This document shows, piece after piece, positions 1-64,000 of a stretch of DNA of 64,000 nucleotides; the stretch's first letter is position 1, and the number at the start of each line of letters is the position of its first letter. Below the pieces are notes generated by a model. The model did not search any database, was not told where the DNA came from, and worked only from the letters and a program-made list of their open reading frames with translations. The position numbers and the translations under genes were made by a program. The stretch lies in NCBI GenBank assembly GCA_036253495.1, contig GCA_036253495.1_4125.1; one strand, given 5' to 3'. Source of the DNA: a phage.

Positions 1-70
1 GCACTGTGAAAGATATGCGAATCCCTTATGAGTTGATGGTTTCAGTACAGAAATTTATTGAGGATTTCAG

Positions 71-538
71 ATGCGATTTGATCAAGTAGTTAATCGTGAG
101 TACTTGGGTCGTATGGTGGGTGCTGCAATTGACATGATGGTAAAAAAGATGTGCCGTTATCATCCATCACAATGGAATGCTTCATATAGCATTGAGATAT
201 ATGCATATAAACTTCATGGGGCTGCAACTTCATTTGAGAAAATTCACTCATTGAGGCTTCACATGTACAGGGGAACCGAACGTACATACACTGTAATTGT
301 GAATTCCGGTGGTGTTACATTACATTTAACACCATTTAATGCTGTTAATTTGGATTTAAGTTCAGTTATTGAGAGCACAGAAATCTGTCACATTGAAGTT
401 GGTTCTAATTATCATCCATTAACCGAAGAACAGTACTTCCAGATTCAAACACTTCATGATATCCATGACTTTACATACGAAGAAATTCGTGATTTAATAA
501 GATTAAGTGCAATGATTCCAAATAAGGGTACAGTGTGA
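71..538 (+). CDS. hypothetical protein; C-terminal L(S/T)EEQYFQ motif family
   Basis: Track ORF 155 aa; shares C-terminal motif with 1088..1552 and 21189..21767. Confidence 0.55.
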   Translation: MRFDQVVNREYLGRMVGAAIDMMVKKMCRYHPSQWNASYSIEIYAYKLHGAATSFEKIHSLRLHMYRGTERTYTVIVNSGGVTLHLTPFNAVNLDLSSVIESTEICHIEVGSNYHPLTEEQYFQIQTLHDIHDFTYEEIRDLIRLSAMIPNKGTV

Positions 539-641
539 ACAACCACATAACTGTCTGATTTAAATGGGTTGACATTTGAACAATGTAAAAGAATTGTTTC
601 TATATGTAATCGAATTACATATGAGTACACGGAGATATAAA

Positions 642-1088
642 ATGGCATTTGGTAACATTGAAGAAGTACAACTAGTATTTGAAAACTGTGAAGTTCAAAA
701 CTTCAAGTTCACTGACATTCTGTACATGTATGTTGGTGATGAATCGCAACGTGCATATCGTTATGCTAATGGTTTGTCAATTGAATCAGTACTGAAGAAG
801 TTTGCTATTGTCTTTAAGAAAGACACGGAGGCTGATTTTTACAACGGAACTTCATTGGTAGATCGCCTGTCAGAGCGTGATGTTACTCATGTTGTGTTCT
901 TCGGTGCAAATGACAAAATGGCATCATATGTCATTGACTGGGGTGAATATGATTCATGTAATATGCAGTACTCAATCAATCAGAGGTTGCAATTTACACC
1001 TGATGGACATATCATCTTCACAAGCAGTACAGAAGATATGATTAAGATTGATGCAGAAGAGATTGATTCTTTTGCGAGGTACATGTAA
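642..1088 (+). CDS. hypothetical protein
   Basis: Track ORF from 576; GGAGA RBS precedes internal ATG at 642. Confidence 0.5.
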   Translation: MAFGNIEEVQLVFENCEVQNFKFTDILYMYVGDESQRAYRYANGLSIESVLKKFAIVFKKDTEADFYNGTSLVDRLSERDVTHVVFFGANDKMASYVIDWGEYDSCNMQYSINQRLQFTPDGHIIFTSSTEDMIKIDAEEIDSFARYM

Positions 1089-1552
1089 TGCGTCCAGTAC
1101 TGAAAGATATTAAATCCAGGAAATATTTTCCTGGGTTTATGGAGTACATCATTGGGTTAGCTGAATCCAAGACTGGACAGAAAGTTGATATCCAACTCGG
1201 TGATGTACTGATTTGTGCAAGATCTTATCGTAATAATTTCATGGACATTTTTGAAAGATCCAATTCGATTCTTGCATCTCTTGATTTAGAGGGCTATTTA
1301 AATGCTAAATTCGTATTGGATATATACAGTCATGGGTTTTCAATAAGACCTTATAATTCACATTACAATGATGATCCCAAAAACTTCTTTGTGCATGTAG
1401 AAAATGTTGACCAATTCACTGACCTTAGTGATGAAAGTTACTTTCAGATGCAGGTGGCATATGACCTACAGGACTTGACACGTCAAGAAATCAATGCTAT
1501 CCTCTATGTATGTTCTAAATTGAAAGAAAATGAGGTAAGCGGTCGTGTCTAA
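1088..1552 (+). CDS. hypothetical protein; paralog of 71..538 (C-terminal motif)
   Basis: 154 aa; ATG overlaps upstream stop; C-terminal SDESYFQMQ motif. Confidence 0.55.
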   Translation: MRPVLKDIKSRKYFPGFMEYIIGLAESKTGQKVDIQLGDVLICARSYRNNFMDIFERSNSILASLDLEGYLNAKFVLDIYSHGFSIRPYNSHYNDDPKNFFVHVENVDQFTDLSDESYFQMQVAYDLQDLTRQEINAILYVCSKLKENEVSGRV

Positions 1553-1973
1553 TACAGCTAAGATTAAAGTTCATTTTCGTGACACATGGAAAGATGTAGA
1601 TACTGGTAACGTACTAAATGTAGAATACAGTACAGAAACAGTTCATGCCGATGATATGGGAACGGCTAAAGCTCAAGCACAGAAACTGAAAGAAACCGAA
1701 GGTGTTGCCATTTTTGAAGGTGTTGAGCATACTCGTGAATGTATCAATGTAGATGTGATTACTGAAAATGTCACAGTACTATCAAAGGAACAGATGTTTG
1801 ATTTCATTTTAAATCACACTGTATCTATTACACCAGACAACACACTTTGGACCAAAACTGATGGCACAAAGGTACGTAATAAGTACAAAGTTATAATTGA
1901 TGGTATTAACTATCAGGGTTATGACCTGGTAGATGCAATAAATGAACATACTAGTAAGAGTAGAGGTTATTGA
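1545..1973 (+). CDS. hypothetical protein
   Basis: 142 aa ORF, GTG start after GAGG. Confidence 0.5.
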   Translation: MSNTAKIKVHFRDTWKDVDTGNVLNVEYSTETVHADDMGTAKAQAQKLKETEGVAIFEGVEHTRECINVDVITENVTVLSKEQMFDFILNHTVSITPDNTLWTKTDGTKVRNKYKVIIDGINYQGYDLVDAINEHTSKSRGY

Positions 1974-2299
1974 AAATGTATGCTATAATTATCACTGTAA
2001 TATGTTGTGCTACTATAATCATCTGCCGTTGTATTGAAAAGAATGCACACATTCGTGGTATGGAAATTGAAAAAGAACTATATACTGAAAACATAGCAGA
2101 AAAGAAACCACAATCTCCATATAAACTTCAGAGAGATATGCATAATGAGTCAAAAACATGGGGTTATTGCATTACTCAAAATGGCAGTCGTCTAACATCA
2201 AGTTCTGGACATTATCAAATCATCCATAACATTGATGAAGCAAAAGAACTTGTTTGGGAACTAGAGGATCTTGGTGGCTATGAAAGAACGAAATTTTGA
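1970..2299 (+). CDS. hypothetical protein with N-terminal hydrophobic segment
   Basis: 109 aa ORF, start overlaps upstream stop. Confidence 0.5.
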   Translation: MKMYAIIITVICCATIIICRCIEKNAHIRGMEIEKELYTENIAEKKPQSPYKLQRDMHNESKTWGYCITQNGSRLTSSSGHYQIIHNIDEAKELVWELEDLGGYERTKF

Positions 2300-2483
2300 A
2301 ATTTACAAAACAATTCAGGAATTAAACGTAAAGCATGATATAATGCTAGATGTAGACAATAAGATTGCTTACATGAAAAAAGAAACTGTTTCAATGCTTC
2401 AGAGATTTTCACAAAAAGCATTTTTAATGAAGTTCTGTGCAGATGAGCATCTCACGGGACGAAAACTCTATAACGAGGCATAA
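2271..2483 (+). CDS. hypothetical protein
   Basis: 70 aa ORF. Confidence 0.4.
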   Translation: MVAMKERNFEIYKTIQELNVKHDIMLDVDNKIAYMKKETVSMLQRFSQKAFLMKFCADEHLTGRKLYNEA

Positions 2484-2484
2484 T

Positions 2485-2826
2485 ATGGATTTAAGCTCAA
2501 CAATTAATTTTTTGAGTGATAATTACGAAAAGGTCATATCAAGGGGTGGTATTATTATCCACCCTGTAACAAATGAAATGTTCATGGTTCGCTTTGATGC
2601 AAATTCATATGACCAAGTACTTGTAATATCACAATTTATCGATTATAATGAAGTTGTTCAATTTTGCTGTACTGAATTCGGAATCTATCTTAAAGATGCG
2701 GAAACTAATGAGATTGGTCATTACTTATATCAAACTCTGATGGTTACTCTAGATTTTGGACTTACTTTCGAAAATCTGGTACAATGTCACTATATGTTTA
2801 AAAACTTTCCCGCGTCTGGGAATTAA
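2485..2826 (+). CDS. hypothetical protein
   Basis: Internal ATG at 2485 after GAGG; track ORF from 2437. Confidence 0.5.
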   Translation: MDLSSTINFLSDNYEKVISRGGIIIHPVTNEMFMVRFDANSYDQVLVISQFIDYNEVVQFCCTEFGIYLKDAETNEIGHYLYQTLMVTLDFGLTFENLVQCHYMFKNFPASGN

Positions 2827-2836
2827 TGGAGTTCAA

Positions 2837-3679
2837 ATGTCAAACATTATCGTATTCAAAACTGTATCATTCAATAAAGATCTTTATTCTCATTCTTATG
2901 TGTCTTCCAATAATCTCATCATTGAGTTGACAAATGGGGCAACGTTGGCGGTAGAATTCGATTCTAGTCTTGAATCTAACGCTGCACTAAAAGAACTAGC
3001 AATGGTATTAAATGGTGAACCAGTAAACAAATCCAAACCAACTGATGGGTTGGATATGTTGGTCAATAAGATCCTAAATGGCAAATCTTCTGAAATTGTT
3101 GAACTTCTTAAAAATTGTACTGATAAAATCACTGAAACTGTTAGTACTGCAAAATCTAAGGCTGAAGATAAGCTTTATGAAGAAGCATTTAAAGTCGTGG
3201 GGGCCGCAGCAGAATATAAGTTAAATGGTATGATTAATAATCTTGACCAAGTGCTGTCTCATATGTTCACAAAAGAATATGAAACTGAAGAACCTGAATC
3301 CCAAGAACAACCTTCCAAAAAAGAAGATGTAAAATCTAAAGTGAAATCCGCATTTACTGGTGCTAAAAAGAAATTTGGTCTATCTGAAGATATCTTTGGA
3401 TATTCTGATACCACAGCACAAACCGACGATGATTCACAGTCAGATGATATTCTGATTGGTGATATGCTTGATCGTCAGTTGCGTGCTGAAATTTCAGCAT
3501 TCGTTGACAGTGTTGTTAGTTCTGAACGTGCACAAGATATGTTCGAAAGTATCAGTAAGAATTTTGGTGAAGAAGAATCGAAAGCTGCTATTGATGGATT
3601 TAAAAATCTAATTTATTCCGTTGCAGTGCAGCACCAAGATAAAACATTAGAATATGTGATTCGCAATTACTTTATGTAA
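2837..3679 (+). CDS. hypothetical acidic protein
   Basis: ATG at 2837 after GGAG; followed by bidirectional terminator. Confidence 0.55.
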   Translation: MSNIIVFKTVSFNKDLYSHSYVSSNNLIIELTNGATLAVEFDSSLESNAALKELAMVLNGEPVNKSKPTDGLDMLVNKILNGKSSEIVELLKNCTDKITETVSTAKSKAEDKLYEEAFKVVGAAAEYKLNGMINNLDQVLSHMFTKEYETEEPESQEQPSKKEDVKSKVKSAFTGAKKKFGLSEDIFGYSDTTAQTDDDSQSDDILIGDMLDRQLRAEISAFVDSVVSSERAQDMFESISKNFGEEESKAAIDGFKNLIYSVAVQHQDKTLEYVIRNYFM

Positions 3680-3685
3680 TGAGAA

Positions 3686-3717
3686 CGAAAAAGCCTCCAT
3701 ATGGAGGCTTTTTTTAT
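3686..3717. terminator. bidirectional Rho-independent terminator
   Basis: Hairpin AAGCCTCCATATGGAGGCTT flanked by A-run and T-run between convergent genes. Confidence 0.7.
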
Positions 3718-4871
3718 TGTTTGTCATAACCAATCACTACAATCTTAGCATCAAATGCTTCGGCAGAAGTAATTGTAACATTCTCATCATCATCAAGCTG
3801 AATTTCACATTGAACTGCATCATTGTTATTATCATATACTTGAACAAAAACAAATTCTTTTAAGTGTCCAGTACTGGATATATTAATTTCATACATTTCA
3901 CCATTGCGTGTCCATTCAGAAGAAGAGACATTTTGTACATATGGAGATGTTTGCAATGTACTACCCAATATACTTAGTTTTATAGGTGTATTATCATATA
4001 TTGTTACTGTAATATCACCAGTGGAGCTAACATTAATGCCAGCAGATACCAAATTATTATGATTATCATATACCTGAATAGCTAAGTTATTACCACGCCC
4101 ATGTACATCACCAGGGATTCTTGCACTATACACATCACCAGGCCCAGTACTGAATGTAGTTACTGATACAGTAGTGGTAAAGCCGTCATCATCACCAACA
4201 TCTAATATATTAAAATTAACGCTTTTTGTATTATAAAAATCAGACGTAAGAGTTATAGTTGCAGTTCCGGTTGACATAATTTCCGGTACTGTTATAATGA
4301 ATTCATCATTGACTATTGTACTCGTTGAATACTCGGACCCATCTGAAAATTTTACAGTAATTGTCATTCCTGTTGTGTTGATGGTTTGTCCAGCATTGAA
4401 CAGTTTACCCGATATTTCAGTATCCCCAACATGAACTGGATTAACTAAAATATTATCTATATCACGATCAATAATTGAACAAGTTGGTGTGTACATATCA
4501 AAAGTAACATCGGAGTTTCCAAATATCGTTTTGTGTAATTGGAATTTAGTTACAAACCCTGTTGGATCTGTAGGTTTCAATTGATTAGTGTATCCACGAA
4601 CAAAGAAAGTATTCTTTGCAATAACATCCAATAATTCATCATCGGATTTTTTATAGTTAAGTAAATTTCCTACCTTATCATAAGAAGTAATTTGTACGCG
4701 TCTATATATTTTGTTTGTTACAGGATCTATAATATCAAATAGTTTATAACTACGCTGTCTGTAAATTCTTATATTTTTTAATTTGGTTCCATCGATTAGT
4801 AAAGCACCATCCACGATATAACCACATTCACCGAACTTGTATTCTCCGGCATCAGCTATGGTTCTAGACAT
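3714..4871 (-). CDS. hypothetical S/T-rich protein (possible structural/adhesin-like)
   Basis: 385 aa minus-strand ORF, convergent with upstream plus genes. Confidence 0.6.
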   Translation of the reverse strand: MSRTIADAGEYKFGECGYIVDGALLIDGTKLKNIRIYRQRSYKLFDIIDPVTNKIYRRVQITSYDKVGNLLNYKKSDDELLDVIAKNTFFVRGYTNQLKPTDPTGFVTKFQLHKTIFGNSDVTFDMYTPTCSIIDRDIDNILVNPVHVGDTEISGKLFNAGQTINTTGMTITVKFSDGSEYSTSTIVNDEFIITVPEIMSTGTATITLTSDFYNTKSVNFNILDVGDDDGFTTTVSVTTFSTGPGDVYSARIPGDVHGRGNNLAIQVYDNHNNLVSAGINVSSTGDITVTIYDNTPIKLSILGSTLQTSPYVQNVSSSEWTRNGEMYEINISSTGHLKEFVFVQVYDNNNDAVQCEIQLDDDENVTITSAEAFDAKIVVIGYDKQ

Positions 4872-4992
4872 AAAACAAACCCCTCATTGTTGAAATGCTT
4901 ATAAAATATTTATGATAAGGAGGGTGAAAATCGGCCTTGACAGACCTGTATTTTTGAGTATAATGTACATTAATAGTGAAAAGGAGTATTTT

Positions 4993-5577
4993 ATGAATGT
5001 ATTAGAAAATCGTTTAATTGTTAAAAATGGCAAGATGACTGTGAAACTATACTCTGATGAAGCAGATTCTTTCATGGCGAAGGCAATCGAAAAGTCTGAG
5101 CGATATCAAGTTCTTGCACCTGAAAACAAATCACCTTATGGGTTTAATCACGCTCATAGTCATTTTGTTGGAATGGTTTGTGAACACGCATCGTTTGTAT
5201 TGTTCTCTGAAATTGAAGCCAGTACTGGTATTAAGTTAAACATTGATCCAGCATTCCAATGTGATGGACGTGATGGTGAATGTGACATTAAAGTAAATGG
5301 GTTGCGTATAGAAGTAAAAGGTATTAAGTATAAATCATGGAAAGACTTTGGTCCATGTGTCAGTACTCGACAATTGAAAAACATTCAGAAAAAAGCTGAT
5401 GTTATTCTGTGGGTCTTGTATAATGAGAAAAAACAAGAATTTACGTTTGAGGGATTCAATTACGTAAAAGACATTAGTTCGATTCCAGTAGTATTAACAG
5501 GTGTACCAGGTCGTCCATTAATTGAGAATCACCCAGTTATTAGTATTCTTAAGCCACTACAGGAGCTACCACTATGA
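4993..5577 (+). CDS. hypothetical protein; weak PD-(D/E)xK-like motif
   Basis: AAGGAG RBS before ATG 4993; motif D..GECDIKV..IEVKG. Confidence 0.5.
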   Translation: MNVLENRLIVKNGKMTVKLYSDEADSFMAKAIEKSERYQVLAPENKSPYGFNHAHSHFVGMVCEHASFVLFSEIEASTGIKLNIDPAFQCDGRDGECDIKVNGLRIEVKGIKYKSWKDFGPCVSTRQLKNIQKKADVILWVLYNEKKQEFTFEGFNYVKDISSIPVVLTGVPGRPLIENHPVISILKPLQELPL

Positions 5578-5813
5578 TTAAATGTAATATTGAAGTAAAT
5601 GAATACACTACTAATCAATATAACGGTGAGAAAGAGTTTTCATTTAGTACAGTACAACATGTATTGAATTTCCCAGTACTTCCATCTATTGGTTCAGTAC
5701 TGACAATCACAAATACGTATGATACCCAGTACGAGATCCTTGATATTGAGTACAGAGCAAATCTTAGTTCCAGTGCAGATGTTGAAATCTATATCATCGT
5801 AGAAGAGGTATAA
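5574..5813 (+). CDS. hypothetical protein
   Basis: 79 aa, ATGA overlap. Confidence 0.5.
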   Translation: MIKCNIEVNEYTTNQYNGEKEFSFSTVQHVLNFPVLPSIGSVLTITNTYDTQYEILDIEYRANLSSSADVEIYIIVEEV

Positions 5814-6139
5814 TGATGTTCAAGAACTTCATTGCTATAGTAGCAGTACTATTCTTAACTACGTGCTTCATCAATCCAGTTTATGCTGATAAAGTGCGAT
5901 GGAAGGATGTTAAATCACCATCCTATTGTGCTGGTTATGCTAAGGTAAAGGATGAACAACACAATAAGCAGTACTATAAGGATATGTTTTCATTTTACAA
6001 TTCAATGATTTCAGAAACTGACTTGATGGCAAAGAGAGTTGATCGTGAAGATTTCCTTCAAGGCTATGACATGAATGATGATGAAAAAACATTAGAATGC
6101 GTAGAAGTTTTTAATTACATACGAGGGTTTGATGAATGA
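5813..6139 (+). CDS. putative secreted protein
   Basis: 108 aa with N-terminal signal-like hydrophobic segment. Confidence 0.55.
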   Translation: MMFKNFIAIVAVLFLTTCFINPVYADKVRWKDVKSPSYCAGYAKVKDEQHNKQYYKDMFSFYNSMISETDLMAKRVDREDFLQGYDMNDDEKTLECVEVFNYIRGFDE

Positions 6140-6600
6140 CAGCACTGATATGTATTAGTCTATTTGTTATTGTATATCAATTGATTTTTTCTATCATTGA
6201 TGATGTTGAACATATTGCATATAGTAAATCTATATCTAAGTTTGAGGGCAATCTTGCTTTTTTTAAATCATTATTTTGGACATATTTGTTACCCAAAGAA
6301 TTTTTAGTTGTGTCTTCATATTATTCATCATATAATCTAAACTATAGTATTAGTGATTTAGCAAACATTGAACTGGTTTGTCGAAATGCTATCAACAATG
6401 TTAATGGATACAAAGTTGTGATGAAAAATCCAGGGGTGATCCATTTTATAGAACCAGGTAACAGCAGTTCTGAACTAAAACTTAGTGATATGTATCTTTC
6501 ATATAACTCAATGGAAAGATTCGTTTTACCACCGTACTATATTCGTTTGATCCTAAAAGCACTACAAAATAAAACTACAGATGTTCTTGACAGGCTATAG
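6136..6600 (+). CDS. hypothetical protein
   Basis: 154 aa, ATGA overlap. Confidence 0.5.
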   Translation: MTALICISLFVIVYQLIFSIIDDVEHIAYSKSISKFEGNLAFFKSLFWTYLLPKEFLVVSSYYSSYNLNYSISDLANIELVCRNAINNVNGYKVVMKNPGVIHFIEPGNSSSELKLSDMYLSYNSMERFVLPPYYIRLILKALQNKTTDVLDRL

Positions 6601-6664
6601 GTGAAGTGATAAGATAGTACCAATGAAACACAACACTAATTTATAATCTAATGAGGAACCAATC

Positions 6665-7123
6665 ATGACAGTATTAGCTACCCAATTTAAACGAAATACA
6701 GAGCAACGTGAAGGTTACTTGAGTATCAGTGAAGTGGTTGAAGGAAACTTCAAACAATACATTTTCAATGCTTCTATTAAATTAAAAGCGACAAAATCTG
6801 ATAAAGATCGTGGCTTTACTAAGTGGGTGGCTTACTGGGAAGATTCACCTGTTGCAATTGAAATGACAGTAATGACAACAGTACTGGAAACTGGATACAT
6901 TAAAGCGACCATTGTAGATAAACAAGTACGAACCATTGATGAGATTGGTCCTTACCCAGCACGAAATTCTAAAGTATTTGGTAACTTGATTGATGGTAAG
7001 TTTATGTTGGATAAAGATGCACAAGTTTATGTGATGGATAAGGTAGAAAAAGCGGCAGCTAAAAAAGAAGTTGTAAATCAAAGTCAAATTGACTTAATCA
7101 AACAAGCATGGGGTTTAAAATGA
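6665..7123 (+). CDS. hypothetical protein
   Basis: 152 aa, GAGGAA RBS. Confidence 0.6.
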   Translation: MTVLATQFKRNTEQREGYLSISEVVEGNFKQYIFNASIKLKATKSDKDRGFTKWVAYWEDSPVAIEMTVMTTVLETGYIKATIVDKQVRTIDEIGPYPARNSKVFGNLIDGKFMLDKDAQVYVMDKVEKAAAKKEVVNQSQIDLIKQAWGLK

Positions 7124-7563
7124 TTTCTATCAAATCCGTAAAATACATTTATCTTCTTGGTATTTTGTCTTGGTTTGCATTACCAGTACTGGACTTCTTT
7201 CAAGTCACAGATGGTAACAAGTACCAAACAGTAGTTTCAGTGTTTTCACTTTTATTTTTTCTTGGTGTCTTTTTTTCTAGTGCTTTTATGATCTTTAGTG
7301 ATGAAGACGATGCAAGACGTTTCTATGCAGTAGTTTTTGAATTTAAACACTATGGGTGGTATCTAACACTCCCGTTCATTCCATGTATCATTTATGCTTT
7401 CAACTATGAATACTATTCATATATGGGCATGGCAATGATTTTGTTTATTATCCTTGAACGTATGCGAACGGTTCAAAACAAGTTTGCACAGGAGTACGAA
7501 GACATGCAAACTGCGGAAGAGATACGTAGGAAGTCAATTCCAACAACAAAGGTAGATTTATAA
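7120..7563 (+). CDS. small membrane protein
   Basis: ATGA overlap at 7120; multiple hydrophobic helices. Confidence 0.55.
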   Translation: MISIKSVKYIYLLGILSWFALPVLDFFQVTDGNKYQTVVSVFSLLFFLGVFFSSAFMIFSDEDDARRFYAVVFEFKHYGWYLTLPFIPCIIYAFNYEYYSYMGMAMILFIILERMRTVQNKFAQEYEDMQTAEEIRRKSIPTTKVDL

Positions 7564-7988
7564 TGAGAACATACTATAAACTATTACTCGCTCCCTTTTC
7601 ATTTGGTATTTTATGTCTAATCGACGTATTATGCACAAAGTATTCGATTAGTACAGTACTTAATCCAGCGTGGTTTACTATTGCTATTGTTGGATACTGT
7701 CTGTGTGCGGGTATGGCTGCTCTTATTACGTTACTAACAATTGCAATGGATAATGACGAGAAAGATAAAAACAGCTTTGCGAATGACTTTGGGTGGAAAA
7801 CGATCAGTTCAGTAACTATTGTACCATTTGCATTACTGACAGTTTATTTCATTCAAATGGGTGAGATCATTCCTGGTGTTGCATCATCAATACTTTTGTT
7901 AATGACAATAGTTGTTCGTTCACGACAAAATTCAATAATCCAAGAGTTTCTTGAACGAGAGGCAAGGGAAGGAACAAAAACATCTTGA
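7563..7988 (+). CDS. small membrane protein
   Basis: 141 aa hydrophobic ORF. Confidence 0.55.
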   Translation: MRTYYKLLLAPFSFGILCLIDVLCTKYSISTVLNPAWFTIAIVGYCLCAGMAALITLLTIAMDNDEKDKNSFANDFGWKTISSVTIVPFALLTVYFIQMGEIIPGVASSILLLMTIVVRSRQNSIIQEFLEREAREGTKTS

Positions 7989-8013
7989 CATAAAATGTGT
8001 TAAGGGATATAAT
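7985..8013 (+). promoter_or_regulatory. sigma70-like promoter
   Basis: TTGACA, 17 bp spacer, TATAAT; upstream of 8043 gene with AAGGAGG RBS. Confidence 0.6.
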
Positions 8014-8042
8014 TATTTTATCAAAACAAAGGAGGGACACAT

Positions 8043-8294
8043 ATGAATCTCGATGTGGTGAAATCATTAACTGAAGCTTTACAGAAAAATGAAGTTCAAT
8101 GTCAAGAACTACGTGACACTATTAAGGTTGAATACGCTCGACTTCAAGGTATGTTACAAGAATCAGAATGGGTAGTTACTAAAAGCATCGAAGGTATCTA
8201 CAAAGATATCGAATCAATGTTCAATAAGAAAAGTAAGATTGAATCAGATTCTTTTAACAAACGTAAAGAACTAAATGCAGTTTTAGGTATCTAA
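8043..8294 (+). CDS. hypothetical protein
   Basis: 83 aa, strong RBS. Confidence 0.55.
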   Translation: MNLDVVKSLTEALQKNEVQCQELRDTIKVEYARLQGMLQESEWVVTKSIEGIYKDIESMFNKKSKIESDSFNKRKELNAVLGI

Positions 8295-8298
8295 GTAC

Positions 8299-8327
8299 TT
8301 GACAGTACTGAAATATAGGAGTACAAT
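8299..8327 (+). promoter_or_regulatory. sigma70-like promoter
   Basis: TTGACA, 17 bp spacer, TACAAT; GGAGTACAATGTACTCC palindrome overlaps -10. Confidence 0.5.
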
Positions 8328-8367
8328 GTACTCCTACTTTAATTGAAAACCAAAAAGGAAAAACACA

Positions 8368-8643
8368 ATGAACTCTATTCTAGTAGCAGTAAACCTAGTT
8401 GCTTCTCCGTCTTTTGATTTTAAAAAAGTTATTTCTAATAATCTTAAAAACATTTGCCCTGATACTGAACTTACTTTTTGTGTATTCGATTCTGAAAAAG
8501 TTACTAAAGTAGATCTTAATTATCTCATGAACGATGTTAAGAGTGTTCAAGGTAAAACTAATTTAGATGTAGTACGTTCTGTTGCTGACGACTACGATGA
8601 TGCTCTGATCATTTCTGAATCTTTTGAAGAGGGTGTACTGTGA
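8368..8643 (+). CDS. hypothetical protein
   Basis: 91 aa ORF. Confidence 0.55.
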   Translation: MNSILVAVNLVASPSFDFKKVISNNLKNICPDTELTFCVFDSEKVTKVDLNYLMNDVKSVQGKTNLDVVRSVADDYDDALIISESFEEGVL

Positions 8644-9107
8644 ATAAATTAGTTCAATGGGTAGAAAAAACTAAGGTCTATCCACCGTCTGAATTGTTTT
8701 TCCAAGCAGACTCTAAGCAAGCCAAGGCAGAAAAACGCGTTGTAGCCATTTGTGAAGACCTTTATAAACTTGAAGTACATACTCTTAGTGATATGCATAC
8801 TGCGTTCACAGTGCTTGCCAACGCAGCTAAACGCGATATTCATAACATGAAGATGAAGTACATTGAAGAACTATGCGGTGTGCTTGCATTCCATGTTGAT
8901 TATTCGGTTAATGCATTAGATGCTATGCATAAGAAAGATCCTATCCTCCAAGCTTATTACAAAGGATGGTCCGTAAAAGCTAAAGAGCTAAAGGATGAAA
9001 TCAAAGCATTACTTATTGAATCATTCCCTGATATTGATAAGGCAATGTTACTTTCGGAGATGCAGTACTATTATGATTCTGAAAAAGATAAGGTACTTTC
9101 TAAGTAA
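8640..9107 (+). CDS. hypothetical protein
   Basis: 155 aa, GTG start overlapping upstream stop. Confidence 0.55.
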   Translation: MNKLVQWVEKTKVYPPSELFFQADSKQAKAEKRVVAICEDLYKLEVHTLSDMHTAFTVLANAAKRDIHNMKMKYIEELCGVLAFHVDYSVNALDAMHKKDPILQAYYKGWSVKAKELKDEIKALLIESFPDIDKAMLLSEMQYYYDSEKDKVLSK

Positions 9108-9504
9108 ACTAATTCTAAGTAAGCCCAAAGTACAAATACAAGCTCAAGAGGCTTTTGATATATACGAGGCATTGAATAATTGTAATTATGATTTACTCAA
9201 TAAGCATTGTAGATCCAAAGTAGCTGTTGATTTGATTTGTGAACAAATGACAGTTAGTAACTTTTCAAAAAATTACAACATTCACTATTTTGGATTTGAT
9301 GGTTCACCTACAAAATTTGATTATAATTATGCTTATGCAGAATTGGTTAAGAGTAAGGAAAACATCAAAATAACTGAATTCATTGCCTTGTATTTTTTCA
9401 CAAAACTTGGTATAGTAACTGGATGTAAAGATCCCTTCCCATTTGATAAGGTATTGAAAGGAAGAGAACTTGATATATATTCCGCATTCTTAGATAAGGT
9501 GTAG
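9073..9504 (+). CDS. hypothetical protein (start uncertain)
   Basis: Long frame from 8995 overlaps upstream gene; first ATG after a weak RBS at 9073. Confidence 0.3.
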   Translation: MILKKIRYFLSKLILSKPKVQIQAQEAFDIYEALNNCNYDLLNKHCRSKVAVDLICEQMTVSNFSKNYNIHYFGFDGSPTKFDYNYAYAELVKSKENIKITEFIALYFFTKLGIVTGCKDPFPFDKVLKGRELDIYSAFLDKV

Positions 9505-9505
9505 A

Positions 9506-10003
9506 ATGACTACAGTATATGTTGACAAGCGTGTTGGATTATTGCTCACTGATTCACGAGTAACAACCACTACTGAGAGGTACTTTCTCGGATTATTCCC
9601 GTTAAAACCAAAAAAACAATATGGTGTAGTTACTCAAAAATCATTATACATTCATGATCGTCTGTTTAGTGCCGCAGGTTCAGTGAATGAAATCAATAAA
9701 GTATTGATGTATTTGATATATGGTGATATAGTACTGCCCAGTAGAAAAGAGAACTGCCATTGTGTCTTGTTGTCCAAAGATTATTGTATTCACTTAGGAA
9801 CAAAGAACGGGAAGTTTTTTAAGTACCTTGAGTTCATGCATGAGGAATATGTATTCTTCATGGGAAGTGGTGGAGAGTACATGGTTGATGCTGCTGTGCA
9901 TGAGAACCAAGACACACTACTTCAAAAAATATTCAGTACTTTCAAAGAGGTAAAAAACCACGATGAATATACTGACGACAATATTAATGTATACCAATTT
10001 TGA
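9506..10003 (+). CDS. hypothetical protein
   Basis: 165 aa ORF. Confidence 0.55.
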   Translation: MTTVYVDKRVGLLLTDSRVTTTTERYFLGLFPLKPKKQYGVVTQKSLYIHDRLFSAAGSVNEINKVLMYLIYGDIVLPSRKENCHCVLLSKDYCIHLGTKNGKFFKYLEFMHEEYVFFMGSGGEYMVDAAVHENQDTLLQKIFSTFKEVKNHDEYTDDNINVYQF

Positions 10004-10024
10004 TTTTTTCATTAGGAGAAGTAA

Positions 10025-10987
10025 GTGAAGAAACTAGACTTAAACGCAATTTCCGAAGAAGTACTGGATGAATGTTTTGCGAATGAAGAAGTCAATCCAT
10101 TGGAAGCAATTGAACCATCAGAAGTTATTGAAGATGATATTCCACATAAAGTTCGTAGTAAAAGTAACATTAGTCTCAAGCGTCCAGTAGGTGTGACTAA
10201 TGAATCCATCATCGAAGAGATTCGTGCTGGAATTAATGTAAAAAAGAACACTGACCTATTACTTCGTTATAACTATGGTATGATCGTTGATGTTGCTTCA
10301 AAGTGTACATGTTATATTCCGTTTGAAGATAAAATTGCATATGGTGTAGAAGGTTTTATGCGAGCACTTAAAACCTTTGATCTTAGTAAGAATGTCAAAT
10401 TCATTACATATGCAACAACGTCCGTTTATATGACTATGTATAATGAAAGTTCAGATGCAAATTACATGGTGTACTTACCACGTTATATGAGCGTTCATAA
10501 CATCCAAGTACGTCGATTTAATGAATCATATCAACGTGAACACGGTAAGCGACCTACACCAGAATTAATCTCTGAGAGTACTGGTATCGAGCTTCAGCAC
10601 GTTAAGAACTGTTTGTTATACCAGAATGCATATACGACTCTTGATGCACAACTGGGTTCAGATTCAGACGGAACCCTTGGGGATATTCTGAGTTCATCTG
10701 CTCGTGATTATAACCTTAATGTTGATAGCATTTGTAATCCATTACGTTATGCAATCACAGAAATCATTGACGAATTGAGTACTAAAGAACGAGAAATTAT
10801 CATGCGTGTTCATGGTCTGGGGGATTACAAAGCAGAAACCCTTCGTGAAATTTCTGATAATGGATATGTTGATGATAAAGGAAACATTGTTAAGTCCCGT
10901 TCATCTGTGCACCGAAAATATAGTGAAGCTATTCAAAAGCTTAAAAAAATAGTACTTGAAAAAGGGTACGAATACGAAGATTTCTAA
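10025..10987 (+). CDS. sigma-70 family RNA polymerase sigma factor
   Basis: Region 2 signature EGFMRALKTFD..KFITYATTSVYMTM matches the conserved sigma70 FD...G..FSTYA pattern; C-terminal region-4-like segment; GTG start after AGGAGA. Confidence 0.8.
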   Translation: MKKLDLNAISEEVLDECFANEEVNPLEAIEPSEVIEDDIPHKVRSKSNISLKRPVGVTNESIIEEIRAGINVKKNTDLLLRYNYGMIVDVASKCTCYIPFEDKIAYGVEGFMRALKTFDLSKNVKFITYATTSVYMTMYNESSDANYMVYLPRYMSVHNIQVRRFNESYQREHGKRPTPELISESTGIELQHVKNCLLYQNAYTTLDAQLGSDSDGTLGDILSSSARDYNLNVDSICNPLRYAITEIIDELSTKEREIIMRVHGLGDYKAETLREISDNGYVDDKGNIVKSRSSVHRKYSEAIQKLKKIVLEKGYEYEDF

Positions 10988-10994
10988 AGAACAA

Positions 10995-11021
10995 GGGTTG
11001 ACTTAGGTCAGCCCTTTTTTT
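10995..11021 (+). terminator. Rho-independent terminator
   Basis: GGGTTGACTTAGGTCAGCCC hairpin followed by T7 run. Confidence 0.7.
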
Positions 11022-11545
11022 ATGGGACAAAATGGATGTTCATGATACAATGATATTGTACAATTCTGTTGGCATGGATGACATGAACCTGATCCACTCG
11101 AAAATGTAGAGGGCAGTTGAGCAGTCCAGCAGTGCGAAGTGCAGAAGAAACCCGTCAGATGTGGGCATATTATGAACCCCTCACGGCAATGCGGCACTAT
11201 AAAGAACCACGTTAGGATGGCTGGTGGTTCCTCGATAGACATATAAGGATAACACCTTACAAATTATCTAAGGGAGAGTTATCAAATTTTGTACAGGAAA
11301 GTTGCGTCCAAAATTTGAGTACTCACATTAAGTATTTGATTGCATAGATACTTAATGAAGATACACTATGTTTAAAAGTGTAGACCGTCATATGAAACTG
11401 AAGTAGAGAGAAACAGGATGACCCGCTTTCGTACTCATTAAGAGTAATCTTCAATGCAATAGCTCTGATACCATCAGCGTCAAATTCCCCTCCCAGCGGG
11501 GGGAAGAAAAATCCCTTCCTCAAATCCCGTCAATATTAAAAGTCC

Positions 11546-11574
11546 TTGACAGTTATTAATCATTCGCGTAGAAT
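11546..11574 (+). promoter_or_regulatory. sigma70-like promoter
   Basis: TTGACA, 17 bp spacer, TAGAAT. Confidence 0.5.
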
Positions 11575-11638
11575 ACGTAGTATTAGAAGCGAACAGACAT
11601 CTCGAAGAGATGGATGACTAACTATTAAGGAACATTCA

Positions 11639-11848
11639 ATGAATACTACAATCTTTTTAGTAGTTGCTCTTTCAATGCAATCCGGTGTACAAATTACCCC
11701 TATGAATTCATTAAACCAATGTTTTTCTGTACGTGATAGTACATACGAACAAGTAAACAAAAATTCTTGGATGACAGTTAGTGAAGAACAAATGTGGTGT
11801 TACAAAAGTGATATTAAAGCGAAATTTATTGTAGGACAAACTCAATGA
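11639..11848 (+). CDS. hypothetical small protein
   Basis: 69 aa ORF. Confidence 0.45.
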   Translation: MNTTIFLVVALSMQSGVQITPMNSLNQCFSVRDSTYEQVNKNSWMTVSEEQMWCYKSDIKAKFIVGQTQ

Positions 11849-12039
11849 TTTATCGAGTGAGGTTTGAAGTTTGTAAAATTGTTTTCAATAGCAAAGGTGA
11901 AGCCTCACTCGATGAAACTCTGCACATATATAATCTCCAATTTAGGGCAAAAACAGAAGCTGATGCATTAGTAAACATGTTTAATTTCAACCATAGGTGC
12001 GGGTATCATTTAGTAAGAGTTATAGAGGTTAAAAAGTAA
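11845..12039 (+). CDS. hypothetical small protein
   Basis: 64 aa, ATGA overlap. Confidence 0.45.
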   Translation: MIYRVRFEVCKIVFNSKGEASLDETLHIYNLQFRAKTEADALVNMFNFNHRCGYHLVRVIEVKK

Positions 12040-12069
12040 TCACCGAATGCAGTGAAGAGGAAATCTAAA

Positions 12070-12864
12070 ATGAGTACTATCGATGAATTGATTCGACGGA
12101 ATTCAAAATATTACCAACCATCAGAAATTGTGGATAATATTACTAAATCTGAGTTTGGACCTAATACTCGCAAACTCATTCATGTAATGTCTCGTGACGG
12201 CTTTAAATGTGATTGTTGTGGTGAATCCAATGTAGTATTCACTTTACATAAGCACAGTACTAAAGAACGTTATAAATTCAGACCTTATGTACTTAAAGGG
12301 AAACGTCTTGTACGCATGACGTTAGACCATAATGTACTGGACTGTCTCCAGGGTGGTAATGATAAAGAGAACATGACTGCACTGTGTGAGGATTGTAATG
12401 CCTTACGCCAGCATAAGTTCGCAGAGTACAGCGAGTTTAAGTACTGGTATCATAATGCAGACCGTTCAATTGAGCCTAATGTAAACTACTGCTTCATTGA
12501 GTACATCAAGAATGCAAAAGATACATACATTCTTAAATCCATGTCTCCGATTACAGTGTTTCCTGAGAATCTATTCAGTACTATGGAGCGTGATTTCAAG
12601 CGTGGTATCATCAATGCATTCAAGCACTTAGACAAAGGTATCAAGCACTTTGATGTTGAATGTTTAAATTCAGGTATGAATCATTTAGTACAAATTTACA
12701 TGAAATCGTTTATAGGTATTGACAGTGCACGACTACCAGTATATAATTACTTTATTGAAAGCGTAGAAGGTGAATCACTTCGTGATTATGGTGAAAGATT
12801 TAATAAGAAAGTTTTCACTGCAATAGCAAATGAGATTCATTACTATAAACCATATGTAATTTAA
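12070..12864 (+). CDS. HNH endonuclease (putative homing endonuclease)
   Basis: CDCCG ... LDHNVLDCLQGGNDKENMTALCEDCN HNH-type motif; ATG 12070 after GAGGA. Confidence 0.65.
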   Translation: MSTIDELIRRNSKYYQPSEIVDNITKSEFGPNTRKLIHVMSRDGFKCDCCGESNVVFTLHKHSTKERYKFRPYVLKGKRLVRMTLDHNVLDCLQGGNDKENMTALCEDCNALRQHKFAEYSEFKYWYHNADRSIEPNVNYCFIEYIKNAKDTYILKSMSPITVFPENLFSTMERDFKRGIINAFKHLDKGIKHFDVECLNSGMNHLVQIYMKSFIGIDSARLPVYNYFIESVEGESLRDYGERFNKKVFTAIANEIHYYKPYVI

Positions 12865-12878
12865 TTAGAGGAACTATC

Positions 12879-13046
12879 ATGCAAATCATTATCTTAATCG
12901 TTGGTATCGGTTTGGGCATCTATGGACATTCATGGGTAACTGAGAAGTTTCCTGACACCCGTCCAGATTACTGTACAACTAAAACTGAAAGTACTGAAAG
13001 TATTGGAACTAAGATCGATAAAGTAATCGAGGTGATTAAACAATGA
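12879..13046 (+). CDS. small membrane peptide
   Basis: 55 aa, hydrophobic N-terminus, GAGGAA RBS; hand-translated. Confidence 0.4.
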   Translation: MQIIILIVGIGLGIYGHSWVTEKFPDTRPDYCTTKTESTESIGTKIDKVIEVIKQ

Positions 13047-13134
13047 TGAAACTTAATATATTTCTGGTTGTATTCACTGTCGTTGTTATCGGTATTGGTG
13101 CACTGGCATATATCCAACCTTAAAGGAAAAATAA

Positions 13135-13335
13135 ATGTTTAAATCGAATACAAATGTTGGTAAGCAGGTTCAATTACTTGAAGACGTATCCACTATGAGT
13201 GGAACCTTCACTAAAGGTCACATCATGACTATTATTGCCGAAACATCCCGTGGCTGGGACTTGGAAGATGCTGATGGTAATCGCATCCTTGAGGCTGGCT
13301 TCTATGGTCATCGTGAATATAAAATCATTGATTAA
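13135..13335 (+). CDS. hypothetical small protein
   Basis: 66 aa ORF. Confidence 0.5.
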   Translation: MFKSNTNVGKQVQLLEDVSTMSGTFTKGHIMTIIAETSRGWDLEDADGNRILEAGFYGHREYKIID

Positions 13336-13433
13336 GGATGCAAACGTGACTTTAGAGATTATCGTTGGTATTGTTAGTTTTAGTCATCTGTGTTGGTTGG
13401 TTTGGGTATATGATGATTTTTAGTGATTAATAC

Positions 13434-13461
13434 TTGACAGAAGATATCAGTACTGTATAAT
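13434..13461 (+). promoter_or_regulatory. sigma70-like promoter
   Basis: TTGACA, 16 bp spacer, TATAAT with upstream CAGTACTG. Confidence 0.55.
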
Positions 13462-13506
13462 GTTTATATCAAACGAAATCCACTTTAACAAATGATAGGA
13501 AATATT

Positions 13507-13785
13507 ATGTCTTTTACCAAAGAAGAACGTGACCTTATTAAAAAAGCAATCTGGTTTTATGCTAATGAAGGGGAGTGCGATGAAGAAAAAGCACGTGAAC
13601 TGTGTAATATCCTTGAGCAGAAACAAGAACTGAAAGTGTATCGTATCCGTGTTTTGGATGAAGGGGATCGTATTGTCCTAGCTGAAACAAAAGAAGAAGC
13701 AGAACAAATCTTCACTGATAAAAACGAAAATCCACATTGGATGGAAGAAGTCTGTGAAGTAAAAAAAGGTACTTATATCGATTGA
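13507..13785 (+). CDS. hypothetical protein
   Basis: Track ORF from 13492; ATG 13507 chosen. Confidence 0.5.
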   Translation: MSFTKEERDLIKKAIWFYANEGECDEEKARELCNILEQKQELKVYRIRVLDEGDRIVLAETKEEAEQIFTDKNENPHWMEEVCEVKKGTYID

Positions 13786-13810
13786 CTGTACTGAATAATA
13801 GCAGTATAAT
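13782..13810 (+). promoter_or_regulatory. sigma70-like promoter
   Basis: TTGACT, 17 bp spacer, TATAAT. Confidence 0.55.
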
Positions 13811-13816
13811 GTTTAT

Positions 13817-13882
13817 ATCAAAGGGAATGCAGTGAAAGGAAAGACAGCATAATCGTACTCGTCACTGCGTTCCCGCCCTTTT
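13817..13882 (+). ncRNA. candidate short leader RNA or attenuator
   Basis: GGGAATGCAGTGA ... TCACTGCGTTCCC stem followed by GCCCTTTT, between promoter and the RBS of the 13904 gene. Confidence 0.3.
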
Positions 13883-13903
13883 AAATTAAATGAGGAATTA
13901 ACT

Positions 13904-14212
13904 ATGTTTCAAACTAACACTCAAGGTTTTGTAATCATCGATTTGAATCAAAACAGCGGTTATTGGATGAAACCTACTGACGCATGTATGCAGTTTGATT
14001 TTTTAGGTTACAGGATTAGTGTAAGTACTGGTGCTTCTGTACTGCGTGGTGGTTGTATCGTTGAACATCTGGTAACTGATCCAGAAGGTCGTGAGTATGA
14101 AATCGCAGGTTCAGTACAAGATGCCATTATGTTTGTATGTCAGCGTGAAATGAATGGTTCGAATTCAAATGCACTGACTCATGCTCTTTCTCAAGAAGTG
14201 GAGGTTCGTTAA
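13904..14212 (+). CDS. hypothetical protein
   Basis: 102 aa, GAGGAA RBS. Confidence 0.55.
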   Translation: MFQTNTQGFVIIDLNQNSGYWMKPTDACMQFDFLGYRISVSTGASVLRGGCIVEHLVTDPEGREYEIAGSVQDAIMFVCQREMNGSNSNALTHALSQEVEVR

Positions 14213-14457
14213 TGAAATATATTGTAGCAGTACTAATTGCTTTCCTACTCACTGCATGTGATGCTTCAACAAAAGAACGAACTGGTGAGTTTGTTTTACC
14301 AACTGAACTCAAAGAAGCAGGGTGTAAGATTTATCGTATGCAACAGGAAGGTGCAGGTGCAACTTTGTACACTGTTTACTGTCCTAATGCAAACACTACT
14401 ACGTCTTATATGAGTGGTAAAGTTCGCGTGGATACATCTGTGGTTCATGGAGAATAA
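14212..14457 (+). CDS. putative lipoprotein
   Basis: Signal peptide with LLTAC lipobox-like site. Confidence 0.55.
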   Translation: MKYIVAVLIAFLLTACDASTKERTGEFVLPTELKEAGCKIYRMQQEGAGATLYTVYCPNANTTTSYMSGKVRVDTSVVHGE

Positions 14458-14459
14458 CA

Positions 14460-14828
14460 ATGAGTCTTGATACTACTCGTTCGGCAAATATCTTGGAACG
14501 TTTGAATGATGAAGAATATCTTGCTAATGCAAAATATCAGCTTGAAAAACTCATTCGAAATGTAAAATATGTTGATATCACTACACAGCTTCCACTAGAT
14601 GAATATCACAAGTTAAACGAAGATATTGTATATCACCCAAATGAAATTTGGATTGAGTGGGAATCATGGACTCATTCGGTTCTCCGTATCGAAGGATATT
14701 GTGTGAAATATGAAAGTTCACCAGGTGATTTTACAAAAAAACTGTCGATATTGTGCACTGACACACATGAAATAGTTGAGGTGAATTTGAATCATATGAA
14801 GGGTTGCCGTTGGGGAGATGTTAAATGA
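14460..14828 (+). CDS. hypothetical protein
   Basis: 122 aa ORF. Confidence 0.55.
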   Translation: MSLDTTRSANILERLNDEEYLANAKYQLEKLIRNVKYVDITTQLPLDEYHKLNEDIVYHPNEIWIEWESWTHSVLRIEGYCVKYESSPGDFTKKLSILCTDTHEIVEVNLNHMKGCRWGDVK

Positions 14829-15100
14829 TTAAAAAACTCTTGACGGTGTTTGTTGTATTCTGTACAATGTTTCTTACAGCATGTAATGATGACGGCAGGT
14901 TCAGTGCAAAAGACTTAGTTCGTCAGGATTGTACATTCACAGGTAAGTCTTTTATTAACGAATATGAAATATGTACACAAGCAGGACGTATTTGTGGGGG
15001 TTGGGAAAAACGTCAGGAGCGTCTGTATGTATATGATTGTCCAGGACACCTCAACAAAGTACTAAGCACACACAAACTTGTTTATGATAAGGTTGAATAA
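14825..15100 (+). CDS. putative lipoprotein
   Basis: Signal peptide with FLTAC lipobox-like site. Confidence 0.55.
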   Translation: MIKKLLTVFVVFCTMFLTACNDDGRFSAKDLVRQDCTFTGKSFINEYEICTQAGRICGGWEKRQERLYVYDCPGHLNKVLSTHKLVYDKVE

Positions 15101-15309
15101 TGACTACCAATGAAATGATGCAGGTTATTTGGAATAAAGGTTGTGATATTAAAATCACTAGTACTGATGTTCGTGTATTCAAAACTGAATACATGGAATA
15201 CTTGGACCTTGATACTTATAATAATATTGTATCAATTGAACACAAAGGTGCAGTACTGGAAACAATTGACGTTGTTCTCAAGAAAGCAACGGATTTATTG
15301 GGAGCATAA
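15100..15309 (+). CDS. hypothetical small protein
   Basis: 69 aa ORF. Confidence 0.5.
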   Translation: MTTNEMMQVIWNKGCDIKITSTDVRVFKTEYMEYLDLDTYNNIVSIEHKGAVLETIDVVLKKATDLLGA

Positions 15310-15310
15310 G

Positions 15311-15457
15311 GTGAACAATAAAGAATGGGAAGAGTACCGCAAGAAGTGCCGAGAGTTTGATAAAGAACTCACTGGTACTGTGAACGCAGTAATGTGGGTA
15401 TCTGCAATAATTGCAGTACTGGGACTGTTTGCAGTTATCATTAATAAGTTTTTTTGA
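15311..15457 (+). CDS. small membrane peptide
   Basis: GTG after GGAG; C-terminal TM helix. Confidence 0.4.
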   Translation: MNNKEWEEYRKKCREFDKELTGTVNAVMWVSAIIAVLGLFAVIINKFF

Positions 15458-15466
15458 GGAATACAC

Positions 15467-15667
15467 ATGTTTACTTTATATCTAGCCGTAGTACTAACAA
15501 ATGGTGAAATCACACGTACATTCGGTGACGGTGTATATAAAACACCTGAGCAGTGTTATTCTGCGACACACTGGCCTCGTGATGCTGGTGAAGAAACTCG
15601 TACCGAATACAAATGTATGAAGGTCAAAGGTGACTTTGTTAACCTTAAGGTCATTGAGGTGAAGTAG
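15467..15667 (+). CDS. hypothetical small protein
   Basis: 66 aa ORF. Confidence 0.5.
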   Translation: MFTLYLAVVLTNGEITRTFGDGVYKTPEQCYSATHWPRDAGEETRTEYKCMKVKGDFVNLKVIEVK

Positions 15668-16173
15668 TGAATCTTAGTACTGATAAGTTTGTAAAGTTCA
15701 TAGAGTTTATCAACTTCAATGAGAGCTACAATGGTACGTACAATACTATGAATATTGTATCTGATAAAGTATTTGATAGTACAATGTTCTATTTGTATGA
15801 TACAAACGGTGATAAGCTGTGTGATGTTACATTCGGTATTGGTGATCTTTTTGAATCTGCGGTTTATCTATCTAAACCAACGGTGCGTGATACATATGAA
15901 ATTCACTTTCATAATAGACCGAATCACAAAAACATTGTAGAATATGATATACCATCATCACACGAACTGTTCATTGTAGATTACAGTACTGAAGAGGGTG
16001 TATTTCAAAGTTCATTGCTATACAACTTTGAACTACACGATCCTGATATTCCTAAAGTACTGGCAATTTCCAATAAGGTATGTGAATTGCCATATAACAT
16101 ATACATGTCAGTTCCTGGTAAAAGAGTAGGTAATTTCTGTAAAGCCTTTGACATACAAGCGGATGATAAATGA
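15667..16173 (+). CDS. hypothetical protein
   Basis: 168 aa ORF. Confidence 0.55.
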   Translation: MNLSTDKFVKFIEFINFNESYNGTYNTMNIVSDKVFDSTMFYLYDTNGDKLCDVTFGIGDLFESAVYLSKPTVRDTYEIHFHNRPNHKNIVEYDIPSSHELFIVDYSTEEGVFQSSLLYNFELHDPDIPKVLAISNKVCELPYNIYMSVPGKRVGNFCKAFDIQADDK

Positions 16174-16394
16174 ACAGATACGTGATTGAATACGTGGGTA
16201 TATCTGAATTTGATAACATTCGTGGCTATGAAAAGGTCATGAGTGAACGCACGATATATGTTAGGGGTCGCGATGAAGCCCATGTTCTCTCTTTACTGTT
16301 AAATGACCTGACAAAGTTCAATACAACAAAGACACAACGTTATATTGAAACAATTAAATCTATTAAACTTTTAGACGAGGATGATGAAGAATGA
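16170..16394 (+). CDS. hypothetical small protein
   Basis: 74 aa, ATGA overlap. Confidence 0.5.
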   Translation: MNRYVIEYVGISEFDNIRGYEKVMSERTIYVRGRDEAHVLSLLLNDLTKFNTTKTQRYIETIKSIKLLDEDDEE

Positions 16395-16603
16395 ATTTAT
16401 ATCTAGTAGAAGGTACAGTGCAGGTTTTCCGTTTTGATGGTGATCGTGGTATGCGTTTCTCACATGTTGAAGAATTTAAATTTGTCGTACATGCAGAAGG
16501 TGAGTACGAAGCAGAGATTAAAGTATCTGAATCCTTTGATAAGAAAGAAACAGTAGATGTACAGTATCAGCAACTACAATTTAAAGTGTGGCCTACGCTT
16601 TAA
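16391..16603 (+). CDS. hypothetical small protein
   Basis: 70 aa, ATGA overlap. Confidence 0.5.
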   Translation: MNLYLVEGTVQVFRFDGDRGMRFSHVEEFKFVVHAEGEYEAEIKVSESFDKKETVDVQYQQLQFKVWPTL

Positions 16604-16607
16604 AAAC

Positions 16608-16636
16608 TTGACACGCATGTAAAAAGCGAGTATTAT
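16608..16636 (+). promoter_or_regulatory. sigma70-like promoter
   Basis: TTGACA, 17 bp spacer, TATTAT. Confidence 0.5.
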
Positions 16637-16667
16637 ATCTGTATTATGAATTAACTGAGGAATACGT

Positions 16668-17333
16668 ATGCTCGCCAATTTAAGTTACATTATTAGTGAT
16701 GATATGGTACAAAGTCGTGGTATGTATCTTGAGAAAGTTCCATACGATAGCGATGGTATCAAAGGAACTTTATACGAAAGTCGTTTTGACAGAAAGCATC
16801 CATTCTGGGAAAAGGCTAATCTAACGGAAGAAGATAGTAATCGTTTATTTTGTGCTGTGCAGACGCCTACACCTGGTATATTAGCGGGTTATGGTATAGA
16901 TAAAGTCATTAACTTTATGACAGACTATGAAGTTATTAAAAGTCTGCAATATATTAATACGAACAATGGTGAGTTCTATAATTCTGATGATTTTCTTGCT
17001 ATGTGTAGTGCTTCATATGAGAGTGAATTATTGCCAAGTGGTAGACCATTCCCATTGTCAACACATTGTAATTCCCCTTACGGTGTAGCTGACAACTTAC
17101 AGCAGATCCTTAAGAAACATAAGAATGTTCTTACATCTGAAATGGAAGTTGTTATTGGATTTCATCCAGTGTACAAGGAAGATCAACCTGAACATGGTGG
17201 GTGGCGTTGGCATAAGCACGGCACATACATTGGTACTCATAAGAAAAAGCATGAGTACTTGTATGATGAAGAAGGTATTGATGTTGTTTATTGTTACGAA
17301 CTAATCCCAGTAAAGAAAAAGGAAACACTATAA
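16668..17333 (+). CDS. hypothetical protein
   Basis: 221 aa, GAGGAA RBS. Confidence 0.6.
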   Translation: MLANLSYIISDDMVQSRGMYLEKVPYDSDGIKGTLYESRFDRKHPFWEKANLTEEDSNRLFCAVQTPTPGILAGYGIDKVINFMTDYEVIKSLQYINTNNGEFYNSDDFLAMCSASYESELLPSGRPFPLSTHCNSPYGVADNLQQILKKHKNVLTSEMEVVIGFHPVYKEDQPEHGGWRWHKHGTYIGTHKKKHEYLYDEEGIDVVYCYELIPVKKKETL

Positions 17334-17575
17334 TGTTAATTTTATACGTTGTACTGATTTTATTAGTTAACTTTTCTCCAACTATTTTAACTTTAGTATG
17401 GGGTAAATTTTATGATGCTGTAAAAGTATTTCTCTTGAATACTGCATGGGTATTGGTAAGTCTGACTCTTTATTGGTCTACTGATTGGATGATGATTGTG
17501 AGTCATATACTACTATATATTTCATTCCTAATGTTGTTCCAAGAAAAAGAAGTACTTGACAAACTTGAAGGTTAG
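17333..17575 (+). CDS. small membrane protein
   Basis: TAATG overlap; two hydrophobic helices. Confidence 0.5.
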   Translation: MLILYVVLILLVNFSPTILTLVWGKFYDAVKVFLLNTAWVLVSLTLYWSTDWMMIVSHILLYISFLMLFQEKEVLDKLEG

Positions 17576-17584
17576 ACCTATAAT
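17556..17584 (+). promoter_or_regulatory. sigma70-like promoter
   Basis: TTGACA, 17 bp spacer, TATAAT. Confidence 0.55.
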
Positions 17585-17607
17585 ATCCTTCTACTAAGGG
17601 GGATATT

Positions 17608-17868
17608 ATGGCAGTAGGGTTTGGTTCACCAGATAACCACCAAGAAACGATACAAGCAACTATTGATAATGCTATTGACTTTGCTCGCTCAAATCTGTAT
17701 AGTGGTGAGTCTGAAGAGTACTGCATCGACTGTGACTGTGAGATACCAGAGAAGCGGAGGTTAGTACTGAAGGGTGTAAAACGATGTGTTCAGTGTCAAT
17801 CAAAGGTTGACAAGGTATATCAAGAGCGTTATAATAGACGTGGAAGTAAAGACAGCCAACTCCGTTAA
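17608..17868 (+). CDS. TraR/DksA-like C4 zinc-finger protein
   Basis: CIDCDCEIP ... RCVQC four-cysteine arrangement in an 86-aa protein. Confidence 0.5.
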   Translation: MAVGFGSPDNHQETIQATIDNAIDFARSNLYSGESEEYCIDCDCEIPEKRRLVLKGVKRCVQCQSKVDKVYQERYNRRGSKDSQLR

Positions 17869-17888
17869 ATTAATATGAGGAACTACTA

Positions 17889-18221
17889 ATGTTATCATTT
17901 ATTCTTTCTATCCCTTGTTTTGTTCTTCTTTTTGTATTACTTTTTGAAGCATTCCAGAAAGATGAAGAAGTTAAAAATGACCTACGTAAACTATTCAATC
18001 TGGATAGTCCAGTAGTTGGGATCTTTTATGTTTTAGTATGTGTGTATGCTGTTGTGTGGCTATTGGGCTTTTTATTACCACTATCTACTGTACTTGCATG
18101 GATTTCCGTTGTTGAAAATTTAGTAGCTATTGTATGGTTTATTCAATGTTTGTTTAGTGGTTTGGTTTCTGATTGGATTTTCTTACTTAAAGTGAAGTTT
18201 AAATCAAAATCTGATAAGTAA
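17889..18221 (+). CDS. small membrane protein
   Basis: 110 aa hydrophobic ORF. Confidence 0.55.
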   Translation: MLSFILSIPCFVLLFVLLFEAFQKDEEVKNDLRKLFNLDSPVVGIFYVLVCVYAVVWLLGFLLPLSTVLAWISVVENLVAIVWFIQCLFSGLVSDWIFLLKVKFKSKSDK

Positions 18222-18312
18222 TAACCAAGTACTCATATAAAATACAGAATAGTATTAAATACTTGTGTACTAGTTAAGTACGCAAGTATTTTTTTATTAT
18301 TTTGAGGTTAAT

Positions 18313-18678
18313 ATGGGAAAGCTTACAATTATAATAGCCATGATAATGGCACTTAATGTTATGCCAGTTGAAGCTAACGAGGACGTTGCGTGGTTCGATT
18401 GCATAGGAAATGATGGACAGTGGCATACGTTTTCCAGTGATCCATATAATGGTACTGATATACTAATAGATGGTGAAAATTATCGTTTTGTTAGTGAAAG
18501 TAAAATTGGCAACAAAAAGGTATCGACATTTAGAACTGATTCTGGTATAATTGCTAATGTCATACTGATAGTTGATCCTGAAAATAATACAGGGGATATA
18601 TATGTAGTGGTTTACCGTGATCATTCCAATAAAAGAAGTCTGGATCTTGATAAACTTCATTTACATTGTCAAATATAA
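18313..18678 (+). CDS. putative secreted protein
   Basis: Signal peptide-like N-terminus; paralog of 19064..19417. Confidence 0.55.
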   Translation: MGKLTIIIAMIMALNVMPVEANEDVAWFDCIGNDGQWHTFSSDPYNGTDILIDGENYRFVSESKIGNKKVSTFRTDSGIIANVILIVDPENNTGDIYVVVYRDHSNKRSLDLDKLHLHCQI

Positions 18679-18692
18679 TTTAAGGTAAATCT

Positions 18693-19067
18693 ATGTTCAA
18701 TAGTATCATTGGGTTCTCATTAGTACTTCCACAAATCATTTTTGGTATTTGTTTTGTAACTTTTATGATGGGGTCAATCTATGGTATATGGTATTACATT
18801 TTAAAACAATCAGATGGAATCATTTTAAAAATAACAATGCATTTTGATGTGGATTCACCAGCATGGAATTCATCTATTATTACCAATACATTGTATTTTA
18901 TGATGATCATTTTGGAACAATTGGGATTTGTATCTAATAGTAATGTTTCTATGACCGCAGGTATGGCAAGTATTTGTTGTTTGTGGTATATTGTTTATAA
19001 GATTGATGTGTTGTATAATATGTATCGTGAAATGGTATTGAACAGAGATATGCAGAGGAAAAAATGA
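18693..19067 (+). CDS. small membrane protein
   Basis: 124 aa hydrophobic ORF. Confidence 0.55.
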   Translation: MFNSIIGFSLVLPQIIFGICFVTFMMGSIYGIWYYILKQSDGIILKITMHFDVDSPAWNSSIITNTLYFMMIILEQLGFVSNSNVSMTAGMASICCLWYIVYKIDVLYNMYREMVLNRDMQRKK

Positions 19068-19417
19068 TGAAAGTTATATTATTTTTTATGTGTATTATTA
19101 TGTGTGGTGTCTCTTATGCTGCACCCTTAGCCGGATTGCTTTGTAAAGAGAATTCTGAACAACACATATTCCAAGGGGATTCAGATGACCTTGATATCAT
19201 TTACATCGATGGTACTGAATATACATACGTTAAAGACCATACTGTTGGTGATATCAGTTTCACTGAATATGCAAAAACAGGTGACACTGATTATAGAGCC
19301 TACCTTCAAGTGAATATGATAGAGGGTGAAGACGGAACACAAGAAGTCAAACTCGTACTTAAACGTATTGGAGATAAGGAGGCTGATTTTGGAGGTGAGT
19401 GTACATATGATGATTGA
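19064..19417 (+). CDS. putative secreted protein
   Basis: Signal peptide; C-terminal KLVLKRIGDKEADFGGECTYDD. Confidence 0.55.
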   Translation: MMKVILFFMCIIMCGVSYAAPLAGLLCKENSEQHIFQGDSDDLDIIYIDGTEYTYVKDHTVGDISFTEYAKTGDTDYRAYLQVNMIEGEDGTQEVKLVLKRIGDKEADFGGECTYDD

Positions 19418-19425
19418 TTAAAAAA

Positions 19426-19458
19426 GGTTGACTAACGTCAGCCTTTTTTGTTATACTG
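19426..19458 (+). terminator. terminator hairpin overlapping promoter -35
   Basis: GGTTGACTAACGTCAGCC hairpin, T-run, then TATACT. Confidence 0.6.
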
Positions 19459-19466
19459 ATCCCAAT

Positions 19467-19592
19467 ATGCTTGCATTTCTTCAAGTTGATGTATATGAAG
19501 AAAGTAATGGCGAACAGTATGTTAAACTTGTGATGATGCGTAAGGCAGCAAAACAGGCAACATTCGGTGGCTTGTGTAAATATGAGGACTAA
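19467..19592 (+). pseudogene. truncated paralog remnant of the 19064 secreted-protein family
   Basis: 41-aa ORF ending KLVMMRKAAKQATFGGLCKYED, resembling the C-terminus of 19064..19417. Confidence 0.35.
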
Positions 19593-19596
19593 ACAT

Positions 19597-19788
19597 ATGT
19601 TGATTTATCAATGTGATAACATTCGTGTTATACAGCATCCCTACTTACAAATCTTTGATGTGCAGCAGTATATGGAAGGTGATGACCCAAGAACCTATGG
19701 TCGTAAGTATGATTACTTCACTGTAAAGCAGTGTCGTAACATCAAAGAAGTACGACAATTAGTTCAAGAACTTCAAAATAAAGGTTGA
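19597..19788 (+). CDS. hypothetical small protein
   Basis: ATG 19597 after GAGGA; track ORF from 19567. Confidence 0.5.
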   Translation: MLIYQCDNIRVIQHPYLQIFDVQQYMEGDDPRTYGRKYDYFTVKQCRNIKEVRQLVQELQNKG

Positions 19789-19814
19789 CTTCGGTCAGCC
19801 TTTTTTGTTATAAT
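19783..19814 (+). terminator. terminator hairpin overlapping promoter -35
   Basis: GGTTGAC-TTCG-GTCAGCC, T-run, TATAAT. Confidence 0.7.
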
Positions 19815-19843
19815 CATTTCATCTACTACTGGGGATTTTAATT

Positions 19844-20284
19844 ATGTATGTATATCGTTTTGAACTTAAATTCAGTTATATTGAACCTAACTTAGATCCT
19901 GCAAAAACAGTAGGACCGTTCGCACGGTACTCTTCGCGATACAGTACTAAAAATGGATTTGAACGTTTGTGTATGACTACACCTTCGCAATTCCAACCTG
20001 AGCCAACTGAAGATGGGATCTATTCAATCAAACGTGGCTGGGCATTTGGATGCCAAAGTTTAAACGACCTGTTCAGATTCTTTACAATGGACTTAGGTAA
20101 ACTTCATCGTTCAGGATTTTCTGTTTTTGTGTATGAAGTTCCTGATAACCATGTAGACATTGGACATAACCAAGTGCAGTACTATTGTGGTAGTGCAAAA
20201 CTACTTCGTATTATGTCAGTAAAGGAAGCTAAAGAAGAATTTCGTGCTACAAGATTTAATAAGGAAGAGATGGCATATGGATAA
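19844..20284 (+). CDS. hypothetical protein
   Basis: 146 aa ORF. Confidence 0.55.
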   Translation: MYVYRFELKFSYIEPNLDPAKTVGPFARYSSRYSTKNGFERLCMTTPSQFQPEPTEDGIYSIKRGWAFGCQSLNDLFRFFTMDLGKLHRSGFSVFVYEVPDNHVDIGHNQVQYYCGSAKLLRIMSVKEAKEEFRATRFNKEEMAYG

Positions 20285-20633
20285 AACATCAACACGATTT
20301 GCAAAGTTCTTGAGTTATGAGATACCACAAGATCCGTATTTCGACCAACGTGACGATGAAGATTACATAAAGTTAACTCGTGAACTACGAAATAAGTTCC
20401 AACAGATTTTAAGTTCATACACTAATACACATCCACATTTAAAGTACTTCATTAAGGCAGATATAGATTCAGATGATTCTGAACTATCATTCCTTGAATA
20501 CACAGTTGAGTGTGTTGGGTATGTACCTGATAATAGTGTAATTAATCACAACAAAATAAAGTTCGACTTGTACGTTATTTGTGTTATAATGAACTTAATT
20601 GCACAAATGAACAACTATTCAATAGGGGATTAA
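20277..20633 (+). CDS. hypothetical protein
   Basis: ATG 20277 overlapping upstream stop; track ORF from 20244. Confidence 0.5.
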   Translation: MDKTSTRFAKFLSYEIPQDPYFDQRDDEDYIKLTRELRNKFQQILSSYTNTHPHLKYFIKADIDSDDSELSFLEYTVECVGYVPDNSVINHNKIKFDLYVICVIMNLIAQMNNYSIGD

Positions 20634-20897
20634 ATGAAACTGAAATTGAACTATCATGGTTTTCGTCTGCGTGATGATGTGGAGTTCCTTCGTCGCACAC
20701 CAGGTGCTGAGTTGTTTTTAACTGAAATGGGTGTCCCATTTAAAGTCGAGCACATTGGTGACAATGACTGCCTGGTATATGATAATCAACCGGATATCAA
20801 CGTTCCGTGGTATTCTGAACATATGTACATTGATATGGCGGCTCGCTACAACTGTACGTTTGAAATTACATCTAAAGGTATTGCTATTCAATTCTAA
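20634..20897 (+). CDS. hypothetical protein
   Basis: 87 aa ORF. Confidence 0.5.
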   Translation: MKLKLNYHGFRLRDDVEFLRRTPGAELFLTEMGVPFKVEHIGDNDCLVYDNQPDINVPWYSEHMYIDMAARYNCTFEITSKGIAIQF

Positions 20898-20918
20898 TAG
20901 TCTGATGGACACGAGTAA

Positions 20919-21143
20919 ATGAAATACATGCTGGTGGCATTAATGTTTGTGAGCACAATAGTACAAGCCAGAATCAAGTACTTTGTGAAGTGTACAAACG
21001 TTAGCGGTGGCTACACAGAGACATATCAGGGTAAGTCGGTTAAGATGGCAATACACAATGATAGAGGAACAGTGATTTTCCTTGTGAATGATATAATCAT
21101 TTTGTACAAACCAGATGTACCATGTGAAGTAAAAAGATATTAA
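20919..21143 (+). CDS. putative secreted small protein
   Basis: Signal-like N-terminus. Confidence 0.5.
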   Translation: MKYMLVALMFVSTIVQARIKYFVKCTNVSGGYTETYQGKSVKMAIHNDRGTVIFLVNDIIILYKPDVPCEVKRY

Positions 21144-21148
21144 ACTAC

Positions 21149-21180
21149 GGGGTTGGCATAAGTCAGCCCTTTTGTATAAT
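21149..21180 (+). terminator. terminator hairpin overlapping promoter
   Basis: GGTTGGCATAAGTCAGCC hairpin, T-run, TATAAT. Confidence 0.5.
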
Positions 21181-21188
21181 GGTGACTT

Positions 21189-21767
21189 ATGAACCGTAAA
21201 GGTAAGTTTAAAGTATCAAAGAAGAATAAAAGTGGAAGGTTCAATGATATATGCTTAGGTTTTATCAAAGCACACAATAAACTTTCTGCCCTGAGTAGAA
21301 AGATAGTATCTAACAAGATTGATATTAGATATATAAGTACTAACAATAGTACAGGGAAAGATGCACATCCAACTGAAAATATTATTTCAGTATCCTTCGT
21401 ATACGATGGTCTGGACATTACGATAGATGATTACAGACGATACGGTACTGGGTTTATACGTATCTATTGCAGAGATGCATCTGATAAGCCGGAACGTATT
21501 CGTATTATCGGTACATTGAGTGCTGGTATATTTGAGTGGGAGATTGTTCAACTTAAAACTATCGATGAGTACACCACAAGTTCTAATATTATTGAGTTGA
21601 ATTGCAATGTGAAAGACCTCCCAAACTTGAGCGAAGAAGAATATTTTCAAGAAAGCTTGCTAACGCCAAATTTGGATGATATAATTAAACAATATAAGAC
21701 GATGGTGTACTTCTTCAAATGTATCAAACCTAAGACTTGTTTGATGAATATTGTCCGTGATCTATAA
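21189..21767 (+). CDS. hypothetical protein; LSEEEYFQ motif family
   Basis: 192 aa; motif shared with 71..538 and 1088..1552. Confidence 0.55.
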   Translation: MNRKGKFKVSKKNKSGRFNDICLGFIKAHNKLSALSRKIVSNKIDIRYISTNNSTGKDAHPTENIISVSFVYDGLDITIDDYRRYGTGFIRIYCRDASDKPERIRIIGTLSAGIFEWEIVQLKTIDEYTTSSNIIELNCNVKDLPNLSEEEYFQESLLTPNLDDIIKQYKTMVYFFKCIKPKTCLMNIVRDL

Positions 21768-21778
21768 CAGGAAAAAAT

Positions 21779-22210
21779 ATGTGGGTTAACGTTAATAGTA
21801 CTGAACTTAATGAAATTGATATCTTTGCATTTGTTAATCTGGAAACTGATACCTTTGTTCGTGGACGTTTGTTCATGAGTTCTTCCTGTGTTCGCAGTAT
21901 TGCAGTTATGGATGAACTCGGTCAGGTAATTGAGTGTCTACCATTACCTGCATGGGCATATAGCAGTACTGAAGAAGATGTAATGCATAAGATCTTTGAA
22001 GGTATCAATAAGCTACCTGGTGCAGATGTGAAGAATAAGATATTCAACATTGAGAATAAGAACTACAGTGCAGATGTACTGCGTCCTTTAGTTGATTCAG
22101 TACTGCAAGCTGCATTAGCTAAACCTAAGTGCATTATTTTAAAGTACATTCCAGAACTTTCCCTAACTAAAGAGGATATGAAAGGATTTATATTCTCATC
22201 GGAGTTGTGA
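21779..22210 (+). CDS. hypothetical protein
   Basis: 143 aa ORF. Confidence 0.55.
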   Translation: MWVNVNSTELNEIDIFAFVNLETDTFVRGRLFMSSSCVRSIAVMDELGQVIECLPLPAWAYSSTEEDVMHKIFEGINKLPGADVKNKIFNIENKNYSADVLRPLVDSVLQAALAKPKCIILKYIPELSLTKEDMKGFIFSSEL

Positions 22211-22434
22211 TGAAAAGGTATAAAATTGAATACCTACTTAAAGTAAGAGAGAAAAGTATTAGTAGTGAGAAATACACCAGTGAGATATTCGTCAGAGATG
22301 AGTATTACATTGGTGAAAATGAAGTTGAAGTACTGTTACAATGCATAGAAAATGAATTTCGAGATATGACACGTTATATGTCATTTGAGATATCGTGTGC
22401 AAAAGTTACATTCTTGAACAATACTTCATATTAA
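22207..22434 (+). CDS. hypothetical small protein
   Basis: 75 aa, ATGA overlap. Confidence 0.5.
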   Translation: MMKRYKIEYLLKVREKSISSEKYTSEIFVRDEYYIGENEVEVLLQCIENEFRDMTRYMSFEISCAKVTFLNNTSY

Positions 22435-22437
22435 AAA

Positions 22438-22480
22438 AGGGTTGACTTTTGTTGACCCTTTTTGCTATTCTATAAATATA
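22438..22480 (+). terminator. terminator hairpin overlapping promoter
   Basis: GGGTTGACTTTTGTTGACCC imperfect hairpin, T-run, AT-rich -10. Confidence 0.5.
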
Positions 22481-22524
22481 GACATAGAGAATATATAACA
22501 TGAAATCTATGGAGAGAAATCAAA

Positions 22525-24063
22525 ATGCCAGGTAAATTCACTGACAAAAACGGCGGCAATATGGCTGGACACTCTGATAAATGGAGTGATGAGAATCGTC
22601 GCAAAAATAGTTTCCAAGCGGGGCAAGGTTCCCGTGGCTCTCGCAACCAAGGAACGGGAGAAGCTGGGAAAGCAAACACAGTTGCATCACAGGGTCTTGA
22701 TACTTCAAACATGTCCCAGCATGAAAAATTGAAGTACTTCAATAGTCTTGGTCTTTTAAATCCGCAGCAGAAGCAACAACTTGCTGCTCTGGATAAAGCA
22801 CAAGAACAACCTAAAGCAGCACCTGAAGCACCTGCACAGCCTAAAGCGGCTAATCCGGTAAAAGAACTAAGTGATAAACTTGGGAAGATCTTTGCTAACA
22901 AACCACAACTAATTCAAGGTATCGTAAAAGCACTTCAAGCGGTTCCTAAAGAACAACTCAAGGATAAAGCACAAGCTGTTCTTGATAGTATGAAAGGGAA
23001 TACCAGTACTGAACCAACTGAAGTATTCAGTACTATCATGCGTGCACTTGAAGGTAAGCCACAGGCCGATGATGATATTGAGTTTGATGAACCTGCACAA
23101 GAAGTAGCAAATCTTGACTCAATCGTTTCTACATTTGGAAAAATTGGTGCAGAAGATAAGACTAATGCACAACAAGTTAAGAATGTACAAGCTAAGTTAC
23201 AAAATCGTCTTGAAGGTAAAGATGAAAAGATTAAACTTGCAGCAGATGCGTTGAAGAAAGCATTAGAATCATATAAACCTGGTGAGAAATCTCGCTTCAT
23301 TACTGCAATGAATGCAGTATTCGGTGCAATGAAAAAGTATGAAGCTGAACACGGTGAGAAAGTAACTCCTGATGGATATCTCCTTCGAAAAGATGAAGAA
23401 GGTGCTGTTGACCAGAAGGACGCTGAACCAGACTATGGTGATTTACCGGATACAGTTGATATGGATGGTTACATTCATCGTCCTGATATGCAAGAATTTG
23501 GTTCAGACAAAGAAGGTTTTGAACATGCTATGGCTGTGTACAAAGCATTAGTCGATAATCCACAATATGCAAATAGTTTTGTAGATGAGTTTGATAGTGC
23601 ATGGAACAACTACCAAGACAAAGGATATGATTTCCCAGCAGAAGCAGCATTCTTTGAACTAGGTAAACTTCTTGCTAAAAATGGTATTAATGTTGGTTCT
23701 AATGGTGAAGCAAACACTTCAGAAATGGACGCTGAATTGGCTAAAGATCGTGAAATGACTGATAAGTCAATTCATGAACTACAAAAGCTAATGATGTGGA
23801 TTGCTGAAATTGGTAAGAAAGCTGGTGCAGATCCTAAGAGCATTAACAGCAATATTAGTTGGATTAAACATAAGGTTGATAACAATGCCCGTAAATTACA
23901 AAAGGCATGGACCGACCTAGTGAATGGTGCAGACGATGTTGATATCGATTCACCGGAAGCATACGAGTACGCATTGAACACACTTGATAACTCTTTCCAG
24001 GATTACGAAAATGGTAACGTAACTGATTGGGAAAAGGATATCATGCATAAGTACGGTAAATGA
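22525..24063 (+). CDS. hypothetical K/A/E/Q-rich low-complexity protein
   Basis: 512 aa, GGAGAG RBS; largest plus-strand ORF in the left module. Confidence 0.65.
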   Translation: MPGKFTDKNGGNMAGHSDKWSDENRRKNSFQAGQGSRGSRNQGTGEAGKANTVASQGLDTSNMSQHEKLKYFNSLGLLNPQQKQQLAALDKAQEQPKAAPEAPAQPKAANPVKELSDKLGKIFANKPQLIQGIVKALQAVPKEQLKDKAQAVLDSMKGNTSTEPTEVFSTIMRALEGKPQADDDIEFDEPAQEVANLDSIVSTFGKIGAEDKTNAQQVKNVQAKLQNRLEGKDEKIKLAADALKKALESYKPGEKSRFITAMNAVFGAMKKYEAEHGEKVTPDGYLLRKDEEGAVDQKDAEPDYGDLPDTVDMDGYIHRPDMQEFGSDKEGFEHAMAVYKALVDNPQYANSFVDEFDSAWNNYQDKGYDFPAEAAFFELGKLLAKNGINVGSNGEANTSEMDAELAKDREMTDKSIHELQKLMMWIAEIGKKAGADPKSINSNISWIKHKVDNNARKLQKAWTDLVNGADDVDIDSPEAYEYALNTLDNSFQDYENGNVTDWEKDIMHKYGK

Positions 24064-24072
24064 TAAAAAAGA

Positions 24073-24104
24073 GGTTGACTTCGGTCAGCCTTTTTTGCTA
24101 TAAT
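24073..24104 (+). terminator. terminator hairpin overlapping promoter -35
   Basis: GGTTGAC-TTCG-GTCAGCC, T-run, TATAAT. Confidence 0.7.
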
Positions 24105-24131
24105 ACTCACATAACCTAAAGGAGAAACTCT

Positions 24132-24407
24132 ATGAACACATACGAACGTTTAGTTGGCTCAATGCGTTATGAAGAAATTTTAAGTGATATCGAAGAACTG
24201 AAAGACTCGAAAAGTTACATCCACTTAGATGAACTTATCGTGAAGTATGGGGAGGTTGGTGCAAAAGAATTAATTTGCTTTATGGTTCATGTTCGAAATT
24301 TAAATTACTTTGATCTTTCATCGAAGAACGGTGAACCGAATCTTTATTATCTATATTATTTGAAACATAAAGATGCATGTAATAAATTATTCTTAGAACT
24401 TTTATAA
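24132..24407 (+). CDS. hypothetical protein
   Basis: 91 aa, AAGGAG RBS. Confidence 0.55.
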   Translation: MNTYERLVGSMRYEEILSDIEELKDSKSYIHLDELIVKYGEVGAKELICFMVHVRNLNYFDLSSKNGEPNLYYLYYLKHKDACNKLFLELL

Positions 24408-24420
24408 CTGGAGATATCTA

Positions 24421-24681
24421 ATGCAAAACCCTGAATTGAAAATGTTTACACAAATCCGTCTTGCTCGTGTTGAACATGACACTAACTATGTACTGAACGA
24501 TGGTCCTCCACAACGCGTTGAAGTTGGTTATATTGACGTTGATAATTCACAATCTCTTCTGATTACCATTGGTTCTAACTCTTACAGTGTTGCTACACTG
24601 GAGAGTGTATTGTCCTTGGCACAATCCGCAAGGATTGCCCGTAACGCTCTTATGAACTGTGATGAACCTGATAATGAATGA
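24421..24681 (+). CDS. hypothetical protein
   Basis: 86 aa ORF. Confidence 0.5.
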   Translation: MQNPELKMFTQIRLARVEHDTNYVLNDGPPQRVEVGYIDVDNSQSLLITIGSNSYSVATLESVLSLAQSARIARNALMNCDEPDNE

Positions 24682-25012
24682 TTATATGTATGAATTAAAC
24701 ATGATATCGTTTGTTTTATCGGGTATCGGATGGATGTACTATATGCTTGGGTATATTTTATTATTCTTCCGATACAATACATTCTACAAACGCTATTGGG
24801 ATGATGCACCAATTCACTTCTTCGCATTTGTATTCTTAACTATGGCAGTGGGTGAAGTACTGCTAACTGGTATCCAAAATACTGGTGGAATGATGTGCAC
24901 ACTAACAACATTCTTTGTTGTTTTTGGGACTGTAGTTTGGTTTTTCGCGTGGGGACTCTTCTCTTTGATTATGAAACTTGAGAAACTCCGAGACAAATTA
25001 CCAGAGCGTTGA
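24659..25012 (+). CDS. small membrane protein (start uncertain)
   Basis: 117 aa hydrophobic ORF overlapping upstream gene. Confidence 0.45.
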   Translation: MMNLIMNDYMYELNMISFVLSGIGWMYYMLGYILLFFRYNTFYKRYWDDAPIHFFAFVFLTMAVGEVLLTGIQNTGGMMCTLTTFFVVFGTVVWFFAWGLFSLIMKLEKLRDKLPER

Positions 25013-25022
25013 TGAAAAGTAT

Positions 25023-25078
25023 TTGACAAACTCAACTAGTACTGTATAATGTTTATCAAGGGGATGAACTTCTCATCC
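25023..25078 (+). promoter_or_regulatory. sigma70-like promoter plus 5' hairpin
   Basis: TTGACA, 16 bp spacer, TATAAT, then GGGATGA-ACTTC-TCATCCC hairpin before the RBS. Confidence 0.55.
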
Positions 25079-25097
25079 CTACAATCGAGGAACTACC

Positions 25098-25652
25098 ATG
25101 ATTACTTTTAAGAAAACTGCCAACCACATCCATGAAATCTACATTAACGGTCACAAAGCTGGCCTTCTTCGTTTACTCGCCCATCATCCTGATGCTACCG
25201 TATCTGATAATGAACCTAAAGATTGGCGTGTCTTTTTCTTTGGGAAGTACAGTGATTTTCAAGTATCAAACCTGAAGAACATTCGTTCAGTATGCACGTT
25301 AACTGAAATTAAAGAAAAGTTAGCCAAAGCATTGAAAACTAATCCAGATGGTGTTCTTCCACCTGATAACTTTGTAGAGAAAGGATATGCCTTAGCTCAT
25401 TTCAAAGATGGTACTATTCAATCTATCAGTACTGAATATGAATACCAATGGACTGAGTACTTCACTTATGGCTCCCGTGATACTTTGATGGCTTCACGTA
25501 GTAAATTGGAAGAAGTACTGACTCGTATGAATGAACGCGAGCGTCAGTACTATGACAAACCAGAAATGTGGAGTTCAACTTACATTGACCGTATTGACTA
25601 TGTTATGATGACTCCAATCTTTGACACTGCTTACTATGATTCTTTGAAATAA
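25098..25652 (+). CDS. hypothetical protein
   Basis: 184 aa, GAGGAA RBS. Confidence 0.6.
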   Translation: MITFKKTANHIHEIYINGHKAGLLRLLAHHPDATVSDNEPKDWRVFFFGKYSDFQVSNLKNIRSVCTLTEIKEKLAKALKTNPDGVLPPDNFVEKGYALAHFKDGTIQSISTEYEYQWTEYFTYGSRDTLMASRSKLEEVLTRMNERERQYYDKPEMWSSTYIDRIDYVMMTPIFDTAYYDSLK

Positions 25653-25663
25653 GGATAACTTAT

Positions 25664-25840
25664 ATGAAACTACGTACTCGTAATCGACTGATGGATGCCC
25701 TATATCATGAACAGTGTTCATTAAATGAAGTAAAGCGTCAGTTAATGTACACATATCAGTTACCCGCTCGTGTTGCAAAACAACGTGCTAACGAATTGCT
25801 GAAAGAAGCAATCGAGTACTGGGAATCTGATTCGTACTAA
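25664..25840 (+). CDS. hypothetical small protein
   Basis: 58 aa hand-translated; AAGGAT RBS. Confidence 0.4.
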   Translation: MKLRTRNRLMDALYHEQCSLNEVKRQLMYTYQLPARVAKQRANELLKEAIEYWESDSY

Positions 25841-25879
25841 TATTACGTGATATGTCACGTTAATTAAGTGAGGCGATAA

Positions 25880-26131
25880 ATGAAAATTTTATTAGTTCTA
25901 ATACTACTAATTGTTTTACCATTTACTTTAGTATCCCCTGAACTTGCATGGAATGTGTTTGTGTACTTAGTATGTACTATTGTAGTAAATGGTATCTTGT
26001 TCTTAGTTCTATTCATAAATGGAATAGGACACGGTGGAGGATGGACCAGTACTGCTGATATTGTACATAAAACCACTATGTCTTTATTTGTAGTGTGGAA
26101 TTTATTCTGGACTTGGTTTGTGTTCTTCTAA
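25880..26131 (+). CDS. small membrane protein
   Basis: 83 aa hydrophobic. Confidence 0.5.
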   Translation: MKILLVLILLIVLPFTLVSPELAWNVFVYLVCTIVVNGILFLVLFINGIGHGGGWTSTADIVHKTTMSLFVVWNLFWTWFVFF

Positions 26132-26140
26132 TTAAAAAAT

Positions 26141-26512
26141 ATGAATATAGATTTGAAAGGTGCAACACGAACTGTCATACTCATTGGGGAATATGCTATC
26201 AAGATTCCAACCTTCAAAAGCTGGAAGTTATTCCTAATTGGAATGATAGCTAACCTCAATGAACGCTCATGGATGCAGTACTCCAAGCGTAGTGATAGTG
26301 GGATATGTCCTACTCTGTGGTCATCGCGAACTGGCTTAATAACAGTACAGAAACGTTGTAAGCCAGTACAACATAGGGGTTTGTTTTGGGTGGAGTTGAG
26401 TGCATTAGCATTGAATTCAGAGTTGAGTACTGACTTCTTCTATTCAGATGCGAAGCCAGAAAACTTTGGATATTTGAATGGTAAGTTAGTTAAGCTTGAT
26501 TATGGAGATTGA
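26141..26512 (+). CDS. hypothetical protein
   Basis: 123 aa ORF, weak RBS. Confidence 0.4.
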   Translation: MNIDLKGATRTVILIGEYAIKIPTFKSWKLFLIGMIANLNERSWMQYSKRSDSGICPTLWSSRTGLITVQKRCKPVQHRGLFWVELSALALNSELSTDFFYSDAKPENFGYLNGKLVKLDYGD

Positions 26513-26597
26513 TAAGTTTATGGAAATTGTTTTAATCGTTGCATTTGTTACATTAGTATGTACTACCATTTAATATATTTTACGAGGATAATGTGAA

Positions 26598-26927
26598 ATG
26601 AAAAAACTACTAACTATTTTAGTACTATCTGCTATTACGTTGACGGCTGGATGTACCGTTAAAAAAGATTTATTCCCTGTTGGTGGAAGTAAAGCTGATG
26701 GTGTTATTAGGCTTGGATACACATTCGACCAGCGATCTGAAATTCCATTAATTGATTTGGAACAGGGATTGTATGTAGCTACTAAACGATGCCAAAAGTG
26801 GGGATATTCAGGTGCTGAAATTTTTGGTGGCTCCACAACAATGTGTTCTGACCAACGTCCACTGGGGTGTGTTGCAACAAATGTCACATATGAATATCAA
26901 TGTACTGGTGACTTAAAAGAAAAATAA
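26598..26927 (+). CDS. putative lipoprotein
   Basis: Signal peptide with LTAGC lipobox-like site. Confidence 0.55.
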   Translation: MKKLLTILVLSAITLTAGCTVKKDLFPVGGSKADGVIRLGYTFDQRSEIPLIDLEQGLYVATKRCQKWGYSGAEIFGGSTTMCSDQRPLGCVATNVTYEYQCTGDLKEK

Positions 26928-26935
26928 TCTTTTAC

Positions 26936-26968
26936 ATGGGTTGACTTCGTTCAGCCCTTTTTGCTATA
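26936..26968 (+). terminator. terminator hairpin overlapping promoter -35
   Basis: GGGTTGACTTCGTTCAGCCC, T-run, TATAAT. Confidence 0.65.
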
Positions 26969-26998
26969 ATTATTTCATCAAGACGAGAGGATGAATAC

Positions 26999-27436
26999 AT
27001 GACCCGCATTAACTTAGTACACGTTAAAGAACTTGCTGACCAACATCTGATGGCTGAATATCGTGAACTTCCACGTGTATTTGGTGCTGTACAAAAACAT
27101 GTTCAAGCACGTAAGCGTGTACGTGATTTCAAAATTAACAGTACTTATCTGTTAGGTTCAGGTCATGTAACATTCTTCTACGACAAGTTACTATACTTAC
27201 AGAAGCGTCATATTGATATTGTTAACGAATGTTTGCGTCGTGGTATGAAGATTCAAAACACTGAAGTAAACGACATTAGCGGCTTCCCTGCTGAGTTTTG
27301 TAATGACTACGTACCATCGGAGTCCGAGATTAAAACATCACGCGAGCGTTTGATTGAGAAGCTTCAGATGAAGCCTAAGTGGTATAAGTTTACTGATGTT
27401 GAGCTACCTATATATTATGTTGATATGATACAATGA
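26999..27436 (+). CDS. denV: pyrimidine dimer DNA glycosylase (T4 endonuclease V homolog)
   Basis: N-terminus [30 protein letters not shown]...KRVRDFKI and HVTFFYDKL closely match T4 EndoV as recalled from memory. Confidence 0.88.
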
Positions 27437-27660
27437 ATGATGAAGAATTCAAAAAATATGCGATTGCGAAGCTTGATTCATACAAGTCACGCGAAACGTA
27501 TAAATTTAATCCTGATAAAACAAAAGCATCTATAAGATGGATGATTAATTCACCCAAATATACATTTGACGAAAAATATTCATGGATAGTGCAATGTAGT
27601 GATTATGAGGATTTGGTATATAATATTAAACTGTGTTGGTATGAATACAACAATAAATGA
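27433..27660 (+). CDS. hypothetical small protein
   Basis: 75 aa, ATGA overlap. Confidence 0.5.
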
Positions 27661-27666
27661 TATAAG

Positions 27667-27699
27667 GGGTTGACTTCGGTCAGCCCTTTTTGCTATAAT
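27667..27699 (+). terminator. terminator hairpin overlapping promoter -35
   Basis: GGTTGAC-TTCG-GTCAGCC, T-run, TATAAT. Confidence 0.7.
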
Positions 27700-27725
27700 C
27701 ATTTCATCAACTCAAGAGGTAATAC

Positions 27726-27965
27726 ATGAAACTATCTTTTATACGTTTAGCAGAATTCTTCGGTACTGATATAATTACTTTACAACAAATTGCAGACAAT
27801 ACTTCATTAAGCACACAAGAAGTACTTGACTTAGATGTGATAGAGTGTGATAATACTTCTATCGATTATAAAGAAGGTCTTGTCGAAAAAGATAAGATTC
27901 AGGCTAAGATTAATGGTGCTGGACGGGTTCAGTACTGGAAAGGGGTTTTAAGTAATGCGTGTTGA
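27726..27965 (+). CDS. hypothetical small protein
   Basis: 79 aa ORF. Confidence 0.5.
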   Translation: MKLSFIRLAEFFGTDIITLQQIADNTSLSTQEVLDLDVIECDNTSIDYKEGLVEKDKIQAKINGAGRVQYWKGVLSNAC

Positions 27966-29289
27966 TATTAAAGTACCTTTTAAATGTGAACCACTGAAAT
28001 TTGTCCAAGATTATGAAATATCTAAAACTATCGAATTTAGTGAAACCGCTTCAAAACTTGATATTAGTAGGAAAATTTTAGGTGAAAAGTATCCAGATGT
28101 AATATGGGATGATTTCAATCCATATAATATGGAAAAAGATGAAATGTGTAAAGACGAAATTATTGGCTTTGTTCGTATGGGAGTTCAAAATCTAAAATAT
28201 TATGCATATATATGTCAAAAATGCTCGACAAATTCAAAACAAAATGGTTTAGGTATATTTTTTACATTAAAAAGATATATTAAAAATAAAATTACATGTA
28301 TGTGCTCAAAAACACCACTATATACAAATTATCAACGAACTATACAACTTCATAATAAATCTATAAGTTTAGGTTATGTGTTTATTGGATATAATAAAGA
28401 AAAACAAATAACTTCGGATGCTAAAATAAAACTAGGATGTTATAATCATGGTATGTGGGATACTATAACAATAAATTCGTATAACACCAACTCACGCGGC
28501 TGTTCAAAATGTGCTGGTGTTCATTCACCATCACAGGAAGAAGCAAATGAAAAAATAAAACAAATTTGTAATGAAAATAAATTAGTATTTCAACCTTTCC
28601 TATATAAAAATAATAAAACTAAAATTTTTGTAAGATGTTTGGTATGTAATGAATCATGGGAGTCAAACTATTTTAAACTTTATACCATGAAATATGGTTG
28701 CCAACGTTGTGTAGGAACAAAAAAGTTAACTACTGAGATTTCTACAGGAATTGTATCAGATTATTGTACAAAATATAAGTTGACTTTCATTCCATTTGTG
28801 TATGATAATAATAAGATGAAAATATCTCTACGTTGTGATATTTGTTCACATGAATGGATAACACCATTCAATGGTATTACTAATAGAATGGGGTGTCCAA
28901 GATGTAATCCAACTGAAGCAATACGTATTTCTAAAGATTTAGATCCATTAATAGATGATTTTCAGCCGGAAAAGAAATTCCTTGAACTTGGAAAGATGCG
29001 ATTTGATAGATTCAGTCAACGATTAAACATTCTGTTTGAATATGATGGGGAACAACACTTTATTTCCAATAGGGTTTGGCATTCTACTACATCTAAGTTT
29101 GAATCTTCTCGTGAACGTGACAGTATAAAAACAGAATACGCAATAAAAAATGGATATAACTTCATTCGTATTGCGTATTATGAAGACCATATTGGAGCAT
29201 TGAAATCTTTCCTTAAACTCATTGAAGAGAATCCAGGAAAGCAAATCGTACAGATCTATGGTGATGTTCAAATCTTAGACAAGAAATAA
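27955..29289 (+). CDS. zinc-ribbon-repeat protein with C-terminal nuclease-like domain
   Basis: Repeated C..C pairs (CQKCS, CSKCAG, CLVCNE..GCQRC, CDICSH..GCPRC); C-terminal FEYDGEQHF..R..D..K..G..IRI motif. Confidence 0.5.
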   Translation: MRVDIKVPFKCEPLKFVQDYEISKTIEFSETASKLDISRKILGEKYPDVIWDDFNPYNMEKDEMCKDEIIGFVRMGVQNLKYYAYICQKCSTNSKQNGLGIFFTLKRYIKNKITCMCSKTPLYTNYQRTIQLHNKSISLGYVFIGYNKEKQITSDAKIKLGCYNHGMWDTITINSYNTNSRGCSKCAGVHSPSQEEANEKIKQICNENKLVFQPFLYKNNKTKIFVRCLVCNESWESNYFKLYTMKYGCQRCVGTKKLTTEISTGIVSDYCTKYKLTFIPFVYDNNKMKISLRCDICSHEWITPFNGITNRMGCPRCNPTEAIRISKDLDPLIDDFQPEKKFLELGKMRFDRFSQRLNILFEYDGEQHFISNRVWHSTTSKFESSRERDSIKTEYAIKNGYNFIRIAYYEDHIGALKSFLKLIEENPGKQIVQIYGDVQILDKK

Positions 29290-29299
29290 CAATACAAAA

Positions 29300-29332
29300 G
29301 GGTTGACTTCGGTCAGCCCTTTTTGCTATAAT
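29300..29332 (+). terminator. terminator hairpin overlapping promoter -35
   Basis: GGTTGAC-TTCG-GTCAGCC, T-run, TATAAT. Confidence 0.7.
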
Positions 29333-29360
29333 TATTTCATCAACTGATGAGGACAACGAA

Positions 29361-30131
29361 ATGACCAGAGAAGCACGCAGCATTCAAATTCAGAAAAACT
29401 TCAACTCCATGATGGTTGCTCTTGAGTGTTTGCTCGATGATAGCAGTACTGTAAAAAGTATGGTTGTCAGCGGTGCTCCTGGTGTTGGTAAGACTTACAC
29501 CCTCTCTAAACGCCTCCAGAAAGCACATGACGCGGCAGAATGGAACGTAGCTACCATCAGTGGTAAAATGACCACTCTGGCTCTGTACGAAGTTCTGTAC
29601 AAGAATCGTCATAGCACCAACGTGTTAGTACTGGATGATATGGACAGCATCTTTGATTCAGAAGACGGTATGAACCTGCTCAAAGCAGTACTGGATAGTG
29701 GCAAGCGTACTGTTTCTTATATGACTAGCTCGAAGTATCTGAGCAGCAACGGTATCCCTAACAGCTTTGATTTTAATGGTCGCATCGTATTCATTACTAA
29801 CAAAGATTTAGCACTGAATGCTAAAGCTAAAACTAAAATGTCTGCTCACTATGCTGCTCTTATGTCTCGCTCTGTATACGTTGACTTACAGATCCAGACC
29901 AAAAGCGATATCATGATTCACATTGAGAACGTGATGAACCAGACCAACATTCTGGAATCTAAGGGTATTAACAGTAATGGTAGTAAAGCAATCCTGAACT
30001 GGATGTTGAAGCACGAAGATTCACTTCGTTCACCTTCACTGCGTATGCCACTGTTGATTTCGGCAGTATATAACAACAACCCATACGATTGGGAAGAGCA
30101 ATGTGAAAACTTGTTCCTGGAGAAAAATTAA
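29361..30131 (+). CDS. P-loop NTPase (AAA-like ATPase)
   Basis: Walker A GAPGVGKT and Walker B-like VLVLDDMD; codon composition looks GC-richer than its neighbours. Confidence 0.75.
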   Translation: MTREARSIQIQKNFNSMMVALECLLDDSSTVKSMVVSGAPGVGKTYTLSKRLQKAHDAAEWNVATISGKMTTLALYEVLYKNRHSTNVLVLDDMDSIFDSEDGMNLLKAVLDSGKRTVSYMTSSKYLSSNGIPNSFDFNGRIVFITNKDLALNAKAKTKMSAHYAALMSRSVYVDLQIQTKSDIMIHIENVMNQTNILESKGINSNGSKAILNWMLKHEDSLRSPSLRMPLLISAVYNNNPYDWEEQCENLFLEKN

Positions 30132-30350
30132 TTGATAACATATAACATCGATAAGGTCATGTTATTATATGCATGTATTAACATGATTGTCGTTTTAGTT
30201 AAAGTTTATAGATGGTTTCATACACTTGATATTGATACTGAAAAGGAGTATAATCCTCAAGAAGCACCACTGGGTTTAAAAGTTATTGTTTTAATTACTG
30301 TAGTGTCTGTATACATGGTATTACTATCAACTATGATTAAGTTCACTTAA
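30132..30350 (+). CDS. small membrane protein (tandem array 1/8)
   Basis: 72 aa hydrophobic. Confidence 0.5.
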   Translation: MITYNIDKVMLLYACINMIVVLVKVYRWFHTLDIDTEKEYNPQEAPLGLKVIVLITVVSVYMVLLSTMIKFT

Positions 30351-30360
30351 CGAGGAACAT

Positions 30361-30693
30361 ATGATTAATTTATTTTCAACTGAGGTTATGATTAAAATTA
30401 CATTAGTATACATGTGTCTATTCGTATACTACCACGCTCTCATCGGAATCTTGTGGTTCTTTAAGAAAGGTCGTCTTCTTGAGAAATTGTACCCAGACTA
30501 TATGATATTGTATACAATTGTCCAGGGTGTAGGAATAGTACTGGGAATTCTAGTGCACTTGATATATTTGTTTGAACCACACCTTCCGTGTATTACACAA
30601 TACATTGTATTCGGAACTACTATTATGTGGCTTGTAATGATGGGTGTGTATGGTCTGTATTTGTACAGGAAACGTATAGTGGGAGATTTCTAA
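30361..30693 (+). CDS. small membrane protein (tandem array 2/8)
   Basis: 110 aa; LWFFKKGRL motif. Confidence 0.55.
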   Translation: MINLFSTEVMIKITLVYMCLFVYYHALIGILWFFKKGRLLEKLYPDYMILYTIVQGVGIVLGILVHLIYLFEPHLPCITQYIVFGTTIMWLVMMGVYGLYLYRKRIVGDF

Positions 30694-31046
30694 TGCAAGA
30701 GATTATAAAATGGTTGACAACCAGTGATATTGCTAGTACACTGAACTATGTACTCATTATCTTATATCCGTTTTTGATGGTTCTAAACTTCATTGGATGG
30801 TATTTCAAACGTCCAATTTACTACAAGATTAATAATTCAGAGTACTATGAAAGTGTTGTAATTGCAACCTCAATCACGTATACTATGGGTGCAGTTCTTA
30901 CAGTCATAGGATTAGGTCAAGGTGATAATCTTAACTTTATGCTATGTACCTTTGTTATGATATGTATTCCAACACTAATTGTAATTCTATCGAATATTGT
31001 GTGGAAAAAAATGTTATTTGCACGCAACAAAATACCGGAGGCATAA
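30693..31046 (+). CDS. small membrane protein (tandem array 3/8)
   Basis: TAATG overlap at 30693; GWYFKRPIYY motif. Confidence 0.55.
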   Translation: MQEIIKWLTTSDIASTLNYVLIILYPFLMVLNFIGWYFKRPIYYKINNSEYYESVVIATSITYTMGAVLTVIGLGQGDNLNFMLCTFVMICIPTLIVILSNIVWKKMLFARNKIPEA

Positions 31047-31381
31047 TGGAGTACTTTATCAGTTTACTACCGTGGTACTTGAAAGTAAGTACAATTTACT
31101 ACATCATTTCCGCTGGGTTTTATTTCTTGATGTGGTTCTTTAAACGTCCAATCAGTGAATTCATCGATAATAATCTGTTGGATGTTAAACTTCACTGCTG
31201 GTTTTGGACATCGACTGTGATGCCATTCATCCATTACGGAATTATCAGTACTGGTAACCGTTCTAATGGTGAAATCATTTCCTTTGGTTTTTACTGGATA
31301 TCGACTATTGTTTACATTGGTGTGCTTTTGTATCCATTTGTAGTTAAACTACGAAACTCTATCCCAGATCACAGGAAATAA
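31046..31381 (+). CDS. small membrane protein (tandem array 4/8)
   Basis: TAATG overlap at 31046; MWFFKRPISE motif. Confidence 0.55.
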   Translation: MEYFISLLPWYLKVSTIYYIISAGFYFLMWFFKRPISEFIDNNLLDVKLHCWFWTSTVMPFIHYGIISTGNRSNGEIISFGFYWISTIVYIGVLLYPFVVKLRNSIPDHRK

Positions 31382-31382
31382 T

Positions 31383-31703
31383 ATGAAGATTGAATTGATT
31401 CTTTTCACAGTAAGTGCATTCTACTTTTGGGTTTGCTGGATTGGTTTTCTCTTTGCACTAAAACCATTTGACTTCTATGCAAAGCAGTGTAAAAATGCTG
31501 CTGTTGGTAATGTAGCTTTTACATTGCTTAGTACATTATGGGTAGTACTGCTTATATTCAATCCACCTGATAATGATTTGGAAATGTCATTGTGTACATT
31601 ATTTGCAGTCCTGTGTGTATTCGCAGCATTCTGTAGTTATATTGGAAAGTTATGTTCTTTGGTATCAAATTTCCATCGTAAACAAAAAGATAAGAGGGTA
31701 TAA
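31383..31703 (+). CDS. small membrane protein (tandem array 5/8)
   Basis: 106 aa hydrophobic. Confidence 0.55.
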   Translation: MKIELILFTVSAFYFWVCWIGFLFALKPFDFYAKQCKNAAVGNVAFTLLSTLWVVLLIFNPPDNDLEMSLCTLFAVLCVFAAFCSYIGKLCSLVSNFHRKQKDKRV

Positions 31704-32086
31704 TGTACACAACAATATATGTTATTCTTAATATCCTAATTGCATTTCTAACAATAGGTGCATTACTATACATTGGAAAGTTCTTTTGTGTAAAGTTCGT
31801 CGAAGATGTGTATGATGATATTGAATCCGACTACGAATCTAAGTGCTTCTTCCATGTTGGATATATCATTTGCTTAGTAACCACTATCCTCACATGGATT
31901 GTATACGTATTCGGGATTGGAATCACTTCAATTGGTGAACCAGTACTGTGCATTATTGGATTAGTGTTTTCTTCAATGTTCGGGTTATTGTTCATGATTA
32001 TTCTTATGTATAATTTAATCTGTACTGCTATTGTTCCTTTCTTTTATGAAATTCACAATAACATTAAACGTAAAAAACGAGGTTAA
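31703..32086 (+). CDS. small membrane protein (tandem array 6/8)
   Basis: 127 aa hydrophobic. Confidence 0.55.
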   Translation: MYTTIYVILNILIAFLTIGALLYIGKFFCVKFVEDVYDDIESDYESKCFFHVGYIICLVTTILTWIVYVFGIGITSIGEPVLCIIGLVFSSMFGLLFMIILMYNLICTAIVPFFYEIHNNIKRKKRG

Positions 32087-32088
32087 TT

Positions 32089-32442
32089 ATGTTTTCTCCT
32101 GCTGGGCAAGTTATATTCATGTTATGTACACTGGTATTCTTTATGTTCTCTGTACTACTTGTGATGAAATTCTTTCACATGAAACCATTCAGTACTTGGT
32201 ATGATAATATTGTGTACTATATTGGTAATGCTATAACACTCTTTTCAGTTGCATACTATTTCGGTTATTTTGCAATGCTATTTGGGTTATTACTTGAGGC
32301 TCGTGCATTGCTTGTAGCTGGTATGATGGCAGATTTAATGTGTATAACACTAGCCTGTATTGGATTTACTGTATGTATGTCGTTAACCATTTTTGACAAA
32401 TTATGTAAACTACACAAACGTTTAGGTGAGAGGATGAAATAA
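32089..32442 (+). CDS. small membrane protein (tandem array 7/8)
   Basis: 117 aa hydrophobic. Confidence 0.55.
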   Translation: MFSPAGQVIFMLCTLVFFMFSVLLVMKFFHMKPFSTWYDNIVYYIGNAITLFSVAYYFGYFAMLFGLLLEARALLVAGMMADLMCITLACIGFTVCMSLTIFDKLCKLHKRLGERMK

Positions 32443-32825
32443 TGACTTACCGTGATTACTTTTGTATTTTTGAAATTGCAGTATTCGCTTTAGGTTCAGT
32501 CTGGTTACTTCTATACTACTTCTGTATTAATCCAGTATTCAATTGGGTTCGTCGTGCTGAACAAAGTAGTGCTGGACAAATAGCAGTTGTTATGGGTATG
32601 ACATATTATATGTTCGCCGTAGCTTCTGTTGTTATTGAAGTAATATTTGGTGGCATGAATGGTGATGATGGGGCAACGTTCTATGGATTCGTTACATTCT
32701 TTAGTGTGCTGATTCCGTGTGGTGCTCTTATTATTACTGCGTTCTATTGGCTATATCGTGGTGTTAAGAAGCTGGAATCAATTCACGTAGATATGCGTTC
32801 AAAACGAATGGGGATTGACAAATAA
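32442..32825 (+). CDS. small membrane protein (tandem array 8/8)
   Basis: 127 aa hydrophobic, ATGA overlap. Confidence 0.55.
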   Translation: MTYRDYFCIFEIAVFALGSVWLLLYYFCINPVFNWVRRAEQSSAGQIAVVMGMTYYMFAVASVVIEVIFGGMNGDDGATFYGFVTFFSVLIPCGALIITAFYWLYRGVKKLESIHVDMRSKRMGIDK

Positions 32826-33376
32826 TGAAACGAAGTTCTAATGTCATTCGTGAACGATTTCGTAAAGTAAAAACTATTAAGTACGGAGCGATTGCCTTGG
32901 CACTTAGTAGTACTTTTATTATGACTGGATGTGAACGCTCTGAAGATATTTCTGTATATCAGAATGTGGACCAATGTAAAAGAAGTGGTAGCAATCCGGT
33001 ACAATGTGAAGATGATTATAAAAAAGCACTAACTGAATCGGAAAAGGTAGCACCAAAATATAGTTCACAAAGTGATTGCTCTAGTGATTTTGGTAATCAG
33101 TGTCAACAGCATAGCTCTGGATTCTTTTGGATGCCAATTATGAGTGGATTCCATAGTAGTGGTAATGGGTTTGCTAGTCAACCATTATACAACTCTAAAG
33201 GGAACTTCTATGATGCTGGTGGTAACTCCTACGGTAGCAGTACTGCAAAAGGTACAACACGTACTGTATCAAGTTCCGCATTAGCTCCAAAACCTCCTAC
33301 AACGACCACAATCACCCGCAATGGGTTTGGGTCTTCAGTAGCCAGAAGTGCCGCTCACACGAGTTCTGGTGGATAA
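32825..33376 (+). CDS. putative lipoprotein, S/G-rich
   Basis: Signal peptide with IMTGC lipobox-like site. Confidence 0.6.
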   Translation: MKRSSNVIRERFRKVKTIKYGAIALALSSTFIMTGCERSEDISVYQNVDQCKRSGSNPVQCEDDYKKALTESEKVAPKYSSQSDCSSDFGNQCQQHSSGFFWMPIMSGFHSSGNGFASQPLYNSKGNFYDAGGNSYGSSTAKGTTRTVSSSALAPKPPTTTTITRNGFGSSVARSAAHTSSGG

Positions 33377-33407
33377 TAAAAAAAGCCCACTTAATGTGGG
33401 CTTTTTG
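33377..33407. terminator. bidirectional Rho-independent terminator
   Basis: AGCCCACTTAATGTGGGCT hairpin flanked by A-run and T-run between convergent genes. Confidence 0.7.
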
Positions 33408-36400
33408 TTATTTGTGTTTTATGTGTAAAGTGTCTAATATTGTATTGAACAATGATTTAGCAGAAATCATGATTACTTGATCAAAATCTTTAGTATAAGA
33501 AATATTAGCAGTACTGGAAGAATCTTTCACCTCATCCGGTAATGCATCAAACTCTTCTTTTTCCATAATCTTTTCAAGTTCTTCACGAGAAATGGCTTTT
33601 ACGTTTTCAATAGTCCTTAGTTGTATATTATAATCTTTATAATACGAAACTAAGTTCGTTGCGTATGAACCATCTTTAGATGCTGTGCCAGTAAAATCAT
33701 AACATCCTGTATCAGTACTAACCCAATCGATTTTCCCTGAACTACCACTATATACACCTTTGTTAAATTTAATATTAACAACATCGCCAATAGTTTTCAA
33801 TATACCACCTTTACATTCATTAAATGCGTTTAATTGATAACTTGTAGTCATATAGAATTTCGGTTCTAATGTAACAGTATCACCTACAGTTGCTTTCATA
33901 TCAGAAACACTTAAGAACAATTCATTAAATCCTTTTGAATAAGTCTTGGTAATTGTTGTCCCATCCCTGTTAGTTACTGTGTATTCTAAGTCCAATTCAC
34001 AAATACTATTCAATGATAAGTAAGGGATATCAAATTTATCAGTACTAGCATCATAAGGACATCTTGAGGATGGTAGTATACCAGTAGGGTTTGGTACGTA
34101 TTGAACTTTTGTTAACTCATACCCGCTTGCATTCGCTGGTGTAACTGTAATAGACGGTGTAGATATTCCTTTCATTCCACAGAAGTATATGTTATCTGGA
34201 AAATCATTTATTACGAAGTCAGTGACAGGAATATCATAAGTATCTTTATCAGTCCAATTAAGAACAACATTAGAACTGGTTGGATCAACAATATGTTCAC
34301 TAGAACCACAGAAATATACTGATTTGGTATTAGTAATCATTAGTAATGTTTTGGATGATGAGTTCAATTCAAGAACATCTTTCACTTCAAGACCAGATGG
34401 TAATGTCAATGGTAACTTCGTGAATGATGTTAAATCTTGTTCATCTTTAACACCACTAGTCCCCGCCGGAAACTTACCTGAACCATAGAAAACACCTTTA
34501 TTCGTCATGAAATACATGAACGGGGTTGATGTTCCTTTGTCAAATAGTTTAATGTCATCACATGTTAAACCATCAGGTAAACTTACTTTAGATGGAGTTC
34601 TATAAACACCAGGCTTAATACCACCTTCACCATTACTTACATCACCTAGTACATATAAATCTTTACCTAGTTTTAAGAACATTGATTTATTTTTAGCACA
34701 CAAGAATGTATCATATGATTTATCATCAATTGGTAGCTTGGTATACTCGGTGTATGTATGTATTGAATCATCAATCCACGAACTATCACCACTAATGTAA
34801 ATGTGATTGTTTCTGTCAATATAATATGAATACACATCAGTACTGTTCATATATAAAGCATTTAGTGCATTTGTTTTCACTAAGTGATTGAACTTAAGAA
34901 CTTGTTTTCCATCGTACTTATGGGAGTTGACACCAATATCACCATTCAGGCTACTACCAAATGAATATATGTGACCACGTGGTAATAGAACTTGAACACC
35001 ACTTTTGGTTAAATTATATTTGGAGTGCAAGAGATCGTTATATACAACTCTAACTTTCTTAAAGATATCAGTACATTCAATCCACGATTTAGATGGTGTA
35101 CCATCCATTCCTATTATTGCTGGATCACCATAATAATAAGCTTTATTTTCATATGATATTTTAAAAGATGATTTACCATCTTTTGTATTAGCACTGAAAT
35201 ACACATCTTTACTATCTTTAATTGGATAAGTACTATTCTCTACAAAAGTATTATATGAGATATCGTTGTTAGCACTATTAAGAACAAAAGAAGTAGATGT
35301 ACTATTGGACTTATAGACTGCTACGGAAGATGTATCACTGAAATCAATTTTAGTGAACGTATCTTTGTATGTTTCGTTTAATAATCCTACATAAAAAACA
35401 TCAGTGCCATCAGTAACGAATATAGCATTTCTATTATTACATAAAGAAGTAATATTTTTTACTACTTTATTTGAATTATAGTTCGGTAACTTCTTTAATC
35501 CACGAACAAAATTATCACAAATAATACCAGTACCATAGAAGTTATAATCTTTATCACAGTATATAAATGCTGTATCATATGGTGAAGTACTTAAATTCTT
35601 ATAGAATGGGAATGGAGTGAATGTGAATTGTAGAACATTACGCAATTCCCCTACTGTCTCTGTTGGGAATTGTCTGTTTTTATTATTTCCAAGAAAAACA
35701 ACTCTATCTGTTAGGTATGTGTACATAATTCCATATGGTTTTACGTACAAGTCATTATATCCTAATGATAATTTAGTTGGTGATGTTAGTGGACCGGAAT
35801 TTATTTTATTTTGGTTAAAAGAAAATTCATTTGAATTATAACCAGCCCCATATGTATTACCATCAGTACTTAAATAATATACAGTAGCTTCCCCTGCTCC
35901 AAGAAAAGTCTTTACATCAGTTGCTAACGTTTTTTTGAAAGTTGGATAAAATTTATTATATGTTCCCGTTCCCATCATCAGTTCACCATTGCGGTTATGA
36001 CCACGAGCATATAGAATACCTTTGTCTGTATCTAAGAAGAACATTCCATTATATGTTTTGTAAATCTTACCTTTTGTAATATCGAAATTGGAAAAATCAT
36101 CACTAATATCAATGAATATTGTCTCAAGGTTATCTTCAAGGGAGTTTAGAGATTTACCACAATACCATACTGAGTTATCTTTTTTAACAGCAACACAACC
36201 ACACGGACTGGCATCAAAATATGTTACATCGGAAAGAACCAGTGATAAGTTCTTTGTACTGCAATAGTTATCCATTGCATATAAATCGGAATCTTTAAGT
36301 ATATATACGGAATTCCCAACCGCTTTAATCGAATTTATCATGTTTATATCCTCATAAATTGATACCAATTCTAATGTATTTACCCACTTAAAGTACAAAA

Positions 36401-36431
36401 AATGATCAATTAAATGGGGAATCTTTAACAA
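33408..36431 (-). CDS. large RCC1-like repeat protein (putative adhesin; N-terminus uncertain)
   Basis: 1007 aa; GHNRNGELMMGTG and GSSLNGDIGVNS repeat signatures; last gene of the minus-strand cassette. Confidence 0.65.
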   Translation of the reverse strand: MLKIPHLIDHFLYFKWVNTLELVSIYEDINMINSIKAVGNSVYILKDSDLYAMDNYCSTKNLSLVLSDVTYFDASPCGCVAVKKDNSVWYCGKSLNSLEDNLETIFIDISDDFSNFDITKGKIYKTYNGMFFLDTDKGILYARGHNRNGELMMGTGTYNKFYPTFKKTLATDVKTFLGAGEATVYYLSTDGNTYGAGYNSNEFSFNQNKINSGPLTSPTKLSLGYNDLYVKPYGIMYTYLTDRVVFLGNNKNRQFPTETVGELRNVLQFTFTPFPFYKNLSTSPYDTAFIYCDKDYNFYGTGIICDNFVRGLKKLPNYNSNKVVKNITSLCNNRNAIFVTDGTDVFYVGLLNETYKDTFTKIDFSDTSSVAVYKSNSTSTSFVLNSANNDISYNTFVENSTYPIKDSKDVYFSANTKDGKSSFKISYENKAYYYGDPAIIGMDGTPSKSWIECTDIFKKVRVVYNDLLHSKYNLTKSGVQVLLPRGHIYSFGSSLNGDIGVNSHKYDGKQVLKFNHLVKTNALNALYMNSTDVYSYYIDRNNHIYISGDSSWIDDSIHTYTEYTKLPIDDKSYDTFLCAKNKSMFLKLGKDLYVLGDVSNGEGGIKPGVYRTPSKVSLPDGLTCDDIKLFDKGTSTPFMYFMTNKGVFYGSGKFPAGTSGVKDEQDLTSFTKLPLTLPSGLEVKDVLELNSSSKTLLMITNTKSVYFCGSSEHIVDPTSSNVVLNWTDKDTYDIPVTDFVINDFPDNIYFCGMKGISTPSITVTPANASGYELTKVQYVPNPTGILPSSRCPYDASTDKFDIPYLSLNSICELDLEYTVTNRDGTTITKTYSKGFNELFLSVSDMKATVGDTVTLEPKFYMTTSYQLNAFNECKGGILKTIGDVVNIKFNKGVYSGSSGKIDWVSTDTGCYDFTGTASKDGSYATNLVSYYKDYNIQLRTIENVKAISREELEKIMEKEEFDALPDEVKDSSSTANISYTKDFDQVIMISAKSLFNTILDTLHIKHK

Positions 36432-36561
36432 ATGAATTCATGATGTACTTGATGAATTGCCCATACCAACGGATTCCCCAGTCCCAGCATACCACATGGT
36501 ATTATCGAACTTTTTTATAATTGTAGTATCATAACCACACCAAACATCATCAACATTAGTA

Positions 36562-37914
36562 TTACAACAATTGTATTTCTGTGAGTGTTTGATATGTTGT
36601 ACCGTTGTACACACCTCTCCAATATACCCTACCTTCAGTACTAACCACTAATAGTCCATATGTTGTAAACCCAAGAGTACCACCAACATACATAGCATCT
36701 TTAATTCGAATACCAATGTCTTCATATGTAAATGAAGCGACTGCTCCCGCTTGCCACGAAGGACTAGCGTAGTAATCACTATAAACACCATGTGCTTTAT
36801 ATATTGATGTTGTTCCTGGTTCAAAAATTACAGTTCCACAGTAGTTCATTCGTATTTTAGTACTGGATGAAGTCGGTACATTTATACCTATGCCATCTTT
36901 TATCCCTGTCGTTAGGACGTTAAAACCACCCGCCACACGGTTGACGTCATTCGCACCGATTAAAAACATACCAACGTTGTATCCCATATAATATACACTA
37001 CTACTTCCATTCCAGAAAGAAAAACCACCACCATTACCACAGCGATATAGTTGTGAATTTGAGCAGTACATCATACCTTCGTTTGTCGCATCAAATTCAT
37101 CTGCTGTTCCTATTGTAGCTACAGTAGTCCACGTTTTAATCACTTGGTTTGTACTAGCTGGTGTTTGTATACCATATCGTATATTATATCCCTTACCAAC
37201 GATTGTACCATCTTCTAATTTAGCATAAAGTACAGGTCTATTACCAACAAAATACATATTATTGTGTGACATGTCTATTGTGCATCTTAATGAAACTACT
37301 TTTTGTGTCAATTGATTATCTTTAGTAAAAGAAGTAAAGTAGTAATCCGATGTTGAGTTGTTTATTAAACCTTGTATTGACAATCCCATATACCAGATTT
37401 CACCATTGCTGTTTAATGCTGCCAAAATACAACTATATTTTGAAGTGTATGCTGGTGATGTTGTTGAAGTTGCTGGTCCTTTATCATATCCACCACAGAA
37501 TACCATCTCCACAACTTCACCTACGTTCGAAAAATAAGAAGATACATTGATAAAACCATTTGTTATAAAAGGTGCTGTATTCATACTTGAATGTGTGAAT
37601 ATCCCATTTGCATATACACCACAAAAATGATATGAACCATCATTATCTTGGACTATTATTCCATTTGATAGTAACCAAAAATTGTTTACATTTTTTCTTA
37701 CTAATTCAACTCCTGCACCATTGGTTGGTGTTATACCAAAAGAAACATATTTTGTTTGACCAATACCATATAAATTTCCATTAGTTGCTAGTATTGCACC
37801 AAACCAGTTCCCACCACCATTCCTATCATGACCCATACCAATGGAGTCGAATTTCTTTACAGTAGGAACTTCAACTTTATTCCCATAATCCAACATTCTT
37901 ACAAAAGGTAACAT
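36562..37914 (-). CDS. RCC1-like propeller paralog 1 (putative receptor-binding protein)
   Basis: Start reassigned to MLPFVRMLDYGN after AAAGGAGG RBS; G-N-G-x-L-G repeats. Confidence 0.7.
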   Translation of the reverse strand: MLPFVRMLDYGNKVEVPTVKKFDSIGMGHDRNGGGNWFGAILATNGNLYGIGQTKYVSFGITPTNGAGVELVRKNVNNFWLLSNGIIVQDNDGSYHFCGVYANGIFTHSSMNTAPFITNGFINVSSYFSNVGEVVEMVFCGGYDKGPATSTTSPAYTSKYSCILAALNSNGEIWYMGLSIQGLINNSTSDYYFTSFTKDNQLTQKVVSLRCTIDMSHNNMYFVGNRPVLYAKLEDGTIVGKGYNIRYGIQTPASTNQVIKTWTTVATIGTADEFDATNEGMMYCSNSQLYRCGNGGGFSFWNGSSSVYYMGYNVGMFLIGANDVNRVAGGFNVLTTGIKDGIGINVPTSSSTKIRMNYCGTVIFEPGTTSIYKAHGVYSDYYASPSWQAGAVASFTYEDIGIRIKDAMYVGGTLGFTTYGLLVVSTEGRVYWRGVYNGTTYQTLTEIQLL

Positions 37915-37985
37915 ATATCCTCCTTTATTCATTATATTATATTTAATCAAAAAAGAAAAGCCAGTACAGAGTACTGGCATTTAAA
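37915..37985 (-). promoter_or_regulatory. conserved inter-paralog module
   Basis: Hairpin GCCAGTACTCTGTACTGGC + T-run, then GATTAAATATAATATAATGAATAAAGGAGG. Confidence 0.6.
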
Positions 37986-37989
37986 ATAA

Positions 37990-39165
37990 TCAAAATGTAG
38001 GAAGTTTGAATTCTCTCATAACAGATGAACTGCTTGCAGATACATTATCTGGTGATTTCCCTGCGTAGTATAATTTATTATCAATGAACATATACAATGT
38101 TGCATCATTTCCTGCTACAAGTGATTCACTTTTCTTAAATTTAACACCACTAGGTAAAATTGCTTCAACAAATGAACCTGATTCTCTTGTAGTATTATTT
38201 GCCAATTGACCATTGTTATTATAACCAGTACTATAAATTTTACCTGAACTATAATATACGAGTCCACGAGTACTAGTGTTTTCTATTCGAATGAATTCAC
38301 TATCATCTGGAACTGTCGTTGATAGTACTGGGTTTAACTTATAAGCAGATGATACATTATTATTACCCAATTGACCATAACCTTGAAAGCCTAGTGTATA
38401 CATAGGACATGATTCTGGTGTACCTTTTGTTATAATACCAATATAATTCACACTACAAAAAATGTCTATTACTTCTGTAATAGGTGTACCCTTATATTGA
38501 ACCCAAGGGAATACATACGATTGTTGCTTACCATTTCCCAAAGTACCGGAAGTTGTTGTCCCAGTACGCCACATTGTATCATCAAGTTTAATAATCCAGT
38601 TAGCTGTCGTTATCGATGAACAGAATTTTTTAACATTATCCACTAAAAATGTAAATTGATTATAATATGATGCAGTGTTTATACCAAACTTAGCACCAGT
38701 ATTATCACCTAACAAATATAAACTATTATCTGTACCTAAAATCAAAGCATAATCATAACCCACGTATATATCTTTAATTCTTGAAATTCCAAATTGTGTA
38801 AAATAGCTTGTACATTCTGTGAATGTTGTTATATTATTGGTTGTATTATTACCTAGCCATTTATCTAAACCACTATAAAAGAATCTATCATCATTTGTGC
38901 GTATTAGACAAAAAGCGTTCATTGTACTGCACCAAAAATCTTTAACATTGCTATATATTTTTGTCCATTCAGTTACTGCATTAGTATGACCTAAACCAAA
39001 AATTCCACCATTCTGAAGACCAATAGCCCATATTGAACCATTTTTATCAAGCATCATTGTACATGTATGTGAATAACCACCCGATGGTGTAACTAATTTA
39101 ACAAAATTGGGAATATATGGTAAAACTTTATTTCCATAATCCAACATTCTAACAAAAGGTAACAT
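37990..39165 (-). CDS. RCC1-like propeller paralog 2
   Basis: N-terminus MLPFVRMLDYGN; GYGQLGNN and GYNNNGQLANN repeats. Confidence 0.7.
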   Translation of the reverse strand: MLPFVRMLDYGNKVLPYIPNFVKLVTPSGGYSHTCTMMLDKNGSIWAIGLQNGGIFGLGHTNAVTEWTKIYSNVKDFWCSTMNAFCLIRTNDDRFFYSGLDKWLGNNTTNNITTFTECTSYFTQFGISRIKDIYVGYDYALILGTDNSLYLLGDNTGAKFGINTASYYNQFTFLVDNVKKFCSSITTANWIIKLDDTMWRTGTTTSGTLGNGKQQSYVFPWVQYKGTPITEVIDIFCSVNYIGIITKGTPESCPMYTLGFQGYGQLGNNNVSSAYKLNPVLSTTVPDDSEFIRIENTSTRGLVYYSSGKIYSTGYNNNGQLANNTTRESGSFVEAILPSGVKFKKSESLVAGNDATLYMFIDNKLYYAGKSPDNVSASSSSVMREFKLPTF

Positions 39166-39236
39166 AATTCCTCCTTTATTCATTATACTATATTTAATCA
39201 AAAAAGAAATGCCAGCATCGAGTACTGGCATTATTG
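39166..39236 (-). promoter_or_regulatory. conserved inter-paralog module
   Basis: Same hairpin/T-run/TATAAT/RBS block. Confidence 0.6.
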
Positions 39237-40424
39237 TTATAGTTGTCTTGGTGTATCAAGTACATATCTATTTGTACTAGGACCACCATCATCATACGTT
39301 CCGGTTGAATAGATATTTTTCATATCAGTTAGAAATGTACGATACGAACCTCTATATATTTTTATTTTATCATACATAGAATATGTTATTTGTGCTGGCA
39401 GTGGACATGCAGTAAATTTACCAATAGTAACATTAGAACCAACACCCAACGAACCAGCATAACTACTCGCATTTAAACCAGTTGCATATACACCAGTACT
39501 CGTAACTAGTATACTAGATTGTGTTGGGTATCCAGTATGGATTGAATACAAAGTTCCAGTTGGTAGAGTAGTACTATTATTTCCTAATACTGCTAGTGCT
39601 GTACTAGTCGTAGTGTTATTACCCCATGCACCATTACTAGCTAAACCACCCACAAGGAACTGTCGTGCTCCTGTACTTGGATTTTCAACTAAAGCACTGA
39701 CCGCACCACTTGAACAACCAGTATATTGTAATGTTTTTGTATATGTTGTACTTGGCTGATATAAAGTATATTCATTATAGGGAGTCCATGTAGTACTGGA
39801 ACTTATACCGGATGTACCACCACCAATATATAAATTATTTTGTGTATCAAAAAACATTACACAGTTATTTGTTGACTGTATTTGTGCAATATCAACATTA
39901 GGTGTGACAGCTTTTACAAATGATCCATCTGTTATTTGTTGAGTTTGTCCAGTACCATCAGCGAATTGTCTACCCCCACTCCAACCAGTACTCCATATTG
40001 TATTATTATCCATTAAGAAAGTAAACCACGTAGTACCTGCATACATCTGTTTAATTGAAGTACTTGAACTTTGTGTGTACAAATTTTCAATATATTGGTT
40101 ATAACTTAAAAATGATGTAGTACTAGTTTCTAAACCAATATGACTACCATATCCACAATAAAAATAATTTAAGTCATTATCTTGTACTAACAAAGTTCCT
40201 TGTGTCACCCAGCAATCTTTGACATTTTCTCTAATTAATGTCCATGATCTTAGTGCATTATTATTTCCTCTCCCAAATTTTCCAAAACTATTACTTCCTC
40301 GTGCGTATAGTTGACCATCAGTATAAAGTACAACAACATCAGTATCAGTTGGTATTATTTTCTTAATTTGAAGTGGAATAGGTACAATATTTCCATAATC
40401 AAACATTCTAACAAAAGGTAACAT
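39237..40424 (-). CDS. RCC1-like propeller paralog 3
   Basis: N-terminus MLPFVRMFDYGN; GSNSFGKFGRGNNN repeat. Confidence 0.7.
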   Translation of the reverse strand: MLPFVRMFDYGNIVPIPLQIKKIIPTDTDVVVLYTDGQLYARGSNSFGKFGRGNNNALRSWTLIRENVKDCWVTQGTLLVQDNDLNYFYCGYGSHIGLETSTTSFLSYNQYIENLYTQSSSTSIKQMYAGTTWFTFLMDNNTIWSTGWSGGRQFADGTGQTQQITDGSFVKAVTPNVDIAQIQSTNNCVMFFDTQNNLYIGGGTSGISSSTTWTPYNEYTLYQPSTTYTKTLQYTGCSSGAVSALVENPSTGARQFLVGGLASNGAWGNNTTTSTALAVLGNNSTTLPTGTLYSIHTGYPTQSSILVTSTGVYATGLNASSYAGSLGVGSNVTIGKFTACPLPAQITYSMYDKIKIYRGSYRTFLTDMKNIYSTGTYDDGGPSTNRYVLDTPRQL

Positions 40425-40494
40425 AATTCCTCCTTTATTCATTATATTATATTTAATCCAAATAAGAAAGCCAGTATCAAGTACTGGCCTATAT
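40425..40494 (-). promoter_or_regulatory. conserved inter-paralog module
   Basis: Same block, hairpin GCCAGTACTTGATACTGGC. Confidence 0.6.
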
Positions 40495-41664
40495 TTAAAC
40501 TGGTGAATCTAATACAAATTCTAAACTACTAATGCCACCATATGTGACATTTGTCCCTGTGCTATATACAAAATTACCATCAGTTATATAAGTTCGGTTA
40601 TACCCACCTGCCATCTGCGACTTACTATAATCAAACCCATCAGGAACGATTGCTTTGGTATATACTAATGCATTATTAGATGTACCAATACCTAACATAC
40701 CAGCTCCTGAAGATTTATTGTAGCCGCAACAATATATACCATCTGTTGTAGCAATAACTTGGTTATAATATGAAGTAATGTTAGCAATGCTTACTACATC
40801 ACCGGGTGGCATTAGTGAAGCAGTTTGAACCTCAAATGCTCTATAATCACTGAGAGAACCATTTATCCCATCTGCTTGTGCACCAAATATTCTCGAACCG
40901 CCATTTGCGATGATGGTTTTACCAGTGGGATCAGTACCAATTGCCATTGCCATTGAAGTACTATTCTCCATATAGTACTTGATATTAATTGTATTTCTTA
41001 AGCTGGTAGGAGCACCATAATATATAGTATATAACTTACCTCCTGAACTTGTAACTGCATTTACTCTTCCTGTATAAAATAGCCATCCTTGGTTTGTAAC
41101 ATAACCGTGCATTAAATTACTTGCAAACAATTTAACAGGTAATTGATCTGCTGCGGTCGGAACAGTACTTTTGACGAATTTTCTAGCAACATTGTTAGTT
41201 GTTGTCCCATCACCCAACTGACCATCACCCCCTGCTCCAGTACTCCATATTGTTTGGTCTGTTAGTAATACACTTGTAGTCTGATAACTAACTGCTATAT
41301 CTAATATTGGTAATGTTAACGTATCGAATGTTGGCATAGCAGAAGTCCATATTGATACTGCTGCCCCTGGCATACCAACAGTTGTTGAACTTCCACTGTA
41401 CCATATTTCATCATTGCTTTTCTTAATAACTATCGACGTGGCTCCCATCCAAAAATCTTGAACATCAGAAGTGCTAAAAGTCCATGTAGTAACAATATTT
41501 TTGTGACCTAAACCCAAAAGACCATTTGTATTCTCACCACGCACATATAAATCACCACTGTTTGTTAAAACAGCAACATTATAGTTGTTAGCTAGTATTT
41601 TTTTAATATTTGGTTTAGCAGGTGCAATATTCCCATACTCTAACATTCTTACAAAAGGTAACAT
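40495..41664 (-). CDS. RCC1-like propeller paralog 4
   Basis: N-terminus MLPFVRMLEYGN; GDGQLGDGTT and GAGMLGIGTS repeats. Confidence 0.7.
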   Translation of the reverse strand: MLPFVRMLEYGNIAPAKPNIKKILANNYNVAVLTNSGDLYVRGENTNGLLGLGHKNIVTTWTFSTSDVQDFWMGATSIVIKKSNDEIWYSGSSTTVGMPGAAVSIWTSAMPTFDTLTLPILDIAVSYQTTSVLLTDQTIWSTGAGGDGQLGDGTTTNNVARKFVKSTVPTAADQLPVKLFASNLMHGYVTNQGWLFYTGRVNAVTSSGGKLYTIYYGAPTSLRNTINIKYYMENSTSMAMAIGTDPTGKTIIANGGSRIFGAQADGINGSLSDYRAFEVQTASLMPPGDVVSIANITSYYNQVIATTDGIYCCGYNKSSGAGMLGIGTSNNALVYTKAIVPDGFDYSKSQMAGGYNRTYITDGNFVYSTGTNVTYGGISSLEFVLDSPV

Positions 41665-41734
41665 AATTCCTCCTTTATTCATTATATTATATTTAATCCA
41701 AATAAGAAAGCCAGTATCAAGTACTGGCTTTAAT
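41665..41734 (-). promoter_or_regulatory. conserved inter-paralog module
   Basis: Same block. Confidence 0.6.
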
Positions 41735-42883
41735 TCATTGTATAAATGACATATCAACTTCGGTATATCTTGTAGTGTACTGCCCAGAACTTCCACCCAT
41801 TACTAGATTGGAAAAACCAGTATAAAATAACTTACCTTCATCTGTGAGAATCAAACTACCGATGTTATTCAGTACTAAACTGTAAGAACTATTAAAATTA
41901 GCATAGGACTGGGTATAATAGAACTGATTTGTAAGATTACCAACACCCAATTGTCCACCAGTGTTAACCCCAGTTGCAAATATCGTAGTACCAAATCTGC
42001 GAATATGTGAGGCCATATTGCCGACGCAACAATGTACATTCTGAACATCCGAATTCAATAAAGTTGGTGTTGTGTATTGCTTAAGTGTTGTGCCTGTACC
42101 GAATTCATTACCATATGATACCCCATACTGTGTACCACAAGCGTACAATTTATTATCATCTTTAATAAAAAATGTACTCTGATAACTTACATCGACATCT
42201 ATAACATTAGTCTGTATTCTAACAACTCCAGTACTAGCAGTTTGATTGCCTGTCCCTAACTGATAGTAAGTGTTAATACCACAACCCCATAATGTATTAT
42301 CTTCTTTTAGGTATATGTTACCAACAGCTTTTTTTACCGATGATATGGCTTCAATCTTAACAAAGGCGTTAAATGAATTTGTATTTGTGCCATTACCAAA
42401 AGATGATCTGGTTGATGTGCTGTTTGTTCCGCAGCAATATAAAGTACCATCAGTTGTTATCAAATTCACTTTAAGATCACTGTAACTACTCATGTATTTT
42501 ATATCAGAAACATTAATACCACTGGATGTTATCCATGAAGTACAATCTGTCCACGTGTTATAATATGCACCTGAACCAGAAAACGCACTCGGACTTCCAG
42601 TTATAAACACTTTTCCAGTACCGTCTTCTTCATATAATTGACAACCACTACTGTTATTTTCCAAAAGGACTCTTTTAACATTAGTCGCACTAAGAATAAA
42701 TTTACTCGACGCTACACCAGTTCCAGTACCCTGACTGACTGCCGCTGATGCATACAAATTTTTCGTGTATGTATCATGAAAATACATAGCACTACCGCCG
42801 GAATATATTTTAAAACGTGTACTAGGATCAGGCGGGTTAGGTGCAATATTCCCATAATCTAACATTCTTACAAAAGGTAACAT
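41735..42883 (-). CDS. RCC1-like propeller paralog 5
   Basis: N-terminus MLPFVRMLDYGN; YYQLGTGNQ and GGQLGVGN repeats; closest paralog of 45279..46427. Confidence 0.7.
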   Translation of the reverse strand: MLPFVRMLDYGNIAPNPPDPSTRFKIYSGGSAMYFHDTYTKNLYASAAVSQGTGTGVASSKFILSATNVKRVLLENNSSGCQLYEEDGTGKVFITGSPSAFSGSGAYYNTWTDCTSWITSSGINVSDIKYMSSYSDLKVNLITTDGTLYCCGTNSTSTRSSFGNGTNTNSFNAFVKIEAISSVKKAVGNIYLKEDNTLWGCGINTYYQLGTGNQTASTGVVRIQTNVIDVDVSYQSTFFIKDDNKLYACGTQYGVSYGNEFGTGTTLKQYTTPTLLNSDVQNVHCCVGNMASHIRRFGTTIFATGVNTGGQLGVGNLTNQFYYTQSYANFNSSYSLVLNNIGSLILTDEGKLFYTGFSNLVMGGSSGQYTTRYTEVDMSFIQ

Positions 42884-42954
42884 AATTCCTCCTTTATTCA
42901 TTATACTATATTTAATACAAAAAAGAAAAGCCAGTATCAAGTACTGGCATTATG
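42884..42954 (-). promoter_or_regulatory. conserved inter-paralog module
   Basis: Same block. Confidence 0.6.
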
Positions 42955-44064
42955 TTATTTTGGTAAATCAATTTTAGTAAAGACTGCAACATCCTCGCTT
43001 GCACCGGGAATGGCGTAATACGTTCCAGTACTATATACATCTCCATTTTTGGTTAATATTGAAGTCAAACCATCACTAAAAAGAACATCCCTAATCTCAC
43101 TAACTTCAACGGGTAATTGTAAATTTGTAGCACTATATATAGCACCAGTTTGAGAATTGTTTAATCCCAAACCACGGTTCGCCCCAACACCCTTCTGATA
43201 TGTACTGGTAATTACCATTTGTGTAGCAGTATTTAATGCAGGTGAATTCGTCATAAACAACGGAGAACTATTAGGAAAAGTACTTGCAGGAACTGCACGG
43301 AATGTAGTCGTGCCTGAACTAAGAAAGTTTGGAGTTTGACCACATACGAAATATGATGTACCATTATAGTAATTAAATGCATTACCACCAATGGCTGCAT
43401 CGATTACACCAGAACTACGTAATCCCCAAGTGTTAATTTGTGTTTGGTCCCCTGTACCATGCTGCCCACTGCTATTCCATCCAGAACTATATAGCTTATT
43501 ATCTAATGTAATATACATACTATCATTTGCATTAGTCATTACTTTACGCACGTTAGTAGCACATTGAGTTAATGTGTAAATCGATGATGAGCCAATACCT
43601 AAAGAACCACGATATCCATTATCTCCTGCACCATAGAGTACTGAACTAGTGCTAAGTACAAATATTAAACCATTTGTACATACAATATTAGCAATTTCAC
43701 TCACTGGTATAGCATTGGTAAACCAATTAGTCCTTTCAACTAATATAGTACTGTAAGAAGTAGTTGTAGAAGATGAGAACCAGTACGTTTCACCCGATGT
43801 CCATATCGTATTATCATTTTTAATAATAACAAGTGTACGACCACCCACGAAAAAATTAGAAACATCTGAACTTACTAATATCCATGAAGATACCGTGTTG
43901 TTATTACCATTTCCAGATTCACCACCTTGATTTCTACCTATGTAATATAAATCATGTGAATCAGTCAATAAGAATTGACCCTGTGTAGAAGCACCAACTT
44001 TAATTATATTTTTAGGACCGGGTGTAATATTTCCATAATCAAACATTCTAACAAAAGGTAACAT
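42955..44064 (-). CDS. RCC1-like propeller paralog 6
   Basis: N-terminus MLPFVRMFDYGN; GWNSSGQHGTGDQ repeat; coupled to upstream gene with only an RBS between. Confidence 0.7.
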   Translation of the reverse strand: MLPFVRMFDYGNITPGPKNIIKVGASTQGQFLLTDSHDLYYIGRNQGGESGNGNNNTVSSWILVSSDVSNFFVGGRTLVIIKNDNTIWTSGETYWFSSSTTTSYSTILVERTNWFTNAIPVSEIANIVCTNGLIFVLSTSSVLYGAGDNGYRGSLGIGSSSIYTLTQCATNVRKVMTNANDSMYITLDNKLYSSGWNSSGQHGTGDQTQINTWGLRSSGVIDAAIGGNAFNYYNGTSYFVCGQTPNFLSSGTTTFRAVPASTFPNSSPLFMTNSPALNTATQMVITSTYQKGVGANRGLGLNNSQTGAIYSATNLQLPVEVSEIRDVLFSDGLTSILTKNGDVYSTGTYYAIPGASEDVAVFTKIDLPK

Positions 44065-44074
44065 ATTTCCCTCC

Positions 44075-45205
44075 TTAATTTAATAATGCCCCTGGCAAAT
44101 CCACTTTGACGAATTGTGCATATGCTGAGGAATTTTGATCAAAGTTTGGTCCCAATCCATAAAATGAGCTAATGCCGTCTTCATTTGTGTATATGATATA
44201 AACGTTCTTTACATCATTTCCGCATATAAATCGAATGTCTTTCGTTTGTGTTCCCGCTGGAACATTACGAAGGTTAACAACGCCATTACTTGCATTGTTA
44301 TCAGCCGACGCAATTGGTAATTGATTTTGATCATATTGACCACGCATATTTTTTGCATCTAAACCAAACACAGTATTTGATACCGCACCAACTTTCAAAA
44401 ATGAACCAAAACTATTATTGAATGACTTTGGAAATTTACCACTATAAACACTTCTCCCATCTGATAATACCGCTGAACTGAATGCCCCGCTATTCGATAT
44501 GGCAAATTCATTGTAAGGAAGTGTACCCATTTTGGTATATACAGAATATGAATTAGTGGAAGTATTATCAATAATCTTATTACCATTATATCCAATACCA
44601 TACTGGTATCCGTCTGCATCTTGAACTATACACAAAGGACCACTTGGGGTTTGTGTCAACGAAACAACACGTTCAACTTGTATATCACCAAATGTATTTC
44701 TTCGCCATGTTCTATCTATTATAGTACTAGTATTACCCAAAGATAATGCCACACTATATAATAGATTGTTTTCAGTAAAAATGGCAACATAATATGGGTG
44801 GTTAATAACTTGCTTCATCCCAGCATCAATAACTTCCTGTGGAATATGATCAGTAACATCCAACCAATCAAGGTTAGATGATGCAATATCTGGAGTACTG
44901 AATTTGTCAAATCTAGTTGAGCCACAAACTAGCACTCTATCATCATTTGTCAAAGCCACTGTGCTAGTCTGCATATTAGAACTGAATGATTTAACATTAC
45001 TAATGTTAGACTTGTACCAACCCTTATCAGCAGCACCCACCGTGAATCCGGTTCCCATTGATCCACTTGTACTTGTACCATAAGCCCACATCTCACCACT
45101 ATATGTTAGTGCCATACAGTGGCTTCCATTTGCTTGGAAATCCTTTATACCAGTGGGAGCAACCACTGTATTCCCATAATTAAACATTCTAACAAAAGGT
45201 AACAT
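44075..45205 (-). CDS. RCC1-like propeller paralog 7 (more divergent)
   Basis: N-terminus MLPFVRMFNYGN; RBS GGAGGG. Confidence 0.65.
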   Translation of the reverse strand: MLPFVRMFNYGNTVVAPTGIKDFQANGSHCMALTYSGEMWAYGTSTSGSMGTGFTVGAADKGWYKSNISNVKSFSSNMQTSTVALTNDDRVLVCGSTRFDKFSTPDIASSNLDWLDVTDHIPQEVIDAGMKQVINHPYYVAIFTENNLLYSVALSLGNTSTIIDRTWRRNTFGDIQVERVVSLTQTPSGPLCIVQDADGYQYGIGYNGNKIIDNTSTNSYSVYTKMGTLPYNEFAISNSGAFSSAVLSDGRSVYSGKFPKSFNNSFGSFLKVGAVSNTVFGLDAKNMRGQYDQNQLPIASADNNASNGVVNLRNVPAGTQTKDIRFICGNDVKNVYIIYTNEDGISSFYGLGPNFDQNSSAYAQFVKVDLPGALLN

Positions 45206-45278
45206 ATTTCCCTCCTTTATTCATTATACTATATTTAATCAAAAATAAAAGCCAGTACTTGAGTACTGGCATATTAAT
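45206..45278 (-). promoter_or_regulatory. conserved inter-paralog module
   Basis: Same block, hairpin GCCAGTACTCAAGTACTGGC. Confidence 0.6.
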
Positions 45279-46427
45279 TCATTGTATAAATGACATATCT
45301 ACTTCTGTATAATTAAGAACGTTCTGTCCAGAAATACCACCCATTACTACTATTGCAATGCCACAATAATATAATTTTCCAGTATCCGTAAGTATAAGTG
45401 ATCCAGATGGACTGCGTACCAAATTACAAGAGGTATTAAACGAAGTATATGAAGGAGTATAGGAGTACTGATTAATATTATTACCAACACCTAATTGACC
45501 AGACGAGTTGCTTCCAGATGCATAAAGTACTTCATCACCTTTAACTATATGTGATGCCATGTTACCAACACAAGTATATAAACTATAAACACCTGCACTC
45601 AATAATGTGGGAGTTTTATATTGTATATCAGTAGAAGAGGAAGTACCACCTGTACCAAATTCGTTCCCATATTGTGCACCGAACTGTTTACCACAAGCGT
45701 ACAAATTATTATCCGATTTGATAAAAAATGTACTCTGATAACTTACATTAAAATCTATAACATCCGAAGAAATCATCGTCACCCCAGTAATAGAAGTTTG
45801 ATTACCCGTGCCCAACTGGTAGTAATAGTTAAAACCACAACCCCATAAAGTATTATCTTCTCGCAAATAAATGTTACCAACTGCCTTTTTAACCGAAGTT
45901 ATAGTATCTACTCTTTTGAATGTGTTAAAAGAATTAATGTTTGTACCATCACCAAATGATGATATGTTCGATATATTGTTAGCTCCACAACAATACAATG
46001 TACCATCGTTTGTTATCAAATTCACCTTCATATCATAAAAACTACTCATGTATTTTATATCAGAAACATTAATACCACTTGATGTTATCCACGTAGTACA
46101 GTCCGTCCACAAAGTTTTTCTATCAGTTACACCAGTGAATGCCTTCGTGTTACCAGTGATAAAAACTTTTCCAGTACCTTTCTCTTCATACAATTGACAA
46201 TCACTACTGTTATCTTCCAATAGAACTCGTTTAACATTCTCCGCACAAAGAATAAATTTACTCGATGCTACACCTGTACCAGTACCCCAATTCGTCGCAG
46301 AAGATGCATACAACTTATCAGTATAAGTATCATGAAGATACATGGAATCACTGGAATATATTTTAAAACGTCCATCATCACCAGGGGCAATATTCCCATA
46401 ATCAAACAATCTAACAAAAGGTAACAT
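45279..46427 (-). CDS. RCC1-like propeller paralog 8
   Basis: N-terminus MLPFVRLFDYGN; strong similarity to 41735..42883 along its length. Confidence 0.7.
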   Translation of the reverse strand: MLPFVRLFDYGNIAPGDDGRFKIYSSDSMYLHDTYTDKLYASSATNWGTGTGVASSKFILCAENVKRVLLEDNSSDCQLYEEKGTGKVFITGNTKAFTGVTDRKTLWTDCTTWITSSGINVSDIKYMSSFYDMKVNLITNDGTLYCCGANNISNISSFGDGTNINSFNTFKRVDTITSVKKAVGNIYLREDNTLWGCGFNYYYQLGTGNQTSITGVTMISSDVIDFNVSYQSTFFIKSDNNLYACGKQFGAQYGNEFGTGGTSSSTDIQYKTPTLLSAGVYSLYTCVGNMASHIVKGDEVLYASGSNSSGQLGVGNNINQYSYTPSYTSFNTSCNLVRSPSGSLILTDTGKLYYCGIAIVVMGGISGQNVLNYTEVDMSFIQ

Positions 46428-46529
46428 AATTCCTCCTTTATTCATTATAATATATTTAATCAAAAAAGAAAACCCTTGACACCCTTTCAGTACTGATGTA
46501 CTATATGAGAAATCTAAGGAGAATCGTAC
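46428..46529. promoter_or_regulatory. divergent promoter region between the two cassettes
   Basis: Minus side carries the TATAAT-rich motif and RBS for paralog 8; plus side has TTGACA (46475) and AAGGAG before ATG 46530. Confidence 0.5.
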
Positions 46530-46757
46530 ATGCCATATGCTCTAAAGTACTACATCAATGAACTAAATGAACTAGAGTACGCAAAGGTTCTCTCTGACCA
46601 ATCGTGGCTAATTGAACTAAAAAATCAGAAGAGCACTGGGTGTAACCTTATGCTTGGTAGTGCACTGAATACCCTTACTGTGAGCATTGTACACAATACA
46701 CTATTAGGGGATACCCGTAAACAATTTTTAAACATCTTAGTACTAGTGGCTATATGA
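46530..46757 (+). CDS. small tandem-family protein 1
   Basis: 75 aa; YY..L N-terminus and hydrophobic L/I/V C-terminal tail. Confidence 0.5.
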   Translation: MPYALKYYINELNELEYAKVLSDQSWLIELKNQKSTGCNLMLGSALNTLTVSIVHNTLLGDTRKQFLNILVLVAI

Positions 46758-46954
46758 ACATTAACCCGTACTACATCAATGCATTGCACCCTGGGCTACA
46801 AGATGCAATGAAGAACCAAAAAACAGTACTGAAAAATGCTAAACGCATACCAGGACTCCTGAACTCAAACAGGAATAACCTCATCTGGAATGCAATAGAA
46901 GGTAACGAAAGTATGCAGTACTATTTCATCTTAACACTACTATTGGAGTACTAA
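46754..46954 (+). CDS. small tandem-family protein 2
   Basis: 66 aa, ATGA overlap, ends YYFILTLLLEY. Confidence 0.55.
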   Translation: MNINPYYINALHPGLQDAMKNQKTVLKNAKRIPGLLNSNRNNLIWNAIEGNESMQYYFILTLLLEY

Positions 46955-46955
46955 T

Positions 46956-47165
46956 ATGAATACTGAACATAAAGAATTCTACACCAAATACCTCAGCAAC
47001 GAAGAACAAATGTTTCTAAGGAGTGTACCACCTGTAAGTATAGACACACCCAACACAAGGAATTGCTTTAATAATTGTATACGTAGTACTCTAGAAGCTA
47101 TTGAATGCAATAACAAAAATATGCAGTACTCAAGTTTAATCGGACTAATATACTTCTATGAATAA
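46956..47165 (+). CDS. small tandem-family protein 3
   Basis: 69 aa; HKEFYTKYL ... LIGLIYFYE. Confidence 0.55.
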   Translation: MNTEHKEFYTKYLSNEEQMFLRSVPPVSIDTPNTRNCFNNCIRSTLEAIECNNKNMQYSSLIGLIYFYE

Positions 47166-47352
47166 TCATAAAGATTTCTACTGTAGTAAACTACACAAGC
47201 AAGACCAGCTATCATTCTCTTTAGCACCACCTATGAGAAAGGATAATCTATATTACAATTACGATTTCAGGATGGCGACACGTTATGCAATAGAACATCA
47301 GTTCCCTGAAACTAAGTACCGCTCTATCCTGAACCTCATCTTTAAGTTCTAA
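47158..47352 (+). CDS. small tandem-family protein 4
   Basis: 64 aa; HKDFYCSKL ... LNLIFKF. Confidence 0.55.
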   Translation: MNNHKDFYCSKLHKQDQLSFSLAPPMRKDNLYYNYDFRMATRYAIEHQFPETKYRSILNLIFKF

Positions 47353-47363
47353 AAAGGTACTAT

Positions 47364-47576
47364 ATGAAAACTACAAACATTCATCAGTACTACATAGATA
47401 TTCTACCTAAAGATGTACAGTTCATACTTAAACAAGAATTCAGTACTTTTAAAAAACTTAAAAGAACCGCACCTTCAGCAATCATCCTGCACCACAAACA
47501 TGTCGTGCGTAATATTCTACAAGGTGCAACAGGGACCGAGTACTTTAATATAGTAAGGCTAATTACATTACAATGA
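47364..47576 (+). CDS. small tandem-family protein 5
   Basis: 70 aa; HQYYIDIL ... VRLITLQ. Confidence 0.5.
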   Translation: MKTTNIHQYYIDILPKDVQFILKQEFSTFKKLKRTAPSAIILHHKHVVRNILQGATGTEYFNIVRLITLQ

Positions 47577-47758
47577 ATCATATAAGCTACTATTACCAAA
47601 AACTATCCGACAGAGACAAGTACAGCCACAACTCCCATGTGTGGTACTACAAACGCGGCAGTATAAGAGACAAACAACATTACTTCTGTACTGCTATAAA
47701 AGAAGTACTAACAACTAAGTACACGTACAGAGCAGTACTTAAACTTATTGAAATGTAG
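47573..47758 (+). CDS. small tandem-family protein 6
   Basis: 61 aa; YYYQKL ... VLKLIEM. Confidence 0.5.
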   Translation: MNHISYYYQKLSDRDKYSHNSHVWYYKRGSIRDKQHYFCTAIKEVLTTKYTYRAVLKLIEM

Positions 47759-47766
47759 AGAATACA

Positions 47767-47946
47767 ATGCTAGAATACTACCTAAGCGTAATTTACCCAG
47801 AAGATAGATACGGCTTCAATTACTTCTCAATGAGCTATCATTGTAGTTCGCAAAGAAAACAAAGAAAATTACTCCTGAATTGTACTAAATTGGCACAGGA
47901 CGAAATGTTCACATATAATGAAGTACTGAAACTAATTTCTATCTAA
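47767..47946 (+). CDS. small tandem-family protein 7
   Basis: 59 aa hand-translated (below track cutoff); MLEYYLSVIY ... EVLKLISI. Confidence 0.5.
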   Translation: MLEYYLSVIYPEDRYGFNYFSMSYHCSSQRKQRKLLLNCTKLAQDEMFTYNEVLKLISI

Positions 47947-47954
47947 GGTACACT

Positions 47955-48134
47955 ATGCAAGAATTCTATATCTATAAACTCCAGAACAAAGATAGATACA
48001 TCTATAATCAATTCCAAAGGTACTACACAGTCGGGAACAAAAGAGATAAAAAACGATACCTGCTATCATGTACAGTAGAAGCACAAAACGAAAAGTACAC
48101 GTACAGAGAAGTACTGAAACTAATCTCTATATAA
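47955..48134 (+). CDS. small tandem-family protein 8
   Basis: 59 aa hand-translated; MQEFYIYKL ... EVLKLISI. Confidence 0.5.
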   Translation: MQEFYIYKLQNKDRYIYNQFQRYYTVGNKRDKKRYLLSCTVEAQNEKYTYREVLKLISI

Positions 48135-48144
48135 GGAATAAACT

Positions 48145-48324
48145 ATGCTAGAGTACTACACCGATAATCTCAGTACTAAGGATCGTTTCATGTACGACAC
48201 CTTCGTGAAGTACTACAACCTGGGAACAAAAAGTACTAAAACTATTAATCTCAATAGCTGCATTCATCACGTCCTGACAAAAAATAACCCATACAGAGAA
48301 ATAATCTCGCTTGTAACAGTATAA
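48145..48324 (+). CDS. small tandem-family protein 9
   Basis: 59 aa hand-translated; MLEYYTDNL ... EIISLVTV. Confidence 0.5.
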   Translation: MLEYYTDNLSTKDRFMYDTFVKYYNLGTKSTKTINLNSCIHHVLTKNNPYREIISLVTV

Positions 48325-48352
48325 GCAGTATAAGCAATTTAAGGAGACTAAA

Positions 48353-49024
48353 ATGAAACTCAATCCACAAAGCAAACGATACCTACAGCACTTCAAGTAC
48401 CTGCAATCAATCCAGGCTGAATCTACCACTAATGCATATACTTATCACCCTAATGTACTAAAGAACCTAAAGAAAAGTAAAAAAACCAGTACAAATGGAG
48501 TTAACGTATCAAAGAACCTTGAATTGTACATGAAGAAAAATAATATAGCTGTTCATTATATGAATATCTATAATACTGATTTAAAAGTATTGAGTACTAA
48601 TACGAGCATGAAGGTACTAAAGAACGCATCCTTCATCATCCATATGCAGTTGGATAATACCCCGTGCACTTTAATGCTATACTTCGGGAATACATACTTC
48701 TTCGGGAATTGTAACACCTCCCACGATGTCAATACAGCACAATTCCAAATGGGTGGCATATACAGTATGGGTTCAGAAGAAATACACGATAACATGCATT
48801 TCTTCCAACAGCAACGTACAGAAGAAACTAAATCAATTGTAGAATTCCTCAAAGAACTAGAACACAAAGAATTATCAGAAGAAGAACTATTCATGTACAG
48901 TACTGTAATCGATAATCCTGTACTGTACAAAAACGCGTACAATCTTACAAAACATGTACAGGAACTTATCAGTACTAATAAGAAAATTCATCACCTCATT
49001 ACATATATTACAAACTATGCATAA
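48353..49024 (+). CDS. larger protein embedded in the small-protein array
   Basis: 223 aa; N-terminus RYLQHFKYLQ resembles the family start. Confidence 0.55.
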   Translation: MKLNPQSKRYLQHFKYLQSIQAESTTNAYTYHPNVLKNLKKSKKTSTNGVNVSKNLELYMKKNNIAVHYMNIYNTDLKVLSTNTSMKVLKNASFIIHMQLDNTPCTLMLYFGNTYFFGNCNTSHDVNTAQFQMGGIYSMGSEEIHDNMHFFQQQRTEETKSIVEFLKELEHKELSEEELFMYSTVIDNPVLYKNAYNLTKHVQELISTNKKIHHLITYITNYA

Positions 49025-49199
49025 AGAATACTACGTAAGTAAACTTACAATAGATCTCCAAAAACTTATTCCCCAAAAACCTGTAGATTTCAAAGATAAA
49101 AGCCAAACTATATTCTACCGATATCAAACAGAATCTGCAATAAATGAAGATGATATCTATAACTTGTACAATGTACTAACACTTATATACAGGTACTAA
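49017..49199 (+). CDS. small tandem-family protein 10
   Basis: Start at MHKEYYVSKL (track ORF from 48954); ends LTLIYRY. Confidence 0.55.
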   Translation: MHKEYYVSKLTIDLQKLIPQKPVDFKDKSQTIFYRYQTESAINEDDIYNLYNVLTLIYRY

Positions 49200-49200
49200 T

Positions 49201-49389
49201 ATGCACAAAGAATACTACACAAAATATTTCCCAATGTACCTCATAACTAATCTATTAGATAAACCTCGCGGTATCAATGCACAAAACGATAAAAAGTACT
49301 TTACTATGTGCACTAAAGCATGTATACAAGATTATGATAGCTATCATCGAGCACTGTACCACACCCTGTACCTCGCATTCGTGTACTAA
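49201..49389 (+). CDS. small tandem-family protein 11
   Basis: MHKEYYTKYF ... CTKAC ... LYLAFVY. Confidence 0.6.
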   Translation: MHKEYYTKYFPMYLITNLLDKPRGINAQNDKKYFTMCTKACIQDYDSYHRALYHTLYLAFVY

Positions 49390-49398
49390 GGAAATAAT

Positions 49399-49584
49399 AT
49401 GCATAAAGAATACTACATAAATAAACTCCCAATGCATCTACAATACCTTGTACCAACAAAACCATTGGGTATAGAAAAAGACTACGAAAAAGACTACTTC
49501 GTTAAGTGCACTAAATCCTCGATAGATATTGACGACTATAATCGAGTACTGTATCACATCCTTTTACTAATATATAAGTACTAA
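49399..49584 (+). CDS. small tandem-family protein 12
   Basis: MHKEYYINKL ... CTKSS ... LLLIYKY. Confidence 0.6.
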   Translation: MHKEYYINKLPMHLQYLVPTKPLGIEKDYEKDYFVKCTKSSIDIDDYNRVLYHILLLIYKY

Positions 49585-49585
49585 T

Positions 49586-49774
49586 ATGAACGACTATAAA
49601 GAATACTACCAAGATAAACTCCCAATGCATCTCCAACACCTTGTGCCAACAAAACCATTGGGCATAAAAGATCATGCAAAAATAATGTTCCAACAATGTA
49701 CTAAGTACACCCTAATATACGATGACAATCCATATATGCTGTACTACATAACAATGCTAATATTCAGGTACTAA
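49586..49774 (+). CDS. small tandem-family protein 13
   Basis: MNDYKEYYQDKL ... CTKYT ... TMLIFRY. Confidence 0.6.
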   Translation: MNDYKEYYQDKLPMHLQHLVPTKPLGIKDHAKIMFQQCTKYTLIYDDNPYMLYYITMLIFRY

Positions 49775-49776
49775 TC

Positions 49777-49977
49777 ATGTATAAAGAATACTATATGAGT
49801 AAACTATCAAGCACCGAAAGAATCTGGTGCGAAGCCGCCGCCCCCGTTAATCCAAAAAGTGCATACGCAAAAATGGGCTTTAGGAAAGCTACAACGAACT
49901 CAATTGAAGCTCTAGAACAAGATGACACTAAAGCACTATACTCTAACCTAATGTTGCTAGTATATATCTATGGATAA
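49777..49977 (+). CDS. small tandem-family protein 14
   Basis: MYKEYYMSKL ... LMLLVYIYG. Confidence 0.55.
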   Translation: MYKEYYMSKLSSTERIWCEAAAPVNPKSAYAKMGFRKATTNSIEALEQDDTKALYSNLMLLVYIYG

Positions 49978-50161
49978 TTATAAAGAATACTATAAACAAT
50001 TTGTTAAAGAGAACTACAAAGATGCCGTCCCCGTAATCCCTTTAAATTCCCATGACCCAAGTTCTATATTCTTGTTTAAGGACGCAATACGTACAGTACT
50101 CAATACTAAAGATGAACAGGTGCAGTACGTATTCTTACTATTACTTATATACAGACACTAA
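49970..50161 (+). CDS. small tandem-family protein 15
   Basis: MDNYKEYYKQF ... LLLLIYRH. Confidence 0.55.
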   Translation: MDNYKEYYKQFVKENYKDAVPVIPLNSHDPSSIFLFKDAIRTVLNTKDEQVQYVFLLLLIYRH

Positions 50162-50162
50162 T

Positions 50163-50360
50163 ATGAATGACCATAAAGAATTCTATATAAGTAAACTCAA
50201 AGAGAATGAACAAGTATGGATTAACGCTCTAATCCCTCTACCAATGACTCGATATGAATTTAATAAATGTACTAATATAGCAATAGACCCTTCTCCTGTT
50301 CTAGAGAATGTACAGTACAATCAGTACTACTATATCTTAATGCTTATATATAGGAAGTAA
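50163..50360 (+). CDS. small tandem-family protein 16
   Basis: Start at MNDHKEFYISKL (track ORF from 50052); ends LMLIYRK. Confidence 0.55.
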   Translation: MNDHKEFYISKLKENEQVWINALIPLPMTRYEFNKCTNIAIDPSPVLENVQYNQYYYILMLIYRK

Positions 50361-50990
50361 TTAAACACATATAGCTAGGGGAAGCTCCGTAGTGCAAGCA
50401 TTATACAGGCTTTAACATATGTTGCATATGTTAAAATTCAGCCTGGACAAATGCGATCACTAGGATTCTCCCCAGGCTAAACCCCGTAATCATAAGTAAT
50501 CATATATAAACATTTAAGTAATCATTTATAATCATTGTAGTGAACAGTATTGAGTACTAGAGTGCAGGAATGATTCAGAATGATTCAGTACTGATATCCC
50601 ACTAAGTAGGCAAATGAAGTCGCCCAAAATTTACATAATTTTACAGTACTGAACAATTGCAAAACAAATCATTTCCAATCAAAAGTAATCACGGAATGAC
50701 CAGTACTGAAAACTCCCAATCACCTATTCAAAAAAGTTCAATTTACCCTTTGTCAAAAATCCCGAATACCCATTGGGGAAAATTCCGAATACCCCTTGAG
50801 GCTCCAGCAAAAAGTTGGTTAGTACTCCATCGTAAATCTGGATCGTAAAAATTTTGGAGTACCTATGAAATAAAAGTTGGATCTTCGAAAGTTGAAATTT
50901 ACATTGGGACATATAGGATTAGTGGGATATAATGAGTTTTGAAGAGATACAGAGTATACGATTTCAGTACTGAATAATGGAAGAAATCTA

Positions 50991-51018
50991 TTGACATTAT
51001 GATTCAGTACTGTATAAT
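50991..51018 (+). promoter_or_regulatory. orphan sigma70-like promoter in the ORF-free region
   Basis: TTGACA, 16 bp spacer, extended -10 TGTATAAT; no ORF follows; T-run near 51131-51141. Confidence 0.45.
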
Positions 51019-51150
51019 GTTCTACATAGAGTGATGAATTGCCGCAAACAATTCAGAGCCTTAGCCCTCCTGTCGTGAGACAGTACAGAAGAGATTGAAT
51101 CCTCCTATGCAGTGGTTCATCTTTGACAACCTCTTTTTTCGTAATATAAA

Positions 51151-51218
51151 CAGTACTGTTATTAACAGAATGGTAGCAGTACTGTTATTAACAGAATGGT
51201 AGCAGTACTGATATTAAT
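51151..51218. repeat. 26-bp tandem direct repeat, about 2.5 copies
   Basis: CAGTACTGTTATTAACAGAATGGTAG twice, then a partial third copy. Confidence 0.8.
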
Positions 51219-51454
51219 CTAATATAATGTTACCATGCAATGTGGTGAATTTCCCTTAACAGTATTCAGTACTACATGATAGTCTTCATCCTCCTAGGGT
51301 AACATAGTGAGGGCTATGATGGCAGTACTGAATACTCCCTTCTTAAAGATAGATCTATGGTATAGTACTGACGGATTTTGGGCGTAGTAACCCTGGGTGG
51401 ATTTTGGACGTAGAGATGCCTAGCCCTCCAGAAGTCTGGAAGTAAAGATGGCTA

Positions 51455-51570
51455 TCCCTCTAGACGGCTGGATGGCTGGATGGCTAGATTTCTAGATGGC
51501 TGTACTGCTAGACGTTTGGACGGCTAAACGGCTAGATGGTTAAACGTCTGGATGTATAGACGGTTAAATC
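51455..51570. repeat. iteron-like array of short degenerate direct repeats
   Basis: GGCTGGAT / GGCTAGAT / GACGGCTAAAC / AGACGGTTAAA units repeated about ten times, followed by an AT-rich T-run. Confidence 0.7.
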
Positions 51571-51731
51571 AAAATTTTTATTTTGTTTTTTCCAATAGTT
51601 CCCCTACCGCGTGGGGATGGTTTCCCCGCAGTATCTGGAGTTAGATTTTTCTGAATCTGGAAACATTATCCCAGTTTTAGCGGGGTATGTCAACCGCCTG
51701 GATGAATATTTTTAAAAAATAATCTAGTACT

Positions 51732-51806
51732 GAATTTTGGGCGTAACTATGCACCCGGTGGGCTAGAGTCTTTCTCGACTTGATGAAATAATTATAGCAG
51801 TACTGA
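51732..51806 (+). repeat. conserved noncoding element family A, copy 1
   Basis: ATTTTGGGCGTA..GCACCCGGTGGGCTAGAG..TGATG.AATAATTATAGCAGTACTG. Confidence 0.6.
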
Positions 51807-51906
51807 ATTATAAAAGCAATAGCCTAAGTGTAAAAAGTTTTAATTAATTTGCTTGCCATCCTGGGGCGTACTATGGTACTATGATTCAGTACTGAGAAAG
51901 TACTTT

Positions 51907-51933
51907 GACCCGCTAGGGTGCGGGAGTGTATCC
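51907..51933 (+). repeat. conserved noncoding element family B, copy 1
   Basis: CCCGCTAGGGTGCGGGAGTGTATCC. Confidence 0.5.
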
Positions 51934-51946
51934 TTTTTAAATTTAC

Positions 51947-52015
51947 TGAATTTTGGGCGTAGTTCCGCACCCCCTGGGGTATCCGCTTTCTCGCGTCTAT
52001 GTAGTAATTATACGC
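51947..52015 (+). repeat. conserved noncoding element family A, copy 2
   Basis: ATTTTGGGCGTAGTTCCGCACCCCCTGGGGTATCC..TCTATGTAGTAATTATACGC. Confidence 0.6.
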
Positions 52016-52264
52016 TTTTTTAGTACTGAGTCAATAGCTAAAAACAAAATAATTGAAAATAATTTAACGCGTTTAAACGGCCCGTAAAGCCCTGGATTGT
52101 TGGGAGTGGTGCAAATGTATAGCTTAGGTGTATTAATGCGTTAGAATGCGTCTGAGGCCGTTTTAAGGGTATAGTACTGAATAATTGTACTCACTGGATT
52201 GATTCAGTACTGAATGATAGTACTCCTATATAGAAAGAAAACTATTTTAAAAGTATTTGCAGAA

Positions 52265-52327
52265 AGTACTTGCATACTATGTTTAAGGGCGTATAATGTT
52301 TTACATCGAGACGGGGGAAACGCTCCT
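52265..52327 (+). promoter_or_regulatory. promoter with 5' hairpin
   Basis: AGTACTTGCAT -35, TATAAT, then GACGGGGGAAACGCTCC. Confidence 0.6.
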
Positions 52328-52353
52328 AACTCACTTTAATAGGAATTAAAACG

Positions 52354-52716
52354 ATGGCGACTCAAATCACTAAAATCATTGCTAACCTGGTTAACTTTCG
52401 CGAAGAGATGAAAGATCTTCCGGCTGAGACTGTAAAGATTCATATTTCAGCTTATCGGGAATTGATTGCAATGTTGCCGCTTAAGCGTGAACAATACGCC
52501 GCTACTGTGATGCTTGATGCGATGATCCACAAGATGATTGCCAGTGATTTAACGATGGCTTATCAGTACATGGGCGAACTATTTGCGGTGTATAGTAAAC
52601 CAGTGCCTGGGATGGAAAGTACAGAAGTATTGCACGGCTTAAACTTAAAACAAGATGCATGGGATAATATGCCTCGTTTCCTGGTATGGGCTGACAGTGG
52701 CAAGATTTACGAATAA
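52354..52716 (+). CDS. hypothetical protein
   Basis: 120 aa ORF. Confidence 0.6.
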   Translation: MATQITKIIANLVNFREEMKDLPAETVKIHISAYRELIAMLPLKREQYAATVMLDAMIHKMIASDLTMAYQYMGELFAVYSKPVPGMESTEVLHGLNLKQDAWDNMPRFLVWADSGKIYE

Positions 52717-52726
52717 GTTTTAAAAA

Positions 52727-52788
52727 GTACTTGCAAAGTAAGTTTAAAAGCGTATAATGTTTTACATCAGGTGGGGAATAGTTCCCCA
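52727..52788 (+). promoter_or_regulatory. promoter with 5' palindromic hairpin
   Basis: AGTACTTGCAA, TATAAT, GTGGGGAATAGTTCCCCAC. Confidence 0.65.
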
Positions 52789-52810
52789 CTATATAAGAGG
52801 ATTTTTAATT

Positions 52811-53050
52811 ATGGCTACTACTAAAACTTTCAACGGTCACAAAAACAAAACTCATTGGAATGTAAGCCTTTGGATTAATAACGATGAGTCATTGTATCGT
52901 CTGGCGAAAGAATTTATCGACGCTAATACTAATCGTAATGATGCGGCCCGTCATATGATGCTATTTTTAGAACAAATTGGACAAGATAAAACTCCAGACG
53001 GTTTCAAGTATAGCACTACGGCGATCCGTGCTGCAATGGTTGGAATGTAA
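52811..53050 (+). CDS. hypothetical small protein
   Basis: ATG 52811 after AGAGGA; track ORF from 52757. Confidence 0.6.
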   Translation: MATTKTFNGHKNKTHWNVSLWINNDESLYRLAKEFIDANTNRNDAARHMMLFLEQIGQDKTPDGFKYSTTAIRAAMVGM

Positions 53051-53132
53051 GAGAATAGATTTAAAGTACTATTGCACGGTGATAGTACTTTATAATAGAT
53101 TTCTTTTATACAACAACGATAGGGGTAACAGC

Positions 53133-53399
53133 ATGAATATTATATACTTTGCAACGCGTGAACAAGCTCGGCAAGCGGCAAAGGTTGACGGTGCAACGTT
53201 TAAAGATATGGGCGTACAATCTGAACGTGGTAAACGTTGGGCCGTAGTAAAGCAAAGTACAGCCCGATCAATTCAGTACTGGCTATCGGCTTTAAAGAGT
53301 CCTGATAGTGTATCGCGTCGAGTGGTAGAAATAAAGCACGACCGCAAGGGCAACCGTGTTACTGTGTACAGTACTAAAAAGATTGCAGTACTTGAATAA
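53133..53399 (+). CDS. hypothetical small protein
   Basis: ATG 53133; track ORF from 52977. Confidence 0.55.
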   Translation: MNIIYFATREQARQAAKVDGATFKDMGVQSERGKRWAVVKQSTARSIQYWLSALKSPDSVSRRVVEIKHDRKGNRVTVYSTKKIAVLE

Positions 53400-53401
53400 A
53401 A

Positions 53402-53463
53402 GTACTTGCAAAGTAATTAGATTAACGTATAATACTTTCTATCAGGTGGGGAATAGTTCCCCA
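53402..53463 (+). promoter_or_regulatory. promoter with 5' palindromic hairpin
   Basis: AGTACTTGCAA, TATAAT, GTGGGGAATAGTTCCCCAC. Confidence 0.65.
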
Positions 53464-53486
53464 CTACAAATAAGAGGATTTTTAAA

Positions 53487-53717
53487 ATGGCTATTATGTA
53501 TATGACCGAAGTTAAAACCGTAAAAGATACTACCACTAATAAAACTACTTACTTACAGCGGGTATGCGGTGTATGGCAACGTATTAGTAAAGCAAAGTAC
53601 TTTAAATTAACATCATATGCTAATCGTTCGGATTCATTCAGTACTGAAATAAAAGGTAATAAATTACACCAATACGGCACTTATTATTATTATAGCCTGG
53701 ACGCGATTGCAGTCTAA
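53487..53717 (+). CDS. hypothetical small protein
   Basis: 76 aa, AGAGGA RBS. Confidence 0.55.
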   Translation: MAIMYMTEVKTVKDTTTNKTTYLQRVCGVWQRISKAKYFKLTSYANRSDSFSTEIKGNKLHQYGTYYYYSLDAIAV

Positions 53718-53799
53718 GCAGTTTACAAATCTTTACAATTGCCGGTATTGACTTATTTTGTCAGTACTGGCATAATGTATCTATTGAAACGAACAATTT

Positions 53800-53824
53800 G
53801 GCCCACGGGGTGCGGGAGTGTATC
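53800..53824 (+). repeat. conserved noncoding element family B, copy 2
   Basis: GGCCCACGGGGTGCGGGAGTGTATC. Confidence 0.5.
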
Positions 53825-53855
53825 TATAGAAAAAGTAGTTTAGTACAGTTACAAT

Positions 53856-53905
53856 TGTGCACCCTATGGGTTAGCTGTTGTCATGGGGTATATTATACCA
53901 GTACT
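53856..53905 (+). repeat. conserved noncoding element family A-like, copy 3
   Basis: GTGCACCCTATGGGTTAGCTG..ATTATACCAGTACT. Confidence 0.45.
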
Positions 53906-53964
53906 TGATAATGCTGTCAATACTTTTTTTTTACTATTCAGTACTGAAAACTATTTTTTAAAAA

Positions 53965-54037
53965 GTACTTGCATACTATGTTTAAAGGCGTATAATGTTT
54001 TACATCAGGACGGGGAACGAAATAAGTAACTCCCCGT
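53965..54037 (+). promoter_or_regulatory. promoter with long 5' hairpin / leader element
   Basis: AGTACTTGCAT, TATAAT, then ACGGGGAACGAAATAAGTAACTCCCCGT; leader resembles 57001-57050. Confidence 0.55.
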
Positions 54038-54085
54038 TAAGTAGCCCAGGAGTAAGGCACACGAAAAACTCCCCTGATAAAATAG

Positions 54086-54113
54086 TTTGACAAATGTTTT
54101 TAAAAGCGTATAA
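54086..54113 (+). promoter_or_regulatory. sigma70-like promoter
   Basis: TTGACA, 16 bp spacer, TATAAT. Confidence 0.55.
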
Positions 54114-54146
54114 TACTTACATCAACTACTGAATGAGAGTTACAAA

Positions 54147-54821
54147 ATGAAAACTATCACTACTACTACTTTCGTTATGGATTTTTCTGAATTGAATGAG
54201 GGTGGCAAAGCGAAAACTATCACTACTACTACTTATGTTATGGCTTTTTCTGAATTGACCGCAGAACAACAAACGTCAGCTATCGAACTGGTTCGGGATC
54301 GTGAGCGTTCATGCGGGGATGATTTCTTTTCTGAGTCAGTGATCGAATACTATAAAGAAACATTATTGCCGGAATATGGCATTAATGACGCAGATTTACG
54401 ATTCAGTGGTTTTTGGTCGCAGGGTGACGGTGCATCAATCAGTACTGATCACGTTGACGGTGTGAAGTTTTTACGCAAGATTAAAGCATTAACTAAGTAT
54501 CGTTCTATCCGTCACCTGCTGAATGAAGATGATTTGGCAATGAGTGTAAAGCGTTCTCACTCCCACTACTCGCATGAAAACACTGTAAGCGGGTACATTG
54601 AATCGGCTTACACTGATTTAACCGCAAAACAAGAAACGTTAGTTAATGAGCTTGAGGAACTACTCACTGAAACTATTCGTGAATTATCTCGCAAGTTGTA
54701 CCGTGATTTAGAGAATGCATATGAGGATCAATTCACTACTGAGAACATTGTAGCACTGATTGAGGGTAACGAATATCAATTCAATGTTATTGATGGCGTA
54801 GTAGAATCAATCGAATATTAA
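54147..54821 (+). CDS. hypothetical protein with N-terminal internal duplication
   Basis: 224 aa; KTITTTTFVMDFSEL repeated as KTITTTTYVMAFSEL. Confidence 0.6.
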   Translation: MKTITTTTFVMDFSELNEGGKAKTITTTTYVMAFSELTAEQQTSAIELVRDRERSCGDDFFSESVIEYYKETLLPEYGINDADLRFSGFWSQGDGASISTDHVDGVKFLRKIKALTKYRSIRHLLNEDDLAMSVKRSHSHYSHENTVSGYIESAYTDLTAKQETLVNELEELLTETIRELSRKLYRDLENAYEDQFTTENIVALIEGNEYQFNVIDGVVESIEY

Positions 54822-54838
54822 TTCAGTACTGAATCAAT

Positions 54839-54857
54839 GGCGGGAGTGGTTCCCGCC
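54839..54857 (+). promoter_or_regulatory. 5' palindromic hairpin (no obvious own promoter)
   Basis: GGCGGGAGTGGTTCCCGCC just upstream of the RBS of 54878. Confidence 0.5.
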
Positions 54858-54877
54858 TATAACCAGGAGTAAGCATC

Positions 54878-55111
54878 ATGATCGAACAAATTCAAACGAC
54901 TACTAGCCGGAGCGGAACGAAAGTACATTCCATCGCTGATACTGATAAAGGTGTACCCTATTGTGCTGTACACGTAAACACTGACGGTGACTATTGGTTA
55001 ACTGTATACGGGCGTTACTCGTTTGCTTTTAGTGCACATAGTAAGATCCTGGAAGTAGTGAAGCCAACGGGTAAAAATATTACCGCTGAAATGTTTTATA
55101 AAAAGCACTAA
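54878..55111 (+). CDS. hypothetical small protein; paralog of 56247..56483
   Basis: Shared GVPYCAVHVNTDG.YW.TVYG ... PTGKNITAEMFYKK. Confidence 0.65.
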   Translation: MIEQIQTTTSRSGTKVHSIADTDKGVPYCAVHVNTDGDYWLTVYGRYSFAFSAHSKILEVVKPTGKNITAEMFYKKH

Positions 55112-55114
55112 AAA

Positions 55115-55176
55115 GTACTTGCAAAGTAATTAGATTAACGTATAATACTTTATATCGAGAGCGGGAATAGTTCCCG
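55115..55176 (+). promoter_or_regulatory. promoter with 5' palindromic hairpin
   Basis: AGTACTTGCAA, TATAAT, GCGGGAATAGTTCCCGC. Confidence 0.65.
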
Positions 55177-55196
55177 CCTATACTGAGGATTATCTA

Positions 55197-55478
55197 ATGA
55201 GCAAAGTAATTAACTATACAGTACTAAGCAAGTCATTGTCTATCAGTGAGTGCACCGATGGTTATTGGCTTTATGATGAAACGCGTGGCATGAATTTAGC
55301 TATGCAGGAGAAAACTACTGATGCGGCATATCTTAAAGCACTGGAATACTACCAGAAGCGTTTAAAGGAAGTAGAAAACGATTATAATAACCTGAAAGCG
55401 AAAGTAGATAATTTCGTTGGTCAATTCGTTGACGATGACGAGGGGCACTACTGCGACCGTTGCGGATCTTACAGTTAA
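55197..55478 (+). CDS. hypothetical small protein
   Basis: 93 aa; C-terminal CDRCGSYS. Confidence 0.6.
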   Translation: MSKVINYTVLSKSLSISECTDGYWLYDETRGMNLAMQEKTTDAAYLKALEYYQKRLKEVENDYNNLKAKVDNFVGQFVDDDEGHYCDRCGSYS

Positions 55479-55495
55479 GTACTAAGGATTATATA

Positions 55496-55699
55496 ATGAG
55501 TGATTTAATTGAACGTATCAAAGAGCTTGAAGAAAAAGAATTGCAGCTAATCGGCTTACAGAATAAAATCTATCATGATTTGGGGAGTTTTATCAATGCC
55601 TGGGATAGTGGCGATCCTGATGCGTTACCTGCTAACCGCCAGGCGATGATCAATGATGTGCGTCGTGTCTTTGAGTATGTTTTTAAGCAATTAAATTAA
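55496..55699 (+). CDS. hypothetical small protein
   Basis: ATG 55496 after TAAGGA; track ORF from 55460. Confidence 0.55.
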   Translation: MSDLIERIKELEEKELQLIGLQNKIYHDLGSFINAWDSGDPDALPANRQAMINDVRRVFEYVFKQLN

Positions 55700-55702
55700 A
55701 AA

Positions 55703-55765
55703 GTACTTGCAATTAGTTTTCAGTACTGTATAATAGTTTACATCAAGGGGAGAAATGGTTCTCCC
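55703..55765 (+). promoter_or_regulatory. promoter with 5' palindromic hairpin
   Basis: AGTACTTGCAA, CAGTACTGTATAAT, GGGGAGAAATGGTTCTCCC. Confidence 0.65.
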
Positions 55766-55784
55766 TGGTAATGAGGAAAATACA

Positions 55785-56006
55785 ATGGCTAACATTACTA
55801 CCCTTTCCCAACTTGAAGCACTGGTTAAATCTATGCGGGAACATGCCGACAATATCGGCGTAAAAGATCCAGCCGTTTGCTTCTGCGACGATGTAAATGA
55901 TGATACACTGGTAATAGCAGAAGTCCAGGACGTTTCTAACTATTCATCGCGTTACACTGGCGGTGTAGCAAATAAAGGTGACTTCTGTTTATACCTTACT
56001 AAGTAA
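55785..56006 (+). CDS. hypothetical small protein
   Basis: ATG 55785 after GAGGAA; track ORF from 55755. Confidence 0.55.
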   Translation: MANITTLSQLEALVKSMREHADNIGVKDPAVCFCDDVNDDTLVIAEVQDVSNYSSRYTGGVANKGDFCLYLTK

Positions 56007-56066
56007 TACAGAGGGGATCGATTGATCCCCTTTATTTTGCAGTACTGAATCATTTAATAGACGGAT

Positions 56067-56127
56067 CTATGCACCCGGTGGGTTAGAGACTGTATCGTCT
56101 TGATGTAGTAATTATGCCAGTACTGGA
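56067..56127 (+). repeat. conserved noncoding element family A, copy 4
   Basis: CTATGCACCCGGTGGGTTAGAG..TCTTGATGTAGTAATTATGCCAGTACTGG. Confidence 0.6.
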
Positions 56128-56169
56128 TGCAGTTGTCAAGAACTATTTTTCAAATACTTTTTATTAAAA

Positions 56170-56225
56170 TACTTGCTAATAGTTTTTAAACGCGTATAAT
56201 GTTTTGCATAGGGGAGCGGTTCCCC
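56170..56225 (+). promoter_or_regulatory. promoter with 5' palindromic hairpin
   Basis: TACTTGCTA, TATAAT, GGGGAGCGGTTCCCC. Confidence 0.6.
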
Positions 56226-56246
56226 TGGTAACTAAGGAATAAGAAA

Positions 56247-56483
56247 ATGCTTGAACAAATCAAAACAACGTCTGCGAATGTAACGGGAACGGTATCACAC
56301 TTTATTGGTGATGAATCGCGGGGCGTACCCTATTGTGCTGTACATGTAAACACTGATGGCAACTACTGGTTTACGGTTTACGGATCTTATTCATTTGGTC
56401 GACCTGGACATCAAAAAATCCTGGATAAAGTACAGCCAACGGGTAAAAATATCACTGCTGAAATGTTTTATAAAAAATCATAA
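56247..56483 (+). CDS. hypothetical small protein; paralog of 54878..55111
   Basis: 78 aa; same conserved core. Confidence 0.65.
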   Translation: MLEQIKTTSANVTGTVSHFIGDESRGVPYCAVHVNTDGNYWFTVYGSYSFGRPGHQKILDKVQPTGKNITAEMFYKKS

Positions 56484-56484
56484 A

Positions 56485-56546
56485 GTACTTGCAATTAGTT
56501 TTTAGTACTGTATAATATTTTACATAGCAAGGGGGAACGGTTCCCC
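56485..56546 (+). promoter_or_regulatory. promoter with 5' palindromic hairpin
   Basis: AGTACTTGCAA, TAGTACTGTATAAT, GGGGGAACGGTTCCCC. Confidence 0.65.
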
Positions 56547-56566
56547 TGGTAACTAAGGATAATCAA

Positions 56567-56866
56567 ATGAAAATTGCAATCATCGCCCTGGCTTTATCTG
56601 TTTCCTCTTTCGCTGTTAATGCGTCATTAGATGTACCTGGTGATAAATTCATTCAGTGCACAGTAGCAATGACAGATGAAAGTACTGGCGAGATTGTTTT
56701 AAAGGATCTGGAATTACAGCCAGAAGCATTTAAAAACGGGCCGTTCCATGAAGAAGACGAAAAAGGTAGCACAACAATTTATTATGATGCAATGAAAAAA
56801 CGTGGTTCTGTCACTGTTATGGATACTGAGAAAGTAACGCATACAGGCGTTATTAACTGCCTATAA
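56567..56866 (+). CDS. putative secreted small protein
   Basis: Signal peptide MKIAIIALALSVSSFAVNAS. Confidence 0.6.
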   Translation: MKIAIIALALSVSSFAVNASLDVPGDKFIQCTVAMTDESTGEIVLKDLELQPEAFKNGPFHEEDEKGSTTIYYDAMKKRGSVTVMDTEKVTHTGVINCL

Positions 56867-56886
56867 TACATCAGTACTGAATCACT

Positions 56887-56913
56887 AGCCCACTATAAGC
56901 AGTGGGCTTTTTT
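56887..56913 (+). terminator. Rho-independent terminator
   Basis: AGCCCACTATAAGCAGTGGGCT + T-run. Confidence 0.75.
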
Positions 56914-56961
56914 GTAGTATCGTAGTACTGGAATACTTTGAAAATAGTTTTAAAAAAGTAG

Positions 56962-57050
56962 TTGACATTACCGCAAAAAGGCGTAGAATGTATTACATCA
57001 AGACGGGGAACACTAAGTAGACCGCCAGTAAGTCGAACGAAAAACTGGAC
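56962..57050 (+). promoter_or_regulatory. promoter plus conserved long leader element
   Basis: TTGACA, TAGAAT; leader ACGGGGAAC..AAGTAG..AGTAAG..CGAAAAACT resembles 54010-54075; about 110 nt 5' UTR. Confidence 0.5.
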
Positions 57051-57112
57051 ACGTCGAGAAAACTTTGATACACTAACTAACGTAAACTAAACTTTAATTG
57101 AGGAATTACATA

Positions 57113-57595
57113 ATGGCTAACGTAAAATCATTCATCAAAGCACTGGTAGCAAATGAAACTAACGTAGCGGCAGAAATCCTGGCCGAACTGGATAGCGATA
57201 CCATGAAAGCAGTACGCAACAATTTTAACATTGCGTACAGCGAAGCGAAAGAACTGCAAGCTAATAAAGCGGCAGCACTTGAAGCTGAGAAGGCAGCACG
57301 CGAAGCTGAATTGCAGAAAACGATTGAAGATATTAACGCCGCCGTCGCTGGGCTTGATCTGGAAGTAGTTACCGAAATGGCACGTAAAGCCCTGGCAGCG
57401 AAATACGGGGAAGACAAGCCAGAAGTAAAAGCTAAAAAATGGATTCAAGAACGTGTGACGGTTGTACTGGATAATGGCGAGGAATACACTGTACCAGTAC
57501 GCGGTAACTGCATTGCGGTAGTACTGGATGCTATCAAAGAAAGCGGATTGACTCGCGAGGAATGGATCGAATCTCATCGCAAAGTTGAAGCATAA
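57113..57595 (+). CDS. hypothetical A/E/K-rich protein
   Basis: ATG 57113 after GAGGAA; track ORF begins at a TTG at 57098. Confidence 0.6.
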   Translation: MANVKSFIKALVANETNVAAEILAELDSDTMKAVRNNFNIAYSEAKELQANKAAALEAEKAAREAELQKTIEDINAAVAGLDLEVVTEMARKALAAKYGEDKPEVKAKKWIQERVTVVLDNGEEYTVPVRGNCIAVVLDAIKESGLTREEWIESHRKVEA

Positions 57596-57616
57596 CAATT
57601 AAAGTACTGAATCACT

Positions 57617-57644
57617 AGCCCACCTTAAACAGTGGGCTTTTTTT
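57617..57644 (+). terminator. Rho-independent terminator
   Basis: AGCCCACCTTAAACAGTGGGCT + T-run. Confidence 0.75.
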
Positions 57645-57660
57645 GTGTCTATAGTATCCC

Positions 57661-57770
57661 AGTCCACCAGCACCGCCTAGAATCGATTCTAACGCATTAA
57701 ACTGATTATCTGATGCATCGCCCTAGCTGGTGGCGTTAAGGTCGTTAGAATGCGATTGAGAGCGTTTAAA
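57661..57770. repeat. long imperfect inverted repeat containing the CGTTAGAATGCG element
   Basis: CCACCAGCACCGCCTAGAATCGATTCTAACGC ... GCCCTAGCTGGTGGCGTTAAGGTCGTTAGAATGCGATTGAGAGCGTTTAAA. Confidence 0.5.
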
Positions 57771-57794
57771 GTATTTTGCAAAAAGTAATAAAAA

Positions 57795-57826
57795 GTACTT
57801 GCACGATAAAGAGATTAGCGTATAAT
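57795..57826 (+). promoter_or_regulatory. sigma70-like promoter
   Basis: AGTACTTGCAC, TATAAT. Confidence 0.55.
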
Positions 57827-57871
57827 TAATTACATCAAGGCGAGACACCTTAACTAACTGAGGATATAAAG

Positions 57872-58024
57872 ATGAATACTTATGAACTGGATTGTTTCAC
57901 TTTACAAGTAATGTCAGTATGCAGTAAAAAAGATTGGTCATCAAAGGAATTTAAAGCAGTTATCGCGTGTGCAAAACACGGCAAGACTATCAATGAAACG
58001 GCATCAATCATTGATAAACTTTAA
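57872..58024 (+). CDS. hypothetical small protein
   Basis: 50 aa hand-translated; GAGGAT RBS. Confidence 0.4.
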   Translation: MNTYELDCFTLQVMSVCSKKDWSSKEFKAVIACAKHGKTINETASIIDKL

Positions 58025-58032
58025 AAAATAGT

Positions 58033-58061
58033 TTGACAATAGTTTTAAGTACTGCGATAAT
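58033..58061 (+). promoter_or_regulatory. sigma70-like promoter
   Basis: TTGACA, 17 bp spacer, GATAAT. Confidence 0.5.
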
Positions 58062-58094
58062 ACATACATCAACTACTGAATAGGAATCAAAACA

Positions 58095-58322
58095 ATGGCT
58101 ATCGTAATCACTCGCGTAACTGGTACTACTGGCAATTCTTCTACTGTTGCTGTAATTACTAATAAGAAAGGTGCGGAATTGCATTTTGCAATGGATACCT
58201 GGGCAGTGAATGAGTTCGGTCAGTGGGCTAGTGTAGAATACATTGAATCCTATCAAGTGCCATCGATTAGCTTAACTGATTTAGGTGTAGAACGTATCCT
58301 TTGCCTGGATGAATTAAATTAA
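58095..58322 (+). CDS. hypothetical small protein
   Basis: 75 aa ORF. Confidence 0.55.
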   Translation: MAIVITRVTGTTGNSSTVAVITNKKGAELHFAMDTWAVNEFGQWASVEYIESYQVPSISLTDLGVERILCLDELN

Positions 58323-58326
58323 AAAA

Positions 58327-58390
58327 GTACTTGCAAAGTAAATCAAATAAAGTATAATACATTACATCAAGGGGAGAAATGGTTCTCCCC
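58327..58390 (+). promoter_or_regulatory. promoter with 5' palindromic hairpin
   Basis: AGTACTTGCAA, TATAAT, GGGGAGAAATGGTTCTCCCC. Confidence 0.65.
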
Positions 58391-58408
58391 ACTAAGAGGA
58401 AACGAAAA

Positions 58409-58552
58409 ATGAAAACTTGTCAATGTGGTAAAAAATCTATTACTGGTTTAAAGCGGGGCGTTGCTCTTTGTCAGTATCACTATAATGCTCAAGTATGGGG
58501 TAAAGAGTGGGCCGACCGGGTTGAAGCATCAAAGAAAGCAAAAAGTAAGTAA
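58409..58552 (+). CDS. small cysteine-containing protein (possible zinc ribbon)
   Basis: 47 aa hand-translated; CQCG ... LCQYH. Confidence 0.45.
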   Translation: MKTCQCGKKSITGLKRGVALCQYHYNAQVWGKEWADRVEASKKAKSK

Positions 58553-58571
58553 AAATATTATCACAGTACTA

Positions 58572-58600
58572 TTGACATAGATTGATAGTACTGGCATAAT
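58572..58600 (+). promoter_or_regulatory. sigma70-like promoter within a ~95-bp duplicated intergenic block
   Basis: TTGACA, 17 bp spacer, CATAAT; block recurs at 58860-58950 and 62740-62830. Confidence 0.6.
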
Positions 58601-58643
58601 AGATTTTATCAAGACAACACATATTAATTTAAGGAATACTAAA

Positions 58644-58856
58644 ATGGCTATCATTATTAAAAACAAAGTTAACAAGACTATCGTTAAACTGGCAGAAGTG
58701 AAAGAAGGTTATAAAGTATCTTGGGAGGGTTTTTATAGGATGTTCACAGATATAGACGATGCAATCAAGTACTACACTGATACGGTTGCTGACTTTGTTC
58801 GTTCTGATGTAGTAATGGCAGTTGCACAACATAAAGCATCGAAAGAAAGTAAGTAA
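58644..58856 (+). CDS. hypothetical small protein
   Basis: 70 aa; MAII start shared with 62828 gene. Confidence 0.55.
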   Translation: MAIIIKNKVNKTIVKLAEVKEGYKVSWEGFYRMFTDIDDAIKYYTDTVADFVRSDVVMAVAQHKASKESK

Positions 58857-58875
58857 AATTATTATCACAGTACTA

Positions 58876-58904
58876 TTGACATAGTTTGATAGTACTGGCA
58901 TAAT
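58876..58904 (+). promoter_or_regulatory. sigma70-like promoter (duplicated block copy 2)
   Basis: TTGACA, CATAAT; leader identical to copy 1. Confidence 0.6.
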
Positions 58905-58947
58905 AGATTTTATCAAGACAACACATATTAATTTAAGGAATACTAAA

Positions 58948-59271
58948 ATGGCTAAAACTATCATTAACACCGTATCCCTGGCTGCAATCCGTGCAATCAA
59001 TGTTGACGGTAAACGTTGGACTGATTCATATGGCAATACTTATCATTCTTGTCATGTAAGCGTTGAACTGGATAACGGTGTGAATGATCTGGCGGTTGAA
59101 TCATTTACTTATGGCTATGAAGATGCATATCAACAAACGGCGTTATCTCTCTTAAAGGAATCAGTAGATGGGCTTGATACTGTTGAAACCTCCCTTAATC
59201 GTTTGTGCAATGATTTGTCTATCCCGTTGCATTGTACTGTACAGAATGTTAAACGCAAAAAAGATCTTTAA
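58948..59271 (+). CDS. hypothetical protein
   Basis: 107 aa ORF. Confidence 0.55.
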   Translation: MAKTIINTVSLAAIRAINVDGKRWTDSYGNTYHSCHVSVELDNGVNDLAVESFTYGYEDAYQQTALSLLKESVDGLDTVETSLNRLCNDLSIPLHCTVQNVKRKKDL

Positions 59272-59351
59272 TTAGCTTTACTTTATGCAGATACTTTGAT
59301 ATAGTGTCTGCATAGGGGAAAGAAATTAAATTAACTTAAGAGGATAGTATA

Positions 59352-59621
59352 ATGAAAAATATCAGTACTTTAATCGATGCAGGTACGCATGTTCGTCGGT
59401 CTATGGTTGCAACCAGTACTACAAAACAAGTAGCGAGCGGTTATCTTGTATTTGTGCACGATGGTAAACTCCTGGAACGTTCAATCAATTTTGATGTTAA
59501 AAACAATTGCCGTTTTATTATCTTTAAGCGTGAACAATATAAAATTGATTTACCAGCGAAGCCCATAAGCGGGGCGTACAACGTGCAATCATTGTTTGAG
59601 CGTCAACCATACACCTATTAA
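59352..59621 (+). CDS. hypothetical small protein
   Basis: 89 aa, AGAGGA RBS. Confidence 0.55.
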   Translation: MKNISTLIDAGTHVRRSMVATSTTKQVASGYLVFVHDGKLLERSINFDVKNNCRFIIFKREQYKIDLPAKPISGAYNVQSLFERQPYTY

Positions 59622-59672
59622 TCAAAACATCGTTAGCGGTTGATTTAGGCCGCTTATATTGAGGATTATACC

Positions 59673-59942
59673 ATGAACGTTAATCAAGTACTGAATGAAG
59701 TTGAAAGCATCATTAAACCAATGAAACGAATTGATGCAATTCCTACACCGGAAGAATGCCGCCTTTATGAGCGTTACAGTGTAGAACAAGCCCAGGCGAT
59801 GGCCCGTATCCGTCCGGTTGCTAGTACTGAGAACGCGGATCAGGACGTTACAGGGGATTATATCATTAATCCAGTACTAGGGAAGATGCCGCCAATCACC
59901 GAAGAACAAAAAGACTATTTGAGCCAGTACTTAAAAGGTTAA
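59673..59942 (+). CDS. hypothetical small protein
   Basis: 89 aa, GAGGAT RBS. Confidence 0.55.
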   Translation: MNVNQVLNEVESIIKPMKRIDAIPTPEECRLYERYSVEQAQAMARIRPVASTENADQDVTGDYIINPVLGKMPPITEEQKDYLSQYLKG

Positions 59943-59947
59943 TTAAT

Positions 59948-60157
59948 ATGCTTACTGTACAGGATAAGATCGACATCTTAAAGGTTAATATGTATGTGAT
60001 TGATGCAGATCCTGAAAAAGTATTTGCATACGATGATTCTAATCGTAGTCCTTTCTATTGTAGTCATGTAGTTGGATACGTGCCGTTGGCGTATGTTATC
60101 GAAAGAGTGGTTGATGCAGCATACAATCATTTTTTAGAAAATAATACTTGCAATTAG
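59948..60157 (+). CDS. hypothetical small protein
   Basis: 69 aa ORF. Confidence 0.45.
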   Translation: MLTVQDKIDILKVNMYVIDADPEKVFAYDDSNRSPFYCSHVVGYVPLAYVIERVVDAAYNHFLENNTCN

Positions 60158-60206
60158 TTTTCAGTACTGTATAATGATTTGCATCGAGAGCGGGAATGGT
60201 TCCCGC
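60144..60206 (+). promoter_or_regulatory. promoter with 5' palindromic hairpin
   Basis: TACTTGCAA, CAGTACTGTATAAT, GCGGGAATGGTTCCCGC. Confidence 0.65.
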
Positions 60207-60229
60207 CTAACTCAAAGAGAGAAAATATA

Positions 60230-60472
60230 ATGGAAACTATTTTAATCAAAGACACTGCAACTACTGTTACTTATGATAATGATTGTATTATCCCTGGCAC
60301 TGATTACGGTGAACGTGTACCCGTTCAAGTCGAGATTGATACTACATACATTGACCAGGCTGAAAAGTGTATCACTATTGTTATTGGTGAATATCGTTTT
60401 CTACCAGAAGAGATCCAAAAATGGCAGTATATGATTGACCGTGCGAAATTAGTCGCACAAAGTTTAAAATAA
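60230..60472 (+). CDS. hypothetical small protein
   Basis: ATG 60230; track ORF from 60179. Confidence 0.55.
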   Translation: METILIKDTATTVTYDNDCIIPGTDYGERVPVQVEIDTTYIDQAEKCITIVIGEYRFLPEEIQKWQYMIDRAKLVAQSLK

Positions 60473-60535
60473 TACTTGCAATTAGTTTTCAGTACTGTAT
60501 AATGTTTTACATGAAGGGGAGAAATAGTACTCCCC
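60472..60535 (+). promoter_or_regulatory. promoter with 5' palindromic hairpin
   Basis: TACTTGCAA, CAGTACTGTATAAT, GGGGAGAAATAGTACTCCCC. Confidence 0.65.
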
Positions 60536-60554
60536 ACTAATTAAGGAATATGAA

Positions 60555-60701
60555 ATGAAAGCATCAAAAAAGAGTAATACTAAGAAAGCATGTTCACCTT
60601 TCGCTGGGGTATTCCCTTTACGTTTCGTTGATGAAGTGGTTTCCTACCCGCCGGGCCTTACTCCTGAGATGGTAGAAAGTTTGCGTAAATCTAAAAAATA
60701 G
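60555..60701 (+). CDS. hypothetical small basic protein
   Basis: 48 aa hand-translated; AAGGAA RBS. Confidence 0.45.
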   Translation: MKASKKSNTKKACSPFAGVFPLRFVDEVVSYPPGLTPEMVESLRKSKK

Positions 60702-60764
60702 TACTTGCAATTAGTTTTCAGTACTGTATAATGTTTTACATAGAGGGGGGAAATGGTTCTCCCC
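60701..60764 (+). promoter_or_regulatory. promoter with 5' palindromic hairpin
   Basis: AGTACTTGCAA, CAGTACTGTATAAT, GGGGGGAAATGGTTCTCCCC. Confidence 0.65.
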
Positions 60765-60782
60765 GATACTAGGAGAATCAAA

Positions 60783-60935
60783 ATGAAACAATATAATGCT
60801 CGGTTTGATGTTACTATCGGCAACGGCAAAGGTCAATTTTCTTTCAGTACTCGTCGCAGTTATACAGAAAACTTCCTGCGTAATTGTGCATTGACCGCCG
60901 CACAAATTAAACATTACTTCCAGGCTAAAAAATGA
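60783..60935 (+). CDS. hypothetical small protein
   Basis: ATG 60783 after AGGAGA; track ORF from 60753. Confidence 0.5.
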   Translation: MKQYNARFDVTIGNGKGQFSFSTRRSYTENFLRNCALTAAQIKHYFQAKK

Positions 60936-61021
60936 AATCATTGGCTTATTACAGTTCGGCGGTGATCGGTGCATTGATCGCGGCATTGTTAGTAACCTAT
61001 CTATTCTTTGTGGTGATTTAA
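60932..61021 (+). CDS. small hydrophobic peptide
   Basis: 29 aa hand-translated, single TM-like segment, ATGA overlap. Confidence 0.3.
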   Translation: MKSLAYYSSAVIGALIAALLVTYLFFVVI

Positions 61022-61159
61022 ATGAATCCTAACGGTTTAATTTATAGTACTCCTAAAACGAAAGCAGATAAAGCGAAAGCACGTAAAGCGAAAGTAAAGG
61101 AGTACATCAAGCAAGGCATGACGCGAAAAGCAGCAGTACTAAAAGCTAAAAATAAATGA
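61022..61159 (+). CDS. small K/A-rich basic peptide
   Basis: 45 aa hand-translated, TAAATG coupling. Confidence 0.4.
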   Translation: MNPNGLIYSTPKTKADKAKARKAKVKEYIKQGMTRKAAVLKAKNK

Positions 61160-61166
61160 AAAAAGT

Positions 61167-61198
61167 GGTTGACTTCGGTCAGCCATTTTGCTATTATA
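61167..61198 (+). terminator. terminator hairpin overlapping promoter -35
   Basis: GGTTGAC-TTCG-GTCAGCC, short T-run, TATTAT. Confidence 0.6.
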
Positions 61199-61221
61199 TA
61201 TTCATTGAGAGATAGCTCACT

Positions 61222-61246
61222 AGCCCACCGGGTGCGGAAGTGTAAA
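61222..61246 (+). repeat. conserved noncoding element family B, copy 3
   Basis: AGCCCACCGGGTGCGGAAGTGTAAA. Confidence 0.45.
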
Positions 61247-61278
61247 TAAAATATATCAATCTAATAAGGAGTACTACA

Positions 61279-61461
61279 ATGTTTAAACCAATCGAACTAG
61301 CGGCATCACATATCATCGGTAAACCTGCCGTTATCATACGCCAGGAAGACGTAAACCTATGGATCATCTATGTAGACATGAAAGAGATTGAGCGTCACGA
61401 TGATTTCAAATCAGCGTCAATTGCGTATGATATGGCGTTATGTGAGTATCAAAGAGATTAA
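61279..61461 (+). CDS. hypothetical small protein
   Basis: 60 aa, AAGGAG RBS. Confidence 0.55.
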   Translation: MFKPIELAASHIIGKPAVIIRQEDVNLWIIYVDMKEIERHDDFKSASIAYDMALCEYQRD

Positions 61462-61477
61462 AAGTATTTTGCAAAAA

Positions 61478-61540
61478 GTACTTGCATTGTACTTAGAATC
61501 AAGTATAATGTTTTACATAGCAAGGGGAAACGGTTTCCCC
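61478..61540 (+). promoter_or_regulatory. promoter with 5' palindromic hairpin
   Basis: AGTACTTGCAT, TATAAT, GGGGAAACGGTTTCCCC. Confidence 0.65.
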
Positions 61541-61561
61541 TGGTAACTAAGGAAATGAATT

Positions 61562-62029
61562 ATGAATAGCATCGAATTCGTCGCAGCAGTACAAGAAAAC
61601 TTCCTGAAAGTATTCCCTAACGGTTTCTTTATCGCCCGACCTTTACCGCTGGGTGGCGACGTGGGGATCACTATGTCACTGACTCGCGAGCTTGCCGACT
61701 GCCCCCACAATATCCGCGATAACGACCGCATGATGATGACCTTTGCGATCCACGGTATGAAGTTCGGGGATAGCGACGAATACACAGACAAGCTGATCAT
61801 GGAACCGTACCGCAGCGTTATCAGTACTATTCCACGTAAACAGTACTACGCGATGGGACATGACAAAATCCCTACCCGTAAGACTACAAACACGCCTGAG
61901 AAGCTGTTAGCGACTCTTAACAAGTATATTCGGGCCGCAGGTAAACAGGTGTTAGATCTTAAAGCATTAAACGAGATTTACCAACAGGAAAACATCAAAG
62001 AGCAGTACTTAGAAATTAACGTAAAATAG
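61562..62029 (+). CDS. hypothetical protein
   Basis: 155 aa ORF. Confidence 0.6.
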   Translation: MNSIEFVAAVQENFLKVFPNGFFIARPLPLGGDVGITMSLTRELADCPHNIRDNDRMMMTFAIHGMKFGDSDEYTDKLIMEPYRSVISTIPRKQYYAMGHDKIPTRKTTNTPEKLLATLNKYIRAAGKQVLDLKALNEIYQQENIKEQYLEINVK

Positions 62030-62093
62030 TACTAGACAACACAACGGGGCTATTATATAATAGTCCCATCTTAAGCAAACAAGGAACTACAAA

Positions 62094-62432
62094 ATGATCT
62101 CAATCGCTCAATCTAACTTTGAAAACGAAATCATCGCCCAGGCACTGCGTTTAAATGATGGTCGGGCCGAAATTAATTACGGTTTCAATTCAGGCGGTTG
62201 TGAAAACTATCAGTACTTTGTAACGGCTGATGGCGGTGTCCTGGGAATCAATACAGTTATTGTAAACATTCAGAAAATTAATTTCAATGATCCAGAAGAT
62301 AGCCAGTTTTACATCACGGGCGTAGACGTGAACTATGAGGATGACTCACTAACTGATGATTGCACTGGTGAGAAGTTAGAAAGTGCATACGGTGAAGATG
62401 ATTATCAGTCCGGTCCAGAAGATTTCGAATAA
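62094..62432 (+). CDS. hypothetical acidic protein
   Basis: 112 aa ORF. Confidence 0.6.
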   Translation: MISIAQSNFENEIIAQALRLNDGRAEINYGFNSGGCENYQYFVTADGGVLGINTVIVNIQKINFNDPEDSQFYITGVDVNYEDDSLTDDCTGEKLESAYGEDDYQSGPEDFE

Positions 62433-62448
62433 TATAAAAAATAGTTTG

Positions 62449-62511
62449 ACAATAGATTATAGTACTGTATAATAAGTTACATCAAGGGGAGAATAGTTCT
62501 CCCCACAAACA
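62449..62511 (+). promoter_or_regulatory. promoter with 5' palindromic hairpin
   Basis: TTGACA, TAGTACTGTATAAT, GGGGAGAATAGTTCTCCCC. Confidence 0.65.
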
Positions 62512-62524
62512 GAGAGAAAACAAA

Positions 62525-62737
62525 ATGGCTAATATCCGCACTGTACTGAAAAATGCAAAACAAGTTTTATTTTCTGATCATGAAAATTTCAACAAGGATA
62601 TCACAGGCGTTCGGAATATCAAAGATGTAAAAAATGTTATGGGTATCTATTGCAATATGAAACGTGTTGGCACGTTCGGCGATAAAGTACTATACCAGGC
62701 AGGGGATTACAATTTTACACTGACTATCATTAACTAA
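62525..62737 (+). CDS. hypothetical small protein
   Basis: 70 aa ORF. Confidence 0.55.
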   Translation: MANIRTVLKNAKQVLFSDHENFNKDITGVRNIKDVKNVMGIYCNMKRVGTFGDKVLYQAGDYNFTLTIIN

Positions 62738-62756
62738 AAATATTATCACAGTACTA

Positions 62757-62785
62757 TTGACAACGTTTGATAGTACTGACATAAT
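62757..62785 (+). promoter_or_regulatory. sigma70-like promoter (duplicated block copy 3)
   Basis: TTGACA, 17 bp spacer, CATAAT. Confidence 0.6.
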
Positions 62786-62827
62786 AACTTTTATCAAGAC
62801 AACGCATATTAACTTAAGGAATTAAAA

Positions 62828-63007
62828 ATGGCTATTATCGCAAAAACTGAAATCGTTGGTCTGGATTCTATCATCATGACGTTTGAAGATCAAAAAGGGA
62901 TGTATGTAGTTTCCTATGGTGATTATGTTCGGGAGTATGAAACGGTAGACGAAGCCTTTGAAAGTTACATTCGCCAGGTGAATAAAGCATACGACGACTA
63001 CCGCTAA
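62828..63007 (+). CDS. hypothetical small protein
   Basis: 59 aa hand-translated; MAIIAKTEIV. Confidence 0.5.
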   Translation: MAIIAKTEIVGLDSIIMTFEDQKGMYVVSYGDYVREYETVDEAFESYIRQVNKAYDDYR

Positions 63008-63034
63008 AATATATTACCAGTACTATTAAAGATA

Positions 63035-63062
63035 TTGACATAGTTTGATAGTACTGTATAAT
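63035..63062 (+). promoter_or_regulatory. sigma70-like promoter
   Basis: TTGACA, 16 bp spacer, extended -10 TGTATAAT. Confidence 0.6.
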
Positions 63063-63106
63063 AAGTTTTATCAACAGTAGTTAACTTAACCTAAGAGAGA
63101 AAGAAA

Positions 63107-63250
63107 ATGATCGCACTGGATTCATTCATCGAAGCAGTACTGGCAAAAACTGGCGAAGATCTGACCGCAGAACAATACGCAATGATCGAACAATGCCAGC
63201 AAGACGGTAAATCGGTGAAAGATACTGTTAAGATTATCCGCAAGATGTAA
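63107..63250 (+). CDS. hypothetical small protein
   Basis: 47 aa hand-translated; AGAGAGAAAG RBS. Confidence 0.5.
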   Translation: MIALDSFIEAVLAKTGEDLTAEQYAMIEQCQQDGKSVKDTVKIIRKM

Positions 63251-63256
63251 GATTAT

Positions 63257-63287
63257 AGCCCACTGGTTAACGCTGGTGGGCTTTTTA
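63257..63287 (+). terminator. Rho-independent terminator
   Basis: AGCCCACTGGTTAACGCTGGTGGGCT + T-run. Confidence 0.7.
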
Positions 63288-63369
63288 GTATATACCTATC
63301 CGATAGTACTACAAAATAGATTAGCTCGTTAGAATGCGTTTGAGAGCGTTTAAATAAGTACTAAAAAGT

Positions 63370-63427
63370 ATTGACAGTACTGATAGATAGTGTATAATGT
63401 TTTACATGAAGGGGAAACATCTTCCCC
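63370..63427 (+). promoter_or_regulatory. promoter with 5' palindromic hairpin
   Basis: TTGACA, TATAAT, GGGGAAACATCTTCCCC; preceded by a CGTTAGAATGCG element. Confidence 0.65.
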
Positions 63428-63445
63428 TACTAAGAGGAAAACAAA

Positions 63446-63634
63446 ATGGAACAATTATCAAGTATTTTAGTACAAGATGAATACGGCAATCCAGGAAGTG
63501 CTATCATTGTTCGGGGTAATAAGGCAACGTTTGTTATTGCTGGTGGACCTGTACAGCGTAGCATTAAAAACAATGCCGTTACTATTAATAATGTACGCTA
63601 TCGTTTAGATAAAGAATTAATTCATAAACTTTAA
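63446..63634 (+). CDS. hypothetical small protein
   Basis: 62 aa ORF. Confidence 0.55.
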   Translation: MEQLSSILVQDEYGNPGSAIIVRGNKATFVIAGGPVQRSIKNNAVTINNVRYRLDKELIHKL

Positions 63635-63638
63635 AAAA

Positions 63639-63702
63639 GTACTGGACAATAGATTATAGTACTGTATAATAAGTTACATGAAGGGGAGAAATGATTCTCC
63701 CC
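63639..63702 (+). promoter_or_regulatory. promoter with 5' palindromic hairpin
   Basis: TGGACA, TAGTACTGTATAAT, GGGGAGAAATGATTCTCCCC. Confidence 0.65.
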
Positions 63703-63720
63703 AGTACTGAGGAAAGAAAA

Positions 63721-63933
63721 ATGCAAGGTCAACTAATCGTTCGTAAATGGTCTGATACTAACGCTAAACCGTGGGATGTACAATACATCGCCCCCAATGG
63801 TGAATCCAGATATCAACCAGGTGTAACGCATAGTACTGAGCAATATGCCGCCGCACACCGTGAACGCCTGTTACAATCCATGCAGCAAGGCTTCGGTGAA
63901 AAATTCATCCAAGATCATTGGCTGAAAGATTAA
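63721..63933 (+). CDS. hypothetical small protein
   Basis: ATG 63721 after GAGGAAAG; track ORF from 63691. Confidence 0.55.
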   Translation: MQGQLIVRKWSDTNAKPWDVQYIAPNGESRYQPGVTHSTEQYAAAHRERLLQSMQQGFGEKFIQDHWLKD

Positions 63934-63937
63934 AAAA

Positions 63938-64000
63938 GTATTTGACAAAGTATCACAGTACTGTATAATTAATTACATCAAGGGGAGAAGTTTTCTCCCC
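63938..64000 (+). promoter_or_regulatory. promoter with 5' palindromic hairpin (window edge)
   Basis: TTGACA, CAGTACTGTATAAT, GGGGAGAAGTTTTCTCCCC. Confidence 0.6.

Follow-up and report, generated by a model that had tools for sequence, protein, structure and literature searches.

A dispersed AGTACT palindrome array maintained across RaK2/121Q-like jumbo phages: candidate recognition sites of a proposed phage-encoded DNA reader

Introduction

Why should a phage that purges palindromes from its genome amplify one of them? Palindrome avoidance has its textbook example in phage genomes, and the clade examined here is extreme in this respect, yet it raises the palindrome AGTACT to some 900 copies. 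The question arose from a 64,000-base stretch of phage DNA (hereafter the window), in which an earlier note had by eye put AGTACT at several copies per kb against roughly one per 3 kb expected. Three explanations were offered there: a protein-binding site, the target of a phage modification enzyme, or a mutational or recombinational signature. The window derives from a RaK2/121Q-like jumbo coliphage and is 98-99% identical to Escherichia phage A4. We found no published description of an AGTACT excess in RaK2/121Q-like phages.

Results

The impression of abundance is borne out by counting. The window holds 250 copies of AGTACT, an 11.5-fold excess over the 21.7 expected from base composition; dinucleotide-preserving shuffles (n=100) gave 21.0 ± 5.4 copies with a maximum of 33, and none reached 250. 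In the hexamer count with Markov expectations that the note had called for (20.6, 46.8, 99.9, and 204.5 copies under orders 1 to 4), AGTACT is the top over-represented hexamer under orders 0-3. Genome-wide, A4 carries 922 copies versus 120 expected (7.7x). For the extended palindrome CAGTACTG the figures are 58 versus 0.68 in the window (85x) and 224 versus 3.7 in A4 (60x), and for the GTAC tetramer 582 versus 209 in the window, with 2,551 sites in the A4 genome. As the note held, such enrichment is anomalous for a phage: in the same genome GCGC is absent (0 copies) and 22-25 six-base palindromes are wholly missing. A single 50-kb sample of E. coli K-12 contains 3 AGTACT and no CAGTACTG, making AGTACT, in that one sample, about 40x rarer in host than in phage, and GCGC occurs there at about 7.5 per kb versus 0 in the phage. 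E. coli Chi is over-represented in A4 too (21 copies on the plus strand and 2 on the minus strand, 1.3 expected on each), a signal separate from AGTACT.

The enrichment is graded and two-fold symmetric. In A4, variants of the optimum, CAGTACTG, at the outer positions reach 9-15x, those at positions 2/7 only 2-8x, and those in the strict GTAC core about 1-4x. The -1 and +1 flanks of AGTACT are independent (C..G at 224 sites vs 209 expected), which fits two independent half-site contacts and not a hairpin; the palindrome extends 0-1 bp beyond AGTACT at 821 of the 922 sites. An intrinsic terminator or hairpin is rejected on the same grounds, namely independent flanks, no extended complementarity, and absence of GCCAGTACTGGC, the terminator string cited in the note, which has 0 copies in the window. 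Terminator-like hairpins in 46.4-64 kb are mostly of the AGCCCAC...GTGGGCT type followed by a T-run; 11 of 13 are without AGTACT, and the other two are weak minus-strand predictions that overlap at 63,695-63,718, the one candidate left for the terminator context claimed.

The pressure acts at the DNA level, not on codons. Within coding sequence, assigned in the window by crude ORF calls, 174 AGTACT sites occur versus 39.7 ± 6.1 when synonymous codons are shuffled and 24.5 ± 4.7 when codon order is; the first comparison rejects codon usage as the source. By reading frame the sites divide 78/40/56, each frame being enriched 3.6-6x over the synonymous shuffle, and the dipeptides ST and VL, amino-acid usage linked to AGTACT, are 1.65x over-represented. 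Both coding and noncoding DNA are affected, as the note had it: outside the early region the densities are nearly equal (2.2 vs 2.7 per kb), late structural genes carry about 2.2 per kb, and minus-strand genes have the same density, independently of gene orientation. About 90% of sites lie within genes and bear no relation to promoter-like matches. Along the window, density is 2.65 per kb at 1-32,800, 3.0 per kb in the minus-strand gene block at 32,801-46,399, and highest in the early region (table 1). The test for periodicity came out negative: gaps are near-exponential (CV 1.16) and the histogram of pair distances is free of peaks, giving no hint of an architectural lattice.

Table 1. AGTACT-related features of the window (positions in the 64,000-base stretch)
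Feature	Position	Strand	Details
Dispersed AGTACT array	1..64000	.	250 sites, 58 as CAGTACTG; coding (all three frames), non-coding, genes on both strands
Early region	46400..64000	+	Many small ORFs, each with a strong sigma70-type promoter; 122 AGTACT, 6.9 per kb
Dual-site early promoter	55699..55734	+	AGTACT 55702-55707 and 55722-55727, centres 20 bp apart; first overlaps first T of -35 TTGCAA (55707-55712), second lies one base upstream of -10 TATAAT (55729-55734)
Second dual-site promoter	60700..60732	+	AGTACT at 60700 and 60720; -35 TTGCAA at 60705; -10 ends at 60732
Third promoter, dual-site layout as at 60700..60732	56484-56516	+	
Promoter outside the early block	13434..13461	+	ACTTGACAGAAGATATCAGTACTGTATAAT; AGTACT (13449-13454) abuts the -10
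Promoter similar to that at 13434..13461	25038-25050		
Phage sigma70-family factor	10025..10987	+	Context gene; regions 2, 3, 4

The early region corresponds to A4 positions 3-17,395 and probably lies in, or adjoins, the long terminal repeat. Its noncoding DNA carries 12.5 AGTACT per kb versus 2.7 in noncoding DNA elsewhere, and 21 of its 31 strong plus-strand promoters (68%) have AGTACT at one or both of two fixed positions, starting at -7/-8 and at -27 to -30 relative to the -10 hexamer. Outside this region the same positions are occupied in 13 of 241 promoter-like matches. The promoter strings quoted in the note do exist in the window, AAAAGTACTTGCAA in 5 copies and CAGTACTGTATAAT in 7; dual sites could partly stem from duplication of promoter cassettes. 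A sigma70 promoter element is rejected as the general identity of the motif, the fixed position not being found at most occurrences.

Across the clade, AGTACT is 5-9x in excess in A4, 121Q, RaK2, a second Klebsiella phage, GAP32, Serratia phage BF, and Xanthomonas phage XaC1, that is, in every branch tested, with hosts in Escherichia, Klebsiella, Cronobacter, Serratia, and Xanthomonas; the nearest outgroups, Atu_ph07 and PA5oct, show only 0.1-0.3x. The strongest excess is that of the Xanthomonas phage, and the -1 flank preference drifts by lineage (C in A4 and RaK2, A in XaC1). Judged by this distribution, the trait is phage-intrinsic, old, and host-independent. Individual positions are replaced at unchanged overall density: in polB each of seven phages carries 6-8 sites, with only one position common to all, and in a 43-kb alignment AGTACT is conserved 1.5-2x above baseline hexamers, with 55-70% of sites lineage-specific. 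When the window is set against A4, the rate of change at AGTACT positions is only about 30% below that at control hexamers, which makes the constraint on any one site modest, and the differences between the two sequences are mostly ordinary single-base changes, not patches. Recently acquired DNA is without the motif: in the 1,038 bp of the intein that interrupts the C5-methylase gene there are 0 AGTACT and 1 GTAC (Poisson P = 0.005 for GTAC).

Discussion

Palindrome avoidance coupled with AGTACT amplification across genera and hosts implies a strong phage-intrinsic force at the DNA level, one not described for these phages. Our preferred account, held tentatively and with rather less than even confidence, is that the array consists of selected recognition sites for a putative phage-encoded dimeric DNA reader, by analogy with HIP1. 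DNA-level selection would keep AGTACT at a density of about 2-3 per kb in genomes throughout the RaK2/121Q-like clade, as targets of a two-fold-symmetric protein that recognizes duplex DNA. At early promoters, where a pair of sites spaced by about 20 bp brackets the -35 and adjoins the -10, the bound reader would occlude RNA polymerase, and early transcription would thus probably be shut off. Dense random sites genome-wide would make phage DNA a far better substrate for the reader than host DNA, and the result may be a sequence-based marking, coating, or organization of unmodified phage DNA. The binding-site option of the earlier note gains from the symmetric grading, the independent flanks, the clade-wide, host-independent upkeep, and the fixed promoter positions; it is weakened in that the reader gene was not found. 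Proteins of the window were scanned and yielded no DNA-binding domain, and neither A4 nor the window has a homologue of the HTH regulator that adjoins the GAP32 sigma gene. We infer the existence of the reader, its phage origin, and its roles from the pattern of sites, a pattern that a biased-conversion process would give as well.

An unlikely alternative is that AGTACT is the substrate of a sequence-specific phage enzyme, be it a methylase or other base modifier, a T5-like nickase, or topoisomerase II, for which cleavage at A^GTAC_T would yield a symmetric 4-base stagger. GTAC or AGTACT methylation would also shield the DNA from ScaI/RsaI-type restriction, and it is easier to see how a restriction-avoiding genome tolerates 922 ScaI-type and 2,551 GTAC sites if they are protected; protection, however, accounts for tolerance and not for an 8-60x excess. 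The phage encodes topoisomerase II subunits, its genome has T5-like long terminal repeats, and RaK2 DNA is reportedly resistant to many enzymes. DNA of the close relative fEgEco12, on the other hand, is cut as predicted by ten enzymes other than ScaI and RsaI, which argues against global hypermodification. Two DNA methylases are detectable and conserved in the clade, a PF05869 Dam type and a DNMT3-like C5 enzyme, and the Dam-family N6-adenine methylase occurs in every branch, including XaC1, BF, and Yersinia and Erwinia members. By homology they look GATC- and CpG-specific, respectively. Characterized Dam-family relatives are GATC-specific, and M.Phi93DAM, with the NPPY motif only, makes G6mATC according to SMRT sequencing and DpnI/DpnII digestion; bisulfite data for RaK2 indicate CpG methylation, and AGTACT contains no CpG. 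No further amino-methylase motif occurs in any A4 ORF. The modification option of the earlier note is weakened by the predicted specificities of these two methylases.

A function-free drive, in which context-dependent mismatch or short-patch repair or biased gene conversion makes AGTACT from near-sites and the excess is an equilibrium, we also judge to be improbable. Elhai proposed such a mechanism for cyanobacterial HIP1 (Elhai 2015, PMC4390886). Poisson scatter free of periodicity suits a drive, as does the occupation of all frames even where this changes amino acids, together with the motif-free acquired DNA, the modest per-site conservation between close relatives, and a maximum density in the early region, where, if it overlaps the terminal repeat as is probable, recombination may be most frequent. 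The phage is, moreover, highly recombinogenic in the manner of T4, encoding UvsX, UvsY, gp46/47, and endonuclease VII. Yet one-mismatch neighbours are not depleted (AGTATT 1.31x and AATACT 1.17x in the window; CAGTATTG 1.6x and CAATACTG 1.5x in A4), the opposite of the Vsr/CCWGG signature, and a product of Vsr-type repair is rejected on these T-for-C neighbours. Nor is a methylase matched to AGTACT evident; the single-base character of the window-A4 differences is not that of patches, and both the fixed early-promoter positions and the 12.5 versus 2.7 noncoding sites per kb are left unexplained. The mutational or recombinational option thus keeps its fit to the scatter and loses on neighbours and promoters; sequence by itself leaves it a small chance.

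A bolder form of the reader proposal, which we consider rather improbable, is a two-part self/non-self code written in pure sequence composition instead of base modification, AGTACT being a tag and GCGC absence its counterpart. A reader of the tag would protect, organize, or help internalize phage DNA and shut early promoters; tag density peaks in the early region, a stretch with a probable overlap with the terminal repeat that may be the first DNA to enter the cell. The lack of any GCGC would in turn let a phage nuclease destroy host DNA and leave the phage unharmed.

That AGTACT is a transcription signal only (a promoter class, pause, or processing signal), its genome-wide excess being spill-over or an RNA signal, is very unlikely. 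The fixed promoter positions speak for it, and AAAAAGTAC upstream of the -35 resembles a proximal UP-element subsite. The clade-specific sigma70-family factor also co-occurs with the trait, its 72 phage records matching the range of the AGTACT-excess clade. However, only about 28 of the 250 window sites occupy the promoter positions, the rest lying in ORFs, in all frames and in late genes too; an RNA signal need not be palindromic, and AGTACT density is independent of gene orientation. Published promoter classes of the clade are RpoD-like, TGAAACG-type, and ATAAATA, none AGTACT-based; the CBB paper places the second, with its TGAAACG-type -35, upstream of DNA-synthesis genes and unassigned to this sigma factor.

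Hijacking of the host nucleoid-occlusion factor SlmA, which the phage genome would activate to block cell division, is scarcely credible. Most hosts of the clade are enterobacteria possessing SlmA, a dimeric HTH protein with a palindromic site. The central hexamer of its binding sequence GTGAGTACTCAC is identical to AGTACT, but the outer positions that it requires (G1, T2, A4, G5, and a purine at position 3; PMC3020112) are absent or disfavoured in phage sites: the 12-bp palindrome GTRAGYRCTYAC has 0 matches in A4 (355 kb), and at the equivalent of position 3 the phage prefers C (48%), G being depleted (8% vs 18% background). These flank statistics essentially refute it, and the excess is strongest in a Xanthomonas phage.

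These phages are being characterized and proposed for therapy. If a protein does read AGTACT, it would open a way to learn how an unmodified genome of 350 kb is recognized, regulated, or protected in the cell, and would make these viruses a tractable model of the 30-year-old HIP1 puzzle; if a conversion drive is true instead, it would be among the clearest cases of sequence-specific drive reshaping protein-coding sequence.

Several known systems help to place the array. AGTACT and GTAC are classical type II recognition sequences (ScaI-type and RsaI-type), as in restriction-site avoidance, but the sign is opposite: other GC-containing palindromes are purged here and AGTACT is amplified. Chi, DUS/USS, and KOPS are likewise short words held dense by selection and read by a protein machine wherever they lie on the DNA, though they are asymmetric and usually orientation-biased and AGTACT is palindromic. 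Dcm/Vsr very-short-patch repair is a bias that makes CCWGG, a methylated palindrome, more frequent in E. coli; its effect is small and T-containing neighbours are depleted, whereas here the effect is 8-60x and neighbours are not depleted. TF1 of phage SPO1 is an abundant phage-encoded DNA-binding protein that prefers its own hydroxymethyluracil DNA and binds early-promoter sites. It serves as the model for our proposal, as a phage protein able to tell its own genome from the host's and active at early promoters; TF1, however, reads a modified base, where here an iterated sequence motif would have to serve, and the window yielded no TF1 or HU homologue. The two-part code would be the sequence-encoded counterpart of hmC-based discrimination in T4 and of hmU/TF1 in SPO1.

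The closest likeness is to HIP1 (GCGATCGC) of cyanobacteria (Elhai 2015, PMC4390886; Xu et al. 2018, PMC5861425). Each is a short palindrome with a genome-wide excess of tenfold or more; both occur in coding and noncoding DNA, for AGTACT beyond codon usage, and are conserved above neutral expectation; in both, enrichment drops first at the outer positions. They differ in sequence and carrier, HIP1 being cellular and AGTACT belonging to an AT-rich virus genome. HIP1 is reported to have quasi-periodic spacing, which AGTACT lacks, and a cognate orphan methylase accompanies HIP1 and its alternates, whereas the phage's two methylases look directed at other sites. AGTACT also differs in coexisting with near-total purging of other palindromes.

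Results

The window comes from an Asteriusvirus, one of the RaK2/121Q-like jumbo coliphages, and its two blocks match opposite ends of the genome of a close relative, Escherichia phage A4 (see table of coordinates). The over-representation of the palindrome AGTACT claimed in the earlier note holds up, and exceeds in strength and breadth what was visible there: the window holds 250 copies, against 21.7 expected from base composition and 21.0 ± 5.4 (maximum 33) in 100 dinucleotide-preserving shuffles. Markov models of order 1, 2 and 3 predict 20.6, 46.8 and 99.9 copies, and AGTACT ranks first of the 4,096 hexamers at orders 0-3; only the maximal-order model approaches the observed count (204.5 expected), because the constituent pentamers of AGTACT are inflated by the same motif. 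With 0.68 copies expected, the octamer form CAGTACTG is present 58 times; for GTAC the count is 582 against 209. The whole A4 genome (ON286972.1, 355,528 bp) was fetched for genome-wide counts; there AGTACT is again the top hexamer (922 vs. 120 expected), with CAGTACTG at 224 (3.7 expected) and GTAC at 2,551 (1,147 expected). Per kb, the window carries 2.65 copies over 1-32,800 and 3.0 over 32,801-46,399, a minus-strand block, rising to 6.9 over 46,400-64,000. The first 25 kb of A4, which is rich in small early genes and probably takes in part of the long terminal repeat known from relatives, carries 28-42 copies per 5 kb; beyond it there are 4-22, against 1.7 expected.

The pressure for AGTACT operates at the DNA level. 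Crude ORF calls place 174 of the window's copies inside coding sequence, against 39.7 ± 6.1 when synonymous codons are shuffled with the protein kept and 24.5 ± 4.7 when codon order is shuffled. Reading frame and periodicity had both been raised in the earlier note: every frame is enriched (78 AGT-ACT, 40 xAG-TAC-Txx and 56 xxA-GTA-CTx), and the gaps are near-exponential (CV 1.16), with no periodicity. The dipeptides Ser-Thr and Val-Leu are 1.65-fold over-represented; thus, protein sequence itself is bent towards AGTACT. Away from the early region, density differs little between coding (2.23 per kb) and non-coding DNA (2.69 per kb), and no ORF above 1.2 kb is without a copy. With all frames and non-coding DNA enriched, and coding counts 4.4-fold above the synonymous shuffle, a codon or translation effect is ruled out. 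AGT for Ser (31%) and ACT for Thr (44%) are the most-used codons in window ORFs, and among the tRNAs clustered directly upstream of the window are Ser(UGA), Thr(UGU) and the AGY-reading Ser(GCU); the tRNA set and the AGTACT pressure may be co-adapted.

The enrichment profile looks like that of a recognition site. In A4, the 60-fold enrichment of CAGTACTG falls to 9-15-fold after substitutions at positions 1/8, to 2-8-fold at 2/7, and to only about 1-4-fold within the GTAC core. In folded half-sites C stands at -1 in 48% of cases (17.6% background), G is depleted there to 8%, and -2 to -4 are mildly T-rich. The two flanks are independent (C...G 224 vs. 209 expected), and at 821 of 922 sites the palindrome gains only 0-1 bp beyond the hexamer. 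This pattern speaks against hairpins and is compatible with a separate contact to each half-site of duplex DNA. The promoter strings cited in the earlier note do exist in the window (AAAAGTACTTGCAA five times, CAGTACTGTATAAT seven times), and its terminator string GCCAGTACTGGC has no copy there. Terminator-like hairpins in the window's early region are mostly of the AGCCCAC...GTGGGCT type, AGTACT lying within one weak minus-strand candidate only; together with the independent flanks and short extension, this rules out a hairpin or terminator element.

Strong plus-strand matches to sigma70-type promoters number 31 at 46.4-64 kb of the window, and several are perfect (TTGACA-16-TATAAT). AGTACT occupies one or both of two fixed places in 21: it starts 7-8 bases before the -10 hexamer in 16, abuts or overlaps the -35 in 12, and fills both places, with centres about 20 bp apart, in seven. 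Elsewhere in A4, 13 of 241 promoter-like matches carry it so placed. The arrangement is retained across several distinct promoter sub-types, and non-coding AGTACT density is 12.5 per kb in the early region against 2.7 elsewhere. These positions are the best hint of a binder of AGTACT acting on transcription, even though early-promoter sites make up only roughly one in ten of all copies. Published work on the clade describes RpoD-like, TGAAACG-type and ATAAATA promoter classes, none including AGTACT. About 15 early promoters also have, 8-13 nt past the -10, a conserved G-rich hairpin (GGGGAGAA-(3-4 nt)-TTCTCCCC), which would give early transcripts a stable 5'-end stem-loop; an Rfam search of the window returned no matches, this hairpin included.

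Relatives were sampled as 17-43 kb loci anchored on polB, a polB scan of viral contigs yielding two loci only. AGTACT is enriched 6.6-fold in A4 (same region), 5.1-fold in 121Q, 6.6-fold in RaK2, 6.0-fold in a second Klebsiella phage, 6.3-fold in Cronobacter GAP32, 5.8-fold in Serratia BF and 8.9-fold in Xanthomonas XaC1 (polB 62% identical), against 0.1-fold and 0.3-fold in the outgroups Agrobacterium Atu_ph07 and Pseudomonas PA5oct. The trait is therefore clade-owned, old and independent of host genus. The -1 preference drifts by lineage, being C in A4, 121Q and RaK2 and A in XaC1 and BF. In a polB codon alignment, seven phages have 6-8 sites each (about 1 expected), one position only being common to all, and many gains altered amino acids (e.g. 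Ala-Ala to Ser-Thr). Across a 43-kb four-genome alignment AGTACT is kept 1.5-2 times more often than all or same-composition hexamers, and 55-70% of its sites are found in a single lineage. Window and A4 share 218 sites; of the 23 private ones most reflect a single-base difference, and nothing resembling a multi-base conversion patch separates the two. Changes at AGTACT number 23 against 40 predicted from local identity (controls 730 vs. 909), so that its positions change about 30% less than controls. From this turnover we conclude that resident DNA keeps gaining sites, whose retention is weak to moderate. The intein of the A4 C5-methylase gene (1,038 bp) holds no AGTACT and one GTAC (P = 0.005 for GTAC). 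An AGTACT-poor island in A4 (1.1 sites per kb, with gaps of 7.3 and 4.5 kb; flanks 3.6-6.9 per kb) may be more recently acquired DNA.

Extreme avoidance of other palindromes marks the window, the A4 genome and every clade locus (L009-L013, L016). GCGC is absent from A4 (338 expected) and from the window (63 expected), although the phage CpG methylase should modify it; the window lacks 25 six-base palindromes and the 355-kb A4 genome 22, with several more nearly absent. Those with 4-6 G/C are nearly all purged, except TCGCGA, ACGCGT, CACGTG and GTGCAC. The DNA of a close relative is cut normally by ten enzymes. As a by-product of such purging the AGTACT excess of about 800 is far too large, CGTACG and GGTACC accounting for about 70 expected sites. 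A 50-kb sample of E. coli K-12 has 3 AGTACT, no CAGTACTG and 373 GCGC; on this sample two words thus distinguish phage from host DNA almost perfectly. The Chi site of E. coli, GCTGGTGG, exceeds expectation about 16-fold and shows a strong strand bias (window 6 plus, 1 minus; A4 21 plus, 2 minus). CTGGTG is among the top six over-represented hexamers in every clade locus with an enterobacterial host, first only in Serratia BF, and outside the top six in XaC1, which suggests a host-specific use of Chi against RecBCD.

Coordinates of the features discussed
Feature	Sequence	Position	Remark
Block 1	window	1-46,400	A4 309,912-355,528, 98-99.5% identity
Block 2	window	46,400-64,000	A4 3-17,395, 93-99% identity
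sigma70-family gene	window	10025-10987	
Small 'sigma-70 family' ORF	window	13492-13785	
A4_200, DksA/TraR-type C4 zinc finger	window	about 17,075-17,335	early/middle genes, near sigma70-family gene
Tandem 'DNA condensation' paralogues	window	32,800-46,400	minus strand
G-rich hairpins	window	52,770-63,700	e.g. 55,747-55,766; 58,370-58,391; 62,485-62,505
AGTACT-poor island	A4	25,000-39,000	outside window
Dam-family methylase gene	A4	66,965-68,022	syntenic loci in relatives
C5-methylase gene	A4	292,647-294,545	L007:42647-44545; outside window
tRNA cluster	A4	304,019-307,088	L008

Discussion

Our leading, though tentative, reading is that AGTACT forms a selected, clade-specific array of recognition sites for a putative phage-encoded reader, regulatory at early promoters. 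Such a reader would be symmetric, would recognise AGTACT in duplex DNA, and would combine regulation of early promoters with a genome-wide role. A candidate gene was not found among the window and clade proteins scanned. The phage sigma70-family gene occurs in 72 records, a phyletic range equal to that of the trait. Being very acidic, the small 'sigma-70 family' ORF is unlikely to bind DNA; the HTH_19 regulator adjoining the sigma gene in GAP32 has no homologue in A4 or the window, from which the annotated 'restriction enzyme' of CRJP21 is likewise absent. A4_200 is probably a regulator binding the RNA polymerase secondary channel. Tandem paralogues that the A4 annotation calls 'putative DNA condensation protein' or 'kelch-like' were rejected as a nucleoid-like reader, being apparently RCC1-like beta-propeller paralogues: the two neighbouring ORFs, unnamed in the A4 record, have such domains, which makes the family name look misleading, and the single family member scanned has no Pfam match. 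The junctions between these genes are repeated segments of about 100 bp, 87-95% identical.

That the reader is an enzyme is a less probable but live alternative. The earlier note suggested looking for methyltransferase genes elsewhere in the genome; two DNA methylases are indeed detectable in A4, but neither appears AGTACT-specific. One, of the Dam family (PF05869), is the sole A4 ORF with both an amino-methylase motif and a methylase family match and is kept in every clade branch; M.Phi93DAM, a characterised minimal NPPY-only enzyme, produces G6mATC. In most annotated clade records from Escherichia, Klebsiella and Salmonella, the gene of the PF05869 enzyme has a cytidylyltransferase/nucleotidyltransferase gene beside it; the records of XaC1, Serratia BF, Yersinia and Eneladusvirus show the methylase gene alone. 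The second methylase, a C5 enzyme, is interrupted in five phages only by an intein (Hint + LAGLIDADG, residues 78-423) exactly within its catalytic GFP|CQ motif; the spliced 286-aa protein matches the catalytic domains of eukaryotic DNMT3A/B along their entire length (E = 2e-22). CpG methylation was found by bisulfite sequencing in the RaK2 paper, and AGTACT contains no CpG, so this DNMT3-like, seemingly CpG-specific enzyme was rejected as the reader. Vsr-type repair is also ruled out, T-for-C neighbours of AGTACT not being depleted. A methylase-plus-biased-repair model is thus unsupported, given the missing CpG and the undrained neighbours; the Dam-family enzyme of A4 is presumably GATC-specific.

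A conversion drive without function is about as probable as an enzymatic reader, and likewise a live alternative. Against it, window and A4 differ mostly by single bases, with no sign of patch conversion.

Among known systems, the SlmA site GTGAGTACTCAC has the central hexamer AGTACT in common with the phage motif. SlmA requires G1, T2 and a purine at position 3 (PMC3020112), and was rejected as the reader since it has no match in A4 and the phage disfavours G at the equivalent of position 3. We found no description in the literature of an AGTACT or CAGTACTG excess in a phage context. The closest known phenomenon is HIP1, the highly iterated palindrome of cyanobacteria, which Elhai tied to cognate orphan methylases (PMC4390886). 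The AGTACT excess is best regarded as a form of the highly-iterated-palindrome phenomenon that is viral and AT-rich.

Follow-up and report, generated by a model that had tools for sequence, protein, structure and literature searches.

In T4-like systems, late promoters of the TAAATA type are read by gp55, and T4-type late transcription additionally requires gp33 and the sliding clamp. Middle promoters of T4 use MotA and AsiA, and in Bacillus phage SPO1 the regulatory cascade consists of gp28 followed by gp33/34. The internal-protein (IP) genes of T4 are tandem, divergent genes for virion proteins, with a conserved 5' end and a capsid-targeting sequence. The Rak2-like ("group 2") jumbo phages lack an RNA polymerase, and an RpoD-like sigma factor is their hallmark; no experimental characterisation of this sigma family was found in the literature searched. 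For phages CBB and GAP32, a resemblance to the T4 late promoter has already been noted (PMC5259590); the CBB late promoter Porf_206 reads CTAAATATAATATA (PMC5259590, Table S7), and no gp33 or gp45 homolog was found in CBB (PMC5259590). A gp33 ortholog has been reported in group 2 phages (PMC7824862).

The window analysed here, a stretch of 64,000 nt, belonged to an Asteriusvirus (Rak2-like) jumbo coliphage sharing 93% to 99.6% identity with Escherichia phage A4, whose 355-kb genome was used for genome-wide promoter and motif counts. A GTG-initiated gene at nt 10025-10987 of the plus strand encoded a 320-aa sigma-70-family sigma factor, the ortholog of A4_181, and contained the strings VEGFMRALKTFD...KFITYATTSVYMTMY quoted in an earlier sequence-only reading of this DNA; a Shine-Dalgarno sequence, AGGAG, could be read at nt 10014-10018 (plus strand), 6 nt upstream of the GTG. 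It was the final gene of an early operon headed by a host-type promoter, TTGACA-17-TATAAT (nt 7985-8013, plus strand, 12/12 matches, also in A4), with a second early promoter, TTGACA-17-TACAAT (nt 8299-8327, plus strand), upstream of genes 8368-10987 and an intrinsic terminator hairpin plus T-run (nt 10993-11016, plus strand) directly following the sigma stop codon. Since consensus host sigma-70 promoters drive this operon, the sigma protein would be made early. That the small genes have promoters different from those of the propeller genes discussed below held true, as TTGACA or CTTGCA followed by TATAAT was found in the small-gene regions.

Varied degrees of identity were shared by this protein with its relatives, namely 99.7% with A4_181 (about one residue differing), which is labelled in GenBank as a sigma-70 family sigma factor, 73% with that of PBECO4, 42% with that of RaK2, and 34% with that of CBB. 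The gene is a genuine sigma factor that is already annotated, since GenBank so labels A4_181 and dozens of relatives. The RpoD-like sigmas A4_181, 121Q gp167, PBECO4 gp356, RaK2 ORF244, that of GAP32, and CBB_513 form the same family, and the window protein shares with the Rak2-like sigmas its location among the early small genes and the region 2-3-4 architecture, with no substantive difference. A second "sigma-70 family" annotation, A4_187 (92 aa, about nt 13507-13785 of the window), was set aside, as it had no Pfam or NCBIfam sigma match and matched only a PHROG of unknown function; A4_529 is annotated as "putative sigma 54".

The sequence-only reading had made its sigma call depend on a search against sigma-family profiles, and this search returned significant matches, in line with the call. 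Pfam Sigma70_r3 (PF04539) scored above its gathering threshold (2.9e-11, 43.7 bits vs a cut-off of 25.3), Sigma70_r2 (PF04542) fell 0.6 bit short (5.1e-5, 23.4 bits vs 24), and Sigma70_r4 (PF04545) stayed below the gathering score (2.3e-3), its match being confined to the first half of the domain. NCBIfam RpoD_Cterm matched over aa 79-283 (2.3e-26), PHROG_351 "RNA polymerase sigma factor" matched at 2.4e-50, and phmmer matched SigA in the PDB at 3e-18. On the plus strand, region 2 (aa 81-141, nt 10265-10447) was located by Pfam and alignment to E. coli sigma70, region 3 (aa 161-225, nt 10505-10699) by PF04539, and region 4 with its helix-turn-helix (aa 248-316, nt 10766-10972) by the partial Pfam match, alignments, and an AlphaFold2 model. 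The truncated PF04545 match is due to a 9-aa insertion, SDNGYVDDK (aa 277-285, nt 10853-10879, plus strand), which splits the helix-turn-helix in the turn of region 4.2; the insertion and the residues following it were modelled as a beta-hairpin (aa 281-289), and the second helix was recovered by the model and by alignment to E. coli residues 572-599. The pLDDT was 82-88 across region 4, with helices 273-279 and 292-312 at 84-87. In a Foldseek search of the PDB, the best 50 matches listed were all sigmaS, sigmaA or sigma70 chains, headed by 5ipl_F (7e-12, probability 1.0); the whole-chain TM-score was low (about 0.4), which a flexible model of several domains with a pTM of 0.36 would lead one to expect, and the acidic N-terminus (aa 1-48) was modelled with low confidence. 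The product belongs to the sigma-70 family and possesses regions 2, 3 and 4, and the sigma70 region 2 and C-terminal region-4-like helix-turn-helix described in the sequence-only reading were both confirmed by Pfam, NCBIfam, the alignments, and AlphaFold2.

The protein resembled E. coli sigma70 and sigmaS in fold and in the domain order sigma2-sigma3-sigma4, but differed from them in the 9-aa insertion and in having no Pfam match to regions 1.1 and 1.2, which bacterial homologs possess. In an alignment to E. coli sigma70 (reference checked against PDB 4jk1; residue numbers are those of E. coli), it retained F419, K426, F427, Y430, P453 and R584, the first four being residues of the A(-11) pocket. 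Substitutions were observed in region 2 (W433T, W434S, Q437M and T440Y) and beyond (H455Y, E458V, E585S, R588H and Q589R), so that eight of eight promoter-reading residues (W433, W434, Q437, T440, H455, E458, E585 and R588) were replaced. Assignment as a primary (group 1) sigma was rejected on these eight substitutions, the missing r1.1/r1.2, and NCBIfam RpoD/RpoS equivalog scores that were all far below their cut-offs (e.g. 92.8 vs 354), and the "rpoD" labels that some relatives carry in GenBank are therefore loose. The protein is not an ECF (group 4) sigma either, as region 3 is present and TIGR02937, at 40.1 bits, did not reach its cut-off of 42.9.

The sequence-only reading had proposed that this sigma factor serves an AT-rich motif upstream of genes encoding RCC1-like propeller proteins. 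This 26-nt motif, AAATATAATATAATGAATAAAGGAGG, occurred in seven copies on the minus strand (expected count 0 in 100 shuffles), each preceding a propeller gene. It had been called invariant and is nearly so: copies 1 (nt 37919-37944), 3 (nt 40429-40454) and 4 (nt 41669-41694) were exact, whereas the other four each deviated at a single position, which was common to all of them, being A to G in copies 2 (nt 39170-39195), 5 (nt 42888-42913) and 6 (nt 45211-45236) and A to T in copy 7 (nt 46432-46457), which lies upstream of the first gene of the cassette. The motif was missing from propeller gene 42955-44064, which starts 10 nt after its upstream neighbour, and from the genes downstream of 36431. 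Each copy formed part of a module of about 110 nt with the order terminator hairpin, T-run, TTAAATA, N4, ATA, Shine-Dalgarno sequence, ATG, and conserved N-terminal peptide (MLPFVRMLDYGN), conservation spanning about -75 to +38 relative to the ATG. In copy 1 (module at about nt 37876-37978), the hairpin at nt 37978-37960 was followed by the T-run, TTAAATA, the Shine-Dalgarno sequence, and the ATG at nt 37914; the hairpins of copies 2 to 6 were at nt 39232-39208, 40490-40468, 41731-41707, 42948-42930 and 45270-45251, respectively, and copy 7 had a T-run with no hairpin. Terminator-like sites numbered 14 in the cassette vs 4.0 ± 2.3 expected. Conservation was strongest in the ATG, the first 12 codons, and the Shine-Dalgarno sequence (91% to 100% column identity), vs a mean amino acid identity of only 24% among the propeller paralogs.

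This sharing of a near-identical upstream region and N-terminal peptide by tandem, highly divergent virion-protein genes recalls the T4 IP cluster and may serve as a lead, although the peptide of the propeller proteins, MLPFxRxxxYGN, bears no relation to the capsid-targeting sequence of T4. The module was also present in phage phAPEC6, the virions of which contain RCC1-like proteins as determined by mass spectrometry (PMC7247149), and the propeller proteins are virion proteins. In CBB, the N-terminal peptide of the module also heads kelch-like and laminin-G-like virion proteins.

The reported lack of a recognisable -35 at the motif was substantiated by a scan of the cassette for sigma-70-type promoters, which gave 54 sites vs 57.6 ± 7.4 in shuffles, i.e. 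no excess; the sole overlap with a motif copy was a weak 9/12 match, CTGGCA-17-TATAGT (nt 39215-39187), that used the variable first hexamer. The scan found neither a -35 nor a TG extension at the motif, and a -10 hexamer, TATAAT, was present, being perfect in all seven copies and overlapping the motif. This hexamer was kept in three of four compared lineages, with TATAAT or TATGAT in EJP2 and Munch and AATATT in CBB, and TAAATA-N4-AT(A/G) was kept across all four (this phage together with phAPEC6, Munch, EJP2, and CBB). A genome-wide promoter class defined by the full motif was rejected, as no copy was found outside the cassette in the 355-kb A4 genome, even when as many as 4 mismatches were allowed in the 26-mer or 1 in the 14-mer.

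The core of the motif, by comparison, belonged to a widespread pattern. ATAAATA was the most enriched upstream 7-mer in A4 (17-fold) and was located 15-61 nt (mostly 21-57 nt) upstream of the major capsid, sheath, scaffold, protease, baseplate, and fibre genes, and the hexamer TAAATA was common to about 40 structural-gene upstream regions. Variants were enriched at the first position only, (C/T/G)TAAATA (4.6- to 9.7-fold), and preceded structural genes at 25-35 nt. TAAATA was 6.5-fold depleted in the window (19 vs 123 expected) and had an observed/expected ratio of 0.26 in A4, the lowest among all A/T hexamers, with 44% of the copies lying within 65 nt upstream of a gene. Examples in the window included late-class ATAAATA sequences at nt 4907-4912 (minus strand), 35 nt upstream of gene 3714-4871, which codes for a structural protein, and at nt 22473-22478 (plus strand), 46 nt upstream of gene 22525-24063, as well as a TAAATA at nt 36377-36382 (minus strand), just past the cassette, which the A4_237 ortholog, starting at about nt 36344, follows at a distance of about 33 nt. 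The propeller TTAAATA, 25 nt upstream of the ATG and within the late-class range, matched ATAAATA at six of seven positions, the mismatch falling at the only position that tolerates variants genome-wide.

A factor for this class can be proposed. A4_588 of the near-identical A4, the ortholog of which lies outside the window, was a gp55-family gene by phrog_12791 (1e-151), phrog_234 "late sigma" (3e-17), and tblastn with cyanophage gp55. The gp55-like proteins of different genera shared 72% to 78% identity, which parallels the invariance of ATAAATA, vs only 33% to 42% for the RpoD-like sigmas of the same phages. The class resembled the T4 late promoter, TATAAATA, in being a -10-only A/T element with a TAAATA core and no -35 upstream of virion genes, and the phage likewise encodes a gp55-family protein; it differed in that the phage consensus is ATAAATA with a free upstream base and the propeller copies read TTAAATA, and the gp55-like protein, with 279 aa, has an extra N-terminal half compared with T4 gp55. 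Judged from sequence, the propeller motif is thus probably a T4-style late promoter of this phage, served by the gp55-like factor. Its core would be a first-position variant of the -10-only (A/N)TAAATA promoter, and the 26-mer would be the promoter-plus-leader part of a repeated unit instead of a separate promoter class. Against this assignment stand the reading TTAAATA in all seven copies where the consensus is ATAAATA; the overlapping TATAAT, which may signify a dual or a different promoter; and the need of T4-type late transcription for gp33 and the clamp, given the differing accounts of gp33 in CBB and in group 2 phages.

A third class, G(G/A)GACA-N13-TGnTAYAAT, was matched strictly at 16 sites of A4, every one of them on the plus strand, and preceded the genes for the gp55-like protein, ssDNA-binding protein, primase, exonuclease, and topoisomerase II. 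In the window, such a middle-class promoter, GGGACA-N13-TGATACAAT (nt 11024-11051, plus strand), reads into the ORF-free region downstream of the sigma gene. This region contained a candidate structured non-coding RNA with a conserved, covariation-supported core of about 445 nt (nt 11089-11532, plus strand). Each genome has four paralogs of this RNA, and all four follow a middle-class promoter. The best Rfam match of the ORF-free region had E = 0.13, no Rfam match reached the gathering score in a stretch of 150 kb that included three of the paralogs, and no homology was detected to ncRNA001, 002 and 004 of phage PA5oct (nhmmer --max, E up to 10; ncRNA003 was not in the comparison). As far as seen, this RNA family, of which more than 40 sequences were gathered, is undescribed and apparently confined to Rak2-like jumbo phages.

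The architecture of the middle class was also observed in EJP2, with a -35 of GAGAYA, and in CBB, with TGRAAC, where it precedes CBB_244, the gp55-like gene. In the phage sigma, R584 is kept and E585, R588 and Q589 are changed, and the recognition helix of region 4.2 reads SRSSVHRKY, with SRSSxHRKY conserved within the family. Such conservation implies a -35-like target, which the GRGACA class has and the propeller motif lacks, and the RpoD-like sigma therefore more plausibly reads GRGACA-N13-TGnTAYAAT. A link between single residues of the 4.2 helix and -35 bases across A4, EJP2, RaK2, and CBB was suggestive only, being based on four lineages. Alternatively, host sigma-70, alone or with an appropriator, could read the middle class in place of the phage sigma, as this class bears a textbook host-type extended -10, TGnTATAAT, and the phage protein has lost W433, W434, Q437, T440, H455 and E458.

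From the three promoter classes and the two factors, we infer the following pairings, which taken as a whole we consider somewhat better than an even bet: the RpoD-like sigma, made early, reads the middle class, and the propeller motif is a late promoter read by the gp55-like factor. Host sigma-70 promoters would first give rise to the early RpoD-like sigma, which would direct host core polymerase to G(G/A)GACA-N13-TGnTAYAAT upstream of the gp55-like gene, genes for replication, and the four non-coding RNA paralogs; the gp55-family late sigma (A4_588 ortholog) would then read (A/N)TAAATA promoters upstream of virion genes. The more specific proposal that the RpoD-like sigma is the middle-phase factor of a three-sigma cascade, recognising GRGACA at -35 through its remodelled region 4.2 (the SRSSxHRKY helix and the beta-hairpin in the turn), with a regulon including the RNAs of about 445 nt, is tentative and less likely than not. 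By analogy, the logic would be that of T4 middle transcription and SPO1, in which an early phage factor opens a middle class with a non-host -35 that includes the gene for the late factor. However, a full-length sigma comprising regions 2, 3 and 4 is the candidate here, unlike the activator and anti-sigma pair MotA/AsiA of T4, and the phage middle -10 element is host-like, unlike SPO1 gp28 promoters.

The original pairing, in which the RpoD-like sigma reads the propeller motif through its TATAAT-like element without a -35, is unlikely. It could draw on the invariant TATAAT in a motif devoid of a -35, on the retained A(-11) pocket (F419, K426, F427 and Y430), and on the terminators flanking each gene, which require a promoter inside the module. 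Nevertheless, it was not upheld, since the full motif occurs in the cassette alone, its core and the part conserved across genera (TAAATA-N4-ATA) carry the late-class signature for which a gp55-family gene is present, and CBB has AATATT in place of TATAAT. Moreover, the strong conservation of the 4.2 helix has no counterpart at the -35 of the module, which shows no conservation and where the hexamer at middle-class spacing is TTTCTT.

Similarly improbable is recognition of the propeller TATAAT and upstream T-tract by host sigma-70 holoenzyme, as the sole promoter or one overlapping the late promoter, an arrangement for which the tandem promoters of T4 offer a parallel. The perfect -10 in seven of seven copies, its TATAAT/TATGAT counterparts in EJP2 and Munch, and the T-run retained even in the hairpin-less copy 7 are in its favour. 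But the -35 and TG extension are lacking, a start 7 nt past TATAAT would leave a leader of about 9-10 nt beginning at the Shine-Dalgarno sequence, the products are virion proteins, and TATAAT is neither depleted nor special in A4 (observed/expected 1.12), unlike TAAATA. Least probable is that the motif is no promoter at all but a 5' module homogenised by gene conversion, or a recombination cassette, with transcription by read-through, since, although the high column identity of the ATG, 12 codons, and Shine-Dalgarno sequence over divergent gene bodies fits this and two cassette genes without the module must be co-transcribed with their upstream neighbour, hairpin and T-run terminators before six of seven copies disfavour read-through, and retention of TAAATA in four lineages with differing spacers and leaders indicates selection on TAAATA specifically.

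With three to four candidate promoter classes and at least two sigma-like factors, correct assignment of sigma to promoter decides which in vitro transcription experiments are worthwhile, and GRGACA-N13-TGnTAYAAT is the template class indicated for the RpoD-like sigma. The RNA family beside the sigma gene is a separate lead, probably more interesting than the sigma itself. Rak2-like jumbo phages, which lack a polymerase, have to reprogram that of the host, and under the pairing preferred here, of the gp55-like factor with the propeller motif, the propeller cassette would become part of the late, gp55-type regulon.

The window came from an Asteriusvirus jumbo coliphage and was circularly permuted, aligning to nt 309,912–355,528 and then nt 1–17,395 of Escherichia phage A4 (ON286972.1, 355,528 bp) with 93% to 99.5% identity, and the complete A4 genome was used as a proxy for the phage parts outside the window. 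An HNH endonuclease gene (nt 12052–12864, plus strand; 270 aa; phrog_35175, 2e-148), lacking a counterpart at the same place in A4, was extra in the window and is probably a homing-endonuclease insertion. The tetranucleotide GCGC was absent from both the window (43 expected) and the A4 genome (214 expected), and GGCC plus CCGG were depleted about 2.5-fold, which suggests strong restriction-site avoidance. The annotation of A4 splits its large terminase subunit (nt 230273–232584, a part of the genome beyond the window) into two CDSs about 275 nt apart, which may reflect an intron or a frameshift.

The ORF at nt 10025–10987 (plus strand; GTG start, AGGAG 6 nt upstream) encoded a 320-aa protein containing the strings quoted in the sequence-only reading, where it was described as a sigma-70 family sigma factor. 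This identity was confirmed by matches to Pfam Sigma70_r3 (2.9e-11, exceeding the gathering score), Sigma70_r2 (5.1e-5, 0.6 bit short of the gathering score) and Sigma70_r4 (2.3e-3, restricted to the first half of the domain), to NCBIfam RpoD_Cterm (2.3e-26) and to PHROG_351 "RNA polymerase sigma factor" (2.4e-50), as well as by phmmer, which aligned aa 74–278 to SigA, RpoD and RpoS chains in PDB (best 3e-18). An AlphaFold2 model based on 21 homologs had pLDDT 80–89 in the sigma2, sigma3 and sigma4 domains, and all 50 top Foldseek hits in PDB were sigmaS or sigmaA/sigma70 chains (best 7e-12). The A4 ortholog, A4_181 (99.7% identity), is annotated as a sigma-70 family sigma factor, and those of 121Q, PBECO4, phAPEC6, RaK2, GAP32, CBB and others are likewise labelled sigma factors; the sigma factor is real, yet already annotated and covered in the literature. 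Assignment as an RpoD ortholog was rejected: Pfam matched neither region 1.1 nor region 1.2, and equivalog scores fell far short of the cut-offs. An ECF sigma was likewise rejected. A second product, the 92-aa ortholog of A4_187 (nt ~13507–13785, plus strand), is labelled "sigma-70 family RNA polymerase sigma factor" in GenBank; neither Pfam nor NCBIfam gave a sigma match for it, its PHROG match was just to a group of unknown function, and the label looks unsupported.

Alignment with E. coli sigma70 (sequence checked as identical to PDB 4jk1 residues 375–613) showed that the pocket for the flipped -11 adenine was retained (F419, K426, F427 and Y430). The tryptophan dyad was absent (W433 to T, W434 to S), and the readers of -12 (Q437 to M, T440 to Y) and of the extended -10 element (H455 to Y, E458 to V) were altered. 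In region 4.2, R584 was retained with E585 to S, R588 to H and Q589 to R, and the turn of the helix-turn-helix held a 9-residue insertion, SDNGYVDDK, which belongs to a beta-hairpin in the model. The recognition helix SRSSxHRKY was strongly conserved in the phage sigma family, which argues for retained recognition of a -35-like element, one other than TTGACA. Its gene was the last of a tightly packed operon with two consensus host promoters (nt 7985–8013, 12/12 matches, and nt 8299–8327) and was followed by a strong terminator (nt 10993–11016); the host promoters and this layout make early expression likely.

Unbiased 7-mer enrichment in 264 upstream regions of A4, followed by -10-anchored listings, yielded three genome-wide promoter classes, matching those reported for CBB and GAP32 (PMC5259590). 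Class E (early), TTGACA or CTTGCA-N16-18-(TG)TATAAT, was found in small-gene regions. Class M (middle), G(G/A)GACA-N13-TGnTA(T/C)AAT, was matched strictly at 16 sites, each on the plus strand, and preceded genes for a gp55-like protein, ssDNA-binding protein, primase, exonuclease, topoisomerase II and a ClpA-like protein. Class L (late), ATAAATA, was enriched 17-fold and lay 15–61 nt (mostly 21–57 nt) before genes encoding the major capsid protein, scaffold, protease, sheath, baseplate wedge and long tail fibre. AGTACT-bearing elements recurred in the regulatory DNA of early regions, e.g. window nt 52000–64000 (A4 nt 6000–25000) and A4 nt 329000–339000, as in early promoters of the form AAAAAGTACTTGCA...AGTACTGTATAAT and in the terminator stems GCCAGTACT/AGTACTGGC. 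In several early promoters, the -35 TTGAC lay within the preceding terminator hairpin, in its 5' arm, e.g. GGTTGACTTCGGTCAGCC-T-run-TATAAT.

Class M, alone among the three in having a conserved -35-like element that differs from the host consensus, was the best candidate target of the RpoD-like sigma, and we tentatively pair the two, rating this at somewhat under an even chance. The same architecture was found in EJP2 as GAGA(C/T)A (9 sites in 50 kb) and is reported in CBB as TG(A/G)AAC (PMC5259590, Table S6). However, the class M -10 is a textbook host-type extended -10, and the phage sigma has lost the sigma-70 residues that read this element, so that host sigma-70, alone or with a co-factor, is a possible reader of class M. 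Under the pairing of class M with the RpoD-like sigma, the presence of class M before the gp55-like gene in both A4 and CBB suggests a cascade in which host sigma-70 would act first, ahead of the RpoD-like sigma, which would then lead to the gp55-like sigma, a logic resembling that of the SPO1 sigma cascade and the T4 middle-to-late switch.

The AT-rich 26-mer noted upstream of the propeller genes was indeed repeated, with seven minus-strand copies of 0 or 1 mismatch each versus none expected. Read in context, each copy was one piece of a bigger module composed, in order, of the stop codon of the upstream gene, a hairpin GCCAGTACT-loop-AGTACTGGC, a T-run, the element (G/T)ATTAAATATA(A/G/T)TATAATGAATAAAGGAGG, a 4–5 nt spacer, and an ATG followed by MLPFVRMLDYGN. 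Counting from the ATG, column identity was 84% to 100% between about -50 and +38, with its peak over the start codon and initial 12 codons; the gene bodies, which encode RCC1-like beta-propellers, are old paralogs (mean amino-acid identity 24%). The hairpins scored as intrinsic terminators, of which the cassette had 14 versus 4.0 ± 2.3 in shuffles. With a terminator at the end of each cassette gene, a promoter must sit in the short motif-bearing interval, as had been proposed. RCC1-like propeller proteins of the window (nt 36562–46463, minus strand), CBB, EJP2, Munch and phAPEC6 all start with a near-invariant M(L/I)PFxRxxxYGN, found in CBB also on kelch-like and laminin-G-like virion structural proteins, and probably a common peptide for virion attachment or targeting.

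The placing of the propeller motif in class L has five lines of evidence behind it. Among single-base variants of ATAAATA outside the cassette, only first-position ones were enriched upstream of genes (CTAAATA 9.7-fold, TTAAATA 4.7-fold and GTAAATA 4.6-fold; others ≤2.6-fold), lying 25–35 nt before structural genes, and the propeller TTAAATA lies 25 nt before the ATG. TAAATA was strongly avoided otherwise, occurring 19 times in the window versus 123 ± 11 expected, with 7 of the 19 inside the motif, and 165 times in A4 versus 632 expected, the lowest ratio among the 64 A/T-only hexamers; 44% of the A4 copies lay ≤65 nt upstream of a gene, and TATAAT was not depleted (ratio 1.12). The module was found in all Asteriusvirus genomes (7–15 copies each) and in more distant relatives. 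Across four lineages (the window phage with phAPEC6, Munch, EJP2 and CBB), the hairpin, T-run, TAAATA-N4-AT(A/G), Shine-Dalgarno site and N-terminal peptide were common, whereas the leader varied and the TATAAT position was AATATT in CBB, one of whose published late promoters is CTAAATATAATATA (PMC5259590). Six of the RCC1-like proteins of the examined phAPEC6 cassette were detected by virion mass spectrometry (PMC7247149); four of their genes carry a module each, and the other two share a transcript with the gene upstream. Finally, A4_588, located outside the window, is a gp55-family late sigma, matching phrog_12791 (1e-151), phrog_234 (3e-17) and, by tblastn, cyanophage gp55. The gp55-like sigma is 72% to 78% identical between genera, paralleling the unchanged ATAAATA, whereas the RpoD-like sigma of the same phages shares only 33% to 42%.

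The sequence-only reading proposed that the RpoD-like sigma may redirect host polymerase to the propeller motif. This pairing was not upheld and appears improbable, given the confinement of the motif to the cassette, its late-class core and the gp55-family sigma of A4; the motif is real but was misassigned. Neither the 26-mer (≤4 mismatches) nor its 14-nt 5' half (≤1 mismatch) was found outside the cassette in the entire A4 genome, and a promoter class of its own was rejected on this confinement. An overlapping dual promoter at the motif is possible. Host sigma-70 could use the perfect TATAAT, but there is neither a -35 nor a TG extension and the leader would start at the Shine-Dalgarno site. 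The module could also be a non-promoter unit that gene conversion maintains, as with the conserved 5' ends of T4 internal-protein genes; against this stand the terminators and the specific retention of TAAATA across genera.

Directly 3' of the sigma terminator, a class M promoter (nt 11024–11051, plus strand) reads into an ORF-free region containing a candidate structured non-coding RNA (nt 11024–11535, plus strand; conserved core of about 445 nt, nt 11089–11532). The region was about 97% to 100% identical to those of PBECO4 and Ecwhy_1 over most of its length (about 94% overall); the sigma proteins of these phages were only 73% and 61% identical to that of the window. Four plus-strand paralogs exist in A4, including those at nt 65148–65670, 125725–126345 and 205569–206165, each directly after its own GRGACA-N13-TGnTAYAAT promoter that otherwise has no gene to serve. 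By blastn, 71 Rak2-like phage records had 3–5 copies each (about 70% identity across genera), mostly in unannotated gaps. The consensus structure from an 11-sequence alignment contained 72 base pairs, 42 of which showed compensatory changes; paired cells amounted to 94.7% versus 77.2 ± 1.0 in shuffles (0/500 reaching the observed value) and only 39% to 46% with partners slid, and the covariation score was 0.46 versus 0.06–0.10 in slid controls. Covariation support for the structure was strong. A scan of IMG/VR gave 32 further homologs, 30 of them near full-length, on contigs of 15–378 kb where lengths were listed, about half exceeding 150 kb. A lineage-appropriate class M promoter lay 30–78 nt upstream in 23 of the 29 copies with enough upstream sequence, with near-variants in three more. 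No match was found in Rfam 15 and no description in a literature search, and homology to ncRNA001, 002 and 004, three of the four ncRNAs that RNA-seq defined in PA5oct, was not detectable. The RNA looks like a new family and merits separate follow-up; the sigma and motif finding as given is of modest interest.

Follow-up and report, generated by a model that had tools for sequence, protein, structure and literature searches.

A probable new family of large, pseudoknotted non-coding RNA in jumbo phages and integrative elements of the Enterobacterales

To our knowledge, very few large and intricate RNAs of bacteria and phages have been described (RNase P, tmRNA, the group I and II introns, OLE, GOLLD, ROOL, HEARO, and raiA), and each of them has opened up new biochemistry. 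The OLE RNA, for example, is a non-coding RNA (ncRNA) of approximately 600 nt found in extremophilic Firmicutes, which forms a ribonucleoprotein (RNP), and is encoded in the chromosome adjoining its protein partners. GOLLD and ROOL are large, ornate ncRNAs of phages and prophages, which form RNA-only multimeric cages (PMC12286853). In PA5oct, a jumbo phage distantly related to the one analysed here, ncRNA002 is an abundant transcript of 451 nt (PMC7318152), and demonstrates that phages of this type do express abundant long ncRNAs.

The locus considered here is a gap at positions 10988-11638 of the window (the whole 64,000-nucleotide stretch of phage DNA that was analysed), between a sigma-70-family gene directly upstream (10025-10987, + strand) and the first credible gene past it, which starts at 11639. 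The preliminary description of this DNA had presented the gap as free of convincing open reading frames (ORFs), richer in GC than its flanks, and delimited by a terminator behind the sigma gene and a promoter at 11546, and all these observations stand. The ORFs in the gap are short (79 aa at 11003-11242 and 66 aa at 11323-11523, both on the minus strand, the remainder being of 32-42 aa), and their positions are not kept in the relatives. The gap has a GC content of 0.402, where the window as a whole averages 0.355, and ranks at the 95th percentile among all stretches of its length (651 nt), and the GC content rises to 0.421 (97th percentile) in the core at 11058-11535. The terminator is formed by a hairpin at 10993-11016 followed by a U-run, and is one among several near-identical terminators repeated within the window. 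Between these two boundaries lies what is very probably an independent gene for a structured, pseudoknotted ncRNA of a previously undescribed family. The features of the locus are:

10993..11023, + strand: intrinsic terminator of the sigma-factor gene, the 5' boundary, outside the RNA
11043..11051, + strand: predicted extended -10 promoter TGATACAAT of the RNA gene, found by a promoter scan as a site with "TG before the second hexamer"
11058..11535, + strand: probable ncRNA gene of a new family, approximately 480 nt, delineated by the nhmmer profile, the identity to relatives, and covariation
11546..11574, + strand: near-consensus sigma-70 promoter of the small downstream genes (TTGACA-17-TAGAAT, 11/12 matches), the 3' boundary, outside the RNA family

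The family profile of nhmmer matches the window at 11057-11543 (E=1.7e-114), with no second copy within the window, and the conservation of the family alignment fades beyond approximately 11535. Of 54 family members, 53 have the motif TGnTAYAHT at 5-76 nt upstream of the start of the profile, whereas the background frequency of this motif is 0.03 per 100 nt, and the extended -10 promoter aligns among the orthologues. By its motif, the promoter is predicted to be of the host type (sigma-70, extended -10), and transcription would begin at approximately 11058. No canonical terminator is recognisable ahead of 11546 in the window copy, and the 3' end of its transcript is therefore left undefined. 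Approximately one third of the members have a terminator-like hairpin and U-run inside the conserved region, and in some members a hairpin of this kind lies between the promoter and the RNA, both of which fit poorly with a simple picture of a single transcript. No transcriptome for these phages was found in the literature.

Full-length members of the family, of which 55 are non-redundant, are recovered by nhmmer with E-values from 1e-73 down to 1e-130. The comparison with related genomes, which had been proposed in the preliminary description, shows that the island is present not only in the 121Q group, where it is 92% identical, but also in other genera of jumbo phages (Serratia BF, Erwinia, Pectobacterium CBB, Cronobacter GAP32, Yersinia, Xanthomonas, and Salmonella), where it is 68-72% identical, and is unannotated in the inspected records save for small hypothetical ORFs. 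When the identity to 121Q is broken down by segment, the RNA reaches 94.1%, the sigma gene 75.7%, and the downstream ORFs 62-82%, and on these alignments the RNA clearly appears to be under stronger purifying selection than the adjoining protein genes. There are 3-5 diverged copies per jumbo genome, and one in the window; these copies are anciently diverged paralogues in Asteriusvirus, Mimasvirus, Eneladusvirus, and related jumbo phages. In 121Q, three mapped copies, at approximately 90, 193, and 327 kb, are dispersed along one strand, each in an unannotated gap of 610-840 bp, and the genes that flank the RNA vary among copies and genera. A conserved protein partner, in the form of a downstream gene of approximately 265 aa, was considered and dropped, as the neighbours of the other copies are unrelated. 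A search with the pattern CGACCGTN{22,48}AACCCGC proved to be non-specific, and the loci that it yielded (L093 onward) were disregarded for this reason.

The island had also been read as what might be left of a mobile insertion linked to the HNH gene close by. The ORF-free gap lies 400 bp upstream of this gene, which is itself variable, given that a 520-bp deletion in phage A4 has removed the part that corresponds to window positions 12090-12609. The island, however, is intact in A4 (99.7% identical), and is also found at HNH-free loci, both in other genera and elsewhere in the genome, and an RNA that is 94% conserved, against 62-82% for the adjoining genes, argues against decay. The likelihood of such a remnant, or of a degenerate or frameshifted protein gene, is negligible, and the link to the HNH gene was not upheld. 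A protein-coding gene of any kind, degenerate and frameshifted forms included, was ruled out, given that the variability of the columns across the family has no 3-nt periodicity (0.241, 0.240, and 0.236 by phase), the compared relatives share no positionally conserved ORF in the element (ORFs of at most 82 aa), and compensatory pair changes are pervasive. The counterpart of the 79-aa minus-strand ORF, for example, is split into two ORFs of 54 and 53 aa in 121Q, and is reduced to 48 aa in UE-S1, and no gene is annotated at the gap in the records of A4, 121Q, or UE-S1. A mini-ORF behind the AAGGGAG block, seen in BF, GAP32, and Yen9 (7 codons), was rejected as a conserved feature, as it is missing from the window copy and from XbC2.

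The same genomic settings bear on the possibility that the element is a leader, riboswitch, or attenuator acting in cis on the genes from 11639 onward. The element does share its orientation with these genes, with no terminator between them in the window copy, and the terminator-like hairpins of some members would suit an attenuator. The downstream genes, however, have their own promoter at 11546-11574, and differ among copies and genera, while the third 121Q copy, on the + strand, lies between two minus-strand genes, and no riboswitch family is matched. A cis-regulatory leader was thus rejected, and its likelihood is very slight.

The secondary structure was curated as 14 helices, including three pseudoknots, with a total of 72 pairs, and scored on 33 non-redundant sequences. 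The parts upstream of the 3' module, in order, are:

11066..11132, + strand: pseudoknot PK1, in which the 5' end (11066-11072, CUGUUGG) pairs with a hairpin loop (11126-11132, CCAGCAG)
11089-11116, + strand: hairpin P3, enclosed by PK1 together with the variable hairpin P2, with compensatory change in 7/8 pairs of P3
11121-11123/11133-11135, + strand: small hairpin presenting the PK1 loop, the middle pair being UA in 17, AU in 9, and CG in 7
11138-11142/11194-11198, + strand: helix P4, 3/5 pairs covarying and 0 broken
11152-11155/11183-11186, + strand: helix P5, 100% paired
11184-11195, + strand: diagnostic block CGGCAAUGCGGC, invariant in 33 sequences
11204..11230, + strand: hairpin P6, compensatory change in 6/6 pairs, 97% paired
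11234-11244 and 11270-11276, + strand: invariant single-stranded blocks GAUAGACAUAU and AAGGGAG, respectively, both 100% conserved in alignment A1
11246-11257, + strand: small hairpin P7, between these two blocks
11283..11317, + strand: hairpin P8, CAAAUUUUG/CAAAAUUUG, with a conserved 17-nt loop and moderate pair support
11326-11335/11348-11357, + strand: hairpin P9, 10/10 pairs varying on both sides
11340-11345 with 11454-11459, + strand: long-range pseudoknot PK2, the P9 loop (UUGCAU) pairing with AUGCAA, 6 pairs, 100% paired, 4 compensatory
11384..11453, + strand: 3' core, with PK3, P11, P12, P13, and the invariant blocks GACCGU and ACCCGC
11387-11391 with 11418-11422, + strand: pseudoknot PK3, with the P12 loop, 3-4 covarying pairs
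11399-11403/11449-11453, + strand: helix P11, 3-4 covarying pairs
11406-11410/11426-11430, + strand: helix P12, 3-4 covarying pairs
11433-11435/11443-11445, + strand: helix P13, 3/3 pairs covarying

In PK1 (columns 18-22/105-109), 97.5% of the cells are paired, and two of the pairs have 12 double changes each. P4 and P5 enclose an invariant internal loop, with AGAAGAAA opposite CAAUGCG, and the diagnostic pattern matches the window just once, where 0 matches are expected by chance. The blocks GAUAGACAUAU and AAGGGAG, used as a search pattern, recovered further members. The P8 module is found elsewhere in the RNA, or twice, in other members, and is duplicated in the Citrobacter and Serratia copies. 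Each of the helices of the 3' core is 90-100% paired, and with a covariance model built on it, the stretch at 11378-11464 reaches 83.5 bits and is the sole match in the window.

Taken over the whole structure, 95.0% of the cells are paired, against 36-44% in controls in which the partners were slid, and 50 of the 72 pairs have changed on both sides, against 14-22 in the slid controls. The covariation score is 0.483, compared with 0.07-0.105 for the slid controls and 0.184 for shuffled alignments, and although none of 500 shuffles reaches 0.483, this significance is inflated by the relatedness of the sequences by descent; the slid-partner control is fairer than the shuffles, and is still decisive for the structure. 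RNAalifold, in turn, returns 55 pairs, of which 30 are compensatory. The stem-forming segments that had been noticed in the gap are thus real, and it is the covariation that proves them, given that the folding energy of the single sequence is only marginally better than that of shuffles (MFE z = -1.72). The pattern of covariation establishes a predicted fold of at least 14 helices and three pseudoknots, joined by invariant single-stranded blocks. The members can be recognised by a working definition of the family, which comprises the extended -10 promoter, the blocks GAAACCCGU, CGGCAAUGCGGC, GAUAGACAUAU, AAGGGAG, GACCGU, and ACCCGC, the pseudoknots PK1-PK3, and a G/C hairpin between two NCGUCAR boxes, and the window copy has every one of these features. 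The suggestion of a structured ncRNA is strongly supported by the promoter in 53/54 members, a conservation above that of the flanking genes, and the covariation-backed helices with their pseudoknots; it is highly probable that the locus is a functional gene for a structured RNA, and that the family of this RNA is new.

The covariance-model scan for known RNA families was negative. With Rfam 15 (4227 models), the whole window gave 0 hits at the gathering thresholds, and in E-value mode the region 10900-11750 returned nothing but terminator look-alikes and noise, at 14-23 bits against gathering scores of 47-100, while the same search of 13 family members found no family match within the element, and none that recurred among the members. 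The RNA is accordingly assigned to no known family. The Rfam models of GOLLD, ROOL, OLE, HEARO, and raiA are unreported even at E<=5-10, ARAGORN detected neither tRNA nor tmRNA genes in the window, and neither nhmmer nor the 3'-core covariance model detected homology to the RNA-seq-defined ncRNA001 and ncRNA002 of PA5oct. No description of such an RNA was found in the literature.

Several specific candidates were also discarded. A group I intron was rejected because the element sits after a complete sigma gene and its terminator, with its own promoter and with flanks that differ among copies; the group I model RF00028 has no match at E<=10, and the order of the helices, compared by eye, differs from the P3-P8/P7 arrangement of these introns. 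Bacterial RNase P RNA was excluded by the lack of any Rfam RNase P match, and by the blocks GAAGAAACCCGU and ACAGGAUGACCCGCUU, which both contain CCCG and, compared by hand, are not complementary. Here, the covariation pairs CCGU with ACGG, and ACCCG falls in the P12 loop, unlike the P4 pairing of RNase P. A CsrA sponge was considered, given that GGA is found in five hairpin loops of the window copy, and was rejected, as this is not conserved, by eye, in the family.

The 3' end of the element is formed by a module of a different character, which has the following parts:

11477..11533, + strand: 3' module, comprising box 1, the G/C hairpin, a conserved tail, and box 2
11477-11483, + strand: box 1, GCGUCAA, an NCGUCAR direct box
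11485-11492/11498-11505, + strand: G/C hairpin, the pairs of which vary by G-C/G-U only
11527-11533, + strand: box 2, CCGUCAA, an NCGUCAR direct box

The two boxes vary in parallel across the 55 non-redundant members, and no internal segment complementary to them, which might act as a guide, was found. The 3' tail was also considered as a pairing partner of GGCAAU or GAC, and this was rejected, as there is no covariation, and the Serratia copy L215 contradicts it.

This module, together with the dispersal of the copies, is what recommends a replication-origin primer, by the logic of the ColE1 RNA II and the T4 origin R-loops. The 3' part of the RNA would form a lasting hybrid with the template, close to the G/C hairpin, from which DNA synthesis would be primed, the several copies of a 350-kb genome would be multiple origins, and the integrated elements would each carry one for their own replication, an arrangement that is distinctly unlikely. 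The promoter-driven, structured RNA of approximately 500 nt does have a G6/C-rich hairpin close to its 3' end, and in ColE1, as reportedly found by Masukata and Tomizawa (1990), a run of rG in RNA II hybridises to a run of dC close to the origin. The upstream box is kept identical to the downstream one, as it should be if pairing of the RNA with the template strand further down is required, the three 121Q copies are dispersed on one strand, consistent with the dispersed best matches in other genomes, and the element is surrounded by unrelated genes from place to place, and is carried by integrative elements too. Any extended similarity of the two boxes is weak, however, the locus has no GC-skew switch, no initiator or iteron features were seen, and the invariant junctions and three pseudoknots are kept over phage genera and bacterial elements, far beyond what is usual for origin transcripts.

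The RNA is also found in chromosomal (integrated) elements of Citrobacter, Serratia, and E. coli. Repeatedly in such elements, the RNA gene is located immediately downstream of large serine recombinase genes, and on the same strand as these (L213/L221/L255, L215, and L224), which are only 24-31% identical among themselves, L214 has a decayed remnant of the recombinase and the RNA, and in an E. coli island the RNA is near a disrupted tyrosine integrase. No recombinase neighbour was seen at the jumbo-phage loci inspected. The synteny, and the fact that the direct boxes co-vary as a guide and its target would, raise the possibility that the RNA guides a DNA recombinase or nuclease, by the logic of the IS110 bridge RNA or the omega-RNA of IscB/TnpB, with a partner such as the adjacent large serine recombinase. 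Some part of the RNA would then need to match a DNA site within its own element. This function is quite improbable, given that the 3-5 jumbo-phage copies have no such neighbour, the co-varying stretch is just 7-8 nt, both boxes are on one strand and probably in one transcript, and the HEARO and related models of Rfam give no match. We know of no RNA requirement of the large serine recombinases, and a position adjacent to an integrase is also usual for accessory "moron" genes.

The preferred reading is that the RNA would act in trans as a folded molecule, and not as a cis leader. It could be the RNA component of an RNP, or else an assembly made of RNA alone or a ribozyme, and may bind or process some component common to the Enterobacterales hosts or to the conflicts among mobile elements. 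The assignment to a mechanistic class, that of a trans-acting scaffold, decoy, or ribozyme, is tentative, and somewhat short of an even chance. The parallel variation of the boxes and the synteny with recombinases are not accounted for by a plain scaffold or decoy model, and a novel RNA class of mobile elements, catalytic or directed to DNA, and either self-processing or ribozyme-like, with the NCGUCAR boxes as substrates, or matching its own downstream DNA as an R-loop origin primer or recombinase guide, is an unlikely alternative. If true, this would represent an undescribed RNA-based replication or recombination device common to jumbo phages and integrative elements.

Whichever mechanism applies, the ancient paralogues of each genome, the conservation above that of the surrounding proteins, and the link to integrases in temperate elements point to a core role in the biology of phages and mobile elements. 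The "empty" gaps of 600-800 bp in the annotations of jumbo phages are genes, and the promoter and six invariant blocks provide a simple rule for their annotation. The RNA is also accessible to experiment, in the cultivable E. coli jumbo phages A4, 121Q, PBECO4, G17, and phAPEC6, and in the chromosomal elements of Citrobacter, Serratia, and E. coli.

Among the known systems, the ColE1 RNA II and the T4 origin transcripts resemble the new RNA in being promoter-driven, structured RNAs of approximately 500 nt, with a G-run/C-run element and with one segment that is kept unchanged further downstream, and a further likeness is that a large T4-related genome has multiple dispersed copies. The tertiary-looking core of the new RNA, however, is conserved much deeper across genera, and no antisense regulator has been identified. 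As with the IS110 bridge RNA and the omega-RNA (HEARO), the gene of a structured ncRNA adjoins one for a recombinase or integrase in mobile elements, and there are short segments that co-vary with a second site in the same element, but the new RNA is approximately twice the size of a bridge RNA, has no match to the Rfam HEARO model, and is found in jumbo phages with no recombinase neighbour, while its candidate partner is a large serine recombinase, with no known dependence on RNA. The PA5oct ncRNA002 has no detectable homology to the new RNA by nhmmer or the 3'-core covariance model, and is like it in its length, the lack of ORFs, and its origin from a jumbo phage that belongs to the broader Rak2-like group.

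The OLE RNA is of a similar size class, with extensive conserved junctions, and the new RNA, like OLE, probably works with partners, but has no conserved adjacent protein, and no Rfam match. The new RNA also differs from GOLLD and ROOL in sequence and structure, with no hit by the Rfam models of these two families, in its carriers, which are Enterobacterales jumbo phages and integrative elements, in its 3-5 diverged paralogues per genome, and in that no tRNA neighbourhood was seen. The likeness to GOLLD, ROOL, OLE, HEARO, and raiA is one of category only, and with GOLLD and ROOL the new RNA shares the condition of a large, many-helix, pseudoknotted, stand-alone RNA, encoded by phages and prophages, with neighbouring genes that reveal no partner.

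The gap at 10988-11638, in the genome of an Asteriusvirus-type jumbo phage, very probably contains an independent gene encoding a large, pseudoknotted noncoding RNA, which represents a new family of the Enterobacterales jumbo phages and integrative elements. Over 10000-12900, sequence identity is 99.5% with Escherichia phage A4, and approximately 82% with the related phages 121Q, PBECO4, and G17.

Features of the locus
10025-10987, sigma-70-family gene, upstream of the island
10993-11016, hairpin and U-run ending the sigma gene
11043-11051 (+), extended -10 promoter TGATACAAT, matching TGnTAYAHT
11546-11574, near-consensus promoter preceding the next credible gene
11639, start of the next credible gene downstream of the island
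12052-12864, HNH gene, intact in the window and 121Q

The longest ORF between the sigma gene and 11639 is of 79 aa, the positions of the small island ORFs are not kept among relatives, and no gene is annotated inside the island in the records of A4, 121Q, or phage UE-S1. The GC content of the island is 0.402, versus a window mean of 0.355, which places it at the 95th percentile of 651-nt windows. Given this, the preliminary description was correct in recording an ORF-free gap of raised GC content. Other long stretches of the window lack any ORF reaching 70 aa, whichever strand is read (50361-52353, the longest at 2 kb, 62738-63690, 49200-50051, 12865-13491, 46758-47363, 47577-48147, and 60987-61512), and the RNA family profile matched none of them. 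Near-identical intrinsic terminators (AAGGGTTGAC-TTAG-GTCAGCCCTTTTTTT) form a family with sites at 10993-11019 and at approximately 19420, 19777, 21150, 22434, 24073, 26934, 27667, 29298, and 61167, and the same sequence is found in relatives of other genera, at 90-94% identity.

Conservation in the neighborhood is highest in the gap, where identity to 121Q over 11058-11535 is 94.1%, versus 75.7% for the sigma gene, 81.9% and 62.1% for the two small downstream ORFs, and 81.5% for the HNH gene. Over approximately 11086-11543, DNA identity is 68-72% in the jumbo phages of other genera (Serratia BF, Erwinia pEa_SNUABM, Pectobacterium CBB, Cronobacter GAP32, Yersinia fHe-Yen9, Xanthomonas XbC2, and Salmonella 7t3/Munch), in which the copies again lie in gaps of approximately 650 bp between unrelated genes, unannotated save for small hypothetical ORFs in some records. 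No codon periodicity was found in the column variability of the family. Identity to 121Q is 96% over the spacer at 11536-11638, which includes the downstream promoter and a 5' UTR containing the hairpin CATCTCGAAGAGATG; this is the level of the RNA and far above that of the ORFs downstream.

In phage A4, otherwise 99.5% identical, the HNH gene has a 520-bp internal deletion (12090-12609 missing), whereas the island is kept at 99.7% identity; the indel and the RNA island are independent of each other. The other RNA loci have no HNH neighbor. On both grounds, the HNH-linked insertion remnant offered as one alternative in the preliminary description was discarded. The probability of an insertion remnant or degenerate gene is negligible.

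In 53 of 54 members, the profile start is preceded at 5-76 nt by an extended -10 element (TGnTAYAHT), against a background density of 0.03 per 100 nt, and the position of this element at 11043-11051 predicts a transcription start near 11058. Conservation in the family alignment continues to approximately 11535. A hairpin and U-run is found inside the 3' module in approximately one third of the members, and between the promoter and the RNA in some; no canonical terminator was found for the window copy. The conserved promoter element indicates that the island RNA is a transcription unit of its own.

The RNA gene is one member of a multi-copy family. The 17-base island motif CGGCRAYGCGGCNNNATAAA (11184-11203) has a single match in the window, where none is expected by chance, and jumbo-phage genomes in IMG/VR contain it approximately three times each. 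Searches with a profile of 33 non-redundant copies recovered full-length members with E-values of 1e-73 down to 1e-130, giving 55 members non-redundant at <97% identity. BLAST places the RNA at three to five sites per jumbo genome (four in A4), and Yersinia phage Yen9-04 carries at least five copies; no second copy was found within the window. The copies of 121Q, at approximately 90, 193, and 327 kb, are all on the + strand, each within an unannotated gap of 610-840 bp, and the third has minus-strand genes on both sides (endonuclease VII and gp595); a cis leader is a highly improbable reading of the RNA. In the UE-S1 record (ON568341.1 80759-80916; 2553-2710 of the extracted locus, L002), a 158-bp "repeat_region" is the 5' part of the RNA gene, the annotators having evidently taken paralogous copies for repeats.

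RNAalifold predicted 55 pairs from 33 sequences, 30 of them with compensatory changes, and long-range pairings were added by a helix-level covariation scan, resulting in a curated structure of 14 helices and 72 pairs.

Curated structure compared with pairing partners slid by 1-3 columns and with 500 shuffles
Cells forming a standard pair: observed 95.0%; slid 36-44%; shuffled 76.6%
Pairs with changes on both sides: observed 50; slid 14-22; shuffled 39.5
Covariation score: observed 0.483; slid 0.07-0.105; shuffled 0.184 (observed value attained by 0 of 500)

The contrast with the slid partners, together with the near-universal promoter, bears out the other alternative of the preliminary description, a structured noncoding RNA. 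The single-sequence folding energy is unremarkable (z = -1.72).

Predicted helices (P), pseudoknots (PK), and direct boxes
11066-11072 with 11126-11132, PK1, 5' end into the loop of hairpin 11121-11135
11089-11116, P3
11138-11142 with 11194-11198, P4
11152-11155 with 11183-11186, P5, enclosing with P4 an invariant internal loop
11204-11230, P6
11326-11357, P9
11340-11345 (P9 loop) with 11454-11459, PK2
11387-11391 with 11418-11422, PK3, within the P12 loop
11399-11403 with 11449-11453, P11
11406-11410 with 11426-11430, P12
11433-11445, P13
11485-11505, G/C hairpin
11477-11483, first direct box NCGUCAR, on one side of the G/C hairpin
11527-11533, second direct box NCGUCAR, on the other side

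Invariant single-stranded blocks lie between the helices (GAAACCCGU, CGGCAAUGCGGC, GAUAGACAUAU, AAGGGAG, GACCGU, and ACCCGC); a likeness to RNase P CR-I/CR-V proved superficial, as these blocks lack complementarity to each other and have different partners by covariation. A hairpin with a conserved 17-nt loop, GUACAAUAUAGAUCCGUCC (11283-11317), differs in position among members or is duplicated, with two instances in each of the copies from Citrobacter and Serratia (L213, L215); this is suggestive of a movable module for tertiary contacts or protein binding. Five hairpin loops of the window and 121Q copy have GGA motifs (11077-11082, 11214-11221, 11247-11252, 11295-11301, and 11415-11421), some of which, in the window copy, resemble the CsrA SELEX consensus ACAGGAUGA; these motifs are not kept in the rest of the family.

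The variable positions of the two NCGUCAR boxes change in parallel across the 55 members (UCGUCAG/UCGUCAG, UUGUCAG/UUGUCAG, GCGUCAG/GCGUCAG, CCGUCAG/CCGUCAG, GUGUCA/GUGUCA, ACGUCA/ACGUCA, and CGACAA/CGACAA). A single sequence-specific protein fails to explain this matching, because paralogues of one genome use different pairs. No complementary partner of the boxes was found inside the RNA, and similarity upstream of the two extends weakly. A single recognition event, such as self-processing, may take both boxes as substrates; alternatively, part of the RNA may have to equal a DNA segment downstream (R-loop or guide logic), or gene conversion may hold an internal duplication uniform. An R-loop RNA that primes an origin would account for the matching of the boxes, for the G/C element, and for the dispersal of the copies, and is an unlikely candidate.

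Among sequenced phages, the family is confined to the jumbo clade; outside phages, bacterial genomes and metagenomes were scanned by pattern, and full-length members were found on bacterial chromosomes. Those of Citrobacter amalonaticus P55 and Serratia sp. 2723 have a promoter of their own and are located 110-380 bp downstream of a same-strand gene for a large serine recombinase, where an integrated element ends and host genes adjoin it; a CI-type repressor is nearby in the Citrobacter element. The arrangement recurs in three metagenome contigs, and a decayed remnant of it is found in Serratia sp. L9.

Recombinase-RNA loci
Citrobacter copy (L213), 1845-4119
Serratia sp. 2723 copy (L215), 3257-5901
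Metagenome contig L224, 7939-10870
Serratia sp. L9 (L214), 3513-4445
Metagenome contigs L221 and L255

The recombinases share only 24-31% identity, and the synteny is therefore conserved across old lineages. This synteny suggests a recombinase guide RNA, which we consider improbable. The L255 element also bears a 309-aa reverse-transcriptase-like gene (1343-2272; phrog_2825/phrog_1423), possibly a retron or Abi-type defense gene. A copy was found in 2 of the 5,426 complete genomes of E. coli; in the one inspected, LR-29-1 (L261; NZ_AP027515.1, 15791-26685), the RNA gene is part of a 10.8-kb island adjacent to ffs, together with a tyrosine integrase disrupted by IS3, a small serine recombinase, and a trio of candidate defense genes, DuOB/DUF488/mSLOG-DUF4326 (PADLOC candidate PDC-M45).

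The function tentatively favored is that the RNA would act in trans through its fold, as part of a ribonucleoprotein, as a ribozyme, or in an assembly made of RNA only, given the deep conservation of the junction sequences and pseudoknots, the independence of the RNA from neighboring genes, and the retention of several ancient paralogues.

The covariance-model scan proposed in the preliminary description returned no known RNA family: Rfam 15 gave nothing in the whole window at gathering thresholds, only terminator look-alikes and noise in the island region in E-value mode, and, in 13 members, no family match inside the element and none recurring. ARAGORN found no tRNA or tmRNA. The distantly related jumbo phage PA5oct has noncoding RNAs defined by RNA-seq (PMC7318152), to which no homology was detectable. 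Literature searches found no description of the RNA, and a large catalogue of viral structured-RNA candidates holds motifs of only 29-151 nt (PMC10690425). In its biochemical kind, the RNA could prove analogous to a mechanism already known. It is directly open to study in cultivable coliphages, and in size and complexity it matches the few known ornate RNAs of bacteria and phages.
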